Assembly (NCBI GenBank): GCA_028279745.1
Contig: JANQNC010000001.1
Coordinates: 1,269,351-1,301,350 of the forward strand
DNA length: 32,000 nucleotides
From: Candidatus Nanoarchaeia archaeon
GTDB taxonomy: Archaea > Nanobdellota > Nanobdellia > Woesearchaeales > JANQNC01
Direction of reading: 5' to 3'
Shown here: positions 1 through 32,000 of the stretch, one piece after another
Layout: each line of letters starts with the position of its first letter
How positions within the stretch are numbered: position 1 is the stretch's first letter
Made by a program: the position numbers and the translations under genes
The notes under the pieces: generated by a model
The model's database searches: none
What the model saw: the letters and a program-made list of their open reading frames with translations, nothing else
What the model was told of the DNA's origin: nothing

Positions 1-89
1 AAAACCCATGGCACCCTGAACTTTTCCAACAGCCTTCCAATACAGATAGTTGAAAGGAAGAAAACCGCTAAAAAAATTATTAAGTTCAT
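1..89 (-). CDS. Membrane protein, 5' fragment only (possibly a cation/proton antiporter family member); runs off the window
   Basis: ATG at 89-87 on the minus strand with GGAGA at 100-96, directly after the stop of the KaiC-like gene. Translation is MNLIIFLAVFFLSTICIGRLLEKFRVPWV: a hydrophobic helix followed by a basic/Pro turn, as in N-termini of Kef/NapA-type antiporters. Only 29 codons are visible, so the family call is a guess. Confidence 0.4.
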   Translation of the reverse strand, partial: MNLIIFLAVFFLSTICIGRLLEKFRVPWV

Positions 90-100
90 CTATATTCTCC

Positions 101-817
101 TTATTTTGTAAACACTGTCTCTTCAGGATAAACCTTTACACCTTTATCAGACAGCTGATAGTATCTTATCTCTTTGTCATGATCCGAACCCCTCATCTTC
201 CTGATTGTTATACCTGAAATAAATTTTCCCTCTTGTCTTACTATGTAAAGCACGATTACACCATCTACTACGAATTCTTCAATACCGTATCTGCTCAGGT
301 CCATAGATCCCTCTTTAGTCTCTGAGATCAGCAGGGAAGTACACTTTAAAGTTGATAGGGTGTTGGCGATCATGGCCAAGGCGTTTCTTCTTTCAGCCTT
401 GTCATCAGAAAGTACAGTCAGTAGGTTGATTGAGTCAACAACAACTCTCTTGATCCCTTTTTCTTTGATAACCTCTTCAATCTCCTCGGCGATATTATCA
501 ACTGTTGCATCAACCTTTTTCATGTACCCGTTTAGTTTAGTTACTGGTCCACCTATGACTGTAAACATATCTGTCTTTTCCAGTTCTTCCAAATCCATGT
601 CTAGATTTTTCATGTCTAAATATAGCTTTTTAGCAGGCTCTTCAAGAGTGATATAAAGTCCAGGCTCCTTAAACTTAACTGCGCCGTTGTATAAAAACTG
701 CATTGCAAGCGTACTTTTTCCAGAGCCGCAAGGTCCCGAGAGCAAGATATTCCTTTCACCAATCAGACCGCCCTTAAGCATGTGGTCCAAGCCTTCAATT
801 CCAGTGGGTATTTTCAT
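101..817 (-). CDS. KaiC-like / RecA-superfamily single-domain ATPase
   Basis: ORF 101..826. Motifs: N-terminal IPTGIEGLDHMLKGG, Walker A GPCGSGKST, Walker B-like RVVVDSIN. The GTG at 826 lies inside AGGTGAT (an SD) and an ATG follows at 817, so 817 is the preferred start (238 aa). Confidence 0.85.
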   Translation of the reverse strand: MKIPTGIEGLDHMLKGGLIGERNILLSGPCGSGKSTLAMQFLYNGAVKFKEPGLYITLEEPAKKLYLDMKNLDMDLEELEKTDMFTVIGGPVTKLNGYMKKVDATVDNIAEEIEEVIKEKGIKRVVVDSINLLTVLSDDKAERRNALAMIANTLSTLKCTSLLISETKEGSMDLSRYGIEEFVVDGVIVLYIVRQEGKFISGITIRKMRGSDHDKEIRYYQLSDKGVKVYPEETVFTK

Positions 818-848
818 TTTTATCACCTATCCCTTAGTCCTTATAATT

Positions 849-1451
849 TTAAGTGCTGGCCGCGCCACCTCTAAGGACATAACGTTTTTTCTTCCCAATA
901 ATAGGGGCAATATGTTTGATAAGATAAAATAGACAGACCCCAAAGATCAGTCCTGAAAAATGGATGAGCGCTTGGCCAAAATAGATTATGAACATATCAT
1001 TAATCCCTTGATGTGCAAAAGTAAGAAAGCTTTTCATAAAGATAAGCACAGTGAGACCTGCTATAACAAGCGCACCGTTAATATTGACTTTCCTCGCTTC
1101 CATGCTTACTAAGCCAAATCCGCCAAGCACAGCATTTGACGCACCAAGTATCGAGAACGGGAACAGCAACCATAGTGGGATTGCAGACAGTAACCCAGAA
1201 GCAAGGTATGTTGAAGAGAAACTATTGAGATTGCTGTTCAGCTCTATAGCTATGAAAGACAGTACGCCAAGACCCACGATATTTTCAACAAGGTGTCCTA
1301 AACTCAGGTGAGCAAATTGGTATGTTATGAACCTCCAGTACTCGTGGAGCATGAAGGGATCTAAAGAAAATCTTTTAGCACTCTCGGGAAGATGAAAGAA
1401 TACAAAATAAACCGCAATAAGAACACCCGAAAACAAAATCAGCTTTTTCAT
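849..1451 (-). CDS. Rhomboid-family intramembrane serine protease
   Basis: 200-aa polytopic ORF with EYWRFITYQFAHLSLGHLVEN (WR..H....H...N), GASNAVLGGFG (GxSx catalytic Ser helix) and ALIHFSGLIFG (catalytic His helix). Its stop lies about 30 nt upstream of the KaiC-like start, so the two are probably co-transcribed. Confidence 0.85.
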   Translation of the reverse strand: MKKLILFSGVLIAVYFVFFHLPESAKRFSLDPFMLHEYWRFITYQFAHLSLGHLVENIVGLGVLSFIAIELNSNLNSFSSTYLASGLLSAIPLWLLFPFSILGASNAVLGGFGLVSMEARKVNINGALVIAGLTVLIFMKSFLTFAHQGINDMFIIYFGQALIHFSGLIFGVCLFYLIKHIAPIIGKKKRYVLRGGAAST

Positions 1452-1465
1452 TTTTTCTCATTTTT

Positions 1466-1582
1466 TTATCTGTTTCTTAAGACAAACCGTTTCATATTAT
1501 TTTTTGATCTTCTTATGATAGCTCCTAAAATAATCCCTGCTGCAATGATGCTGGTTCCTATGCTGAGCTCAAAAAAATCCAT
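1466..1582 (-). CDS. Possible 38-aa single-pass membrane peptide (below the ORF-track cutoff)
   Basis: ATG at 1582, TAA at 1468-1466. Translation is MDFFELSIGTSIIAAGIILGAIIRRSKNNMKRFVLRNR: one hydrophobic helix plus a basic tail. It ends 14 nt before the rhomboid start. No clear SD. Confidence 0.25.
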   Translation of the reverse strand: MDFFELSIGTSIIAAGIILGAIIRRSKNNMKRFVLRNR

Positions 1583-1869
1583 GTTATCAGTTTCTTTTTT
1601 TAGTTATAAATAATTTTTTTATTAACGCTGAGAGGAGAACAGGCAGCTTATCCCAGAAGAATTCAAAAAATGATTTAAACTGGATTTTTTTTTATTGTAG
1701 TATGGCAGATAAGACATTCTCATCGCTGAAACAGAAAAGGTAAGAACATCAGACTGTAAAGGGGTTCCATTGACAAATAGTATGTCTCTGACGACAAAAT
1801 TACTGGCGAAAATACAAGCTGGAAAACAGCGACTATAATGATTCTAATTCGTTTAGCAGATCATGACGT

Positions 1870-3093
1870 TTATCTAAACACTTTTTTTATCTTTTCTTCT
1901 TTTTTGATCGATTTAGATATTGAGTTAGGTATGATCTTTATTATCCTTGGATTTTTCTTTACTAATTCCTTGATGTTCTTCTTTACAAGGATGGAAGCTA
2001 TACCTCCTGATTTTCCCCTAAAAGTTTTCAGAAGGGAGTTCAACAGATCGTTCCTGTCCTTCAAGCCAACACGCATGTTTTCAAAAGAGTTTGCCAGTTC
2101 TCCAACTTCATCTTTTGAATCTATCTTACACGTAGTATTAAGTTTACCTTTACTTATCTTTTTTGTAACTTCAGTCAGTTTTTGCAGCGGCTTAGATACT
2201 GAGTTAGCGATATAAGCACCCAACACAGTAGATGCTAAGAAAGACACTATTATAACTCCTAATAAGGTATAATAAGTAGTCCTTGATAATGATTCATTTT
2301 CATACTTGATGCTGGAAGTCATTTTTTCTTCGTCAAGTTCCAGCTTTTTAATTATCTCTGTAAGATGTTCTATCTTTTCTCGTTCATCGACTTCAATCCT
2401 TTTCTGTTCTATCACGATCTTTCCTATTTCGGGAGCTAGCTCACCGTATGAGTTAAGGACGATTAGAAAAGATTCTTTCTCTAATCTTGAAATGTTAGCT
2501 TGTCTTAAGTCCTCTTTAACGATTTCAATGCTGTTTACCCATTTGTCTAGGTGAGTCTTATCTTGGTACTGGAATAAAGTCTCTTTACTGTAATACTCCA
2601 TAAGCGCGATGTCCCCTCTTAGTTTAATATCGTCGATTAGCTCCAAAGAGTTACGTATAGAATGTCTTGATTCTTTCTCAAATACGTATTTTTCTGCAAA
2701 CTCTTCTTGTTGGGTAAGCTTTTTCTTTTGGACATTGATTATATCATCAGAAACTTCTGAAAATTCAGCGATGTCCTCCTCAAAAGTGTCTGAGAGAGAA
2801 TTTATCAGCTCTTTATTCTTTTTGTACAGAGAATCAAACTCAATCCTTATTTGCTCTATCTCTGATCTCATCCTGTAATACTCGTCCAGGTCGTGGGTTT
2901 CTATCAGTTGCAAGACTTGTACCAGAGAGTCATCTAGTAGTTTTTCAATCTCAATGATCTCAATTACAACCTGATCATTTTTTTGGATGGTGTTTGATGT
3001 TGTAAACCCAAAGATACCTACAAATATCAAAAGAAAGGTGATCAAAAGAAAGCTGATAATAAGTTTTATTCCTATCCTCATTTTATTGCACAT
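1870..3093 (-). CDS. Membrane protein with a helical extracytoplasmic region and a HAMP domain; no recognisable output domain
   Basis: 407-aa ORF. TM1 is IKLIISFLLITFLLIFVGIFGF, followed by about 270 aa of charged helical sequence. TM2 is YYTLLGVIIVSFLASTVLGAYIA. HAMP-like NSVSKPLQKLTEVTKKISKGKL...DEVGELANSFENMRVGL is followed by only about 60 basic residues. The start could also be the ATG at 3081 (MRIGIK). Confidence 0.7.
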   Translation of the reverse strand: MCNKMRIGIKLIISFLLITFLLIFVGIFGFTTSNTIQKNDQVVIEIIEIEKLLDDSLVQVLQLIETHDLDEYYRMRSEIEQIRIEFDSLYKKNKELINSLSDTFEEDIAEFSEVSDDIINVQKKKLTQQEEFAEKYVFEKESRHSIRNSLELIDDIKLRGDIALMEYYSKETLFQYQDKTHLDKWVNSIEIVKEDLRQANISRLEKESFLIVLNSYGELAPEIGKIVIEQKRIEVDEREKIEHLTEIIKKLELDEEKMTSSIKYENESLSRTTYYTLLGVIIVSFLASTVLGAYIANSVSKPLQKLTEVTKKISKGKLNTTCKIDSKDEVGELANSFENMRVGLKDRNDLLNSLLKTFRGKSGGIASILVKKNIKELVKKNPRIIKIIPNSISKSIKKEEKIKKVFR

Positions 3094-3281
3094 TAGAAGT
3101 TTTAGTTTATTTTTTTATATTCTTTTTTTATACTGTTGTATGAGATGTTATCTTTATCTTTACGAAAAGGATAAACTTCGGGAAGGAGATTAAGATAAAA
3201 CTACTAATCAGTATATATTAGATTAAACTATTTTTCTTTTTTTGTTCTTTTTATAAAAAAACTTTTATTTTAACTATATGA

Positions 3282-3290
3282 TTTATAAAA
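3282..3290 (+). promoter_or_regulatory. TATA-like box (TTTATAAAA) upstream of the first FAD-oxidoreductase gene
   Basis: The box is centred about 27 nt upstream of the ATG at 3313 in an AT-rich divergent intergenic region. This spacing would give a leaderless or near-leaderless transcript, and no SD is visible. Confidence 0.3.
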
Positions 3291-3312
3291 GGATAAATCA
3301 GAACTATAACTG

Positions 3313-4515
3313 ATGCAGAAAAAATATGATGTAGTGATTGTAGGAGCAGGTCTTGCAGGGTTGAGTGTTGCACAAGAGCTGCAAAACAGGAATGTGTCCT
3401 TTATCGTTGTTGAAGGCAGTAAAAAATTTGGTCATAGGCATCATATCGGAATTTTTAACAGTCAGGTGAAGAAGTTCAATCTTGAAAGCTGTGTAGTCAA
3501 CAGGTTGAGGAGATTTACCTTTTTAACACCTGCCAAGTCATTTGTACATCTATTCGGAAGAAAAGAAGGGATATCATATGTTGACCTTAATAAGTTGAGT
3601 TCTATCATTGATAAACGGATCAAGGGAAAAATAAGATTCAATACCTGGATAAAGGATATATGTTATGTGGGTGGTGAGCTATGTCTGGTGGATGAAAATA
3701 AAAATAACATTTTTGCAAAGATGGTGATAGACTGCAGCGGAAAAGGTTCTTCCATCTCTTCAAAGATGGGGGTAGAGGGAAGCGATATTTATTGTAAGAC
3801 CCTATCGTATACGTTAGATAATTGCAGTGCAAAAGATAAATCTAATTCGATCACTTTTCTTGATTCATCTCTCACTAGTTCGGGCGGAGCTTGGATCGTC
3901 CCATTAAAAGGAACCAAGTTCCATGTAGGGATAAGCAACATGTTCCCATATAATAAACCTGGGCGGGAAGAGCTTGAAAAGAAGCTAAACCTGTTTTTGA
4001 TAAAAAAAGAGATACATGGTGTAGATTTTAGAAGGTCAAGAAGGATAACTAAAAAGATCTTTAAGGACTCTCCAGCTATAAGGCCCGCAAAAAGATTTGT
4101 AAAAGATAATCTTATATTACTGGGAGATTCTGCAGGGCAGCCTTCCTCCTTTTTTGGTATGGGGAGTCCCGCGATATTAGATATGGCGCGTGTGGCTGCA
4201 GGTATTGTGGAAGAAGCTGTTAAAAAGGATGATTTCTCAAGATCGCAGCTTTCAAGTTATGAAACGTACTGGAAAAAAAATTTTGGAAGATATGAGTTTT
4301 TTAATGGAGTCCTTAGAGAGATAGTTATGCGGCTGTTTGACGATGAAGCCTGGGACCTGATGATAGATAAGCTAAACTCTTTATCAGGCAAAGAATTCTT
4401 TGAAGTCCTTAAATCAAATTATACCCTGGGCATATTGTTTAAGCTGTCCTCTTTCCGATTGGCTATTAAGCTATTCTCAAATTTTATAGAGGTGGTCTAT
4501 GACAGGAGAGTATGA
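3313..4515 (+). CDS. FAD-dependent oxidoreductase, geranylgeranyl reductase (GGR)-like
   Basis: 400 aa. N-terminal dinucleotide-binding motif KYDVVIVGAGLAGLSVA, GGAWIVPLKGTKFHVG (resembles the GGR YxWxFP region) and LLGDSAGQPSSFFGMGS (GDxAG FAD motif). Confidence 0.75.
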   Translation: MQKKYDVVIVGAGLAGLSVAQELQNRNVSFIVVEGSKKFGHRHHIGIFNSQVKKFNLESCVVNRLRRFTFLTPAKSFVHLFGRKEGISYVDLNKLSSIIDKRIKGKIRFNTWIKDICYVGGELCLVDENKNNIFAKMVIDCSGKGSSISSKMGVEGSDIYCKTLSYTLDNCSAKDKSNSITFLDSSLTSSGGAWIVPLKGTKFHVGISNMFPYNKPGREELEKKLNLFLIKKEIHGVDFRRSRRITKKIFKDSPAIRPAKRFVKDNLILLGDSAGQPSSFFGMGSPAILDMARVAAGIVEEAVKKDDFSRSQLSSYETYWKKNFGRYEFFNGVLREIVMRLFDDEAWDLMIDKLNSLSGKEFFEVLKSNYTLGILFKLSSFRLAIKLFSNFIEVVYDRRV

Positions 4516-5716
4516 TATAGTCGTAGTGGGCGGAGGCCCTGCAGGGTTGAGCTCAGCTTTGGAGCTAGGCAACAAGAAAGGACTCAAAGTTTTGCTTATA
4601 GAGAAAAACAGGATAGGCGTATCTACAAAAACAACTTCTATCTGGAAAAATCAGCTAAGAAAGTTTGATCTACAAAAGTGTGCATACAACAACACTGAAA
4701 CTTTTAGCGTTGCTTCGTCTGTAGATAGTATGAGGTCAACACATAGGGGAGATATGAGCATGGTAGACCTATCTAAAGCCCTAAACAGCCTTAAGAAAAG
4801 GATAAAAAATTGCGAAATTAGGGAAAACACCGAGCTTAAAAACTTCAGCTATGTAGACGGAGGATTATCGCTTGATACTAACAAAGGAGAGATAAAAACC
4901 AAGTTACTCATAGACGCTTCAGGTTACAAAGGAGTATCAACAAAAAAATTTGGTCTTCAGAAAAACATGTTTTTCTACCAGTGCTACGCTATGGAGTGTA
5001 AAGTCCCTGATTATGATACTGATTCAGTCCTGCTTTGGGACCTTTTCGATAAAACAAAAAAAACCAGCTTCTGGATAGATGTCTTTTCGAAAAGAGATAT
5101 TGTAGTTGGTGTGATGATGATAAGAAAGAGAAAGTGTTCTTATGAAAAATTGGAAAAAGAATTAAGAAGATACATAAAAAAGAAAAAGATAGTTTGCAAC
5201 CCCATAGGGAAAAGGTGGGGTATCCTGCCCATGTATAACTTTGAAAAGGCATATTTTGAAAGGGTCTTGCTGGTTGGAGATGCTGCATCACAGGTGATAC
5301 CTGGCAGCGGATACGGGTTTATGTCTGCTCTAAAAAATGGAAAGATAGCAGGCAAGGTTGCGTATAAAGCGATAAAAAAAGGTAACTGCAGCGAGGTATT
5401 TCTTAAATTGTATTCAAAACTGTGGAAGTCAGGAAAGATAAGAAAGTATGACCTTAATGCACTTTTACTTTTCCTGGAAACCAAGATGACTCCTGCAGAG
5501 ACCGCTGCCAACGTAAAGATAATGAACCATCTATGTGACAAGGATGCAAAAGATATACTTACAGATGTACATGATATCAAGCTTATGGCAAAGGAACTGT
5601 TCTGGGCGTTTAAGGAGATACCTATACTAAAAATATTCAAACGATTTACGCTTAGGGACTATCCTGTATTTTTTGGTTTGGTCTTAAAGATTGTCAAGGA
5701 CATGGTCTGGTTTTAA
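4499..5716 (+). CDS. FAD-dependent oxidoreductase, divergent GGR / lycopene-cyclase-like family, paralogue A
   Basis: 405 aa with EYDIVVVGGGPAGLSSA and LVGDAASQVIPGSGYGF. SD-like GAGGTGG lies just upstream. There is a 17-nt overlap with the preceding gene. Confidence 0.75.
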   Translation: MTGEYDIVVVGGGPAGLSSALELGNKKGLKVLLIEKNRIGVSTKTTSIWKNQLRKFDLQKCAYNNTETFSVASSVDSMRSTHRGDMSMVDLSKALNSLKKRIKNCEIRENTELKNFSYVDGGLSLDTNKGEIKTKLLIDASGYKGVSTKKFGLQKNMFFYQCYAMECKVPDYDTDSVLLWDLFDKTKKTSFWIDVFSKRDIVVGVMMIRKRKCSYEKLEKELRRYIKKKKIVCNPIGKRWGILPMYNFEKAYFERVLLVGDAASQVIPGSGYGFMSALKNGKIAGKVAYKAIKKGNCSEVFLKLYSKLWKSGKIRKYDLNALLLFLETKMTPAETAANVKIMNHLCDKDAKDILTDVHDIKLMAKELFWAFKEIPILKIFKRFTLRDYPVFFGLVLKIVKDMVWF

Positions 5717-5718
5717 AA

Positions 5719-6972
5719 ATGAAAGAATACGATGTTGTGATAGCAGGAGGGGGTCCCGCAGGATTGAGCGCTGCGATGGAGATCGATAAATGTGAAGATA
5801 TACGTTCACTTATACTAGAGAAGGGCAAGATCAATGTTTCTAAGAAATCAATATGTGTCTGGAAACATCAGCTTAAAGATTGGGATGTTGAGGACTGTAT
5901 CGACAATGAGCCAAGACTAATCAGCATAGGTTCATCTGTCAGCAATGAATTCTCGATCCACAAAGGAGTGATGGCCGTGTTGAATGTTAACAAGATGCTG
6001 GAGAAATTCAGTAAAAGAATCAAAAAGTGTGAAGTTAAGCAGAATACCCGTCTGAACAGCTTTTATTATGTGGGTGATGGGCTTATCTTAAAAACGACCA
6101 GAGGAAAGATAAAAACAAAATTATTGATTGATGCAGCAGGCTATAAAAGCCCAGCTGTAAAGAAGTTCGGCTTGCAAAAAGACAATTTTTTTTATCAGTG
6201 TTTTGTAGTCGATTGTAAAGTTTCTGAGTATGACAAGATGAACGTTCAACTGCTCTGGGAAATAATAGATTGGAAAAAAAAGGAAAACTTTTGGATAGAG
6301 GCACATTCAAAAAATTCGATCTCTATCGGTGTAATGACTGTGAGGAAAAAGAGATGTTCCTACGGATACCTCAAATCAAGAATTTTTGAGTATATAAAAA
6401 AAAAGAAAATCAAATGCACCCCCTGTGATTATAAGTGGGGGGTCTTGCCTATGTATAACTTTGAGAAGACATATTTTAACAGGGTCCTGTTAGCGGGAGA
6501 TTCTGCTTCACAGGTTTTGCCTAGCAGCGGGTACGGCTGTGCGGCAGCACTAAGAAACGGGAGACTTGCAGGAAAAACATGCATCCGAGCTTTGCGCGAG
6601 GGAGACTATAGTGAGAAGTACCTTAAGTTTTACTCAAAAGCATGGAAGCACAGTGTAATATGTAAGTATGACTTGAATGCGATCTTTCTGCTTATCCAGA
6701 GCAGGATGACTGCATCCGAAACAGAAGCATACATAAAGTTAGTGCAACAACTTGACAACAGATCATATAGAGAAGCGCTGACAGGTTCAGGAAGACCTTC
6801 GCTTTTATTAATCGAATTTTATCTTTTTTTAAAAGAATTCCCTATATTAAATGTGATAAAGAGGCTAAAAGTTAAAGATTATCTAAAATTGTTTGCTTTG
6901 ACCCTGCGCCTGGTAAAAGATTCTTTCTACGAAACTTATCATAACCTAATGGGGACTAACTGGCTGAAGTGA
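5719..6972 (+). CDS. FAD-dependent oxidoreductase, divergent GGR / lycopene-cyclase-like family, paralogue B
   Basis: 417 aa with EYDVVIAGGGPAGLSAA and LAGDSASQVLPSSGYGC. It starts 2 nt after the previous stop and is clearly paralogous to 4499..5716 (for example KTKLLIDAAGYKSPAVKKFGLQKDNFFYQCF). Confidence 0.75.
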   Translation: MKEYDVVIAGGGPAGLSAAMEIDKCEDIRSLILEKGKINVSKKSICVWKHQLKDWDVEDCIDNEPRLISIGSSVSNEFSIHKGVMAVLNVNKMLEKFSKRIKKCEVKQNTRLNSFYYVGDGLILKTTRGKIKTKLLIDAAGYKSPAVKKFGLQKDNFFYQCFVVDCKVSEYDKMNVQLLWEIIDWKKKENFWIEAHSKNSISIGVMTVRKKRCSYGYLKSRIFEYIKKKKIKCTPCDYKWGVLPMYNFEKTYFNRVLLAGDSASQVLPSSGYGCAAALRNGRLAGKTCIRALREGDYSEKYLKFYSKAWKHSVICKYDLNAIFLLIQSRMTASETEAYIKLVQQLDNRSYREALTGSGRPSLLLIEFYLFLKEFPILNVIKRLKVKDYLKLFALTLRLVKDSFYETYHNLMGTNWLK

Positions 6973-6996
6973 TCTATTATAAACAACATAGCAAAG

Positions 6997-7003
6997 TATA
7001 AAA
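6997..7003 (+). promoter_or_regulatory. TATA-like box (TATAAAA) upstream of the 790-aa gene
   Basis: Centred about 28 nt upstream of the ATG at 7028, with no SD between. This is consistent with a separate leaderless transcript starting at or near the ATG. Confidence 0.3.
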
Positions 7004-7027
7004 CTGACTTATAAAATAAATACTCCT

Positions 7028-9400
7028 ATGGATACTGATCTTTATTGGGAAGAAGAGGTAGCAAGCAGCGGGTTCAATTATTTCTTTGATTATGTTATAT
7101 ACAAGCTGAAGGAGAAAAATTCTTTAGTCGGGGAAAAAGAGATCGTTGAACAGACCCTGGAAAAATTATATGCAAAACTCAACCTGACAACTGATCCAGA
7201 AAAGAAAAAGCTGTATGATCTCTTATTTGACCCAAGAGAATATTCAAAAAAGTATTCAAAGAAGGCATCTTTCTGTTTAGCAAACAGGATGATAAGCTCT
7301 TTAGAAGAAATTGTGGGTGATGCAAATTTTGCTGAGAACGTGGCACTTCATGTGATCAATGGGAAATCCAGGAGCCAATACAAGCTCGAGATACAAACTA
7401 ACCAGTTAGATACAGTCGGCAGGATTGCCAGAAGAGTGAATATGTTCTTCACTGAGAAGCTTAGCGGTGTTCTATTAAAAACATATATGGTGTTTACTAA
7501 AAATAAATATGAGTTTCTGTTGAATGTTGTAAAGAAAGCGCTGAAGGATATATTTCCTTCAGTCAACCTGGAGATTGAGTTCCATAAGAAACATGCTAAA
7601 CTGAACTATAGTTATAATGATGATAGTAAAATGAAATATCATAGCGTGGGCATAGAAAACTCTTTCATAAGGCAGGTCCAGCACACGCCCTTGGTGGTGG
7701 GTCTCCCGAGTTTTAAGGCTAAACTGATCAAGTCAATAACAAGAGGAGATGATAAGACTGTTGTCAGGATGGACTATGTAGAAAGGGGACGAGACACGAT
7801 CGAAGGTCTGCTATTGAAGATAGAAGAGCAGAAAGCTGCAAAACAGGTTATAGAAGAAAAGAACAGGGAAAATGAACTTTTAGTCAAAGAGTTAAGCGAC
7901 AGTTCAACCTATATAATCGCGGGTAAGATCGCTAGGGCGTTTGCTTACTCAAACCAGTACGAGTTATTCTTATGTGCGGGAAATTTTGATGCCGCAAAAA
8001 ATTCATTGAAGGAGGCCCAATCAATGTTTCAAGAAGCAGTTACAGATTATGTATCTGTAGATAAGGCATATACAGATGTAAGAAAGACTGATTTTGATTT
8101 TGAAAGAATATTGGGGGATTTTGTTGCAGTATCAGCACAAGCAAAACTTGCAGGCGCTACTGTGAGCTCCTTAAAAATGAAGAAGGTGAGAGGGAGTAAT
8201 AAAGCAGTCATTATTGAGAGAAGGACAGATCCTCTACAGATCGAAGGTGAGAGGTCTTGGATAAAAGACTATCGTAAGTTTGACAGGGGAGAGGATGAGA
8301 ATAATGTCATAAACTATCTTAAGAGAAATTTTTCAGACGACCCTATACTTAAATTTCCCTCTTTTCATCTCTTTATACGCCTGGAGAGAAATCCTGCGAT
8401 GGGGATAAAGGAGGATAAAGCTTTAGCTCTGACTACTGAGAGGAACGAGTCAGAGGTTGATACGCTTTACGATGAAGTTTTAGATGCTGCCAACGCAGAA
8501 GAAAGGTTCTCTTTGCTTGAAAAGAAAGTAGACCTGATAGCTAGATGTGCTGCAGTGGGTCCTTGGCATATAGTAAGAGAAGGAAAGACCCTTCTTCTTG
8601 AAGAGGATTATTTTAACTTTCTAAGGTCAGAGTTTGATGGCATAGACATATCTTCGATCTTTGCATACTTAGAACCTGTGGTGTCTGCTTTATCAAAGTA
8701 TCCTATCAGGGGCTATTTTAGAGATAATAATCTGGGCAATTTTTACAACGATGAGATGTTTGATTTTGACACTGCACTGATAACCACACCTCTTGCTGAT
8801 CATGCGAAATTCTTGAATCATGTAAGGCTGTCTGAAGATCGGGAGCGATCAAGAGCGTTTAAAGAGAAATTTTTGGATGATGTGTTAAAAGCATATAATA
8901 GAGAAGCAAAAGATCTGTTGCATAAGAAGCTTGTTCAGGTCGATCTTAAAAGCTTGTTGCTTAAAAAGATAGATGTCTATTCAAGAAGGTTATACTTGGG
9001 AAGTGACGCCATGTCTGATGCTGTTAAAGCTCTGCAATCATATCCTTTTTCCAGCATCCGAGGAGGTATCGAGATCCTTAAAGGAGAGCTTGAGTCAGGC
9101 TCAAGATTAGAACCATACCTGGAAGGTATCATTGAGGATATTGAAGAAGCGAAGTTTATCTTTTATAATGAGACAATCTTCACAAGTTGTCTTGCAAAAA
9201 TACCCTATCACCTGAACTTGTATGGAAAAGGGGTCTCTGAGTGGATCGAAGATGCGGCAGATGCAGTTGACCAGATAGGGCAGGAAAGATTTGAAGAATA
9301 CCGTAAGAAATATTATCCAGGTGGAGATAAAGCGTCATCAAAGAAGCTTTGTGGTCTAAAGAAAAGGTTGGAGTCGTTGGAGAATGATCTATCAAAATAA
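7028..9400 (+). CDS. Hypothetical cytoplasmic protein, 790 aa, no recognisable domain
   Basis: Long uninterrupted ORF with coding-like, charged, helix-rich composition. I could identify no signal peptide, TM segment, P-loop or metal-binding motif. Its 3' end overlaps the PHP gene by 17 nt. Confidence 0.8.
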   Translation: MDTDLYWEEEVASSGFNYFFDYVIYKLKEKNSLVGEKEIVEQTLEKLYAKLNLTTDPEKKKLYDLLFDPREYSKKYSKKASFCLANRMISSLEEIVGDANFAENVALHVINGKSRSQYKLEIQTNQLDTVGRIARRVNMFFTEKLSGVLLKTYMVFTKNKYEFLLNVVKKALKDIFPSVNLEIEFHKKHAKLNYSYNDDSKMKYHSVGIENSFIRQVQHTPLVVGLPSFKAKLIKSITRGDDKTVVRMDYVERGRDTIEGLLLKIEEQKAAKQVIEEKNRENELLVKELSDSSTYIIAGKIARAFAYSNQYELFLCAGNFDAAKNSLKEAQSMFQEAVTDYVSVDKAYTDVRKTDFDFERILGDFVAVSAQAKLAGATVSSLKMKKVRGSNKAVIIERRTDPLQIEGERSWIKDYRKFDRGEDENNVINYLKRNFSDDPILKFPSFHLFIRLERNPAMGIKEDKALALTTERNESEVDTLYDEVLDAANAEERFSLLEKKVDLIARCAAVGPWHIVREGKTLLLEEDYFNFLRSEFDGIDISSIFAYLEPVVSALSKYPIRGYFRDNNLGNFYNDEMFDFDTALITTPLADHAKFLNHVRLSEDRERSRAFKEKFLDDVLKAYNREAKDLLHKKLVQVDLKSLLLKKIDVYSRRLYLGSDAMSDAVKALQSYPFSSIRGGIEILKGELESGSRLEPYLEGIIEDIEEAKFIFYNETIFTSCLAKIPYHLNLYGKGVSEWIEDAADAVDQIGQERFEEYRKKYYPGGDKASSKKLCGLKKRLESLENDLSK

Positions 9401-10316
9401 GTACGTTGACTGTCATGTGCACACTTTAAGGTCGGACAGCACAGAACCTCTAGGTAAGCTGGCAGAGAGGGCAAAAAAGTGCGGGCTTGAAAAGATAGTA
9501 GTGACTGATCATCATTGTTTCTATCCTGCAGAGGAGCTTGAACGGGTAAGCAAAGAGAAAAATATCATCATCGAATCAGGAGTTGAGATCTGGACAACAT
9601 TCTTAGGATGTGATGTTCATATACTTGGTTACGATCTAAACCCTGATGAGGTGCTGGTCAAGTCACTGCGTCCTGCGCTAGATGAGGAGAACGAGCTGGC
9701 CAGGCGAGCCATCAAAGAGTATATTGATCTGGGTATAACCATGCCTTCTTTTGAGGAGATCAGGACGAGATCTTATGGGTCCCTTGAGCCGATCTCACGC
9801 AAAGAATACGTTGATCTGAAGGATGTTGCGGCAGCAAGACACCATCTGCATAACGTGGATTTTGATGCTGCTTTAAGAGAAGTACAGAGAACAAAGTATA
9901 CTGGAGAATCAACAAGACTTATCGATGTAGAATCAGACTTTGAGCATATGCCTGTCGCAGCTGCTATCAATATGATCAAAAACTCAAACGGTAAAGCAGT
10001 GATAGCGCACCCGGGATTTGTATTTCATACTTCTAGACGACCTAAGATAGAAGACTGGTATTTTTTGTATGAGCTGTTCAGAGAGTGTTCAAAGGAAGAC
10101 ATAGATGGTGCAGAGATCGTATCTTTGTGGCATGATGAGAGATATGGTTACAATTTCCTTGCTGAGCTAAATGCGTCTTCGGAAGATCATGCAGTAAAGA
10201 AATACAAAGAAGAGATATATGGGATTGTAAAAAAGTTTAGGCTGCATACAAGAGGTTCTGATGATCATGGATGCTACAAGAAGCAATTTTTGCTTGAAAG
10301 ACTATTTAACTATTGA
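9384..10316 (+). CDS. PHP-family metal-dependent phosphoesterase (TrpH/YciV, COG0613-like)
   Basis: 310 aa with VDCHVHTLRSDS (HxH), KIVVTDHH, GVEIW...DVHILGY, AVIAHPG and TRGSDDHG. This is the ordered set of PHP metal-ligand motifs. Confidence 0.85.
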   Translation: MIYQNKYVDCHVHTLRSDSTEPLGKLAERAKKCGLEKIVVTDHHCFYPAEELERVSKEKNIIIESGVEIWTTFLGCDVHILGYDLNPDEVLVKSLRPALDEENELARRAIKEYIDLGITMPSFEEIRTRSYGSLEPISRKEYVDLKDVAAARHHLHNVDFDAALREVQRTKYTGESTRLIDVESDFEHMPVAAAINMIKNSNGKAVIAHPGFVFHTSRRPKIEDWYFLYELFRECSKEDIDGAEIVSLWHDERYGYNFLAELNASSEDHAVKKYKEEIYGIVKKFRLHTRGSDDHGCYKKQFLLERLFNY

Positions 10317-11204
10317 TTCTGCCAGGTGATTTATCTTCATAAGTACTGTCAAGAGGTAGTGTAGTACCATCCGATTATTATTGCTGACTTTTGGAAAGAG
10401 TTCTAAAGCCTTTTCTTCAGTCGCTTCTCTTTTTTGTGTGTGTTTTGACAGTGCCGCAAGGTCAACCTTATAGAATACCTCATATGTCCCTCTGAACAAA
10501 GCATTTACCTCTTTGTATATATCTAAGACTTCGTTGGTCAATGTGGGCTTTTCTTCTTTTATCAGATATTTGCATAGGTCCCTATAAGCGTCTGCTATCT
10601 GATCAAGTTCTCTTATCAGAGCATATATAAACAGAGTCTTCCTATATTCCTTATATCCTTTTTTGTTAAGTATCCTTTCGCATAAGTTACATAGCTTATT
10701 GTTCATCCTTTCCATCGCTTGAACTTCGTTGAGCTGTTCCATCTTCCTGCTCGTTATCTTTGTATAGCTTTCGTCAGCCATAGATAATGTGAGCAGGAAC
10801 AGTCTTCTTATTATCGTATCTATCTCTGTTTGTGACTCCTCCATAAGGTTTTTTATAAGACATTTCTTGTTATCCTGATTGACGATATCGAAACCCATGA
10901 GTTGTTCTGATATCGCTTTCTGCAGTTTGTTCAGTATTTCGATATTGTCGAACGTTATGTGTATCTCATCATAGCCGTACCTGTACATCGCTTTGATGTC
11001 CCTTACGTTGTAGTCATAACCTTTGCTTAGGTCTAATGCGATCTTTTGTATAGACTGTCCTTTGTCTAGTTTGAGCACTATCTTATTCTCGTACTCTTCG
11101 ACATCGATGTCATCACCCTTTTTTATCTTATTCTTCTCTACCCATTTGCTTGGCAGAGATACAACTTTGGTGAATTTACCTACCTGTACAACTTTCCTTT
11201 TCAT
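10302..11204 (-). CDS. AbrB/SpoVT-domain plus PhoU-like domain regulator (archaeal phosphate-uptake-regulator type)
   Basis: 300 aa. The N-terminus VVQVGKFTKVVSLPSKWVEKNKIKKGDDIDVEE is a SpoVT/AbrB swapped-hairpin motif. The rest is helical PhoU-like repeats. Its 3' end overlaps the convergent PHP gene by 15 nt. Confidence 0.75.
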   Translation of the reverse strand: MKRKVVQVGKFTKVVSLPSKWVEKNKIKKGDDIDVEEYENKIVLKLDKGQSIQKIALDLSKGYDYNVRDIKAMYRYGYDEIHITFDNIEILNKLQKAISEQLMGFDIVNQDNKKCLIKNLMEESQTEIDTIIRRLFLLTLSMADESYTKITSRKMEQLNEVQAMERMNNKLCNLCERILNKKGYKEYRKTLFIYALIRELDQIADAYRDLCKYLIKEEKPTLTNEVLDIYKEVNALFRGTYEVFYKVDLAALSKHTQKREATEEKALELFPKVSNNNRMVLHYLLTVLMKINHLAESIVK

Positions 11205-11480
11205 CTTAAATGGGGGGTTCTATCTAATATATAAATCTTTCCTAAAAAATTAGATGGGTATATACTGTTTTGATTTTAGTATTAAAATTATAGTAAAGTA
11301 TATATTTCATTTTTATTATATTGTTATGGTGGTGAGAATAGTTTCTCTCCGTAAAGTGAAAAAAGGTATTAACCGAAAAAAAATGAAAAGTAGATTCACA
11401 TAAAAAAATAGACAAAAAAAGAATTTATGATTCACTACAACTCCCAGAAAATAACCATTTTTTCGGGGGGGTGAAAAAAG

Positions 11481-12275
11481 ATGTTATCAACTAAGAATGC
11501 AATCGAACCATTGATCGGGCTTGGACTAAATAAGTATGAGGCAAAAGTGTACCTCACTTTGATAGGGGAAGGAATCAGTACAGCTAAGAATATTTCGGAT
11601 ATTACTGGAATCCCTTATGGAAAAGTTTATGAGGTTATAAACGCGTTGTCTTCAAAAGGGTTCTGCACGATACTTCCTTCAAAACCCATGAAGTGTCAGG
11701 CCATATCTCCTAGGGATGCTGTGATAAACGCAAAAAAAGATGTTGAAGAAAGATATGATAAGCTTGAAAGCCACATAGTGTCAGAGTTGGAGCCTCTGTT
11801 CGTAGAGAGCAGAAAGTTTGTGGAGCCCAAAGGGATATTCTGGGTGATAAATGGGAGAGCAAACGTGGTGAAAAAGATAGATGAGCTTATCCAGAAGGCA
11901 GAGAAAAATATATGCATACACTGCTCACCAAATAGTCTTTCAAGACTTGTCCTGCATAAGGAGCTGTTGAGAGAGGCAAATAAAAGAGGCGTCAACATAT
12001 CTATAGCAGGTGTTGTGAACAACGAAGTCCTTGAAGAGATAGACTCATTAGACTTTTGCGACATAAGAAAAGTAAAAAGTGCAAATAACAACTTGTTCTC
12101 TATAGACGATAAAGAGTGTTTGATAATAGAGCCGATGCCAGATGATGAGAATATATTATATGGAAGAGACTTGGGAGTTTGGGTATCATCCTCTTCATTC
12201 ACTAAGTTCATGTGCGATTTTTTTGCCACAAACTTTAAGAAAGCAAAATCTGTTTTTCCTCCTGTCAGTAAGTGA
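11481..12275 (+). CDS. TrmB-family transcriptional regulator (paralogue 1)
   Basis: 264 aa. N-terminal winged HTH is GLNKYEAKVYLTLIGEGISTAKNISDITGIPYGKVYEVINALSSKGF, followed by a TrmB-like C-terminal domain. A strong SD (GGGGGGGTGA, 11465-11474) lies 6 nt upstream of the ATG. Confidence 0.85.
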   Translation: MLSTKNAIEPLIGLGLNKYEAKVYLTLIGEGISTAKNISDITGIPYGKVYEVINALSSKGFCTILPSKPMKCQAISPRDAVINAKKDVEERYDKLESHIVSELEPLFVESRKFVEPKGIFWVINGRANVVKKIDELIQKAEKNICIHCSPNSLSRLVLHKELLREANKRGVNISIAGVVNNEVLEEIDSLDFCDIRKVKSANNNLFSIDDKECLIIEPMPDDENILYGRDLGVWVSSSSFTKFMCDFFATNFKKAKSVFPPVSK

Positions 12276-12284
12276 ACAGGATAC

Positions 12285-12292
12285 TTTTTTTT
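12285..12292 (+). terminator. T8 run, archaeal-type oligo-T terminator candidate after TrmB paralogue 1
   Basis: TTTTTTTT starts 10 nt after the stop at 12275. It is followed by an AT-rich TATA-like stretch (TTAATATAAAAAAT) ahead of the next gene. Confidence 0.3.
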
Positions 12293-12338
12293 CTTAATAT
12301 AAAAAATAGATAAATATTCTTTATGTAACTACAAGATT

Positions 12339-13136
12339 ATGGAAAACACTGACAGAGCGTTTAGGATACTGTCTGATATCGGACTGAATAAATATGAAGC
12401 AAAAGTGTATCTAACATTGGTGAGTGAAGGGGTAAGCACCGCAAAGAACATATCAGAAATTACGGGGATCCCATATGGGAAAGTATATGAGATAATAAAC
12501 ACTTTATCATATAAAGGATTTTCTATGATACTCCCTTCAAAACCTATGAAGTATACGGCAATATCGCCAAAACAGGTTCTTTTCTCTTCTAAGAACGAGA
12601 CGCTAGATAAGTTTAGGAAAATAGAAACAGATATAGTGAACAATCTGGAACCTTTGTTTATGAAAAACAGGCAGTTCACACAACCAAAGAGTGTGTTCTC
12701 ACTAGTCAACGGCAGATCTAGTGTAGTGAAGAAGACTGAGGAGCTGATAAACAAGGCTAACAAAAATATACATATCCAGTGCAGTGCAAATTCATTGTCG
12801 CGGCTAGTGCTCCACAAAGAGGCGTTGAAAAATGCTGCAGACAGAGATGTAAAAATAGCTATTGCAGGCATAACCGATGAGAGCAATAAGAAAGAGATAA
12901 GCTCTTTAGGGTTTTGTGATGTAAGGCAGATAAAAAGATCAAGAAGCAATTTCATCTCAGTAGACGCGAGTGAGTGTTTAGTTGTGACCCCCTTTCCAGA
13001 CGATGAGAACATAATCTTCGGAAGAGATACAGGAATGCACATACTAAGCAGCTCATTCACGTCTTTTACTGATAATTTTTTCATATCAAGTTTTAATAGA
13101 GCAAAAAAGATTGATTTATCCACTAAGCTGAGATAA
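12339..13136 (+). CDS. TrmB-family transcriptional regulator (paralogue 2)
   Basis: 265 aa, collinear with 11481..12275. The HTH is GLNKYEAKVYLTLVSEGVSTAKNISEITGIPYGKVYEIINTLSYKGF (40 of 47 positions identical to paralogue 1 by my count). Confidence 0.85.
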   Translation: MENTDRAFRILSDIGLNKYEAKVYLTLVSEGVSTAKNISEITGIPYGKVYEIINTLSYKGFSMILPSKPMKYTAISPKQVLFSSKNETLDKFRKIETDIVNNLEPLFMKNRQFTQPKSVFSLVNGRSSVVKKTEELINKANKNIHIQCSANSLSRLVLHKEALKNAADRDVKIAIAGITDESNKKEISSLGFCDVRQIKRSRSNFISVDASECLVVTPFPDDENIIFGRDTGMHILSSSFTSFTDNFFISSFNRAKKIDLSTKLR

Positions 13137-13233
13137 AAAACTTACCTGATATCTCTTGATTAAAAAAGAATAATAACTTCTTTCCCTTAGACTTTCAAAA
13201 AATAACTTTAAACGTAAAAGGGTGAGGGTCAAA

Positions 13234-16200
13234 ATGGTAAAAATAATGAACTTTAAGTCTATCAAATCTATTTTATTTCTGTTTGTATTTTTTTTGTCTA
13301 TCGTAGTTGTATCTGCAGCAAACTGTTGGGATTATGATCTCCAAACTAATTGTGAAAGTGCAGACTGTAGCTGGAATGAAGATCCCTGGGGGGGATGGTG
13401 TGAGGAAAAAGGATGCTGGAATTTTTGGTCAGAAAATGAATGTACAAGTTCGACAAGCACTATAAATAGATCTTGCAGCTGGCAATCATCTTCATCAGGT
13501 TATTGTGGGGAGTTGGATTGTTGGTCTTTTGACGGGACAAACGAGACAGCATGCGTAAATAATACATATAACATAGAATGTGAATGGATAGATGAATATA
13601 ATGCAACAACCTGGGACTTCCCCTGTATGGGCCCTCCAGAAAAACAATGCTGGAACTATACAACATCTGAATCCTGCAGTGCGGTTGCAGGGTGTAGCTG
13701 GGGGATGTGCTCTAAAAAGGATTGTTGGGACTATTCTGATACGGATGAATACACTTGTGAATCTCAAGTCGGATTCAACAAAAAATCTTGCGAATGGAAA
13801 AGCTATTCTTGGGGCAGTGAATGTGTAGAACGAGGGTGTTGGGACTATAGCAATGTAACTTCTTGTGAATCAAATGGATGTAAGTGGGACGGAAGCTGTA
13901 TGGAGCTTTCTTGTGGAGAATTTACTGGAGTAAATGAAAGTTATTGTGTAAGCAACAGCGCAAACCTAAGCTGTGAATGGGATTCAGCAGGTAAGTGGTG
14001 TATGGAAAAAGGATGCTGGAACAATGATGAAGGAAGTTGTGACAACGGCCTTGGCTGTTTTTGGGATACTTTTGAAGGGGGGTGGTGTCAAGAGCAAGGG
14101 TGCTGGAACTGGGAAAATAACCAGACAGCATGTGAAGATACAGGTCTTCATCCAGGACTTGAATGCACTTATGATGTTAGCGGAGGGTGGTGTTATGAAG
14201 ACGTTGGCTCCAAATCCTGTGCAGACATCAACGTAGAAAGAGACTGCATGGATACTTTTTACTGTTGGTGGGATCACTCTCAGAGCACATGCAACGATCC
14301 TGGCGCAGGTATAGAGACTGAGTTTGAAGAATGGAACCCTGGCTGTTATATCTTTGATATGGATCAAAATGCCTGTGGAAATGTTACTGGTTGTTATTGG
14401 AGCGGCGGTGTGTGTGAAACAAACATGACTGTGCTTCCTACTAATGAACTAAACTGCAGCCTTATACAAGACTCAGATATGTGTAATAACATACCTGCAT
14501 TGAGCAGCTGCTGCAGCTGGCAAGCTGGAGAGTGTGTGGCAGATAGATTCGATCAGTCTTGTCGTGAGGAGATGCAGGAACCGCCTGAAGGAGCACATTA
14601 TTGTGAAGACTATGTGGCATACACAAGCAAAGATGTATGTGAACAGATAGCGGGAAGCCCCTGGTTTATGCCGTGCGAGTTTGATAATTCTACTGAAAGA
14701 TGTGAGTTTAAAGGAGATGATGTCTTTGGAGATGGAGACAAGAACATAATGAAGATAGACAATGAGATAAATTGTGAAGCTGCAGGAGGAAAATGGATCC
14801 TTGACACATATCCGAGTACGAACAATGCAAGCACAGCCGTAAGACTATCTCTTGGAAGATGTGACTTTAAATTTGATGAAGAAAGAAACTGCAACAAGGA
14901 ATGTTTTGCATGTGAGTACAAACAAGACAAGACAAATTGGGGTACCGTTGCAGATGCAAGGAAAGCATGTGTCGATTCAGAGCTTGGACTTTGTAGATTT
15001 ATAGAAGATCCAGATGCGCCAAACAGCTACGGTTATTGCGAACCAAAAGAGGAATTCAAGAAAGGGCTTGTAGGGGGAGACTGCAGCACTGATTGTGGTG
15101 CATGCACCTATATGGGAGACCCTGCAGCATCAGCAGGAAAAAGGCCATCAGATTACTGTGAGGGCAGCGATGCAAAATGCAAGTGGGTAGCAGATCCTTC
15201 ACATCCTGATGATGAAAGCTTTGGAAGATGTGCATCAAAATCCGAAAAGACATGTGAGGATAGATGCGATAAATGTTATGATGAAAGCAACTGTCAAAGC
15301 ACAGGAGGAAAACAAGGAGACTCAAGTGCAGCAGCAGTATGTGAATGGAACAATGGAATATGCTCATATAAATCGGGAGCAAGCGAGATGGAAGTATGTT
15401 GGGATGGACAGGACAACAACGGGGATAATAAGGTAGACTGCGCAGATTCTATGTGCTGGTCAGACCCCTTTTGTGGCGGAGAGTTCATGTTTGGAGACTT
15501 CGGAAAAGACTGTTTCATGTTTAACGAACAATCAAGCTGTGAAACTGAAGGTTGTGCATGGGTAAACGAGAACTGGGGCGCATGGTGTGACATGCCTGGA
15601 GCAGTATGCTGGAAAAAAGACGGAACAAACCAGACAGTTTGTGAAGATGGCGGAAGCTGTGAATGGCACTCAGGCTTCGGAGGATTCTGCGAGCAGGACT
15701 GGGATATGGGGGGAGCTGCAAACTCATGCTTCTCAGCGACAAACCAGACAGGCTGTCAAGCACTATCAGACCAGAACTGCACCTGGGTTATCGACGAATG
15801 GTGCAGCGAAAAAGGAGGATTCTGTGACCCAGACCCTTCTTACAGCGGAGCATGGTATGATTGTGCACAGCATGACGTGGATGGAAATGCAACTTGTGAA
15901 TCACATGCAGAATGCAACTGGTATGTGGATCCTTGGTGTCAGCAACAAGGAAGCGATGCAGGATTCTGTGATCACAAAAGCTTTGCGTGCTGGCAGTATG
16001 ATGACGGTCAAAACATATGTGAGAATTCAACAAACTCAGAGTGGTGTGTCTGGATGACTGACCCTTACTCTCCTGAAGGAGGATTCTGTGAAGGAAAGAT
16101 GATGAGTGGAGAATCAGGAAGCTGTTGGGATCAGAGCAACCAGACCAGCTGCAGCGAAGCATCAGGATGCAGATGGATGAGTGGATTCTGTGACCCTCCT

Positions 16201-19110
16201 GGATTTGGAGGAGAGATGATGCCTGGAATGCCTGGCGGTGAAGGAGAAGGATCTGGAGGAGACCTGGGAGGATTTGGAATGCAGTGTTTCCTACATGATG
16301 GGGATCAGACAAGCTGCGAAGACCAGACAGGATGCGGATGGTTTAATGAGCCAAATCCGTTCTGTGACATAAACTTTGAAAGCAACTGTCCGCAGTACTC
16401 GTATGATCAAACTGTGTGCGCAGACAACGCAAAATGTAAATGGAATCCTCAAGGTAATTTCTGTGATGAAAAGCCATTTGAGTGTTTCTGGAACACTACA
16501 CTATGGGCAGATGAGACTTTGTGTGATGCACATCCGTTATGCTACTGGTCTGATGAGGCAGGTGATGACCATTGCCACCCTATAGGGTTCAGCGTCTCAA
16601 CAGAGTCAGCGTGTGATGCATTAGGAGACAGCTTCAGGTGGACAACAGGATGGTGCAACCCTGCACTAGCGACTGAGTTCTTCAGTGGGATGGAGATGGG
16701 CGGACCGCCGGTACCGTTAGGAAGCGATCCAGATGATTCTGTATTTGAAGATGAAGTAGACATAACTGAGTTTGGGATGAAAGACATGGGCAATGCATTT
16801 GGATTTGGAGTTACTGTGGATGACCCGCAAAATTCAGCGGCGTGCAACAATGTGAAGATGGAGACGGGTACAGGTACAGGAACAAACACGACAAAATTCT
16901 ACTGGTACCTGGATACTGATGGAAACACGACAAATAACTGTGACTTAAGGCACAGCTCGGGCTCAGGAGGTTATGAATTTTACATAAAGAACGAATGGAG
17001 CTATGATGAAAGCACAGGGACCACAACAGAAAGTCCAGCAGCTTACAGGTGTTTAGATGGTGAGTGGAATCTTGCAGAGGTAAGAGTTAGCAGTCAAAAG
17101 CAGCTGATGTGTAACCAGATTGGCGGAGCGATGGTAGCTATAGACAAGACAGAGCTTGAAAAATTCCCAAGTCTATACTCTACAAACGTGGATATAAGAG
17201 TTGCAGTAGCAAGCGCAGATAGTGATGGAACTGCCTCAAACCCAACAGACACAGCGAGCCCAGGGTGGGTAACTCCAGGTTCACAAGACTTTGAGATACC
17301 AGAACTTTATGGATACGAGACTGACTGGATCAAAAAAGCATCTAATGAAGCAGCAGGAGCAGGTTTTGTACAGTATAATAAGGAAGCGGATTGCTGGACT
17401 GAAGAGGGATGTGAAGATTACAGCTGTAAAGGGCACACGTTCTGCGTAGAAAACAATTATGGTGTTGAGTCAGCAGGGTGGACTGATACAAGAGTCCCTA
17501 AACTTATAGGGTCAATAAAAGAAACATACCCTGATGGGGCATTTTTCGCTTATTTTACAGACAAACCTGCAAATGGAACTTTCTTGCTTTATGGAGATGA
17601 TGAGATATGCAGCGAGTCAAGCTTGACAGATGCGATATATGACGTCGGGATATACAGCAACTATAGCAAAGAGTACAAGCTGTGGCATACGGCAGAGCTT
17701 TTCAACGACTCAGGAGTGAACTCATTAAACGCACCATTATCTTCAGGAACAACATACTACTATAAGATCAAAGTGTGTGATGAAGGAGGTAAATGTGGGA
17801 TGAGCAAGTGTTCAAGCTTTAGGACAGAAGAATCTCAAGAAGACTGTACGTTCTGTAAGTTTGTTTCAAGGATAAAAGCGCCTGATGGATGGAACGTCTA
17901 TTACGACATAGACCAGGATGGAAATTATGAGCACTGGCAAGGAAACGTTCTGGGAACAAAAGACGGCATGTTTACAAACTATACCCTTGGCAGGAAAGCA
18001 AATATACTCATCAACACAACTGATGGAACCGCACATATGGAGTTCATAAATGCGACGCTTACCAAGACAGGTATGAGTCCAAAGATAAGAGACATAGAGA
18101 CAAGCACAGCTCTAAAACAAGGAACGCTGAACACATCGTCAGGTGAAGAGATAGGGTATGTGGGGATGATAGAAGAGACAAGGGACAAGATTATACATAA
18201 TTTATACCCCGAGATATGTAGGATCAAGATACCTGGAACGGGATCATGTGATGAGTTATGGCACTGTGACAGTGATGGAGAAAATTGTGTTGATAGGACA
18301 GCAGAGGCTACTTTGGTAAGTACGGGATCAGACTCGTGCGAATGGCAGCTACCCTACTGTGAGTTCTCGACTTGGGCAGGAGGTCAGCCAGCCACTCCTT
18401 CAAGCAGCTCAAGCAGCTCTGGAGGAGGGGGAGGAGGCGGTTCCGGCGGAATTGCAGGAAGCACCTCATCAACTTCGGTTGTTGAAGTATCTCACTACTA
18501 CACATCGATAGCTGAAGGTGAAAGTATAACCCTGCCAATAGAAAAGGAAGGGATAGCGCTCACTAAAAACACGTTCATCGCTGGAGAAGATTTAAGTGAT
18601 ATGAACCTGGTGATGAGAAAAGTAGAGAATAGTTCAGAGCTTCCTAAAAAAGAGGAGGATGCATATCAATATCTAGAGATAACTGCATCAAACGTAGAAG
18701 CAAGCAGCATATCAAAAGCTACGTTAGAATTTAAGGTAGATACAAGCTGGATGACTGGCAATGACTATGGAGATGTAATCCTTAAAAGATATACAGATGG
18801 ATGGGATGAACTTCCGACAAGATTCATCAAGACTGAAGGAAGATACTCGCATTACAGCGCAGAAACACCTGGCTTTAGCTATTTTGCGATAGTTGGGATA
18901 AAGGATGATCTGGCTGATGCAGAACAACAAGACTTACCTCAGCAGGAGCAGCAGCAAGACCCCGAGCTTGAAGAAACAGATACACCTCAACAGCAAGTGA
19001 CGGGAGCTGCGGTAGCGCCTGGTGGGGGAGAAGGTGTGAGTGTGACAAACATCCTTATCTTTGTAGTCCTATTGGGTACGGTGGTGCTTATAATTGCAAA
19101 GAAGAGATAA
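13234..19110 (+). CDS. Giant secreted, C-terminally membrane-anchored Cys/Trp-repeat surface protein with an FN3-like region and a PGF-pre-PGF domain
   Basis: ORF 13222..19110. The GTG at 13222 lies inside GGGTGAGGG (an SD), so the ATG at 13234 is preferred (1959 aa). N-terminal signal peptide is FKSIKSILFLFVFFLSIVVVSAA. It is followed by more than 20 Cys/Trp modules and many N-x-S/T sequons. A Ser/Gly linker is PSSSSSSSGGGGGGGSGG. The C-terminus is the TM helix VTNILIFVVLLGTVVLII plus AKKR. Confidence 0.9.
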   Translation: MVKIMNFKSIKSILFLFVFFLSIVVVSAANCWDYDLQTNCESADCSWNEDPWGGWCEEKGCWNFWSENECTSSTSTINRSCSWQSSSSGYCGELDCWSFDGTNETACVNNTYNIECEWIDEYNATTWDFPCMGPPEKQCWNYTTSESCSAVAGCSWGMCSKKDCWDYSDTDEYTCESQVGFNKKSCEWKSYSWGSECVERGCWDYSNVTSCESNGCKWDGSCMELSCGEFTGVNESYCVSNSANLSCEWDSAGKWCMEKGCWNNDEGSCDNGLGCFWDTFEGGWCQEQGCWNWENNQTACEDTGLHPGLECTYDVSGGWCYEDVGSKSCADINVERDCMDTFYCWWDHSQSTCNDPGAGIETEFEEWNPGCYIFDMDQNACGNVTGCYWSGGVCETNMTVLPTNELNCSLIQDSDMCNNIPALSSCCSWQAGECVADRFDQSCREEMQEPPEGAHYCEDYVAYTSKDVCEQIAGSPWFMPCEFDNSTERCEFKGDDVFGDGDKNIMKIDNEINCEAAGGKWILDTYPSTNNASTAVRLSLGRCDFKFDEERNCNKECFACEYKQDKTNWGTVADARKACVDSELGLCRFIEDPDAPNSYGYCEPKEEFKKGLVGGDCSTDCGACTYMGDPAASAGKRPSDYCEGSDAKCKWVADPSHPDDESFGRCASKSEKTCEDRCDKCYDESNCQSTGGKQGDSSAAAVCEWNNGICSYKSGASEMEVCWDGQDNNGDNKVDCADSMCWSDPFCGGEFMFGDFGKDCFMFNEQSSCETEGCAWVNENWGAWCDMPGAVCWKKDGTNQTVCEDGGSCEWHSGFGGFCEQDWDMGGAANSCFSATNQTGCQALSDQNCTWVIDEWCSEKGGFCDPDPSYSGAWYDCAQHDVDGNATCESHAECNWYVDPWCQQQGSDAGFCDHKSFACWQYDDGQNICENSTNSEWCVWMTDPYSPEGGFCEGKMMSGESGSCWDQSNQTSCSEASGCRWMSGFCDPPGFGGEMMPGMPGGEGEGSGGDLGGFGMQCFLHDGDQTSCEDQTGCGWFNEPNPFCDINFESNCPQYSYDQTVCADNAKCKWNPQGNFCDEKPFECFWNTTLWADETLCDAHPLCYWSDEAGDDHCHPIGFSVSTESACDALGDSFRWTTGWCNPALATEFFSGMEMGGPPVPLGSDPDDSVFEDEVDITEFGMKDMGNAFGFGVTVDDPQNSAACNNVKMETGTGTGTNTTKFYWYLDTDGNTTNNCDLRHSSGSGGYEFYIKNEWSYDESTGTTTESPAAYRCLDGEWNLAEVRVSSQKQLMCNQIGGAMVAIDKTELEKFPSLYSTNVDIRVAVASADSDGTASNPTDTASPGWVTPGSQDFEIPELYGYETDWIKKASNEAAGAGFVQYNKEADCWTEEGCEDYSCKGHTFCVENNYGVESAGWTDTRVPKLIGSIKETYPDGAFFAYFTDKPANGTFLLYGDDEICSESSLTDAIYDVGIYSNYSKEYKLWHTAELFNDSGVNSLNAPLSSGTTYYYKIKVCDEGGKCGMSKCSSFRTEESQEDCTFCKFVSRIKAPDGWNVYYDIDQDGNYEHWQGNVLGTKDGMFTNYTLGRKANILINTTDGTAHMEFINATLTKTGMSPKIRDIETSTALKQGTLNTSSGEEIGYVGMIEETRDKIIHNLYPEICRIKIPGTGSCDELWHCDSDGENCVDRTAEATLVSTGSDSCEWQLPYCEFSTWAGGQPATPSSSSSSSGGGGGGGSGGIAGSTSSTSVVEVSHYYTSIAEGESITLPIEKEGIALTKNTFIAGEDLSDMNLVMRKVENSSELPKKEEDAYQYLEITASNVEASSISKATLEFKVDTSWMTGNDYGDVILKRYTDGWDELPTRFIKTEGRYSHYSAETPGFSYFAIVGIKDDLADAEQQDLPQQEQQQDPELEETDTPQQQVTGAAVAPGGGEGVSVTNILIFVVLLGTVVLIIAKKR
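13324..14703 (+). repeat. Protein-level repeat array I: about 13 copies of a 4-Cys/Trp module
   Basis: Examples: CWDYDLQTNCESADCSWNEDPWGGWCEEKG / CWNFWSENECTSS..CSWQSSSSGYCGELD / CWDYSNVTSCESNGCKWDGSCMELS / CWNNDEGSCDNGLGCFWDTFEGGWCQEQG. The pattern is C-[WF]-x(4-9)-C-x(3-9)-C-x-W-x(2-9)-C. DNA-level identity between copies is low. Confidence 0.8.
14890..15363 (+). repeat. Protein-level repeat: three copies of a 6-Cys module (CxxxCxxC-Y head plus a C-x-[WF] tail)
   Basis: CNKECFACEY...CVDSELGLCRF...C / CSTDCGACTY...CEGSDAKCKW...C / CEDRCDKCY...CQS...VCEW..IC. Confidence 0.7.
15511..16656 (+). repeat. Protein-level repeat array II: about 10 further Cys/Trp modules, interrupted by a Gly/Met/Pro-rich linker
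   Basis: CFMFNEQSSCETEGCAWVNENWGAWCDMPG / CWKKDGTNQTVCEDGGSCEWHSGFGGFCEQD / CWDQSNQTSCSEASGCRWMSGFCDPPG / CFLHDGDQTSCEDQTGCGWFNEPNPFCD / CPQYSYDQTVCADNAKCKWNPQGNFCDE. The linker is GGEMMPGMPGGEGEGSGGDLGGFG. Confidence 0.8.
17496..17826 (+). other. FN3-like beta-sandwich region inside the giant protein
   Basis: PKLIGSIKETYPDGAFFAYFTDKPANGTFLLYGDD...LWHTAELFNDSGVNSLNAPLSSGTTYYYKIKVCDEGGKCGMSKCSSFRT follows the P..a.v.w.Td.pa.g.v.yG....H...l..L..gt.YyY pattern of FN3-type domains. Confidence 0.5.
18478..18897 (+). other. PGF-pre-PGF-type domain (TIGR04213-like) inside the giant protein
   Basis: VVEVSHYYTSIAEGESITLPIEKEGIALTKNTF...YQYLEITASNVEASSISKATLEFKVDTSWMTGNDYGDVILKRYTDGWDELPTRFIKTEGRYSHYSAETPGFSYFAIVG matches, from memory, the layout of this archaeal surface-protein domain. 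That includes its terminal tPGFS.FAI motif. Confidence 0.6.
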
Positions 19111-19164
19111 CCTTTTCTTCTTTTATCGAGGGGTTGTCGATAGGGTCAGGAGGTGTGTAAAACC

Positions 19165-19905
19165 ATGAGTCTTAAACTAACAGCTTGGTTGCTTGTAGCA
19201 TTATGCTTGTCTTGTGCTGCATTATCGCTACCCCCAAATCCTGAACTTTACTGGGGTTATGCATACATTGATAACAATCCAGCAAATGGAAGCTTGATAG
19301 CTGAGACTGGCGAAGGAGATATTATCGTTAATTTATCGCTTCCTATGGATCCTGAGTACCCTGGCAGCTATAGCATAAAACTAACCTTCGACGACAAAAT
19401 GACTCGGCACAGTAAAGAAGGAGCTACTGAAGGAGAAAAGATAGTGTGGAAGGTAGACGGATTGGTTGCAGCTATAACAGACACGGCTGAAAGAGACAAG
19501 GTAAACAATAATTTTAGCATAAAAGCGTTTACTCCAGTAAATATGACCGTAGGTAACTTAACGCACGATGCCATGGTGGATGTTGGAGAAATGGTAAAGA
19601 TAAATGCAAAGGTTGAAAATAAAGGACAGATCGATATTGATGGATTTGATGCGCTATTATACATAAATGATTCATTACAAGAAAAGGCACATGTTAACTA
19701 TACTCTAAACGAGGGGGAGAACTTATCTGTTGCGTTCTACTGGCAAGCAGATATAGAAGGGAACTATTCCTTTTCAGTTAACGTTTCAGCAAGAAACTGT
19801 GAAGAGTGCAAGATACAGAGAGCATCTTCCGCTTCGGCAATCTCAGTAGTGAGAAATGAGCAGGCCAACAACTCAGTATCAAACCTAAAAAATGAATCCT
19901 CTTGA
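19165..19905 (+). CDS. Secreted protein with a C-terminal CARDB-like domain
   Basis: ORF 19153..19905. The GTG at 19153 is part of GGAGGTG (an SD), so the ATG at 19165 is preferred. Signal peptide is MSLKLTAWLLVALCLSCAALS. CARDB-like stretch is VGEMVKINAKVENKGQIDIDGFDALLYINDSLQEKAHVNYTLNEGENLSVAFYWQADIEGNYSFSVNV. It starts 54 nt after the giant gene. Confidence 0.8.
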   Translation: MSLKLTAWLLVALCLSCAALSLPPNPELYWGYAYIDNNPANGSLIAETGEGDIIVNLSLPMDPEYPGSYSIKLTFDDKMTRHSKEGATEGEKIVWKVDGLVAAITDTAERDKVNNNFSIKAFTPVNMTVGNLTHDAMVDVGEMVKINAKVENKGQIDIDGFDALLYINDSLQEKAHVNYTLNEGENLSVAFYWQADIEGNYSFSVNVSARNCEECKIQRASSASAISVVRNEQANNSVSNLKNESS

Positions 19906-19997
19906 TATCTTAAGCTCACACTATTTTAAATATGTTTTATTACCCTAAGTGCATATAAAAAAGATACTTATGGCTAAGCATATATCTAGGACTGATC

Positions 19998-20219
19998 ATG
20001 CACAAAATTAAGACAAACGAGGTAGAGAGTCCTGTAAAAAAAGCGCTTGATTGGTTTGCAAACGGTTATCAGTGTGCAGCAACAGAACGAGAGAAGAAAA
20101 GCGCAGATCATGCTGCAAGAGAATTTCTCGAGGGAGTTCAACAAGAGATCAAAAAAGAAGGTTTGACTGTTGAGTATTTCTTGGCGTATTATAATAAAGA
20201 AAAACAAAGAAAAGATTAA
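19998..20219 (+). CDS. Hypothetical small charged protein (73 aa)
   Basis: ORF with helical, charged composition (MHKIKTNEVESPVKKALDWFANGYQCAATEREKK...). A weak AGGA lies 6 nt upstream and a TATA-like CATATAAAAAAG lies about 40 nt upstream. No family recognised. Confidence 0.4.
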   Translation: MHKIKTNEVESPVKKALDWFANGYQCAATEREKKSADHAAREFLEGVQQEIKKEGLTVEYFLAYYNKEKQRKD

Positions 20220-20277
20220 AAAAAGTTGCTGACCAAATAATAACTGATTATATGATCAAAAACCAAAAAATAATTAA

Positions 20278-20296
20278 AAAAAGCTTTGCGCTTTTT
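20278..20296. terminator. AT-rich hairpin (AAAAAGC-tttgc-GCTTTTT) with flanking A/T runs between convergent genes
   Basis: 7-bp inverted repeat with a 5-nt loop. Read on the minus strand it is followed by CTTTTTTTAATTATTTTTT, about 40 nt downstream of the pilin stop at 20333. It could terminate transcription from both directions. Confidence 0.4.
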
Positions 20297-20332
20297 ATTT
20301 CGCGATGTTTCTTAAATCATGTTTAATCCTGT

Positions 20333-20791
20333 CTAGTTTGCGCACGTACCTTCCAGCTTGTTTCCGTCGCCTGTAAAGTTATAGTAGGCACTGGTCTTTG
20401 CATCTTGGTAGTAGATGCTTGTAGTGTAGCTGAAGGACTGGCCAGCAGTGCAGGCTGCAATAGCACCTGTGTATGTTTTTGATCCGCCAGGGGCCAACGT
20501 GCTTGTTGAACTCTCAAGGTCAACACCATTAACCATAACATCAGTCAAAACTATCTGGTTTCTTAGGTTGTTCTTAACGACTACAGTGTCGGTTCCACTT
20601 GCAGAGACTGCATAATCTGTAACTGCAACGTCTGCACTAGCCCAGTAAGATGCTATCGCTCTTCCTGTAACGCCTTTTCCTATCCCTGGAATCCCCCCCA
20701 TGGCAACAACAGCAAGTAATGCGATTGTAATTACTACTCCCACAATTATTATGTATTCTGTTGCGCCTTGCGCTTTTTTAGAAAATCTCAT
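20333..20791 (-). CDS. Type IV pilin-like protein with a class III signal peptide (candidate major pilin, Flp-like motif)
   Basis: ORF 20333..20803. The GTG at 20803 lies inside GAGGTGAT (an SD), so the ATG at 20791 is preferred (152 aa). The N-terminus MRFSKKAQGATEYIIIVGVVITIALLAVVAMG has a short basic leader, then Q-G-A-T-E-Y, then a hydrophobic helix. The remainder is Thr/Ser/Ala-rich. Confidence 0.85.
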   Translation of the reverse strand: MRFSKKAQGATEYIIIVGVVITIALLAVVAMGGIPGIGKGVTGRAIASYWASADVAVTDYAVSASGTDTVVVKNNLRNQIVLTDVMVNGVDLESSTSTLAPGGSKTYTGAIAACTAGQSFSYTTSIYYQDAKTSAYYNFTGDGNKLEGTCAN

Positions 20792-20942
20792 TTTTATTAT
20801 CACCTCTGATTTATTGCAAAAATTGTTTTTACTTACGGTATGGGGAATTAAAAACGTATTAACCTTTTTAGTACCTTTAAAAAGAGAAATTGTTTTATCT
20901 CCTGTGGGGAGTTAGTGGGGGAAGGGGGTTTTGATGGGTGAG

Positions 20943-21965
20943 CTATATTTTAAGGAATGCATCCATTACAAATCTTGATAATGCAAAAATGATAAAAGAG
21001 AACGTTATGATGAGCGGCGCATATTTTAATCCCTGTTTCTCATCCCCTTCAGAGATTACACCTGTCAGTATGCTTGCAAGTAACGAAGTTACAAATATTA
21101 TGATCACAGAAAGCATAAAAATGAAATCTGGAGTTATGCTTACTGTTCCTGCTAGAAAGGACATTCCAAATTCAGCATCAGAAATATTTGAGGAAGACTG
21201 CATATTTGTTATTATCTTTATGAACTGTATTGAAACTGATAATAATAACGGCGCACCAAAACCAACTATAAATATTATAAGCATGCTGTACATCTTGGTA
21301 TTTGCGACCAAGTCTTTCTTAAGCGATCTTGTTTCAGCGATGTCATTTGCAAGGTCTTCCAAGAGCTGGGCCAGCTGCCCGCCAGATCTTATTGAAGTGA
21401 CGAAGAGCTTCATAGACCTTTCGAGCAAAGAAGATCTGCTTCTTCTTGACATGTCCAAAAGAGCTTTCCCAAAAGAGGTCATGCCTAACGACTTGTTAGT
21501 TGCAATCTCGATCTCCTCTTTCAAAGGTCCGAATTCTTTTCTTGCAGCCAGCTTCATAGCTTGAAAGGGAGTCATTCCTGCCCTAAGGTTTGAAGATATG
21601 ATCTGGAGCATATCAGGCAACGACTCTTCAATCCTTCTTGTCTTGTCTGCAGCTTTTAGGTACACAATAAGATATACAAGAAGCTGCACTGCAAGTATAG
21701 ATACCAAAGCAATAATGATGTATGCAGAGGAGAAAGACAAGTTTATGTAACGCGTGTCTATGCTGACTGCATCTGGGAAAAAAAGTTTGTGCAACAACAC
21801 AACTATAGAGAAGATAAGCATGGAGATTATTAATGAACTTCCGATCCAGTAATCAGTACTTTGCTCATTTTTCGTGTATGACAAGAGCTCTCCAAGGTGC
21901 TGTCTATATCCTGAAGGAGCTAACATCGTAAGTGATCTATACAACCTGTATCGCACCCCCATCAT
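20943..21965 (-). CDS. Type IV pilus platform protein, single T2SS-F domain (TadC-like)
   Basis: The ORF track extends to 22154, but an ATG at 21965 forms an ATGA overlap with the upstream stop (340 aa). T2SS-F-like stretch is LPDMLQIISSNLRAGMTPFQAMKLAARKEFGPLKEEIEIATNKSLGMTSFGKALLDM...GGQLAQLLEDLANDI, with flanking TM helices. Confidence 0.8.
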   Translation of the reverse strand: MMGVRYRLYRSLTMLAPSGYRQHLGELLSYTKNEQSTDYWIGSSLIISMLIFSIVVLLHKLFFPDAVSIDTRYINLSFSSAYIIIALVSILAVQLLVYLIVYLKAADKTRRIEESLPDMLQIISSNLRAGMTPFQAMKLAARKEFGPLKEEIEIATNKSLGMTSFGKALLDMSRRSRSSLLERSMKLFVTSIRSGGQLAQLLEDLANDIAETRSLKKDLVANTKMYSMLIIFIVGFGAPLLLSVSIQFIKIITNMQSSSNISDAEFGMSFLAGTVSITPDFIFMLSVIIIFVTSLLASILTGVISEGDEKQGLKYAPLIITFSFIIFALSRFVMDAFLKI

Positions 21966-22855
21966 ATGTTCACCACAGGTCTTCTTTTTTTTATCATGCC
22001 TATCATTATGATCTGCAACGCGAAACAGCACACGACAAACGCGATAAATGCAGCGTTGCTTAAGTTCATACCTGCAAAAGATGAAAGTATGACCATCATA
22101 GTGATGCCTATTGTCGGGATAGCAACAGCAAACAACATGTAGATCAAAGACCACATGTTCAACTCTTTTGAATAGTCTTTTATCTTGGTCTTATGTTCAT
22201 GAGTCAGATTGGCGATTATGGTCTTTAATGCGCTCTTGATGCTTGAGCCTGCGTGTATGGCATTTATCAGCTGCCACAACGTTTTTCTTAGATGTTCTGA
22301 TCCGGACCTTACTGCAGCATTTTCAAGACTTTTATCTAATGGTGAACCTGTACTCACCTGTCTTGAAACTTTTCCAAACTCTTTGCTTATTAAACCATAA
22401 TCTGATCTAGATATGTTGTCAATCGAATCATATAAAGAAGTTCCAGATCCGATCTGAAGCAGCATATCCTTAAGCGCAAAGACAAGGTTCTTCTCAAGCA
22501 TATCTGCTTTTTTTCTTGCAAGTATCGAAGGATATCTCACAAGCAGGTAAAAAAGAATTGCAGAGAATATAACGCTGATCGAAACACTGATCAACAATGA
22601 GTTATGAATTCCTGCTTGTCTAATGAGATAAGCAAGGCTAAAAAAAAATGCAAAGAGCAGCACGAGAGAAAAAAAACAGTTTATCATGCTGACAGACAGA
22701 TACTCCTTGTCATCCATCTTAATATCTGTCTTTTCAAGATCATACTTAAGCCCAGGGACGCCTCTAGAGATCAGTTCTCCAATTCCTGTAAACCTTTTAG
22801 AAAGCTTTTTGCTTACTTCAAGAGGCAGTATCATCAAGGGAATTTTTTGGGTCAT
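21962..22855 (-). CDS. Type IV pilus platform protein, single T2SS-F domain (TadB-like)
   Basis: 297 aa. T2SS-F-like stretch is LKDMLLQIGSGTSLYDSIDNISRSDYGLISKEFGKVSRQVSTGSPLDKSLENAA...GSSIKSALKTIANL, with TM helices at both ends. There is an ATGA overlap with the ATPase gene at 22852-22855. Confidence 0.8.
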   Translation of the reverse strand: MTQKIPLMILPLEVSKKLSKRFTGIGELISRGVPGLKYDLEKTDIKMDDKEYLSVSMINCFFSLVLLFAFFFSLAYLIRQAGIHNSLLISVSISVIFSAILFYLLVRYPSILARKKADMLEKNLVFALKDMLLQIGSGTSLYDSIDNISRSDYGLISKEFGKVSRQVSTGSPLDKSLENAAVRSGSEHLRKTLWQLINAIHAGSSIKSALKTIIANLTHEHKTKIKDYSKELNMWSLIYMLFAVAIPTIGITMMVILSSFAGMNLSNAAFIAFVVCCFALQIIMIGMIKKRRPVVNI

Positions 22856-24645
22856 TTTTGCATAATTTTTTTTGGGCTTTCATTTTTTTTAGCAGCATCG
22901 ATGACTTTATCAGGAGTCTTGTAATAGGTTCTCATGATCTGTCCAACAGAATCCATGTCTTTCAGTTCATGTTTAAGCATCCAATCTAATATGGCCTCCT
23001 TTTCTTCTAGGTCTTTTTTAATCTCGTCAGGAGTCATACCCGTATGTAGATTAAGCTCTTCAATGATTCGGATGCTTTCATTTGTCTTCTCAAACTTATC
23101 GCTGGAAGGTCTCCATCTGTACAGATAGTTGATATCTACTTTCTCTCCCCCCGACAGAACTTCTGCAAGCTCTAACATTCTTCTTGCACCTTTTTTCCTA
23201 TCTCGGTATTGTACTAAGATGAGATGTAAAGCTTCAATCTCAGACTTAGGGATCTGGATGGGGGGTTCGACAAGTCTTCTAAGAACTTGTGAAATGGTGT
23301 CTGCATGCAGGGTGCAGCATACAGAGTGGCCTGTGTGCATGGCTTCAAACATAGCTTCAGCTTGTCTTTTTCTTCTTACCTCTCCCACAACTATTCGGTC
23401 AGGCCTCATCCTCAAAGAAGCAACCATAAGGTCAAGCATAGACACTTCACCTTTTCCTTCAGGGTTTGGGTTCCTGCTTGTCAAAGGCACCCAGTTTCGT
23501 GTTAGGGAGAGGGGTAAGCTTATCTCTCTTGTGTCCTCTATGGAGATTATCCTCTGCGTTGCAGGGATCAAAGAGGTGACTGCATTAAGGATAGAAGTCT
23601 TTCCTGAAGCTGTCCCTCCTGCGACCATCACATTAAGCTCATACTGTACTGCTAGCCAAAGAAGCGCAGCGACTTCAACTGAGATGCAGTTTACTTTAGG
23701 GTCGATAAAATTTATTATTGTCCAGGGGTTTCTTGAAAACCTTCTTATTGTTACTGTATTGCCTGCGGTTGATATGGGGAATAATGTTGCAGCCACCCTG
23801 TCCCCTGTAGAAAGATGAGCATCCATTAGGGGGTTAAGGGAGCTTATATCCCGCCCAGACTTCCTTCCGATCTGAGAGATAAAATTGTATATCTCTTCTT
23901 CATCTTTTGTCTTGTGGGTGGATTCAAGCCATCCATGCTTTTTATGGAAAACGCTTAATGGATTGTTTGCACCATTTATCGTTATCTCTTCTAAAAACTC
24001 ATCTGAAAGGATCAACTCAATGTCTCCCAAGCCATAAATCTTGTGAAGCATCATTCCCGCAAGCATCTTTATCTGAGAATCATACGTTTGCGGCAGTTCA
24101 TTTTTTATTAATGAGTATGAGCTCTTAAAAAACGAATCTTTAAGCTTGGCTATTTTCCTAGGATCGGTTATATCCTCAAAAGATATTGAAGTGTTTTTTG
24201 CAAGCTCATCAATCAAGCAATCAAGAAAGGCGTTAGTTGGCAGTTCAAGCAAAGGCTTTATCAGCTCGTAAACAAGAACATCTTTATCTGGAACATCCCA
24301 GATGTTAACCTTGGCATCTACGAAATCTGATTGCAGTGTATAGCTTTCTATGAGCTTCTTGTCTTTTACGGAAAAGGGTGTGGATGAGGGAGGAGTTAAG
24401 GGCTCCGACACTTTAACTGTGGGCTTTTTTATTATGTTCACAGGATAGCTAACTTTTAGTATCCCTTTTTGTGCAAGCAGGTTAGTCAGTCTTTCTATGA
24501 TGTCTTCAGAAACACCGAACTCTTTTGAGAGTTCAGAAAGGGCAGTGTTGTCGTCATTCTGTCTTATCTTGTCAACAAGCTTGTCTATAAAAGTCTTGAC
24601 AAGGGAGTTTTCTTTTTCTGGCATAGAACTATTTCTAGCATACAT
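22852..24645 (-). CDS. Type IV pilus / secretion ATPase (FlaI/TadA/VirB11 family, T2SS-E) with an N-terminal extension
   Basis: 597 aa. Walker A is VAGGTASGKTS, Asp box RIISIEDTREI, Walker B RPDRIVVGEVR and His box TGHSVCCTLHA. SD GGGAGGT lies 8-9 nt upstream of the ATG at 24645. Confidence 0.9.
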   Translation of the reverse strand: MYARNSSMPEKENSLVKTFIDKLVDKIRQNDDNTALSELSKEFGVSEDIIERLTNLLAQKGILKVSYPVNIIKKPTVKVSEPLTPPSSTPFSVKDKKLIESYTLQSDFVDAKVNIWDVPDKDVLVYELIKPLLELPTNAFLDCLIDELAKNTSISFEDITDPRKIAKLKDSFFKSSYSLIKNELPQTYDSQIKMLAGMMLHKIYGLGDIELILSDEFLEEITINGANNPLSVFHKKHGWLESTHKTKDEEEIYNFISQIGRKSGRDISSLNPLMDAHLSTGDRVAATLFPISTAGNTVTIRRFSRNPWTIINFIDPKVNCISVEVAALLWLAVQYELNVMVAGGTASGKTSILNAVTSLIPATQRIISIEDTREISLPLSLTRNWVPLTSRNPNPEGKGEVSMLDLMVASLRMRPDRIVVGEVRRKRQAEAMFEAMHTGHSVCCTLHADTISQVLRRLVEPPIQIPKSEIEALHLILVQYRDRKKGARRMLELAEVLSGGEKVDINYLYRWRPSSDKFEKTNESIRIIEELNLHTGMTPDEIKKDLEEKEAILDWMLKHELKDMDSVGQIMRTYYKTPDKVIDAAKKNESPKKIMQK

Positions 24646-24854
24646 CTAATCTTACCTCCCGATTTCTTGTTTTTTTTAACTTGGGGTGTTGTGTGGTAAA
24701 AATGTTATCTGTTATCTGAAAAGGGAGAATCGTCTTTACCGATGATAAAGATAAAAAAAGAGTTTTATGATGTGTTTTCTTTTTTATGTAAATAAGGGAG
24801 ACATAATGGAAAAAGATCTTGAAGAATTGAAAGAGTTGGAAGAATGCGAGGAGG

Positions 24855-25088
24855 ATGAAGAAGTTGGTTGAAGTAGTATTATTGAGATACTGTCTTGGAT
24901 GTGGCGGTATTGAAACAAAGTCAAAAAGCAACAAGCATATCACAAAAAGCAGGCTTTTTCAGATCATACAAGAGAGCTCAGTAGAGTTCAGCCACGGCAT
25001 ACACAGCAAGAACTGCTTAAGGAAATTGTATGGTGGGAAATACACGAAAGCAGCGAATAATGGTGAATTATATGATGCATGCAGATAA
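24855..25088 (+). CDS. Doubtful small ORF (77 aa) with a CxxC and an HxxHxxxC
   Basis: It sits in the divergent intergenic region. GAGGAGG abuts the ATG, which is too close for a typical SD. The sequence is MKKLVEVVLLRYCLGCGG...FSHGIHSKNC. No family recognised. Confidence 0.2.
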   Translation: MKKLVEVVLLRYCLGCGGIETKSKSNKHITKSRLFQIIQESSVEFSHGIHSKNCLRKLYGGKYTKAANNGELYDACR

Positions 25089-25130
25089 GAGGGGGCGGTA
25101 AAAATAGCTGATGGTGAAGAAGGACCGGAC

Positions 25131-25970
25131 TTGTATTTTCAAGGAGAGAACAATACTGGAGACAGGGCAGAGGGCGAAATATATCCGCAGTCTGGCTCTC
25201 AAGATGAGAATAACCAAGATATGGAACGTGCGGAAGGTTCAGCACAAGATTCACACGAAATGCATACAGAAAGCGATCTTACAGAAAGGGTGCAGACAGG
25301 AGTGCCTGGTCTGGATGAGATGATCGAAGGCGGGTTTAAGAGAGATAGGATAACTCTCGTCGGAGGGATGGCAGGAGCAGGAAAAACTATATTGTCTATG
25401 CAGTTCATAATAAATGGGATCTTAAAATTTGGTGAGAATGGTGTTTACGTTAGTTTTGAAGAGAACAAAAAAAGGATATTTGAAGATATGCTAAGGTTTG
25501 GATGGGATCTGGCAAAATTGGAAGAAGAAGGGAAATTTGCATTTGTAGAATACACGCCTGAACAGGTAAACAAAGTAGTTGAAACTGGAGGGGGAGTTAT
25601 GAGGGAATTAGTTGATAGGATCAACGCAAAAAGGATAGTGATAGACAGTATATCTGCTTTTAATCTTCTTCATAAGAACGAATTTGAGAAAAGAGAAGCC
25701 ACACTAAACCTCTTCAACTCGATGAGAAAATGGGGGTGCAGTGCAGTGGTGACTGGCCAGTACAGATTTTCAGAAGACATGATGGTATGTTCACCAATAG
25801 AATTTGAAGTAGACAATGTGATACTTCTTCATAACATAAAAAATAATAACATAAGAGTGAGAGCGCTAGAGGTATTCAAGATGAGGGGAACAAGACATTC
25901 TCCAGATACCAATATGATGCAGATAACTGAAGAGGGAGTAGTTGTTTACCCCGGTGAGCAGATATTTTGA
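25131..25970 (+). CDS. KaiC-like / ArlH(FlaH)-like single-domain ATPase; start uncertain
   Basis: Core motifs are VQTGVPGLDEMIEGG, Walker A GGMAGAGKT and Walker B-like RIVIDSIS. The ORF-track start is a TTG at 25131 with no good SD. In-frame ATGs at 25221 and 25260 are alternatives. The roughly 45 residues before the core are acidic and low-complexity. The stop lies 3 nt before the next gene. Confidence 0.8.
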   Translation: MYFQGENNTGDRAEGEIYPQSGSQDENNQDMERAEGSAQDSHEMHTESDLTERVQTGVPGLDEMIEGGFKRDRITLVGGMAGAGKTILSMQFIINGILKFGENGVYVSFEENKKRIFEDMLRFGWDLAKLEEEGKFAFVEYTPEQVNKVVETGGGVMRELVDRINAKRIVIDSISAFNLLHKNEFEKREATLNLFNSMRKWGCSAVVTGQYRFSEDMMVCSPIEFEVDNVILLHNIKNNNIRVRALEVFKMRGTRHSPDTNMMQITEEGVVVYPGEQIF

Positions 25971-25973
25971 AAA

Positions 25974-28049
25974 ATGTCAAAAAAGTGCCAGTCTGCCGTA
26001 GAGGTAATGATAATACTTGCAGTTTCAATATTTATATTATCAATGATACTTGTTGTAGGCAGCAAGATGCTGGGGGGAAGCAGCAGTAAAGTAGAATCGT
26101 CAAAAGCTAGAACCACAGTAGACAGCTTATCAAACGCTGCAGACTTAGTGTATCAAGAAGGGGTGGGATCGAGAACAAGAGTTTATGTAACTTTACCTGA
26201 TGAGATCCAAAGCTTTACCACACAGAACCAGACACTGAAGATGAGGCTCTATTCAGGAGGGGATCTGAAAGATGTGTACAGGAACCTTGATTTTAATATC
26301 TCAGGAGAACTGCCTTCTGAGGAGGGCAATTACTGGATCTATCTTGAGTCAAGGGAAGGATATGTGTATATCAGCAAAAACGCGTCAATCAAAGACCTAG
26401 CACCGCCAAACTCGGTAACAAATCTTGCAGACAAGTCTTCAGGATATACCTGGATATACTGGAACTGGACCAACCCATCAGATACGGATTTTAGCCAATC
26501 AATAGTTTTTATCGGGGGCATTAACGTGCTAAATACGTCTAATAATTATTACAATGCAACCGGACTGAGCGAAGACACAAGCTATACAATAAATATCCAT
26601 ACAAAAGATATCAATGGAAACATAAATGACAACAACGTGACTGATGATGCTTCCACCCTGCATCTCCCTATCGTAATAGTATCACTAAGCGAAAACCCAG
26701 ACCCAGTAGCCCAGAACAGCAACGTAACAATAACTGCAAACGTGACCAGTGATAATGAGATAAGTTCGGTGTGGGCAGAGCTGGGAGGTGTAAACTATAG
26801 TATGGTCAGACAGTTACAGACTGAGCTTGTGACAAAGTGGACCGAAGATTTCTCTTCAGACACTGACTGGGCAACTTGGGACAGTGAAGGGTGGGGGATC
26901 GCCTATGTGAACAGCGCATCAGACTGTATAGATGACTCTAATGACGACTGCATGAACGCAGACGGGTTCGGAACAAATGACCTATACAAGCAGACGGACA
27001 TAGACCTAAGCGACTGCGTAAACGGCAGCGCATACTTTTACATAGAAAAAGTCAAGGAAGAAGGCACATTAGAATCTTCAGACTGTATGGAAGCGCACTT
27101 CTCAGAAGATAGCGGGAACTCTTGGAGCAGCGACTATAACATATTATGTGATGACGATCCAGATCCTACAAAGAACATTACAATACCTGACCAATACCTA
27201 ACATCTCAAGCAAGGGTTATGATAGAAAAAGAAAACTTTGGTGGATTTGGAGAAGATGTGTGGCTTGACGGGTTTAGGATAGACTGTTCAGTACAAAACT
27301 TTACTGGGTTGTGGGAGCTATCGCATAACACTTCAGATGAGACAGGTCTTGTAAGCTATACTGTTTATGCAAATGATACCTCTGGAAACAATGCAGTTCC
27401 AAAAACAGGAAACTTTACTGTAGAACTTATATGGAGCTTATTGTTTAGCGACAACTTTGACAGATCAGATAGCAGCATTTTAGGAAACGGCTGGATAGAA
27501 GTGGATAGTGACTCAGATGCAGATTCAAAAATAAGCAGCAACAGGTTAGTCCTTGATACAGATGACAACACAAACCAACCAAGGGCATTACACAGCTTTG
27601 ACCAAAAAAGTACAGGGACTGTGAACTGGACTTACACGCTAAACTTTGAAAGGACCGGAAGCGAAAACTGGTACGAACTGTTCATGCAGCTTGGAAATAA
27701 TGCGACTATGGTGGATCCTTCAACAAGCGACAGTACGGGAGTTGCAGTTAACCTGAAATGGGCAGGACCAAACCAGGGCATGACAAACCATGAAGGGTTT
27801 GGGTATGTGCAAGGAGGTTCTGTAACCGAGGTTGAGATAGTGAGCGGGGGAGATGCAGTGATAGAGATCATTGCAGACATGGACAGTAATGTGTTTAACG
27901 TATCGGTCGATGGCGTGCAAAAAGCGAATGACGTATCTTTTGACAATAATGTATCAGTGGATGCAGTACGAATTTACACTGACGGACTTTATCAGAACAA
28001 CTTTGACCTTAGAGAGATAGACAGCATAACTGTACACCACAAACCATGA
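25974..28049 (+). CDS. Large pilin-like protein: class III signal peptide plus pilin head fused to FN3-like and jelly-roll-like extracellular domains
   Basis: 691 aa. The N-terminus is MSKKCQSAVEVMIILAVSIFILSMILVVG, followed by ARTTVDSLSNAADLVYQEGVGSRTRVYVTLP (the same layout as the 139-aa pilin-like gene that follows). FN3-like stretch is PPNSVTNLADKSSGYTWIYWNWTNPSDTDF...TGLSEDTSYTINIHTKDINGN (about 26400-26620). There are many N-x-S/T sequons. Confidence 0.8.
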   Translation: MSKKCQSAVEVMIILAVSIFILSMILVVGSKMLGGSSSKVESSKARTTVDSLSNAADLVYQEGVGSRTRVYVTLPDEIQSFTTQNQTLKMRLYSGGDLKDVYRNLDFNISGELPSEEGNYWIYLESREGYVYISKNASIKDLAPPNSVTNLADKSSGYTWIYWNWTNPSDTDFSQSIVFIGGINVLNTSNNYYNATGLSEDTSYTINIHTKDINGNINDNNVTDDASTLHLPIVIVSLSENPDPVAQNSNVTITANVTSDNEISSVWAELGGVNYSMVRQLQTELVTKWTEDFSSDTDWATWDSEGWGIAYVNSASDCIDDSNDDCMNADGFGTNDLYKQTDIDLSDCVNGSAYFYIEKVKEEGTLESSDCMEAHFSEDSGNSWSSDYNILCDDDPDPTKNITIPDQYLTSQARVMIEKENFGGFGEDVWLDGFRIDCSVQNFTGLWELSHNTSDETGLVSYTVYANDTSGNNAVPKTGNFTVELIWSLLFSDNFDRSDSSILGNGWIEVDSDSDADSKISSNRLVLDTDDNTNQPRALHSFDQKSTGTVNWTYTLNFERTGSENWYELFMQLGNNATMVDPSTSDSTGVAVNLKWAGPNQGMTNHEGFGYVQGGSVTEVEIVSGGDAVIEIIADMDSNVFNVSVDGVQKANDVSFDNNVSVDAVRIYTDGLYQNNFDLREIDSITVHHKP

Positions 28050-28465
28050 AGATGAGAGCGCAAATATCCACAGAATTCATAATGATAACATCTGTAATGT
28101 TGATCATTTTCCTGATGATGTTTTCAATAATCGATAAAAGAGATAATGAAGTGTATTCTGGGATGGCTGTGCTTTCTGCAAGGACAGAAGGAGATAAGTT
28201 AGCTAACAATATAAATTCGGTTTTTCTTGCAAAAGAAGGAGCAAAGAAGACAATAATCCTTCCAGAGACATTAAAGGACGGAAACGACTATTTAGTGGCC
28301 ATCTACCCATCAGACCGGTTGGTGGAGGTAAGATGGAATTCTCTAGAGGGAACAAGAACATACACTTCAACGATCGTAACATCAAAAGTAACAGGGTACC
28401 TAAGCGCAATAAGCAACACCTCCTTAACAATATCAAACATAGAGGGGGGTGTAGTTATTGAATAA
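28046..28465 (+). CDS. Pilin-like protein with a class III signal peptide (QxSxEF type)
   Basis: 139 aa. The N-terminus is MKMRAQISTEFIMITSVMLIIFLMMF. There is an ATGA overlap with the upstream gene. Confidence 0.8.
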   Translation: MKMRAQISTEFIMITSVMLIIFLMMFSIIDKRDNEVYSGMAVLSARTEGDKLANNINSVFLAKEGAKKTIILPETLKDGNDYLVAIYPSDRLVEVRWNSLEGTRTYTSTIVTSKVTGYLSAISNTSLTISNIEGGVVIE

Positions 28466-28985
28466 GGCCCAAATGTTTTCTTTAGACTCTTTTATCGCAA
28501 TAGGGATATTTATATTTATAATCCTGCTTTCAGCAATATTGTGGGATTATGGGCGAGAAAAGATTTCAGTAGAAGAGACAAGAAACGATATGGGTCGCAT
28601 TGCAAGAAATGCTTTGTCCGCCCTTGCCGAGACAAAAGGCAATCCAGCAAACTGGACAGAATATGATCTCGACGGATCGACAATAACCTCGTTAGGTCTT
28701 GCAAGCGAATTTTTAGTCATCGACACACAAAAGATAAACTCGTTATCCCTGGCAGATTATGCAGATGCAAAAAAGATGCTTGGTGTTCTTGGGCCAGGTT
28801 ATGAGTTTACGCTAAAGTTGTATTCATGGAACGGAAGCGAATATCTTAGTGAATATTCTGCAGGCATAGAACCAGATGCAGCATCTTATGAAGTTGTAAA
28901 GACAGAAAGAGCAGTATTGTTAAACGACAGTTGGGCAAGAGCCACATTGAAGCTCTGGAAATCTTGTGAGGACATAACATGCTAA
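28458..28985 (+). CDS. Pilin-like protein with a class III-type N-terminus
   Basis: 175 aa. TTG start at 28458, 6-7 nt after GAGGGGGGTG. The N-terminus is MNKAQMFSLDSFIAIGIFIFIILLSAILW. An alternative ATG lies at 28473. There is an 8-nt overlap with the upstream gene. Confidence 0.7.
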   Translation: MNKAQMFSLDSFIAIGIFIFIILLSAILWDYGREKISVEETRNDMGRIARNALSALAETKGNPANWTEYDLDGSTITSLGLASEFLVIDTQKINSLSLADYADAKKMLGVLGPGYEFTLKLYSWNGSEYLSEYSAGIEPDAASYEVVKTERAVLLNDSWARATLKLWKSCEDITC

Positions 28986-29389
28986 GCAAAAAGACTATGA
29001 TCTTTACACTTGACGCGCTGTTAGCGATCAGCATAGCAATATTGATCGCATCTTCCTGTTTTGTTTTTTTATCAAAAACATCTTCAGGGGTATATCATGT
29101 CAGAGGTGCATATCTAATATCATCAGATAGTCTCACTGTTCTGGAGAAAAGTGATGCTTTGAAGGAAGCGATAACGCTAAACAGTACGACAAGCATAGAA
29201 GAGTTTATAGGAGGTATGCCTTCACAGGTATGTGGCAGTGTAACGGTCTATGATTCGTTATCATCGTCAAAGCTCTCTGTACAGAGAGAAGGTTGCACAT
29301 CAAAAAACTTATCTGCAGTGGCCTATAGGGTGTTTGTGGATGATGAAGAAAACATATACTATGCAAAGATGGAGAGCTGGTACAGATGA
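28979..29389 (+). CDS. Pilin-like protein with a class III-type N-terminus
   Basis: 136 aa. The N-terminus is MLSKKTMIFTLDALLAISIAILIASSCFVF. GAGGA lies 6 nt upstream. There is a 7-nt overlap with the upstream gene. Confidence 0.7.
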   Translation: MLSKKTMIFTLDALLAISIAILIASSCFVFLSKTSSGVYHVRGAYLISSDSLTVLEKSDALKEAITLNSTTSIEEFIGGMPSQVCGSVTVYDSLSSSKLSVQREGCTSKNLSAVAYRVFVDDEENIYYAKMESWYR

Positions 29390-30222
29390 AAAGAAAGAGC
29401 ATGTTGTTTACAGTGACGACTACGCTTTTATTCTTGTCGATACTGATTCTTATAGTATCTTACCTGGGAAGATACAACGAACTGGAAAGCATGGCTTCAA
29501 CCTCGATGGCAGGAAGCAGGATGAGTTATATTGAAGATGATATAACTGGAAAAGTATACTCAGATATATTATCGCTCAATGTTGAATCTATAACTGAAGA
29601 AGCGTACGCCACCGTAATCTTCAACCACTCTAATCTGACTTCAGATATTGATCATGGCCAACTTATGAAAGACTATGAGAGTTTTATAGAGGGAAGTTAT
29701 TCTACAATAAACAATGCTGAGATAACTCTGACAAATTTTACAAATTCAATCTTTATCATGCCTTACGGAAGCACCATAACTGTTGAGGGGGGTGTCATCT
29801 ATGTATTTACAGAAAACGCTTCAAGCATAAGCGAAGTTAACATATCGGTGAGTACTGGCGAATCATCAAACATATCAGAAGGTCGCCCTTCTAATAGCGG
29901 CAGTGTAGATCTAAGCGTGGATATAGATTATAGCGGGGGATCTTTTAGCGAGACAGCTTCTTTAGATCCTGCCGCAGCAAACGATCCTTTTTATGTAAAT
30001 TTTGAATCTGGATCAAGAGTGGAAGTCCGTTTTGGCAGTCACGGTGGCAGGGAGGGAACTTTAGTGTTGAACGTGTCACATGCCGCGGCAGACCTGTCAA
30101 GGGTAAGCGTGGGTTATGAGCCATCATCTGAAAAAGTGAAAGTTGTAGGTGGGAACATATCTATAAGCTTTCCAGTTGAGAACATGACTAAAACTTCTGA
30201 GATACTAATTTCAGAGGGATAG
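29386..30222 (+). CDS. Pilin-like / secreted protein with a basic leader plus hydrophobic helix N-terminus
   Basis: 278 aa. The N-terminus is MKRKSMLFTVTTTLLFLSILILIVSYL. The rest is Ser/Thr/Asn-rich with several N-x-S/T sequons. There is an ATGA overlap with the upstream gene. Confidence 0.65.
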   Translation: MKRKSMLFTVTTTLLFLSILILIVSYLGRYNELESMASTSMAGSRMSYIEDDITGKVYSDILSLNVESITEEAYATVIFNHSNLTSDIDHGQLMKDYESFIEGSYSTINNAEITLTNFTNSIFIMPYGSTITVEGGVIYVFTENASSISEVNISVSTGESSNISEGRPSNSGSVDLSVDIDYSGGSFSETASLDPAAANDPFYVNFESGSRVEVRFGSHGGREGTLVLNVSHAAADLSRVSVGYEPSSEKVKVVGGNISISFPVENMTKTSEILISEG

Positions 30223-30244
30223 GCTATAAAGGTTATGAAAAGTT

Positions 30245-30264
30245 ATTATCCCTGCAGGGATAAT
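30245..30264. promoter_or_regulatory. Perfect 20-bp palindrome ATTATCCCTGCAGGGATAAT (terminator hairpin and/or operator)
   Basis: It starts 23 nt after the stop of the last pilin-like gene and is followed by TTTTGTTATT. It lies about 20 nt upstream of the TATA-like TTATATAAAAAAATAATATA (30281-30300) that precedes the gene starting at 30326. Confidence 0.5.
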
Positions 30265-30325
30265 TTTGTTATTATGTTGGGTTATATAAAAAAATAATAT
30301 AACTAAACATATCTTTTTACTGTCT

Positions 30326-31546
30326 ATGATTTTAAAAACAGGAATACCAAAACTTGATGAGGCTCTTCAGGGAGGCATATCTAAGAATAAAAGCATGATG
30401 CTCTACTCAACTCCAGGGGTGGAGAGCATACCTTTTGCCTTTCAACTGCTTCATACAAGATTAGAAGAAGGAGACAAGGTAATCTACTTAGTCAACAATA
30501 AGAAACCAGATTCAGTAAGATTTATGATAAAAGATTATGGGTGGGACGTATCTGAGTATGAGAAAAAAGGGATGTTTGTTTTTTTTGACGCATACTCAGG
30601 ACTGATCGGGCTGGAAAGCGAAGAGAGGTACAAGACAAAAGAGGTCAACAATCTAGAGAAGATAAGAACAGACCTTTTCGCAGCGCTTGAAGAGATGAAA
30701 GATGATAAGAATACTATAATGGTGTTTGACTCTTTATCCACCCTGATAGACATGTGCGGCAACACAGACATGATAGGTGAGTGCGTAAACAAATGTTTCC
30801 CTGATCTAGAAAAGCTTAATGTGACTCCCATATTCTTATTTACGGCGTGGGCATATGACTCTTCTATGCTGGATAAGATAAGAGGTTTTTTTGATTGTGT
30901 TGTAGACCTTAAAGCGATAGAGGAGAAAGTTATACTGCGAAACTATTTTACTGTGCATAAAGCAGACTGGGCAGATGGCATAAAAAAACAAGGCGTACCG
31001 TTTAAGGTGACAAGACCCGGAGGCATAAAGGTATACATACCAAAACTTCTCGTCACAGGACCTTTTAATGCAGGGAAATCAAGCTTTATACATTCAGCAT
31101 CCACGAAAGCGGTCTCTGTAGACAGGTTAGGGACGACAATAGCTCTAGACCATGGTCATGTAGACTATGAAGGTTTTTCTGTTGATCTGTGGGGTACTCC
31201 AGGGCAGGAGCGTTTTGATCCGATAATAAAAAATCTTGGGGGTGAATCCATGGGGGTCATAATAGTTGTCGACAGTACAGACCCTGCGGGGTTTGCAAGA
31301 GCTAAAGAGCTGGTGGGAGTGACAAAGACTGAAGGTCTTCCGTTAGTTATCGCTGCGAACAAGTCAGATATGGATGGTGCGCTAAAAGTTGATGAAGTAA
31401 AAGAAAGGATGGGCTTGCCTGATGATCTGCCAGTAATAGCTGTTACAGCAGAAGATATTACCCAAGTAAAGAAAGACAATATCTGCAAATTAAAAGATGA
31501 TGATATACATAGCGTACTGCATGAGATATTCAAGAGGGTAGTCTAA
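30326..31546 (+). CDS. Fusion protein: KaiC-like domain with a degenerate P-loop plus a small GTPase domain (archaeal COG2229 / MglA-like type)
   Basis: 406 aa. The N-terminal domain aligns with both KaiC-like proteins in the window (LKTGIPKLDEALQGG... and Walker B-like IMVFDSLS). However, its Walker A position reads STPGVESI, with no Lys or Ser/Thr. The C-terminal domain has G1 GPFNAGKS (31057-31083), G3 LWGTPGQERF and G4 AANKSD. Confidence 0.85.
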   Translation: MILKTGIPKLDEALQGGISKNKSMMLYSTPGVESIPFAFQLLHTRLEEGDKVIYLVNNKKPDSVRFMIKDYGWDVSEYEKKGMFVFFDAYSGLIGLESEERYKTKEVNNLEKIRTDLFAALEEMKDDKNTIMVFDSLSTLIDMCGNTDMIGECVNKCFPDLEKLNVTPIFLFTAWAYDSSMLDKIRGFFDCVVDLKAIEEKVILRNYFTVHKADWADGIKKQGVPFKVTRPGGIKVYIPKLLVTGPFNAGKSSFIHSASTKAVSVDRLGTTIALDHGHVDYEGFSVDLWGTPGQERFDPIIKNLGGESMGVIIVVDSTDPAGFARAKELVGVTKTEGLPLVIAANKSDMDGALKVDEVKERMGLPDDLPVIAVTAEDITQVKKDNICKLKDDDIHSVLHEIFKRVV

Positions 31547-31548
31547 AG

Positions 31549-31869
31549 ATGGCAGATATTGTGTACTATATCATAAAAGGGATAGCATTTGTCGTGTTTT
31601 GTGTTATATTTGTAATGATCGAAGAAATAAGGAAAAAAGTTGAGAGAGGGAGTAAAAAACAAGCGTGGACTTTTTTGAGTGCAGGATCTTTCATATATGT
31701 GCTTGCGGCTTTGTTTGAACTTTTGGGCGAGCTTGATAAAGTGAGCATATTCTTTGAATATTCTGGGGAGATAGTTCTTTTCATATCATTATGCCTGATA
31801 TTCTGGGGCATATTCAAGCTTCGTTTCTTTTCAGATGAGGGCAGAAAGAAAATACTGAAAAGGAGTTGA
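31549..31869 (+). CDS. Small integral membrane protein (3 predicted TM helices)
   Basis: 106 aa, starting 2 nt after the fusion-gene stop. Hydrophobic stretches are IIKGIAFVVFCVIFVMI, FLSAGSFIYVLAALFELLG and IVLFISLCLIFWGIF. No family recognised. Confidence 0.6.
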   Translation: MADIVYYIIKGIAFVVFCVIFVMIEEIRKKVERGSKKQAWTFLSAGSFIYVLAALFELLGELDKVSIFFEYSGEIVLFISLCLIFWGIFKLRFFSDEGRKKILKRS

Positions 31870-31883
31870 AAAGGTAGTTGAAA

Positions 31884-32000
31884 ATGGTGGATACTAAGAA
31901 GGAGAGGTTGGATGAGATTTTGCAGAAGCTTACGTCTTCTGGTGATGTTGAAGGTGCAGCAGTTGTAACTAGAGATGGGCTTTTGATAGCTTCTGAGTTG
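31884..32000 (+). CDS. Roadblock/LC7 (MglB-like) domain protein, 5' fragment; runs off the window
   Basis: ATG at 31884. Translation MVDTKKERLDEILQKLTSSGDVEGAAVVTRDGLLIASEL contains the characteristic GV.GA.VV..DGL.IAS start of Roadblock/LC7 domains. Confidence 0.75.
   Translation, partial: MVDTKKERLDEILQKLTSSGDVEGAAVVTRDGLLIASEL

Follow-up and report, generated by a model that had tools for sequence, protein, structure and literature searches.

The question raised by the stretch 11,481-32,000 of the DNA analyzed here is whether a contiguous 20-kb run of genes for cell-surface proteins and NTPases builds a single structure. The window, i.e. the whole 32,000 nt that were analyzed, stems from Candidatus Nanoarchaeia archaeon (GCA_028279745.1 JANQNC010000001.1:1269351-1301350). 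The taxonomy of the homologues places the host in a Woesearchaeota-like lineage of the DPANN archaea, which fits the guess of the first-pass annotation that the organism is episymbiotic. That annotation had proposed an integrated adhesion or cell-contact apparatus. Loci of relatives were retrieved (172 in all), and synteny was evaluated in 80 loci around homologues of the pilus ATPase, in 32 long KaiC-GTPase loci and in six contexts of the giant gene. Our results favor, with a probability of roughly 65%, a mosaic of three modules, each conserved on its own (the giant gene, a pilus system and a KaiC-GTPase/Roadblock cassette), which were juxtaposed by genome rearrangement in a Woesearchaeota-like DPANN lineage.

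ORF calls and domain searches reproduced the gene order, domains and gene overlaps described earlier for the 20-kb stretch. The genes are packed in an operon-like manner, with ATGA-type overlaps of 4 nt at 21962-21965, 22852-22855, 28046-28049 and 29386-29389 and longer overlaps of 8 nt at 28458-28465 and 7 nt at 28979-28985. The grouping into a few operons holds as far as these overlaps are concerned; the strand picture had to be corrected, as the genes for pilin, platform proteins and ATPase are encoded on the minus strand and run divergently to the operon of the KaiC-like ATPase and the pilin-like proteins. The stretch comprises at least four transcription units. A doubtful plus-strand ORF of 73 aa (19998-20219) has no Pfam or NCBIfam match and no tblastn match in any of the pilus or KaiC-GTPase loci searched, and it may not be a real gene.

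A type IV pilus system, syntenic across DPANN archaea, is made up of ten genes between 20.3 and 30.2 kb. They encode a KaiC-like ATPase, five pilin-like proteins, a secretion ATPase, two half-platform proteins and a major pilin. Around the 80 ATPase homologues, TadC1 was present in 76 loci, TadC2 in 73, the pilin in 49, KaiC in 33 and the five pilin-like proteins in 22 to 45, most commonly in the order KaiC-p691-p139-p175-p136-p278-ATPase-TadC-TadC-pilin on the same strand and usually as one operon. In the window, the pilus assembly ATPase (22852-24645, minus strand, 597 aa; PF00437, 109 bits) belongs to the T2SSE/VirB11-FlaI superfamily. Of its homologues, which number over 7,500, Woesearchaeota proteins are the most similar, with 67% identity. 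Its gene overlaps by 4 nt with that of TadC1 (21962-22855, minus strand; PF00482, 59 bits), the N-terminal half of the platform, which matches ArlJ 35-206 and UpsF 55-231. TadC2 (20943-21965, minus strand; PF00482, 59 bits) has six hydrophobic segments and corresponds to the C-terminal half of a FlaJ/TadC-type platform (ArlJ 209-462, UpsF 276-476); its start at 21965 overlaps the TadC1 stop. The major pilin (20333-20803, minus strand, 156 aa) carries the class III signal peptide KKA/QGATEY... and matches PF04021 with 21.5 bits, slightly below the Pfam cut-off of 23.7. Its homologues usually lie directly after TadC2 and occur in 3-5 tandem copies in four loci (L011, L037, L042, L061). The FlaI/TadA-like ATPase and the platform split into two TadC-like halves would assemble the 156-aa major pilin. 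No gene for a prepilin peptidase lies within the window; this enzyme would be encoded outside of it.

The divergent intergenic region at 24646-25220 presumably holds the promoters of both pilus operons. In one relative (L002), the homologous gap between KaiC and ATPase contains a 5-kb insert with REC and a PAS histidine kinase. The pilin-like operon is headed by a single-domain KaiC-like ATPase (25221-25970, plus strand, ORF from 25131; PF06745, 214 bits) with an intact Walker A motif (GMAGAGKT). Its homologues, which stand first in the same operon in 33 of the 80 loci, align from aa 45-52 of the 25131 ORF. The five proteins encoded at 25974-30222 each have a short basic leader and a single N-terminal hydrophobic helix. 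In the large p691 (25974-28049, plus strand, 691 aa; leader KKC/QSAVEV, TM aa 4-22), this pilin N-domain is joined to three adhesin-type modules at aa 135-230 (FN3-like, with a weak match to 1k85), 215-487 and 488-687. Only aa 1-135 are kept in pilus loci (38/80). The modules also occur in proteins of 1,000-6,000 aa, with up to 49 matched stretches, mostly of a ~90-aa unit, in one of them. With its shuffled modules, p691 is likely the adhesive subunit and the best candidate for one at the tip. The remaining genes of the operon, all on the plus strand, encode p139 (28046-28465, 139 aa; leader MRA/QISTEF, TM aa 5-23; 30/80 loci; 4-nt overlap with the upstream gene), p175 (28458-28985, 175 aa; TM aa 4-22; 45/80; 8-nt overlap), p136 (28979-29389, 136 aa; TM aa 5-23; 37/80; 7-nt overlap) and, as the last one, p278 (29386-30222, 278 aa; TM aa 4-22; 4-nt overlap), which in its 22 loci usually lies immediately 5' of the ATPase gene. 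The five pilin-like proteins, which share their transcript with this catalytically intact KaiC-like ATPase, probably form a priming or tip complex.

Upstream of the pilus genes lies the gene for a giant Cys/Trp-rich protein of 1,962 aa (13222-19110, plus strand; database start 13234), which is secreted and C-terminally anchored, with TM segments at aa 8-26 (signal-like) and aa 1936-1954. It contains 138 Cys (7.0%) and 75 Trp (3.8%), is acidic (D+E 16.6% versus K+R 6.2%) and has 31 N-x-S/T sequons. About 1,100 aa (aa 35-1150) consist of Cys-repeats of ~30 aa. The TIGR04213 PGF-pre-PGF domain was matched at aa 1760-1892 (77 bits); neither a Pfam nor a PGF-CTERM model match was obtained. The family comprises 191 matches of ~1,800-2,100 aa with 35-65% identity in Woese-, Pace- and Aenigmarchaeota, in whose alignment the Cys residues are nearly invariant and whose members contain the PGF-pre-PGF domain and the C-terminal membrane anchor. 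In the AF2 model of aa 1140-1900 (pLDDT 84), beta-sandwich domains form a chain that gave no specific PDB match and no match to a solved S-layer protein. No published description of the family was found in the literature search. Stand-alone, acidic, rich in sequons and Cys, and equipped with both signal peptide and C-terminal anchor, the giant protein is probably glycosylated, given its many sequons, and is most likely a protein of the envelope or of the S-layer type. Its gene contexts differ between relatives: DsbA and a peptidase (L168), an S_layer_C protein and glycosyltransferases (L170), or housekeeping genes (L171, L172). The downstream gene encodes a secreted CARDB-domain protein (19153-19905, plus strand, 250 aa; PF07705, 36.7 bits) with an N-terminal hydrophobic segment; it is lineage-specific, and none of the 172 loci has a homologue.

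At the other end of the stretch, an inactivated KaiC-like domain (aa 1-238) is fused to an MglA/Arf-like small GTPase (aa 239-406; 30326-31546, plus strand; PF06745, 89 bits, and Arf/Ras/TIGR00231). The earlier label 'pseudo-KaiC' is correct: the Walker A motif reads STPGVESI, and GK[ST] is lost in the whole family. The GTPase domain has the motifs G1 GPFNAGKS, G4 NKSD and G3 WGTPGQ, the latter with an invariant Gly in place of the canonical Asp, and the AF2 model of the protein has a pLDDT of 87.8. More than 1,000 homologues were found in Woese-/Nanoarchaeota and Altiarchaeota. A small protein of 106 aa with three hydrophobic segments (31549-31869, plus strand) follows, and then the first 39 aa of a Roadblock/LC7 (MglB-like) protein (31884-32000, plus strand, running past the window end), which are 75-85% identical to the N-termini of full-length PF03259 proteins 3' of KaiC-GTPase orthologues. 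Roadblock lies downstream of the KaiC-GTPase in 27 of the 32 long loci. In all KaiC-GTPase loci it is either at most 130 nt away or separated by a 3-TM ORF of 83-140 aa, which was seen in L068/L099, L089, L093, L094, L097/L107, L098, L100 and L111 and is missing in most other loci. The KaiC-GTPase and Roadblock genes are a conserved cassette in their own right, which in the window also includes the 3-TM protein. The KaiC-GTPase is probably a GTPase switch for which the Roadblock protein would act as GAP/GEF, and the cassette belongs to a larger HAMP/FIST/PAS/KaiC signaling neighborhood.

At the upstream edge, TrmB-family regulator 1 (11481-12275, plus strand, 264 aa; PF01978, 65 bits, and PF11495, 47 bits) scores under every NCBIfam TrmB equivalog cut-off. 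It is followed by its paralogue, regulator 2 (12339-13136, plus strand, 265 aa; PF01978, 79 bits, and PF11495, 42 bits). Orthologues of regulator 1 (68-75% identity) lie 5' of the giant gene in L167 and 5' of the KaiC-GTPase in L081 and L083. Regulator 2 is found immediately 5' of the giant gene in the window, in L166 (60% identity) and in L167 (65%).

The arrangement in relatives shows how these parts are related. In the closest relative (L166), with a giant protein and a KaiC-GTPase each ~65% identical to those of the window, the genes for TrmB regulator 2, giant protein and KaiC-GTPase stand directly side by side; the gap measures 83 nt, and pilus genes are missing. The segment at 19.1-30.3 kb, with the CARDB and pilus genes, therefore resembles movable content that separates the giant gene from the KaiC-GTPase. 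L167 shares synteny with 3.3-19.1 kb of the window and diverges thereafter. In L081 and L083 the order is TrmB-TrmB-KaiCGTPase-Roadblock, and neither locus contains the pilus genes or the giant gene. Each module is conserved independently of the others in the relatives sampled, of which few are close; many of their contigs are short, and the giant gene was seen in six contexts. A pilus locus between the TrmB and KaiC-GTPase/Roadblock genes also occurs in another lineage, a more distant one (L068/L099); by our own rough estimate, two given loci would be at most 10 kb apart by chance in ~1-2% of 1.3-Mb genomes. Other relatives carry different secreted or anchored proteins in this slot (L081, L117), and the juxtaposition of the modules may therefore be selected rather than neutral.

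That the whole island is one apparatus, with the pilus, a tip adhesin, the giant protein as stalk and the NTPases as regulatory layer, is improbable. The genes are contiguous and nearly all encode secreted, membrane or NTPase proteins, host attachment is central to DPANN archaea such as this organism, and archaeal pilus loci often include Roadblock proteins, KaiC ATPases and adhesins or S-layer proteins (PMC4858521). However, the giant and CARDB genes are absent from all 80 pilus loci, pilus genes are absent from all six giant-gene contexts, the giant gene lies on the opposite strand to and convergent with the pilin gene, and L166 lacks intervening pilus genes. In the MAG GCA_018263355.1, giant gene and pilus locus are on separate contigs. 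Searches with full-length Roadblock and GTPase-domain queries placed the KaiC-GTPase cassette next to pilus genes in one of the 80 pilus loci, and pilus genes adjoin one of the 32 KaiC-GTPase loci, in the same lineage. The homologues are mostly scattered and unlinked, and the three-part unity fails. Since the giant and GTPase/Roadblock genes lie elsewhere in most relatives, the integrated apparatus of the first-pass annotation is supported only in part: its pilus, with real pilus genes and a modular adhesin-like large minor pilin, stands, whereas a place for the giant gene in the system is not supported and GTPase/Roadblock is mostly unlinked. That the ATPase system is an archaellum-like motility organelle, a DNA-uptake machine or a bindosome-type machine rather than an adhesion pilus is highly improbable. 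FlaI is the top NCBIfam match of the ATPase, and a KaiC/FlaH-like ATPase is present; but the FlaI equivalog match reaches 266 bits against a cut-off of 550, and the ATPase is therefore not an archaellum motor. ArlH scores 48 against 215 and BasE 152 against 1000, and the search for domains gave neither FlaF nor FlaG nor archaellin. The split of the platform is that of Tad and euryarchaeal pili, and the large minor pilin bears adhesin-type modules.

Alternatively, TrmB upstream and KaiC-GTPase/Roadblock downstream could form a conserved control frame around a variable slot, with an MglA/MglB-like switch and TrmB factors controlling whatever surface structure fills it, a reading we consider rather unlikely. 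The slot is empty in L083, L111 and L122, and holds a 597-aa secreted and a 161-aa anchored protein in L081, the giant protein in L166, a pilus in L068/L099 and giant, CARDB and pilus genes in the window. The GTPase of L117 is immediately preceded by a 368-aa anchored protein, with KaiC and rhomboid genes also between that protein and TrmB. The insert of the L002 pilus locus represents a different signaling unit, and there is a precedent in Myxococcus, where MglA and SofG position pilus ATPases (PMC4316618). Against such a frame, the sample is small with shared ancestry uncorrected, the frame is absent from most pilus loci and most giant genes, the giant gene of L167 has TrmB 5' and then a two-component system in place of the GTPase cassette, and Altiarchaeales have a bare KaiC-GTPase/Roadblock pair amid housekeeping genes. 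Within the mosaic that we favor, TrmB and KaiC-GTPase/Roadblock are recurrently but weakly associated with variable cell-surface genes, which is compatible with a regulatory layer and hints at regulatory coupling between the modules.

When compared with known systems, the pilus resembles, in its gene content, the type IV adhesion pili of the euryarchaeal type ('clade 2') in archaea, whose loci combine several pilin genes with two tadC-like genes and a KaiC-like ATPase (Makarova et al. 2016, PMC4858521). Their experimental counterpart is Haloferax volcanii PilA/PilB/PilC. Shared features are the VirB11/FlaI-family ATPase, the two platform genes, the KaiC-family ATPase in the operon, a PilA-like, sometimes tandem major pilin with class III signal peptide, several distinct minor pilins, and adhesin, S-layer and Roadblock genes occasionally nearby. 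Unlike these pili, the DPANN version has a fixed ten-gene order, broken in the window, where the ATPase block is inverted. One of its minor pilins is a fusion with FN3-like and further modules common to giant surface proteins, and the window is without a prepilin peptidase. The KaiC-like ATPase heads its operon as FlaH (ArlH) accompanies FlaI in archaea, but scores far under the ArlH/FlaH equivalog cut-offs.

Makarova, Galperin and Koonin reportedly described archaeal KaiC-like ATPases as regulators associated with pili and archaella in 2017 (cited in PMC5847659), including inactivated 'iKaiC' domains, and like these the KaiC-GTPase combines an inactivated KaiC domain with a signaling domain. 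No description of an inactivated KaiC fused to a small GTPase was found in the literature examined. As in MglA/MglB of Myxococcus and Thermus, the gene for a small Ras-superfamily GTPase lies beside a Roadblock/LC7 gene, and the G3 motif xTPGQ without the canonical Asp is shared with MglA, including the archaeal 'Group 4 MglA' (Wuichet & Sogaard-Andersen 2014, PMC4316618). In contrast to MglA/MglB, the GTPase carries an inactivated KaiC-like domain at its N-terminus, a 3-TM protein is often encoded between GTPase and Roadblock, and the nearest solved sequences are Arl/Arf rather than MglA. Group 4 MglA occurs almost only in methanogens, with no conserved neighbors reported (PMC4316618), whereas the KaiC-GTPase family is found in Woese-/Nanoarchaeota and Altiarchaeota.

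Like archaeal S-layer and surface glycoproteins, the giant protein is acidic, has a signal peptide and bears many N-glycosylation sequons; with the PGF-pre-PGF/PGF-CTERM surface glycoproteins it shares the PGF-pre-PGF domain and C-terminal membrane anchor. It differs from S-layer glycoproteins in its ~1,100 aa of Cys/Trp-rich ~30-aa repeats and in the missing PGF-CTERM match. As a stand-alone gene with arrayed beta-sandwich domains, it resembles archaeal S-layer proteins and the giant surface proteins of DPANN archaea, e.g. nanohaloarchaeal SPEARE.

An ORF listing combined with domain scans of the window, which stems from a DPANN archaeon, recovered every gene that the first-pass annotation had listed, together with the claimed overlaps of 4, 7 and 8 nt. 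At the left end of the window, genes for a KaiC with the Walker A motif GPCGSGKS (101-826), a rhomboid (849-1451) and a HAMP protein (1870-3093) are located on the minus strand. They are followed on the plus strand by three tandem geranylgeranyl-reductase-like genes (FAD; 3313-6972) and the genes for a 790-aa protein without family match (7028-9400) and a PHP protein (9384-10316), and on the minus strand by an AbrB/PhoU-like gene (10302-11204). The gene order of 3313-11204 is the same as in L167, a locus of a related genome (GCA_028279725.1), as far as the giant gene. Thus, the left half of the window represents stable ancestral synteny. Next on the plus strand are two TrmB paralogues (11481-12275 and 12339-13136). 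In both, the wHTH domain (PF01978) and the effector-binding domain (PF11495) score above the cut-offs, and both fall far below those of the named NCBIfam equivalogs TrmB, TrmBL1 and TrmBL2. The overlaps that tie the remaining genes together exist as described, with two corrections: the pilin, platform and ATPase genes occupy the minus strand and diverge from the operon of KaiC and pilin-like genes, and at least four transcription units are present. The predicted units are TrmB-giant-CARDB, ATPase-TadC-TadC-pilin, KaiC with the five pilin-like genes, and GTPase-3TM-Roadblock.

The conservation of the pilus genes was assessed in 80 loci surrounding homologues of the assembly ATPase, taken from contigs of one genome per species with up to 10 kb on either side. 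All 27 window proteins were used as tblastn queries. The platform proteins TadC1 (21962-22855) and TadC2 (20943-21965) were present in 76 and 73 of the 80 loci, respectively, the pilin (20333-20803) in 49 and the operon KaiC (25221-25970, plus strand; Walker A motif GMAGAGKT intact) in 33. Among the five pilin-like proteins encoded on the plus strand at 25974-30222, p691 (25974-28049) was detected in 38 loci, with its N-terminal ~135 aa only, p139 (28046-28465) in 30, p175 (28458-28985) in 45, p136 (28979-29389) in 37 and p278 (29386-30222) in 22. The commonest order, found in most of the 80 loci with all genes on the same strand, is KaiC, p691, p139, p175, p136, p278, ATPase, TadC, TadC, pilin, and this ten-gene order spans Woesearchaeota to Micrarchaeota and Iainarchaeota. 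The window and the pilus locus L002 deviate from it in that the ATPase block is inverted with respect to the KaiC block. On account of the shared order and these counts, the ten pilus genes are one conserved system. TrmB was found in 2/80 loci, full-length KaiC-GTPase in one (L068), and the giant and CARDB genes in none. Since the 39-aa Roadblock query is short and might miss genes, the search of the 80 loci was repeated; the queries were the GTPase domain, a FIST protein and six Roadblock proteins of full length, and L068 was again the sole match.

The assembly ATPase (22852-24645, minus strand) belongs to the T2SSE/VirB11-FlaI family (PF00437, 108.6 bits; cut-off 24.9). Its homologues number more than 7,500; those nearest to it are 67% identical and labelled Woesearchaeota or Nanoarchaeota. 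The platform is split into two neighbouring genes with one PF00482 (T2SSF) domain each (59 bits each); in a profile comparison TadC1 corresponds to the N-terminal half of ArlJ/UpsF and TadC2 to the C-terminal half. The major pilin reaches 21.5 bits with the class III signal peptide model PF04021, below the cut-off of 23.7. All six pilin candidates have a short basic leader and a single N-terminal hydrophobic helix, and in three of them the predicted cleavage site has Q at +1 and E at +5 (KKA/QGATE, KKC/QSAVE, MRA/QISTE). A prepilin peptidase (PibD/EppA/FlaK, peptidase A24) is not encoded within the 32-kb window. An archaellum was considered as an alternative identity. With 266 bits for the FlaI model (cut-off 550) and 48 bits for ArlH (cut-off 215), both far too low, the system is not an archaellum; domain scans of the window proteins gave no match to FlaF/G or archaellins either. 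A bindosome was ruled out on the NCBIfam cut-offs. Set against known systems, the window holds a novel form of archaeal type IV pilus locus, accompanied by genes for KaiC, Roadblock and surface proteins.

Two intergenic regions of the locus were inspected as well. In the convergent gap between the pilin gene and the 73-aa ORF (19998-20219, plus strand), for which no homologue was detected in any place searched, including the 80 pilus loci (tblastn), two A-rich 26-nt direct repeats are located 58 nt apart (20198-20283). They could be oligo-T terminators of the minus-strand pilus operon. The ATPase and KaiC operons are separated by a divergent intergenic region of 575 nt (24646-25220), which contains a 77-aa ORF with a CxxC motif (24855-25088). 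L002 carries a different signalling insert, a 5-kb segment at the counterpart of this region that encodes a response regulator, a PAS histidine kinase and small KaiC-like proteins.

The pilus had also been proposed to carry a tip adhesin. The CARDB protein (19153-19905, plus strand) was considered for this role and finds no support. This protein has neither a pilin-type leader nor a homologue in any pilus locus. p691, on the other hand, is modular: its N-terminal domain (aa 1-135) is of the pilin type, and behind it lie an FN3-like unit of ~90 aa, for which the match to FN3 is weak, and two further modules. The FN3-like unit and the two other modules are shared with very large proteins of 1,000-6,000 aa (the longest has 6,006 aa), and one protein of 4,876 aa matches p691 in 49 stretches, mostly to the FN3-like unit. 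As conservation of p691 among the pilus loci is confined to its first ~135 aa, its C-terminal part is swapped between lineages. Its modularity makes p691 the best adhesin candidate, ahead of the CARDB protein, and judged from its domain layout it is plausibly an adhesin-bearing minor pilin. With swappable adhesin modules, it is also a candidate determinant of host specificity.

The giant protein of 1,962 aa (13222-19110, plus strand) contains 138 Cys (7.0%) and 75 Trp (3.8%), is acidic, and carries 31 N-x-S/T sequons as well as a hydrophobic segment at either end. The G+C content of its gene is 0.43-0.48 versus 0.36-0.40 in the flanks. The protein has 191 homologues, which come from Woese-, Pace-, Nano- and Aenigmarchaeota and share 35-65% identity across most of the sequence; the cysteines are nearly invariant, and the length (1,800-2,100 aa) is likewise kept across several DPANN lineages. 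A PGF-pre-PGF domain was identified at aa 1760-1892 (TIGR04213, 77.1 bits versus 28). The C-terminus consists of a transmembrane helix and KKR without a PGF motif, and no CTERM model for an archaeosortase sorting signal, including PGF-CTERM, matched at E<=0.01. For aa 1140-1900, a confident AF2 model (pLDDT 84) shows a string of beta-sandwich domains. A fold search with these C-terminal 761 aa returned only generic beta-sandwich arrays with TM-scores of at most 0.15 and no specific PDB relative, so no family could be assigned. Literature searches for PGF-pre-PGF and for cysteine-rich DPANN proteins gave nothing relevant.

The surroundings of the giant gene vary among relatives. In L166 it lies between TrmB2 and KaiC-GTPase with an 83-nt gap, each protein being ~60-65% identical to that of the window. 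L167 is syntenic with 3.3-19.1 kb of the window and then continues with response regulators and a histidine kinase. Elsewhere, the giant gene is found beside DsbA and a peptidase (L168), beside an S_layer_C protein and glycosyltransferases (L170) or among housekeeping genes (L171, L172). The DsbA-like thioredoxin of L168 suggests that the cysteines of the giant protein form disulfides. Pilus genes occurred in none of the six giant-gene contexts examined, and the metagenome-assembled genome GCA_018263355.1 has the giant gene on another contig than the pilus locus. Together with its absence from the 80 pilus loci, this does not support its proposed place as a stalk protein in the pilus apparatus; the giant protein is a conserved surface protein in its own right.

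The KaiC-GTPase fusion (30326-31546, plus strand) has more than 1,000 homologues of ~405 aa in Woese-/Nanoarchaeota and Altiarchaeota, which are 50-65% identical and annotated only as 'GTP-binding protein'. Its N-terminal domain was correctly called a pseudo-KaiC: STPGVESIPF replaces the Walker A motif GxxxxGK[ST] that the other two KaiC proteins of the window retain, and the loss is common to 24 homologues. The GTPase domain (TIGR00231, 46.2 bits versus 42.5) has intact motifs (GPFNAGKS, TPGQ, NKSD), kept in the same 24 homologues. The AF2 model of the fusion is confident (pLDDT 87.8), but a fold search with it was swamped by KaiC/RecA matches, and the GTPase subfamily was taken from the alignment with Arl3; Arl3/Arf are the nearest solved sequences (E ~2e-11). 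In this alignment, the G3 motif reads WGTPGQ as compared to WDIGGQ in Arl3, with Gly290, invariant in the 24-homologue alignment, at the position of the Asp. We found no paper describing a fusion of a pseudo-KaiC with an MglA-type GTPase in the literature searched, although a 2017 study of KaiC hubs (mBio) might cover it; as far as could be found, both this family and that of the giant protein are uncharacterized.

In 32 KaiC-GTPase loci of at least 9 kb each, a Roadblock gene lies downstream in 27, either within 130 nt or separated by a 3-TM ORF as in the window (31549-31869, plus strand). Of Roadblock itself, the window covers the initial 39 aa (31884-32000, plus strand), and the neighbours of orthologous KaiC-GTPases carry PF03259. 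TrmB was located upstream in seven loci, the HAMP protein was present in six and the KaiC-rhomboid pair of 101-1451 in five; in L097/L107, L116, L117 and L122 this pair directly adjoins the KaiC-GTPase/Roadblock genes. Since KaiC/rhomboid and HAMP genes recur beside KaiC-GTPase in relatives, the signalling neighbourhood of the window is split over both of its ends and reaches beyond 11481-32000. Downstream of KaiC-GTPase, repeated HAMP-Roadblock or FIST-HAMP-Roadblock-PAS-KaiC units are found (L068, 15398-20303; L081/L083, 11219-17400), and a similar array probably continues past window position 32000. The close relatives L081 and L083 show the order TrmB-TrmB-KaiCGTPase-Roadblock-FIST-HAMP-Roadblock-PAS-KaiC without pilus genes, and in Altiarchaeales a bare KaiC-GTPase/Roadblock pair is embedded among housekeeping genes. 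Pilus genes accompany KaiC-GTPase in only one of the 32 loci (L099, arranged as L068). The assignment of the cassette to the pilus apparatus is therefore not upheld by either of the two samples; the cassette is a conserved signalling module of its own.

Between the giant and KaiC-GTPase genes, the window contains a block of 11.2 kb (19111-30325) that L166 lacks; it comprises the pilus genes, the CARDB gene and the 73-aa ORF. A mobile element could have inserted such a block, but no flanking direct or inverted repeats beyond chance size and no integrase or tRNA genes were found, and the difference is better described as a rearrangement than as a recent mobile insertion. In the more distant L068/L099 lineage, TrmB, a pilin gene on the minus strand and the whole pilus operon precede KaiC-GTPase-Roadblock, and the window order can be derived from this arrangement by moving and inverting the ATPase-TadC-TadC segment. 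The window and L068/L099 may share an ancestral arrangement lost by closer relatives, or they may have gained it independently. Overall, of the integrated apparatus proposed for 11481-32000, the pilus withstood the three synteny tests as one system and the membership of the giant protein and of GTPase/Roadblock did not. The adjacency of the three modules in the window is lineage-specific, and their functional coupling is rather unlikely.

Other secreted or anchored proteins occupy the slot between TrmB and KaiC-GTPase in relatives, namely proteins of 597 and 161 aa in L081 and of 368 aa in L117. This recurrence of TrmB, surface genes and KaiC-GTPase/Roadblock is the sole evidence that favours a regulatory layer, and the cases are few and possibly not independent. 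We put at about one in five the chance that, in Woesearchaeota-like DPANN, the pseudo-KaiC-MglA-type GTPase, Roadblock and the paired TrmB form a conserved control frame into which surface genes (the giant gene, those for small anchored proteins, a type IV pilus) have repeatedly been slotted, and that this switch would govern where or when an episymbiont builds its host-contact structures.

DPANN archaea live attached to other cells. To our knowledge, no member of the Woesearchaeota is in pure culture, and almost nothing is therefore known on how contact is made. Our results provide three handles on this question: a DPANN-wide ten-gene pilus operon with a modular large minor pilin, a Cys-rich giant surface protein family of conserved length, and a widespread protein in which a dead KaiC domain is fused to an MglA-like GTPase, with a Roadblock partner. 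Treating these as three separate modules rather than as one machine guards against over-interpretation, and the TrmB-to-GTPase frame that recurs around surface genes offers a testable lead on how symbiont surfaces are regulated. In bacteria, a pair of an MglA-type GTPase and a Roadblock protein steers type IV pili.

With regard to known systems, the pilus genes of the window resemble the euryarchaeal-type pili of Makarova et al. 2016, which likewise comprise two tadC genes, KaiC-family ATPases and several pilins (PMC4858521). For the KaiC-GTPase, the likeness is to MglA/MglB. The loss of the canonical Asp in G3 is a hallmark of MglA as compared to other small GTPases (PMC4316618); this feature, together with the adjoining gene for an MglB-like Roadblock protein, points at the sequence level to a putative MglA/MglB-like switch.

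What the first reader, a model, noticed from the sequence alone, without database searches (positions are those of the whole stretch)
13234..19110. 1959-aa surface protein built from more than 20 copies of an unnamed 4-Cys/Trp module
After a signal peptide, roughly the first 1140 residues are a chain of 25-45-aa modules. Their skeleton is C-[WF]-x(4-9)-C-x(3-9)-C-x-W-x(2-9)-C. Examples are CWDYDLQTNCESADCSWNEDPWGGWCEEKG and CWKKDGTNQTVCEDGGSCEWHSGFGGFCEQD. The Trp two residues after the third Cys and the acidic/Gly spacer before the next CW are highly regular. N-x-S/T sequons are very frequent (NETA, NNTY, NATT, NYTT, NVTS, NESY, NQTA and others). The C-terminal part has an FN3-like region, a Ser/Gly linker, a PGF-pre-PGF domain, an acidic Gln-rich stalk and one TM helix. 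I cannot assign the module to a named family. It only superficially resembles TSR or EGF-type disulfide knots. The copies have diverged at the DNA level, so this is an old array rather than a recent expansion. The protein is probably a disulfide-rich, glycosylated stalk or adhesin projecting from the cell.
Basis: partly seen in the sequence, partly recalled or inferred. Interest (0 to 1): 0.8.

Follow-up and report, generated by a model that had tools for sequence, protein, structure and literature searches.

The report
Conserved giant cysteine-knot surface protein
This gene encodes a 1958-residue, membrane-anchored surface glycoprotein found in many tiny DPANN archaea; its outer half is a fixed chain of about 20 copies of a small, unnamed four-cysteine module, and its base contains a fold like the self-cleaving GAIN domain of animal adhesion receptors, which suggests the outer arm may be shed under force.

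Summary
ORF 13234..19110 (+) encodes 1958 aa with 138 Cys. A module profile finds 20 clear copies plus 1 degenerate copy of C-W-x-Y..[NQ]-[QE]-T-x-C..C-x-W..G-x-[WF]-C. Composition-preserving shuffles give about 0.01 copies per sequence. No named family claims the module: Pfam, NCBIfam, PDB sequences and Foldseek against PDB and viral models gave nothing significant, and PSI-domain similarity is only weak.

1. This is not a free-running repeat protein. It belongs to a collinear, one-per-genome family of ~1850-2100 aa proteins in DPANN archaea (Woesearchaeota/Pacearchaeota/Nanoarchaeia-type MAGs). All 138 Cys are ~99% conserved column by column, at 35-70% overall identity.
2. Residues 436-758 are different Cys-rich units: three C-x3-C-x2-C units and a teneurin-like Ca-type knot.
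3. The C-terminal 800 aa fold confidently (pLDDT 86). Their best PDB match is the GAIN domain of adhesion GPCRs (prob 1.00). I place that match on aa 1536-1716, where a near-invariant C-E-F-S sits in the turn before the last strand. That is the position where bacterial 'MAIN' domains (2026 preprint) cleave at H-F|S.

Best reading: an envelope/adhesion glycoprotein with a possibly self-nicking, force-releasable ectodomain. Cleavage, disulfides and function are all inferred.

The parts
13220..13229 (+). Shine-Dalgarno-like GGGTGAGGGT upstream of the ATG start
   Evidence: Read directly. It supports ATG 13234 over GTG 13222. The NCBI protein P0001 starts at the same ATG.
13234..19110 (+). CDS of 1958 aa plus stop. 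The mature ectodomain (aa 29-1932) is ~210 kDa before glycans, pI 4.1.
13234..13317 (+). Sec-type signal peptide (aa 1-28, ...VVVSA|AN)
   Evidence: Read from the sequence: basic n-region, 15-residue hydrophobic core, A-x-A-like end. Orthologs show the same layout, ending just before the first C-W. No SignalP run.
13321..14538 (+). First array: 12 four-Cys/Trp modules (aa 30-435). The twelfth is a 5-Cys degenerate copy.
   Evidence: Module HMM hits, alignment. In the AF2 model each module is two short helices plus a beta-hairpin.
14539..15507 (+). Middle Cys-rich region (aa 436-758) made of different units. All Cys are invariant in orthologs.
14890..15363 (+). Three 6-Cys units starting C-x3-C-x2-C (aa 553-602, 617-666, 674-710). 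Same helix-helix-hairpin layout with one extra Cys pair.
15388..15477 (+). Acidic C-x-D-G-x-D-N-x-G-D-x-x-x-D-C-x-D-x-x-C knot (aa 719-748), of the Ca-binding type seen in the teneurin C-rich region
   Evidence: Teneurin-4 7plp E 0.03. NF033662 acid_disulf_rpt scores 18 bits against a cutoff of 41. Both are below significance, so this is a resemblance only.
15508..16578 (+). Second array: 9 four-Cys/Trp modules (aa 759-1115)
16711..17295 (+). D1: beta-sandwich domain (aa 1160-1354) with invariant Y-x-D-x-D-G..C and a terminal T-P-G-x-x-D-F. No known family.
   Evidence: AF2 pLDDT >90. A5 profile gave no PDB or Pfam hit.
17386..17448 (+). Small 4-Cys knot (aa 1385-1405). It is the degenerate form of a D-x-D-x-D-G Ca-type knot present in most orthologs.
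   Evidence: Consensus
17503..17823 (+). FN3/Ig-like beta-sandwich (aa 1424-1530)
   Evidence: AF2. Foldseek hits to FN3 arrays at E 1e-3 to 1e-2. Weak Pfam Ig_Rha78A_N hit.
17839..18381 (+). D3: GAIN_B/MAIN-like beta-sandwich (aa 1536-1716), 13 strands plus 2 short helices. The last ~50 aa hold 6 Cys and 2 Trp.
   Evidence: The best PDB matches of the C-terminal model are BAI3 and BAI2 HormR-GAIN (4dlo_B E 2.7e-4, 8oek E 7.5e-3, both prob 1.00, 158-168 columns, rmsd ~5 A). The assignment of that match to D3 rather than D1 is my inference, from the secondary-structure count and the motif.
18361..18369 (+). E1710-F1711-S1712, the putative autoproteolytic site (F|S), in the turn before the last beta-strand (S-T-W-A)
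   Evidence: C-E-F-S in 171 of ~190 homologs. Q/D/S/V/I-F-S are rare, E-F-T occurs once, His never. F-[S/T]-x-[Y/W] is kept in remote relatives, which have G-F-S. The model places the motif between strands 562-567 and 574-576 at pLDDT >90.
18382..18483 (+). Disordered Ser/Gly linker (aa 1717-1750)
   Evidence: pLDDT <50. It causes spurious scFv-linker hits in the PDB sequence search.
18484..18903 (+). PGF-pre-PGF beta-sandwich (aa 1751-1890)
   Evidence: TIGR04213 E 1.4e-21, pLDDT >90. It is the least conserved part among orthologs.
18904..19029 (+). Acidic Gln/Glu/Pro-rich disordered stalk (aa 1891-1932)
19030..19107 (+). C-terminal TM helix plus KKR tail. No PGF motif.
   Evidence: Helix 799-818 of model B. 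PGF is absent from the last 60 aa of 120/120 homologs, and a hydrophobic stretch of >=17 residues is present in 103/120.

Best explanation
The gene encodes the conserved giant envelope glycoprotein of a DPANN archaeon of the Woesearchaeales/Pacearchaeales type (class Nanoarchaeia). It is a type-I membrane protein.

Its predicted layout, from the membrane outward, is:
- TM helix with a KKR tail inside the cell;
- acidic disordered stalk;
- PGF-pre-PGF sandwich;
- flexible Ser/Gly linker;
- a conserved base cassette: GAIN_B/MAIN-like sandwich, FN3-like sandwich, small Ca-type Cys knot, D1 sandwich;
- a distal arm of ~1100 aa made of about 24 tiny helix-helix-hairpin knots. These are 20-21 four-Cys/Trp modules of a new, unnamed family plus 6-Cys variants, each probably locked by two disulfides and many carrying an N-glycan just before the second Cys.

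Shown: the anatomy, the conservation, the lack of any named family for the module, and the fold match.

Inferred: the arm is a rigid, protease-resistant, glycan-coated contact or coat element. The ectodomain (~186 kDa) is nicked autocatalytically at F1711|S1712 in the turn before the last strand of the GAIN-like domain. It stays held non-covalently on the ~26-kDa anchored fragment and can be pulled off by force, as proposed for bacterial MAIN-domain proteins and adhesion GPCRs. For a small episymbiotic cell this would give attachment to a partner cell or surface together with controlled release.
For: Reality and significance of the modules.

Fixed scaffold:
- All 138 Cys are ~99% conserved and Trp 71%, against 36% for other residues, in 70 orthologs of 35-70% identity.
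- Insertions of >=18 aa carry exactly 4 Cys in 49 of 64 cases.
- The Cys count of the ectodomain is even in 53 of 65 orthologs.

Family range:
- 222 clusters in the 5.8-billion-protein set, all 'hypothetical' or 'PGF-pre-PGF domain-containing'.
- 74 loci in 74 different MAGs or genomes, none with two loci, including the complete genome GW2011_AR15.

Surface topology: signal peptide, sequons at 31 against 17 +/- 3.7, pI 4.1, C-terminal TM, TIGR04213.

Structure: model A has pLDDT 74.7, with each module helix-helix-hairpin. Model B has pLDDT 86 and pTM 0.69.

GAIN-like base:
- The top PDB matches are BAI3/BAI2 GAIN, prob 1.00.
- C-E-F-S is near-invariant.
- F-[S/T]-x-aromatic is kept in remote relatives whose N-terminal parts differ.
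- The motif lies in the turn before the last strand and is followed at once by the flexible linker.

Precedent: bioRxiv 10.64898/2026.05.12.724683 reports microbial GAIN_B-like 'MAIN' domains that cleave at H-F|S. Their architecture is signal peptide, adhesion or enzymatic domains, MAIN, surface anchor, and they share little sequence with eukaryotic GAIN.
Against: - No experiment of any kind exists for this family.
- The fold search does not report which residues aligned, so placing the GAIN match on D3 rather than D1 is inference.
- The Foldseek E-value is modest (2.7e-4) and rmsd is ~5 A.
- The D3 profile finds no GAIN, GPS or MAIN sequence in PDB or Pfam.
- The general-base His of H-x-[S/T] is absent everywhere. 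It is E/Q/D here and G in remote relatives, so cleavage may not occur or may use another mechanism.
- In some remote relatives (P0176, P0182) the domain is followed by ~800 aa of Ig-like domains rather than by the anchor.
- Disulfides are assumed, not shown, and many DPANN live in anoxic water.
- Strict one-per-genome conservation is more typical of a structural envelope protein than of an adhesin.
- No conserved neighbouring gene gives a functional hint.
Confidence: 0.55

Rival explanations
1. It is simply the S-layer or main envelope lattice protein of these archaea. On this reading it is an uncleaved structural coat subunit: the beta-sandwich cassette builds the lattice and the Cys-knot arm forms the outer canopy. 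The conserved F-S turn would then be structural only.
For: - One copy per genome in 74 genomes.
- Near-constant length and an invariant Cys scaffold.
- Signal peptide, sequon enrichment, acidic pI and a C-terminal TM anchor, as in archaeal S-layer glycoproteins.
- No conserved partner gene.
- The catalytic His is absent.
Against: - No similarity to any known S-layer family.
- S-layer proteins usually diverge fast, and Cys is rare in the archaeal S-layer proteins I know of (own knowledge).
- A Woesearchaeota metatranscriptome paper lists separately annotated 'S-layer protein genes' among top transcripts (PMC11606122). Members of this family are annotated 'hypothetical' or 'PGF-pre-PGF'.
- The reading does not explain why F-S before the last strand is kept across remote relatives.
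- It is not exclusive of cleavage: a nicked canopy-plus-stalk would resemble SlaA/SlaB.
Confidence: 0.25
2. The 4-Cys/Trp module is a stripped-down member of the PSI (plexin-semaphorin-integrin) domain superfamily, so the arm is an array of PSI-like knots.
For: - 7 of 121 single modules hit Pfam PSI PF01437 (best E 1.7e-3). Only Paramecium_SA (11) was hit more often among all Pfam families, and Trefoil was also hit 7 times.
- The top, non-significant, PDB fold hits of model A are Drosophila semaphorins 2a/2b, 64-72 columns, E 3.2-7.
- The shared C-x-W is followed by a hairpin, and the 6-Cys units have the C..C-x2-C start typical of PSI.
Against: - The full protein gives no PSI hit at E<=1.
- hhalign of the module profile against MET PSI and integrin beta3 PSI gives probabilities of 1.6% and 1.1%, with only C-x-W aligned.
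- The module profile finds nothing in PDB sequences.
- The modules have 4 Cys rather than 8 and lack C-x-W-C.
Confidence: 0.12
3. The four invariant Cys of each module bind metal (Zn or Fe-S) rather than forming disulfides. The arm would then be a metal-loaded or redox-active surface array.
For: - Many DPANN live in anoxic, sulfidic settings where extracellular disulfides are less expected (own knowledge).
- 5 modules weakly hit a TRAF2 zinc-finger model.
- The middle units contain C-x3-C-x2-C.
Against: - Canonical modules lack C-x2-C knuckles and His.
- Cys spacing is 8-12 / 4-10 / 4-14, and the conserved Trp mini-core is typical of disulfide knots.
- Cys parity is even in 82% of orthologs.
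- The protein is exported by a Sec signal.
Confidence: 0.05
4. The ORF is an assembly artefact or chimera across repeats.
For: None found.
Against: - No DNA repeat longer than 26 nt in the gene.
- More than 100 collinear orthologs from independent assemblies and sources.
- An identical protein is on record on a 1.30-Mb contig.
Confidence: 0.01

Closest known systems
Microbial GAIN-like 'MAIN' domain surface proteins (Brogan & Rudner, bioRxiv 10.64898/2026.05.12.724683) and the GAIN_B subdomain of adhesion GPCRs (PDB 4dlo, 8oek, 4dlq)
   Same: - Overall order: signal peptide, large adhesion-type ectodomain, beta-sandwich domain, anchor.
- The best PDB fold match of the C-terminal model is GAIN.
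- A hydrophobic residue followed by Ser lies in the turn before the last strand, and F|S is exactly the bond cut in YfkN.
- Little sequence similarity to eukaryotic GAIN is also reported for MAIN.
   Different: - No His: E/Q/D-F-S here, G-F-S in remote relatives.
- No sequence-level link to GPS, GAIN or MAIN.
- The anchor is a TM helix reached through a linker, a PGF-pre-PGF domain and a stalk, rather than sortase, SLH or 7TM.
- The source is DPANN MAGs, which their RefSeq-Select PSI-BLAST set does not visibly include.
- Cleavage is untested.
PSI domain (plexin repeat, Pfam PF01437)
   Same: A small Cys-knotted alpha/beta unit with C-x-W ahead of a hairpin. Weak recurrent HMM hits and top-ranked but non-significant semaphorin fold hits.
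   Different: 4 Cys instead of 8, no C-x-W-C, tandem arrays of ~20. Profile comparison is negative.
Archaeal S-layer glycoproteins with a C-terminal anchor (for example Haloferax volcanii SLG with PGF-CTERM; own knowledge)
   Same: Sec signal, acidic, many sequons, beta-sandwich domains, C-terminal membrane anchor, one dominant gene per genome.
   Different: - 7% Cys.
- No homology to any S-layer family.
- The PGF-pre-PGF domain is present but the PGF-CTERM sorting signal is absent in 120/120 homologs.
- Lattice formation is unknown.
Teneurin C-rich Ca-binding region (PDB 7plp) / NCBIfam NF033662 acidic double-disulfide repeat
   Same: aa 719-748 carry C-x-D-x-x-D-N-x-G-D-x-x-x-D-C-x-D-x-x-C, which aligns with teneurin-4. 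Most orthologs have a second such knot at aa ~1385-1405.
   Different: Only one or two copies, and scores are below the cutoffs (18 bits against 41; E 0.03). This is not the main module.
Cys-rich surface coats of protists (Paramecium surface antigen repeats PF01508; Giardia VSPs, own knowledge)
   Same: A surface protein built almost wholly of short Cys-periodic units. Paramecium_SA is the Pfam model hit by the most modules (11/121, best E 1.6e-3).
   Different: No significant homology. This protein is a single conserved gene, not a variable multigene family.

Membership tests
GAIN_B / MAIN autoproteolytic domain | GAIN_B-type twisted beta-sandwich fold | tested here: met
GAIN_B / MAIN autoproteolytic domain | Ser/Thr nucleophile preceded by a hydrophobic residue, in the turn before the last beta-strand | tested here: met
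   F1711-S1712 lie between strands 562-567 and 574-576 of model B. F-S is in about 97% of the ~190 homologs scanned and is kept in remote relatives.
GAIN_B / MAIN autoproteolytic domain | His general base: the H-x-[S/T] motif | tested here: not met
   The position is E (171 of ~190), Q, D, S, V or I, and G or M in remote relatives. It is never H.
GAIN_B / MAIN autoproteolytic domain | Sequence homology to GPS/GAIN (Pfam) or to solved GAIN chains | tested here: not met
   The A4 profile against PDB sequences and 30 members against Pfam at E<=10 gave no GPS or GAIN hit. The full protein against Pfam at E<=1 gave none. Homology to YfkN MAIN could not be tested because no sequence was at hand.
GAIN_B / MAIN autoproteolytic domain | Order: signal peptide, ectodomain, domain, surface anchor | tested here: met
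GAIN_B / MAIN autoproteolytic domain | Autoproteolysis with non-covalent association of the fragments | not testable with these tools
   Needs protein expression or proteomics.
PSI domain (PF01437) | Match to the family model above its threshold | tested here: not met
   No hit for the whole protein at E<=1. 7 of 121 single modules hit at E >= 1.7e-3.
PSI domain (PF01437) | Eight-Cys pattern with C-x2-C and C-x-W-C | tested here: not met
   Canonical modules have 4 Cys and C-x-W without the following Cys. Only the three 6-Cys units have C-x3-C-x2-C.
PSI domain (PF01437) | Profile or fold similarity to solved PSI domains | tested here: inconclusive
   hhalign probabilities are 1.6% and 1.1%, against 0.2% for EGF. 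The top Foldseek hits are semaphorins, but at E 3.2-7.
PGF-pre-PGF domain (TIGR04213) | Match above the curated cutoff | tested here: met
   77.1 bits against a cutoff of 28, aa 1756-1888.
PGF-CTERM archaeosortase substrates | P-G-F motif, TM helix and basic tail at the C-terminus | tested here: not met
   A TM helix and KKR are present, but there is no PGF in the last 60 aa of 120/120 homologs. There is no NCBIfam PGF-CTERM hit at E<=1.
Archaeal S-layer glycoprotein | Homology to a known S-layer family | tested here: not met
Archaeal S-layer glycoprotein | Forms the 2-D surface lattice and is highly abundant | not testable with these tools
   No cultured representative, and no expression data tied to this gene.
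Acidic double-disulfide repeat NF033662 / teneurin C-rich knot | Match above the cutoff | tested here: inconclusive
   aa 720-747: 18.3 bits against a cutoff of 41. Teneurin-4 7plp E 0.03, with the D-N-x-G-D..D-C-x-D motif aligned.

The most novel reading that the evidence does not exclude
A DPANN-specific, His-less branch of the GAIN/MAIN fold ([E/G]-F|S) self-nicks one gene product into two parts: a ~186-kDa shed-able arm built from a new double-disulfide fold family, and a ~26-kDa membrane stalk. The small archaeon would thereby gain a force-sensitive grip on its host. This would be an archaeal counterpart of adhesion-GPCR/teneurin-style mechanical adhesion, and a single-gene version of a canopy-plus-stalk envelope.
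Probability: 0.3. Interest if true: 0.85.

Novelty: new variant of a known kind. Interest (0 to 1): 0.66.

Why it matters
Woesearchaeales and Pacearchaeales are among the most widespread uncultured archaea. How they hold on to partners or surfaces, and what their envelope is made of, is not known.

This family spends ~6 kb of a ~1-Mb genome on one protein. It is present once per genome in every genome where the scan found it, and it is conserved down to every cysteine. That makes it a prime candidate for the main contact or coat molecule.

The work defines three pieces with no entry in Pfam or NCBIfam: the 4-Cys/Trp module, the D1 domain and the GAIN-like D3 domain. It also extends the just-reported microbial GAIN-like domains to DPANN archaea, with a variant site that lacks the catalytic His. 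This makes a clear biochemical test possible.

Tried and rejected
- Pfam and NCBIfam on the whole protein returned only PGF-pre-PGF plus noise.
- The module profile against PDB sequences gave 0 hits.
- Foldseek of the Cys-rich model gave nothing at E<=0.001 against PDB or viral models. The best viral hit was a chitin-binding type-2 array at E 0.026.
- PSI homology gave weak recurrent HMM hits, but hhalign against the verified MET PSI and integrin beta3 PSI was negative. I rejected it as a membership claim and kept it as a lead.
- The D3 and D1 profiles against PDB sequences and Pfam gave nothing.
- Conserved gene neighbourhood: only the closest relative shares the two upstream TrmB genes, so there is no partner gene.
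- No module occurs in any other ORF of the window or of two related loci.
- A search from a remote relative (P0178) looking for a named or characterised member found only unnamed DPANN proteins.
- Literature: I found no paper describing this family. A Pacearchaeota metaproteome and a Woesearchaeota metatranscriptome give no gene-level link.
- Look-up of the window's own protein in the contig index: not on record.
- Two oversized alignments failed.
Full report
**1. The observation**

The ORF is present as described. The ATG at 13234 is preceded by GGGTGAGGGT and gives 1958 aa. An identical protein is on record at NCBI on a 1.30-Mb contig. The protein has 138 Cys (7.0%) and 75 Trp (3.8%).

Cutting at every fourth Cys exposes the module at once. 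The 21 copies align as C-W-x-Y-..-[ND]-[QE]-[TS]-x-C-..-C-x-W-..-G-x-[WF]-C.

I built an HMM from 121 instances taken from seven orthologs (A3). It finds 20 copies at 7-28 bits and one degenerate 5-Cys copy, in two blocks: aa 30-435 and aa 759-1115. Shuffles with the same composition give 0.01 hits per sequence.

At the DNA level nothing longer than 26 nt repeats. Sequons number 31 against 17.0 +/- 3.7 expected.

Two corrections apply:
- The product is 1958 aa, not 1959.
- Residues 436-758 are other Cys-rich units. These are three C-x3-C-x2-C six-Cys units and an acidic C-x-D-G-x-D-N-x-G-D...D-C-x-D-x-x-C knot that aligns weakly with the teneurin-4 C-rich region.

**2. What family it belongs to**

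A search of 5.8 billion proteins gave 222 relatives. The best 120 are nearly all 1800-2100 aa long, are collinear over 85-100% of the query, and have 35-65% identity. They are named only 'hypothetical' or 'PGF-pre-PGF domain-containing', from Woesearchaeota, Pacearchaeota, Nanoarchaeota and Aenigmarchaeota MAGs.

In an alignment of 70 of them, every one of the 138 Cys is conserved (mean 99%). Trp is 71% conserved and other residues 36%.

Length changes inside the Cys-rich part are whole units. Of 64 insertions of >=18 aa, 49 carry exactly four Cys. The modal Cys count is 152, and the count is even in 53 of 65 orthologs.

A scan of one genome per GTDB species found 74 loci in 74 genomes, never two in one. 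They include the complete chromosome of archaeon GW2011_AR15.

The closest relative (65% identity, Candidatus Nanoarchaeia isolate PL23a_bin.30) shares the two upstream TrmB genes. A more distant one shares no neighbours.

So this is an old, fixed scaffold of a single-copy DPANN protein. It is not a repeat array in flux, and it is certainly not an assembly chimera.

**3. The module**

No curated family claims it.
- The whole protein gives no relevant Pfam hit, and in NCBIfam only PGF-pre-PGF.
- The module profile finds nothing among PDB sequences.
- An AlphaFold2 model of aa 25-1160 (51-sequence alignment, pLDDT 74.7) predicts each module as two short helices followed by a beta-hairpin. The six-Cys units have the same layout.
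- Foldseek finds nothing significant in the PDB or in viral models.

The only recurrent signals are weak. Among 121 single modules scanned against all of Pfam, 11 touch Paramecium_SA, 7 touch PSI and 7 touch Trefoil, with best E about 2e-3. The top-ranked but non-significant fold hits are semaphorins.

I tested the PSI idea with hhalign against the MET PSI domain (sequence verified against 1ssl) and integrin beta3 PSI. Probabilities were 1.6% and 1.1%, with only C-x-W aligned. An EGF control gave 0.2%. PSI membership is not supported; a distant relation is not excluded.

The disulfide pairing could not be read because no coordinates are returned. That the Cys form disulfides is an inference from three things: even parity, the lack of C-x2-C/His in canonical modules, and export.

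**4. The C-terminal half**

The model of aa 1140-1958 is confident (pLDDT 86, pTM 0.69). It shows, in order:
- a ~195-aa beta-sandwich (D1, aa 1160-1354);
- a small Cys knot;
- an FN3-like sandwich (aa 1424-1530);
- a ~180-aa sandwich with 13 strands and 2 short helices (D3, aa 1536-1716);
- a disordered Ser/Gly linker;
- the PGF-pre-PGF sandwich;
- a disordered acidic stalk;
- a terminal helix.

Against the PDB, the best matches are the HormR-GAIN structures of BAI3 (4dlo, E 2.7e-4) and BAI2 (8oek). All have probability 1.00 and 158-168 aligned columns at ~5 A. They rank ahead of multi-domain FN3 arrays.

The tool does not say which residues aligned. I assign the match to D3 for these reasons:
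- Its element count equals that described for GAIN_B (13 strands, 2 helices; own knowledge of Arac et al. 2012).
- Its last ~50 residues are Cys/Trp-rich, like a GPS motif.
- It ends in the most conserved motif of the protein, I-P-Y-C-E-F-S-T-W.
- It is followed immediately by the flexible linker.

Neither D3 nor D1 has any sequence-level relative in the PDB or Pfam. The assignment stays an inference, at about three in four.

**5. The F-S turn**

C-E-F-S is present in 171 of about 190 homologs. The E is occasionally Q, D, S, V or I, and never H. F and S are almost invariant.

In the model, E1710-F1711-S1712 lie in the turn between the last two strands.

An exhaustive profile search of 1.84 billion representatives found only 69 proteins. 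Of these, 42 are family members or fragments, and the rest form a tail of remote relatives. I fetched 15 of the hits. In the 11 remote relatives I aligned, the same cassette is attached to different N-terminal parts: some with a few Cys modules, others Ig-like and almost Cys-free. All are unnamed, and the one with a taxon label is Nanoarchaeota.

Across this superfamily the domain keeps W-x-[IV]-P-...-x-F-[S/T]-x-[Y/W], mostly as L-G-F-S-T-Y.

A preprint of May 2026 (bioRxiv 10.64898/2026.05.12.724683) reports that bacteria and archaea have GAIN_B-like 'MAIN' domains with the following properties:
- They share little sequence with eukaryotic GAIN.
- They sit between large ectodomains and a surface anchor.
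- They cleave themselves between F and S of an H-F-S motif in the turn before the last strand.
- Their fragments stay associated.

Their set came from PSI-BLAST of RefSeq Select. The held supplement text shows Bathyarchaeota but no DPANN entries.

The present domain fits that description in fold, position and the F-S pair, but lacks the His. I therefore file it as GAIN/MAIN-like and not as a demonstrated member. I put self-cleavage at somewhat under even odds.

**6. How it most likely works**

Shown:
- It is an exported, very acidic (pI 4.1), sequon-rich, ~210-kDa ectodomain on a C-terminal TM anchor.
- The distal half is made of tiny conserved knots. The proximal half is a conserved four-part cassette.

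Inferred:
- The knots are disulfide-locked and glycosylated. They form a stiff, protease-resistant arm that is the contact or coat surface of the cell.
- The protein may be nicked at F1711|S1712 into a 186-kDa arm held on a 26-kDa stalk, which could be released under load.

The main rival is that it is simply the S-layer subunit. Single copy and extreme conservation favour this. The lack of any S-layer homology, the Cys content and the conserved F-S turn count against it. The two readings are compatible if the nick produces a canopy-plus-stalk envelope.

Metal binding by the Cys and an assembly artefact are both unlikely.

**7. Novelty and verdict**

New here are:
- the recognition of a DPANN-wide single-copy family with an invariant 69-pair Cys scaffold;
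- the split of the Cys-rich region into two arrays plus a distinct middle part;
- a conserved base cassette shared with other DPANN surface proteins;
- a GAIN/MAIN-like domain with a His-less [E/G]-F-S site.

The kind of object is known: a surface repeat glycoprotein with a GAIN-like autoproteolytic base. This is a new variant of it, containing three domains that are in no library.

Interest is 0.66. The protein is a strong candidate for the key envelope or attachment molecule of a large uncultured archaeal group, and there is a clear biochemical test. Everything functional is still inference.

Noticed in passing
window 11481-12275 and 12339-13136 (+): Two tandem TrmB-family regulators lie directly upstream of the big gene and are syntenic in the closest relative (L001). 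The long antisense ORFs at 11696-12229 and 12329-13123 mirror them and are probably not genes.
   Followed up: partly
window 19153-19905 (+): A small secreted protein with a CARDB domain lies 45-55 nt downstream of the big gene, after a T-rich stretch. It is not a neighbour in the two related loci examined.
   Followed up: partly
window 20333-24645 (-): An archaeal type IV pilus-like locus: a pilin with a class III signal peptide, two T2SSF membrane proteins and a T2SSE ATPase.
   Followed up: no
window 25131-30222 (+): A KaiC-like ATPase is followed by a 691-aa protein and four small proteins. All of these begin with a short charged stretch and a hydrophobic segment (pilin-like), and none has a Pfam hit.
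   Followed up: no
window 30326-31546 (+): A single ORF fuses a KaiC-type ATPase domain (aa 3-238) to an Arf/Ras-type small GTPase domain (aa 240-371).
   Followed up: no
window 3313-6972 (+): Three tandem paralogous FAD-dependent oxidoreductases of the geranylgeranyl-reductase/lycopene-cyclase type. Two such genes are seen upstream in L001, one of them cut by the locus end.
   Followed up: no
window 13000-19000: G+C is 0.43-0.48 inside the big gene against 0.36-0.40 around it. This is probably an effect of the Gly/Cys/Trp-rich composition, but I did not test it.
   Followed up: no
window 17263-17295 (aa ~1344-1354) and remote relatives P0165-P0184: D1 ends in a motif kept across the whole superfamily, Y-[TY]-P-G-[ST]-x-D-F. 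It is followed by a low-confidence segment. Its role is unexplained.
   Followed up: partly
P0136 (3167 aa) and P0051, found: Some family members carry large additions. P0136 has ~1300 extra N-terminal residues of another repeat type ahead of the Cys modules. P0051 has several extra modules inserted at module 9.
   Followed up: partly
L005, L006, L009 and others: Many MAGs that carry this DPANN-type gene are deposited under the title 'uncultured Methanosarcinales archaeon', and a few as Altiarchaeota or Iainarchaeum. The labels probably do not reflect the true lineage.
   Followed up: no

Follow-up and report, generated by a model that had tools for sequence, protein, structure and literature searches.

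The locus described here raises the question of what is served by a protein that joins an apparently inactivated KaiC-like domain to a small GTPase, and whether it acts on the type IV pilus genes beside which it is encoded. KaiC-like proteins have been proposed as the main archaeal signalling hubs, and MglA/MglB-type GTPase switches are thought to be ancestral to eukaryotic small-GTPase regulation; the fusion protein physically joins these two systems in one polypeptide. A first-pass annotation of the window (the whole 32,000-nucleotide stretch of DNA that was analysed) had linked the protein to the pilus machinery. Our analysis makes it fairly probable that a conserved archaeal signalling switch, in which a GTPase/Roadblock pair works within KaiC-type signalling, has this 406-aa protein at its core, and that the protein is not a dedicated pilus component.

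The fusion gene (Table 1) is not a chance ORF, because NCBI holds an entry identical to its product and homologues are found with E-values down to 1e-182. Pfam matches to each part bear out the first-pass description of a KaiC-like domain and a complete small GTPase within one ORF, and the GTPase motifs that it listed (G1 GPFNAGKS, G3 GTPGQERF and G4 NKSD) can be read directly in the protein. The two domains are joined without a linker, and in the AF2 model (pLDDT 90, pTM 0.81) one continuous strand, residues 233-244, bridges both of them. Two antisense ORFs at 30535..30831 and 31165..31533 (clusters c4/c5) were rejected as genes; they are shadow ORFs, conserved only because the sense fusion gene is conserved.

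Table 1. Features of the window discussed in the text.
Feature	Position	Strand	Basis or remark
Active KaiC protein	101..826	-	Walker A GPCGSGKS
Two TrmB-family regulator genes	11481..13136	+	Pfam TrmB and Regulator_TrmB
Interval between TrmB pair and fusion gene	13137..30325		17.2 kb; genes 13222..30222; outside the module
Pilin, class III signal peptide	20333..20803	-	Pfam Class_IIIsignal
Two TadC genes	20943..22855	-	Pfam T2SSF
Pilus ATPase, 597 aa	22852..24645	-	Pfam T2SSE, E=3.6e-31
Active KaiC protein, 279 aa	25131..25970	+	Pfam KaiC; Walker A GMAGAGKT
Five pilin-like genes	25974..30222	+	In type IV pilus locus
Perfect 20-nt palindrome ATTATCCCTGCAGGGATAAT with T-rich tail	30245..30264		Inverted repeat, terminator-like site
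A+T-rich, TATA-like stretch TTATATAAAAAAATAATATAAC	30282..30303	+	About 40 nt before fusion start codon
Fusion gene	30326..31546	+	ORF, 406 aa
N-terminal KaiC-like RecA-fold domain, inactivated (iKaiC)	30326..31039	+	Residues 1-238 of fusion protein
C-terminal small GTPase domain, MglA group 2-5 type by signature, and stop codon	31040..31546	+	Residues 239-406 of fusion protein
Predicted 3-TM protein, 106 aa	31549..31869	+	ORF; three hydrophobic segments read from sequence
Roadblock/LC7 (MglB-like) gene, start	31884..32000	+	Cut by window end

The N-terminal domain matches Pfam KaiC (PF06745) over residues 3-238 and profile positions 1-228 of 231 with E=5e-25, so the match to the KaiC/RecA fold is significant. 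At the Walker A position it reads STPGVESI, which has neither the Lys nor the Ser/Thr of GxxxxGK[ST], and it retains the Walker B Asp as D135; both points had been noted in the first-pass annotation and were confirmed. The two active KaiC proteins of the window have intact Walker A motifs (Table 1) and, like PH0284, a catalytic Glu pair (EE), which stands in TLEE or SFEE in active KaiC proteins; alignment to PH0284 places NN (LVNNKK) at this site in the fusion protein. The loss of this pair is a point that the earlier annotation did not contain. Motif conservation was counted in 201 family members. The Walker A site reads xxPG[VI][ED]xx, without Lys or Ser/Thr, in all 201, and the Walker B position is Asp in 159 and Gly in the Methanoperedens clade. 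The catalytic Glu pair is replaced by NN, QS or SS, with N, Q or S at both positions in at least 184 members, and Glu is found at the first position only in 12. A GGIPKGKS sequence in the Methanoperedens clade was considered as a Walker A motif and rejected, since it precedes strand 1 and does not lie at the P-loop. The former active-site region is still strongly conserved in the family. Judged by these residues, the KaiC domain of the fusion protein is catalytically dead.

The closest solved structures to this domain are PH0284 (PDB 2dr3) and PH0186 (2zts), which are single-domain KaiC-like ATPases of Pyrococcus. They share the length and topology of the fusion N-domain, with 27-28% identity (profile-versus-PDB E=1e-27 for PH0284), and Foldseek superimposes the AF2 model on 2dr3 with a TM score of 0.88 and an rmsd of 2.0 Å. 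PH0284 has GPGTGKT and the catalytic EE, whereas the fusion protein has TPGVESI and NN, which leave it unable to hydrolyse ATP in the standard way. The fusion domain also invites comparison with ArlH (FlaH), a single-domain KaiC-like protein that is encoded beside a T2SSE-type ATPase and docks on ArlI in the archaellum. Identity with ArlH was rejected on a score of 20.2 bits against the NCBIfam equivalog cut-off of 215; moreover, ArlH binds ATP, whereas the fusion KaiC domain lacks the P-loop Lys, and the archaellin and ArlJ genes of an ArlH context are absent around the fusion gene. The iKaiC domains of archaeal signalling proteins were reportedly treated by Makarova, Galperin and Koonin in 2017, and this treatment is said to be used in Galperin 2018. 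Inactivated KaiC domains are established as archaeal signalling parts (PMC5847659), and their arCOG names are given in the supplement of PMC4858521. Like these domains (arCOG01175, arCOG03793/DUF835), that of the fusion is one RecA-fold KaiC domain whose Walker A motif is degenerate, and it is encoded among several signalling genes, which include PAS, REC and transcription regulators, together with other KaiC paralogues; what sets it apart is the small GTPase as its output or partner domain.

The GTPase domain is matched by the Pfam Arf, Ras and MMR_HSR1 profiles over residues 240-371 (E=8.5e-12 to 4e-9) and, above cut-off, by NCBIfam small_GTP. G1 GxxxxGK[ST], G2 GTT, G3 GTPGQERF and N345/K346 are near-invariant across the 201 members; GTPGQ, in which the canonical G3 Asp is replaced, is present in about 190 of them. 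The catalytic Gln and all nucleotide-binding motifs are kept in the fusion GTPase. The G4 Asp is Asn in half of the family, which leaves the nucleotide specificity in doubt. The first G2 Thr (L-G-T-T) is preceded, at a distance of three residues, by an invariant Arg (R267). The combination of G2 TT with G3 GTPGQ is the signature of MglA groups 2-5, whose catalytic mechanism is uncharacterised (PMC4316618, Wuichet and Sogaard-Andersen 2014), and by this signature the fusion GTPase is of the group 2-5 type. Archaeal group 4 belongs here, as does the actinobacterial conservon pair CvnD/CvnB. Groups 2-5 have in common with the fusion protein the G1 P-loop, the G2 Thr-Thr, the G3 GTPGQ with its catalytic Gln, an NKxD-type G4 and a translationally coupled Roadblock/MglB gene carrying a conserved Asp-Gly pair; however, they are single-domain proteins of about 160-200 aa, in contrast to 406 aa with an N-terminal 238-aa KaiC domain. 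MglA group 1 (Myxococcus/Thermus) is marked by TVPGQ and by an intrinsic Arg finger beside the G2 Thr, both of which the fusion protein lacks. BLASTP against an approximate MglA sequence gave 27% identity over 83 aa, which is to be taken as a lead only. Membership in a conservon (CvnA-D) was rejected, since the CvnA kinase and CvnC (DUF742) were not seen in the annotated fusion neighbourhoods.

The downstream gene order given in the first-pass annotation, a 3-TM gene that starts 2 nt past the fusion stop codon and then a Roadblock gene, rests on the ORFs and on the 39 Roadblock residues encoded in the window (from 31884, not 31885), of which 33 are identical to the Roadblock protein of a related locus, L004, that matches Pfam Robl_LC7 with E=4.8e-16. 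Pfam has no significant match for the 106-aa TM protein (a weak HisKA_7TM match, E=7e-4, is below cut-off), and hmmsearch and jackhmmer found no sequence similarity between it and the small TM proteins c100/c126, which occupy the same place in Woese-/Nanoarchaeota loci and agree with it in position, size and topology only. The Altiarchaeota and Methanoperedens loci have no TM genes.

We then considered the family as a whole. It comprises 1068 sequence matches and is present in 259 species-representative genomes of DPANN archaea and Methanoperedens/ANME-2, and is absent from most archaea. With E<=1e-30 it forms 115 clusters at 50% identity, about 90 of which are full-length two-domain proteins, down to 26% identity. 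Databases annotate it just as "GTP-binding protein", with no name and no curated model. As to the first-pass suggestion that the fusion is not a described architecture, no description of a dead-KaiC-GTPase fusion was found in the searchable literature, which left out Makarova et al. 2017 (mBio); the family is a common one that carries a generic annotation. Neighbourhoods were surveyed in 83 loci, 80 from a genome scan and three look-ups (L081-L083). A metagenome scan with the single fusion protein as query found nothing; repeated with the family alignment as query, it gave 80 further loci.

Of 81 loci, 77 carry a Roadblock gene directly downstream of the fusion gene, and 66 of the 80 metagenome loci have one as well. 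Spacing was scored in 75 loci; in 63 of these the Roadblock gene begins no more than 81 nt from the end of the fusion gene, mostly at -1 or -4 nt, with overlap of the stop and start codons, and an RDGL motif is at least 90% conserved in the 76 first-downstream Roadblock proteins. The earlier recognition of the GTPase and Roadblock as an MglA/MglB-type module is therefore upheld by the 77/81 association, and the G2/G3 and RDG signatures fit Wuichet 2014. The fusion gene has a second conserved co-operonic partner, a degenerate KaiC-like protein of the DUF7504 type. In 44 Methanoperedens/ANME loci the gene for this protein directly precedes the fusion gene (gap 0-2 nt), whereas DPANN loci have it 0.4-9 kb downstream in the same orientation. 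In the closest relatives (63-64% identity) the order is TrmB, TrmB, fusion, Robl, FIST, HAMP, Robl, PAS/GAF, DUF7504, REC. The Methanoperedens trio lies amid translation-related genes (eS19, YhbY-like), and neither sensors nor regulators are encoded near it; the signalling context is therefore lineage-specific too. The Altiarchaeota loci have other neighbours, with a ThiL-like gene upstream.

The layout of the window can be compared with that of the closest relatives. The two proteins of its TrmB pair are 68% and 59% identical to those of the pair in L083, which ends 117 nt before the L083 fusion gene, and by this similarity the window pair is orthologous to the pair directly upstream of the fusion gene in these relatives. 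In the window the TrmB pair and the fusion gene are separated by a 17.2-kb interval that contains the pilus locus, and also encodes a 1962-aa ORF (a giant surface protein) and a CARDB protein. This block is syntenic with L004 only, and is absent from the closest relatives L081-L083, L002, L003 and L023. The pilus locus itself is real, as the first-pass annotation had it; it encodes a T2SSE ATPase, two TadC proteins of the T2SSF family and a pilin with a class III signal peptide. A perfect palindrome, placed after the last pilin-like gene and ahead of the fusion gene, probably marks, from its sequence, the transcript boundary of the pilin operon, and the A+T-rich stretch that follows is a putative promoter of the fusion operon's own. 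The palindrome was rejected as a conserved operator, since it occurs only once in the window and in none of the 83 related loci.

The first-pass proposal made the dead KaiC domain a tether between the GTPase switch and either the pilus ATPase, by analogy with ArlH on ArlI, or the 279-aa KaiC protein, with GTP-dependent control of pilus assembly as the result. We consider this improbable. The fusion gene does adjoin a complete type IV pilus locus in both the window and L004; the two layouts are not the same, one having the ATPase-TadC block inverted and at another place relative to the other, and the fusion proteins fall in two sub-clades of the fusion tree. Archaeal type IV pilus loci often contain KaiC-family and Roadblock genes (PMC4858521), and Myxococcus type IV pili are regulated by MglA and SofG (PMC4316618). 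However, the 80 genome-scan loci, which together gave 1.07 Mb of flank, include just two with a T2SSE ATPase within 10 kb of the fusion gene, and it is adjacent in L004 only; the metagenome loci add one pilus case, L097, which has the same sequence as L004 and so is not independent. No T2SSE ATPase was found near the fusion gene in the look-up loci L081-L083, and no pilus genes occur at the fusion loci of the closest relatives, which lack the 17-kb block that holds the pilus locus here. The hairpin with its T-run and the A+T-rich stretch come between the pilin operon and the fusion gene, and the ArlH score (20 bits versus 215) also argues against a docking role of that kind. The survey of this common, generically annotated family thus shows no enrichment for pilus genes, and the pilus link falls away as a family trait; the place of the fusion gene beside the pilus locus is a local accident of gene order, and a pilus-related annotation of the gene would over-read that order. 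The recurrence of pilus adjacency in two sub-clades of the fusion tree (window and L004) could reflect a real local link. Pilus control in the lineage of the window is a possible, though unsupported, local target.

The neighbours in other lineages could suggest a housekeeping role in translation or ribosome biogenesis, in which the GTPase/Roadblock pair would work on the translation machinery and to which the nearby signalling genes would be incidental. About 40 Methanoperedens/ANME loci have, behind the trio and in its orientation, genes for a YhbY-like RNA-binding protein, eS19 and a PDCD5-like protein, and eIF2-gamma and eS6 are encoded a few kb downstream in L081 and L083. These translation genes are on the opposite strand in DPANN, though, and the Altiarchaeota neighbours differ; the absence of the family from most archaea fits poorly with a core translation function, and the fusion protein has no domains of translation-factor type, all of which makes such a role very unlikely. 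The best PDB sequence matches of the GTPase domain (Arl3, Arf1 and Arl2, E=2e-11 to 1e-9) would point instead to an Arf/ArvA-like membrane-remodelling enzyme, recruited by the adjacent small membrane proteins for vesicle formation or for cell-surface contact of a DPANN symbiont. A 3-TM gene does stand between the fusion gene and the Roadblock gene, both in the window and in relatives from the Woese-/Nanoarchaeota, and ArvA-family GTPases, found also in DPANN, drive vesicle formation in Haloferax (PMC10927574). Membership in Arf/Arl was nevertheless rejected: the Asp of the canonical Arf G3 motif (DxGGQ, here GTPGQ) aligns to Gly290 in the Arl3 alignment, and the N-terminus is a KaiC domain and not an amphipathic helix. 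ArvA genes are coupled to arvB (DUF2073) and arvC (DUF2072), which follow them directly (PMC10927574); these partners are absent from the Pfam-annotated loci L081-L083, where a Roadblock gene is downstream, and ArvA membership was rejected on this gene context. With TM genes also missing from the Altiarchaeota and Methanoperedens loci, we give membrane remodelling hardly any credence.

In a conserved signalling switch, which we prefer, the GTPase would alternate between GTP and GDP states under the control of a Roadblock dimer, which would serve it as GAP and/or GEF in the way that MglB serves MglA. A docking and oligomerisation platform would be provided by the dead KaiC domain, to place the switch into a RecA-type ring or heteromer that includes the DUF7504 protein and possibly active KaiC ATPases as well. 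We infer the GAP/GEF action and the ring formation by analogy. Same-operon sensors (PAS, FIST, HAMP and small membrane proteins) may set the state of the switch, and its output would probably be relayed by contacts between proteins and by the upstream-encoded regulators of the TrmB type. The earlier idea that the dead KaiC domain docks on a KaiC-like protein remains plausible in this setting, but the conserved partner is the degenerate DUF7504 protein and not the 279-aa KaiC of the pilus locus. An elaboration that we regard as unlikely is a two-tier KaiC-like ring, with one tier of dead KaiC domains (perhaps alternating with DUF7504) and six GTPase domains in place of the CII tier, forming a GTP-driven, Roadblock-timed hub that is recruited to the adjacent pilus in the lineage of the window; if true, it would put both main archaeal non-kinase signalling systems in one particle.

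The family is thus large, well conserved and unnamed, and extends from DPANN archaea to the methane-oxidising Methanoperedens. The trio of M. nitroreducens (WP_048089398, WP_048089397 and WP_048089396), together with the high-confidence model of the window fusion protein, offers a testable entry to how dead KaiC domains transmit signals, and bears as well on how MglA groups 2-5 work with their Roadblock partners.

The 406-aa fusion is a dead yet conserved KaiC domain rigidly coupled to an intact MglA-type GTPase. The first-pass annotation had read a KaiC domain, a GTPase, a membrane-protein gene and a Roadblock gene from the sequence, and this description was correct in every detail (see table; the Roadblock protein of L004, the one locus syntenic with the window's pilus block, matches Pfam Robl_LC7 with E=4.8e-16). 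KaiC-type matches of the fusion in NCBIfam are all sub-threshold and the only other match is a generic small_GTP domain; NCBIfam holds no full-length model for the architecture. When a family profile was searched against PDB sequences, the N-half matched best the single-domain KaiC-like ATPases PH0284 (2dr3, E=1e-27) and PH0186 (2zts), and the C-half matched Arf and Rab proteins. In the alignment, GPGTGKT of PH0284 lies opposite TPGVE(S/N)x of the fusion, and the catalytic EE opposite NN. With its P-loop and Glu pair changed in this way, the N-domain is predicted to be incapable of standard ATP hydrolysis. The motifs of the GTPase half are G1 GPFNAGKS, G2 GTT, G3 GTPGQERF and G4 NKSD.

Features of the window and of the fusion protein (nucleotide positions unless residues are stated)
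Feature	Position	Strand	Remarks
Active KaiC gene	101..826	-	GPCGSGKS, with TLEE retained
Rhomboid protease gene	849..1451	-	
HAMP/4HB_MCP sensor protein	1870..3093	-	
Three tandem paralogous FAD-dependent oxidoreductase genes	3313..6972	+	lycopene cyclase / FAD_binding_3 matches
790-aa ORF	7028..9400	+	no Pfam match
299-aa protein	10302..11204	-	N-terminal AbrB/MazE-type domain
TrmB genes	11481..13136		
1962-aa ORF	13222..19110	+	no Pfam match; G+C 0.43-0.48 vs 0.36-0.40 in flanks
CARDB-domain protein	19153..19905		follows the 1962-aa ORF
KaiC gene	25131..25970	+	GMAGAGKT, with SFEE retained
Palindrome	30245..30264		perfect, 20 nt, T-rich tail
Fusion ORF	30326..31546	+	406 aa
KaiC domain of fusion	residues 3-238		Pfam E=5e-25, full-length (profile positions 1-228 of 231)
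Small GTPase of fusion	residues 240-371		Pfam Arf, Ras, MMR_HSR1, Roc
G4 motif of fusion	31358..31369		fourth residue Asp
106-aa protein	31549..31869	+	three hydrophobic segments; starts 2 nt past fusion stop codon
Roadblock ORF	31884 to window end	+	39 residues, 33/39 identical to L004 Roadblock

The AlphaFold2 model of the fusion, built on a 31-sequence alignment (pLDDT 90, pTM 0.81), is uncertain only in switch I (residues 267-271). DSSP assigns to it an unbroken strand, residues 233-244, that runs from the last KaiC-domain strand into GTPase strand 1, and the two domains are thus joined without a linker. Foldseek against the PDB places PH0284 at the top (TM 0.88 normalised to target, rmsd 2.0 A over 237 columns), followed by full-length KaiC, for which superposition is limited to one domain (rmsd about 13 A). 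Across 201 family members the Walker A site reads P-G-[VI]-[ED], with P and G in 200 and Lys or Ser/Thr in none; the Glu-pair positions hold N, Q or S, and the Walker B Asp is kept in 159, with Gly in its place in the Methanoperedens clade. In the 31-sequence set, F37, D88, S91, S138, D142, W175, Y177 and E199 of the former active site are invariant. G1, G2, G3 and the N-K of G4 are near-invariant among the 201, and the fourth G4 residue is split almost evenly in nature (Asp in 98, Asn in 101). In engineered GTPases, replacement of the G4 Asp by Asn moves specificity from GTP to XTP. Two divergent proteins among the 50%-identity representatives, P0231 and P0249, have the reverse of the main family's pattern: Walker A is intact in the KaiC half (GDCGSGKS, GDPGSGKS) and G3 is decayed in the GTPase half.

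Raw sequence comparison puts the GTPase half closest to Arl3, Arf1 and Arl2 (E=2e-11 to 1e-9), but Gly290 occupies the position of the canonical G3 Asp of Arf in the same alignment, which rules out an Arf identity. A Myxococcus-type MglA is also ruled out, since that type has TVPGQ and an Arg finger beside the G2 Thr. MglA groups 2-5 are defined by G3 GTPGQ and a G2 Thr-Thr, and the MglB proteins coupled to them by a conserved Asp-Gly pair (Wuichet and Sogaard-Andersen, PMC4316618). The fusion carries both GTPase signatures, and conservation of RDGL is 90% or higher among the 76 Roadblock proteins encoded first downstream, the window fragment included; together these features identify an MglA-type domain belonging to groups 2-5, which are poorly understood. 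ArvA vesiculation GTPases, which occur in Euryarchaeota and DPANN, differ from the fusion in being coupled to DUF2073/DUF2072 genes (PMC10927574).

A search of the protein database gave 1068 matches to the fusion. The best 120 of these are all 361-426 aa long, nearly all with both Pfam domains, come from Woesearchaeota, Nanoarchaeota and Altiarchaeota, and are called, where named, "GTP-binding protein", "small GTP-binding protein" or "ATPase domain-containing protein". With one genome scanned per species, relatives turned up in 259 genomes; Methanoperedens or ANME-2 account for about 45 of the best 80, beside DPANN. At E<=1e-30, exhaustive search of 50%-identity representatives gave 115 clusters; full-length two-domain proteins make up about 90, and their identity goes as low as 26%. 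The M. nitroreducens member is WP_048089397, flanked by WP_048089398 and WP_048089396, the latter annotated "roadblock/LC7 domain-containing protein". All constituents of the system are of known kinds, namely inactivated KaiC (iKaiC) domains, MglA/MglB modules, and genes for KaiC and Roadblock proteins in the vicinity of pilus loci; iKaiC domains are already established (PMC5847659), and iKaiC arCOG names appear in the PMC4858521 supplement. Neither Pfam nor NCBIfam has a curated family model for the iKaiC-MglA-type fusion, and the searchable literature, which does not cover the 2017 KaiC paper, yielded no description of it; to that extent the initial impression of an undescribed architecture stands.

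We called every ORF in the window and in 80 genome loci and grouped the ORFs into clusters. In 77 of the 81 loci a downstream gene on the strand of the fusion encodes a Roadblock protein. Among the 75 loci scored for spacing, 63 have the Roadblock start no more than 81 nt from the fusion stop codon; the commonest spacings, -1 and -4 nt, point to translational coupling. The next commonest partner is a second KaiC-like protein (Pfam DUF7504, DUF7090 and KaiC matches) whose P-loop has degenerated to GPPxxGKE, GEK or worse. Its gene directly precedes the fusion (gap 0-2 nt) in 44 Methanoperedens/ANME loci; in DPANN loci it shares the strand of the fusion and lies 0.4-9 kb downstream. Only the Roadblock protein, and less strictly this second dead KaiC, are universal partners. 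Other neighbours vary with lineage. In Woese- and Nanoarchaeota one or two small multi-TM genes separate fusion and Roadblock, with TrmB regulators upstream and PAS proteins, extra Roadblock genes and 7-TM proteins downstream; the closest long-contig relatives (63-64% identity) have the Pfam order TrmB, TrmB / fusion / small ORFs / Robl_LC7 / FIST / HAMP / Robl_LC7 / PAS/GAF / KaiC-DUF7504 / Response_reg. Altiarchaeota have a ThiL-like gene upstream. In Methanoperedens/ANME-2 (L037-L079), YhbY-like, eS19 and PDCD5-like genes always follow the DUF7504/fusion/Roadblock trio on its own strand, about 0-2 kb downstream of the fusion gene, a translation-related context quite unlike that in DPANN. 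The L004 operon (11187..20691, + strand) runs about 9 kb past the fusion gene, with three Roadblock paralogues, several membrane/sensor proteins, PAS, 7-TM and a terminal DUF7504-type KaiC, which suggests what may lie beyond the window end.

The type IV pilus locus adjoining the fusion in the window is genuine, and the first-pass annotation had proposed that the fusion could control it. Pilus control is not supported as the function of the family: among the 80 genome loci, with 1.07 Mb of flanking sequence, only two encode a relative of the window's pilus ATPase, L004 in an adjacent and syntenic position and L022 at a distance of 7 kb, and TadC occurs in L004 only. A further 80 loci, from metagenomes (0.70 Mb), contribute no case but L097, identical in sequence to L004. 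Such control in the window's own lineage is possible, though we think it improbable. Several points favour some link at this level: archaeal pilus loci often have KaiC-family and Roadblock genes nearby (Makarova et al. 2016, PMC4858521), and fusion and pilus genes are neighbours in both the window and L004 despite an inverted ATPase-TadC block; these two fall in different sub-clades of a rough NJ tree, and the other members of these sub-clades lack pilus genes. However, the window's TrmB genes are 68% and 59% identical to the pair of L083, a close relative in which this pair ends 117 nt before the fusion gene, whereas in the window 17.2 kb, holding the 1962-aa ORF, the CARDB protein and the pilus locus, intervene. 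Moreover, the last pilin-like gene is separated from the fusion by the palindrome ATTATCCCTGCAGGGATAAT, a possible terminator hairpin or operator, and by a TATA-like, A+T-rich stretch, and these two features suggest separate transcripts for the pilin genes and the fusion. The palindrome has no second copy in the window and none in 83 related loci.

Besides the fusion, the system thus comprises a Roadblock gene translationally coupled to it, a second dead KaiC that recurs among the loci, and sensors and regulators that are specific to each lineage. We propose that the Roadblock protein would set the GTP/GDP state of the fusion GTPase, as MglB does for MglA, and that the dead KaiC domain may mediate assembly with KaiC-like partners; sensor proteins might modulate the GTPase switch, with output through protein contacts and TrmB-type regulators.

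Elsewhere in the window, the three FAD-dependent oxidoreductases are possibly geranylgeranyl-reductase-like. In six of the genome-scan loci (L005, L008, L009, L010, L012 and L015), the pair formed by the active KaiC gene and the rhomboid protease gene recurs on the strand opposite the fusion, 2-5 kb away.
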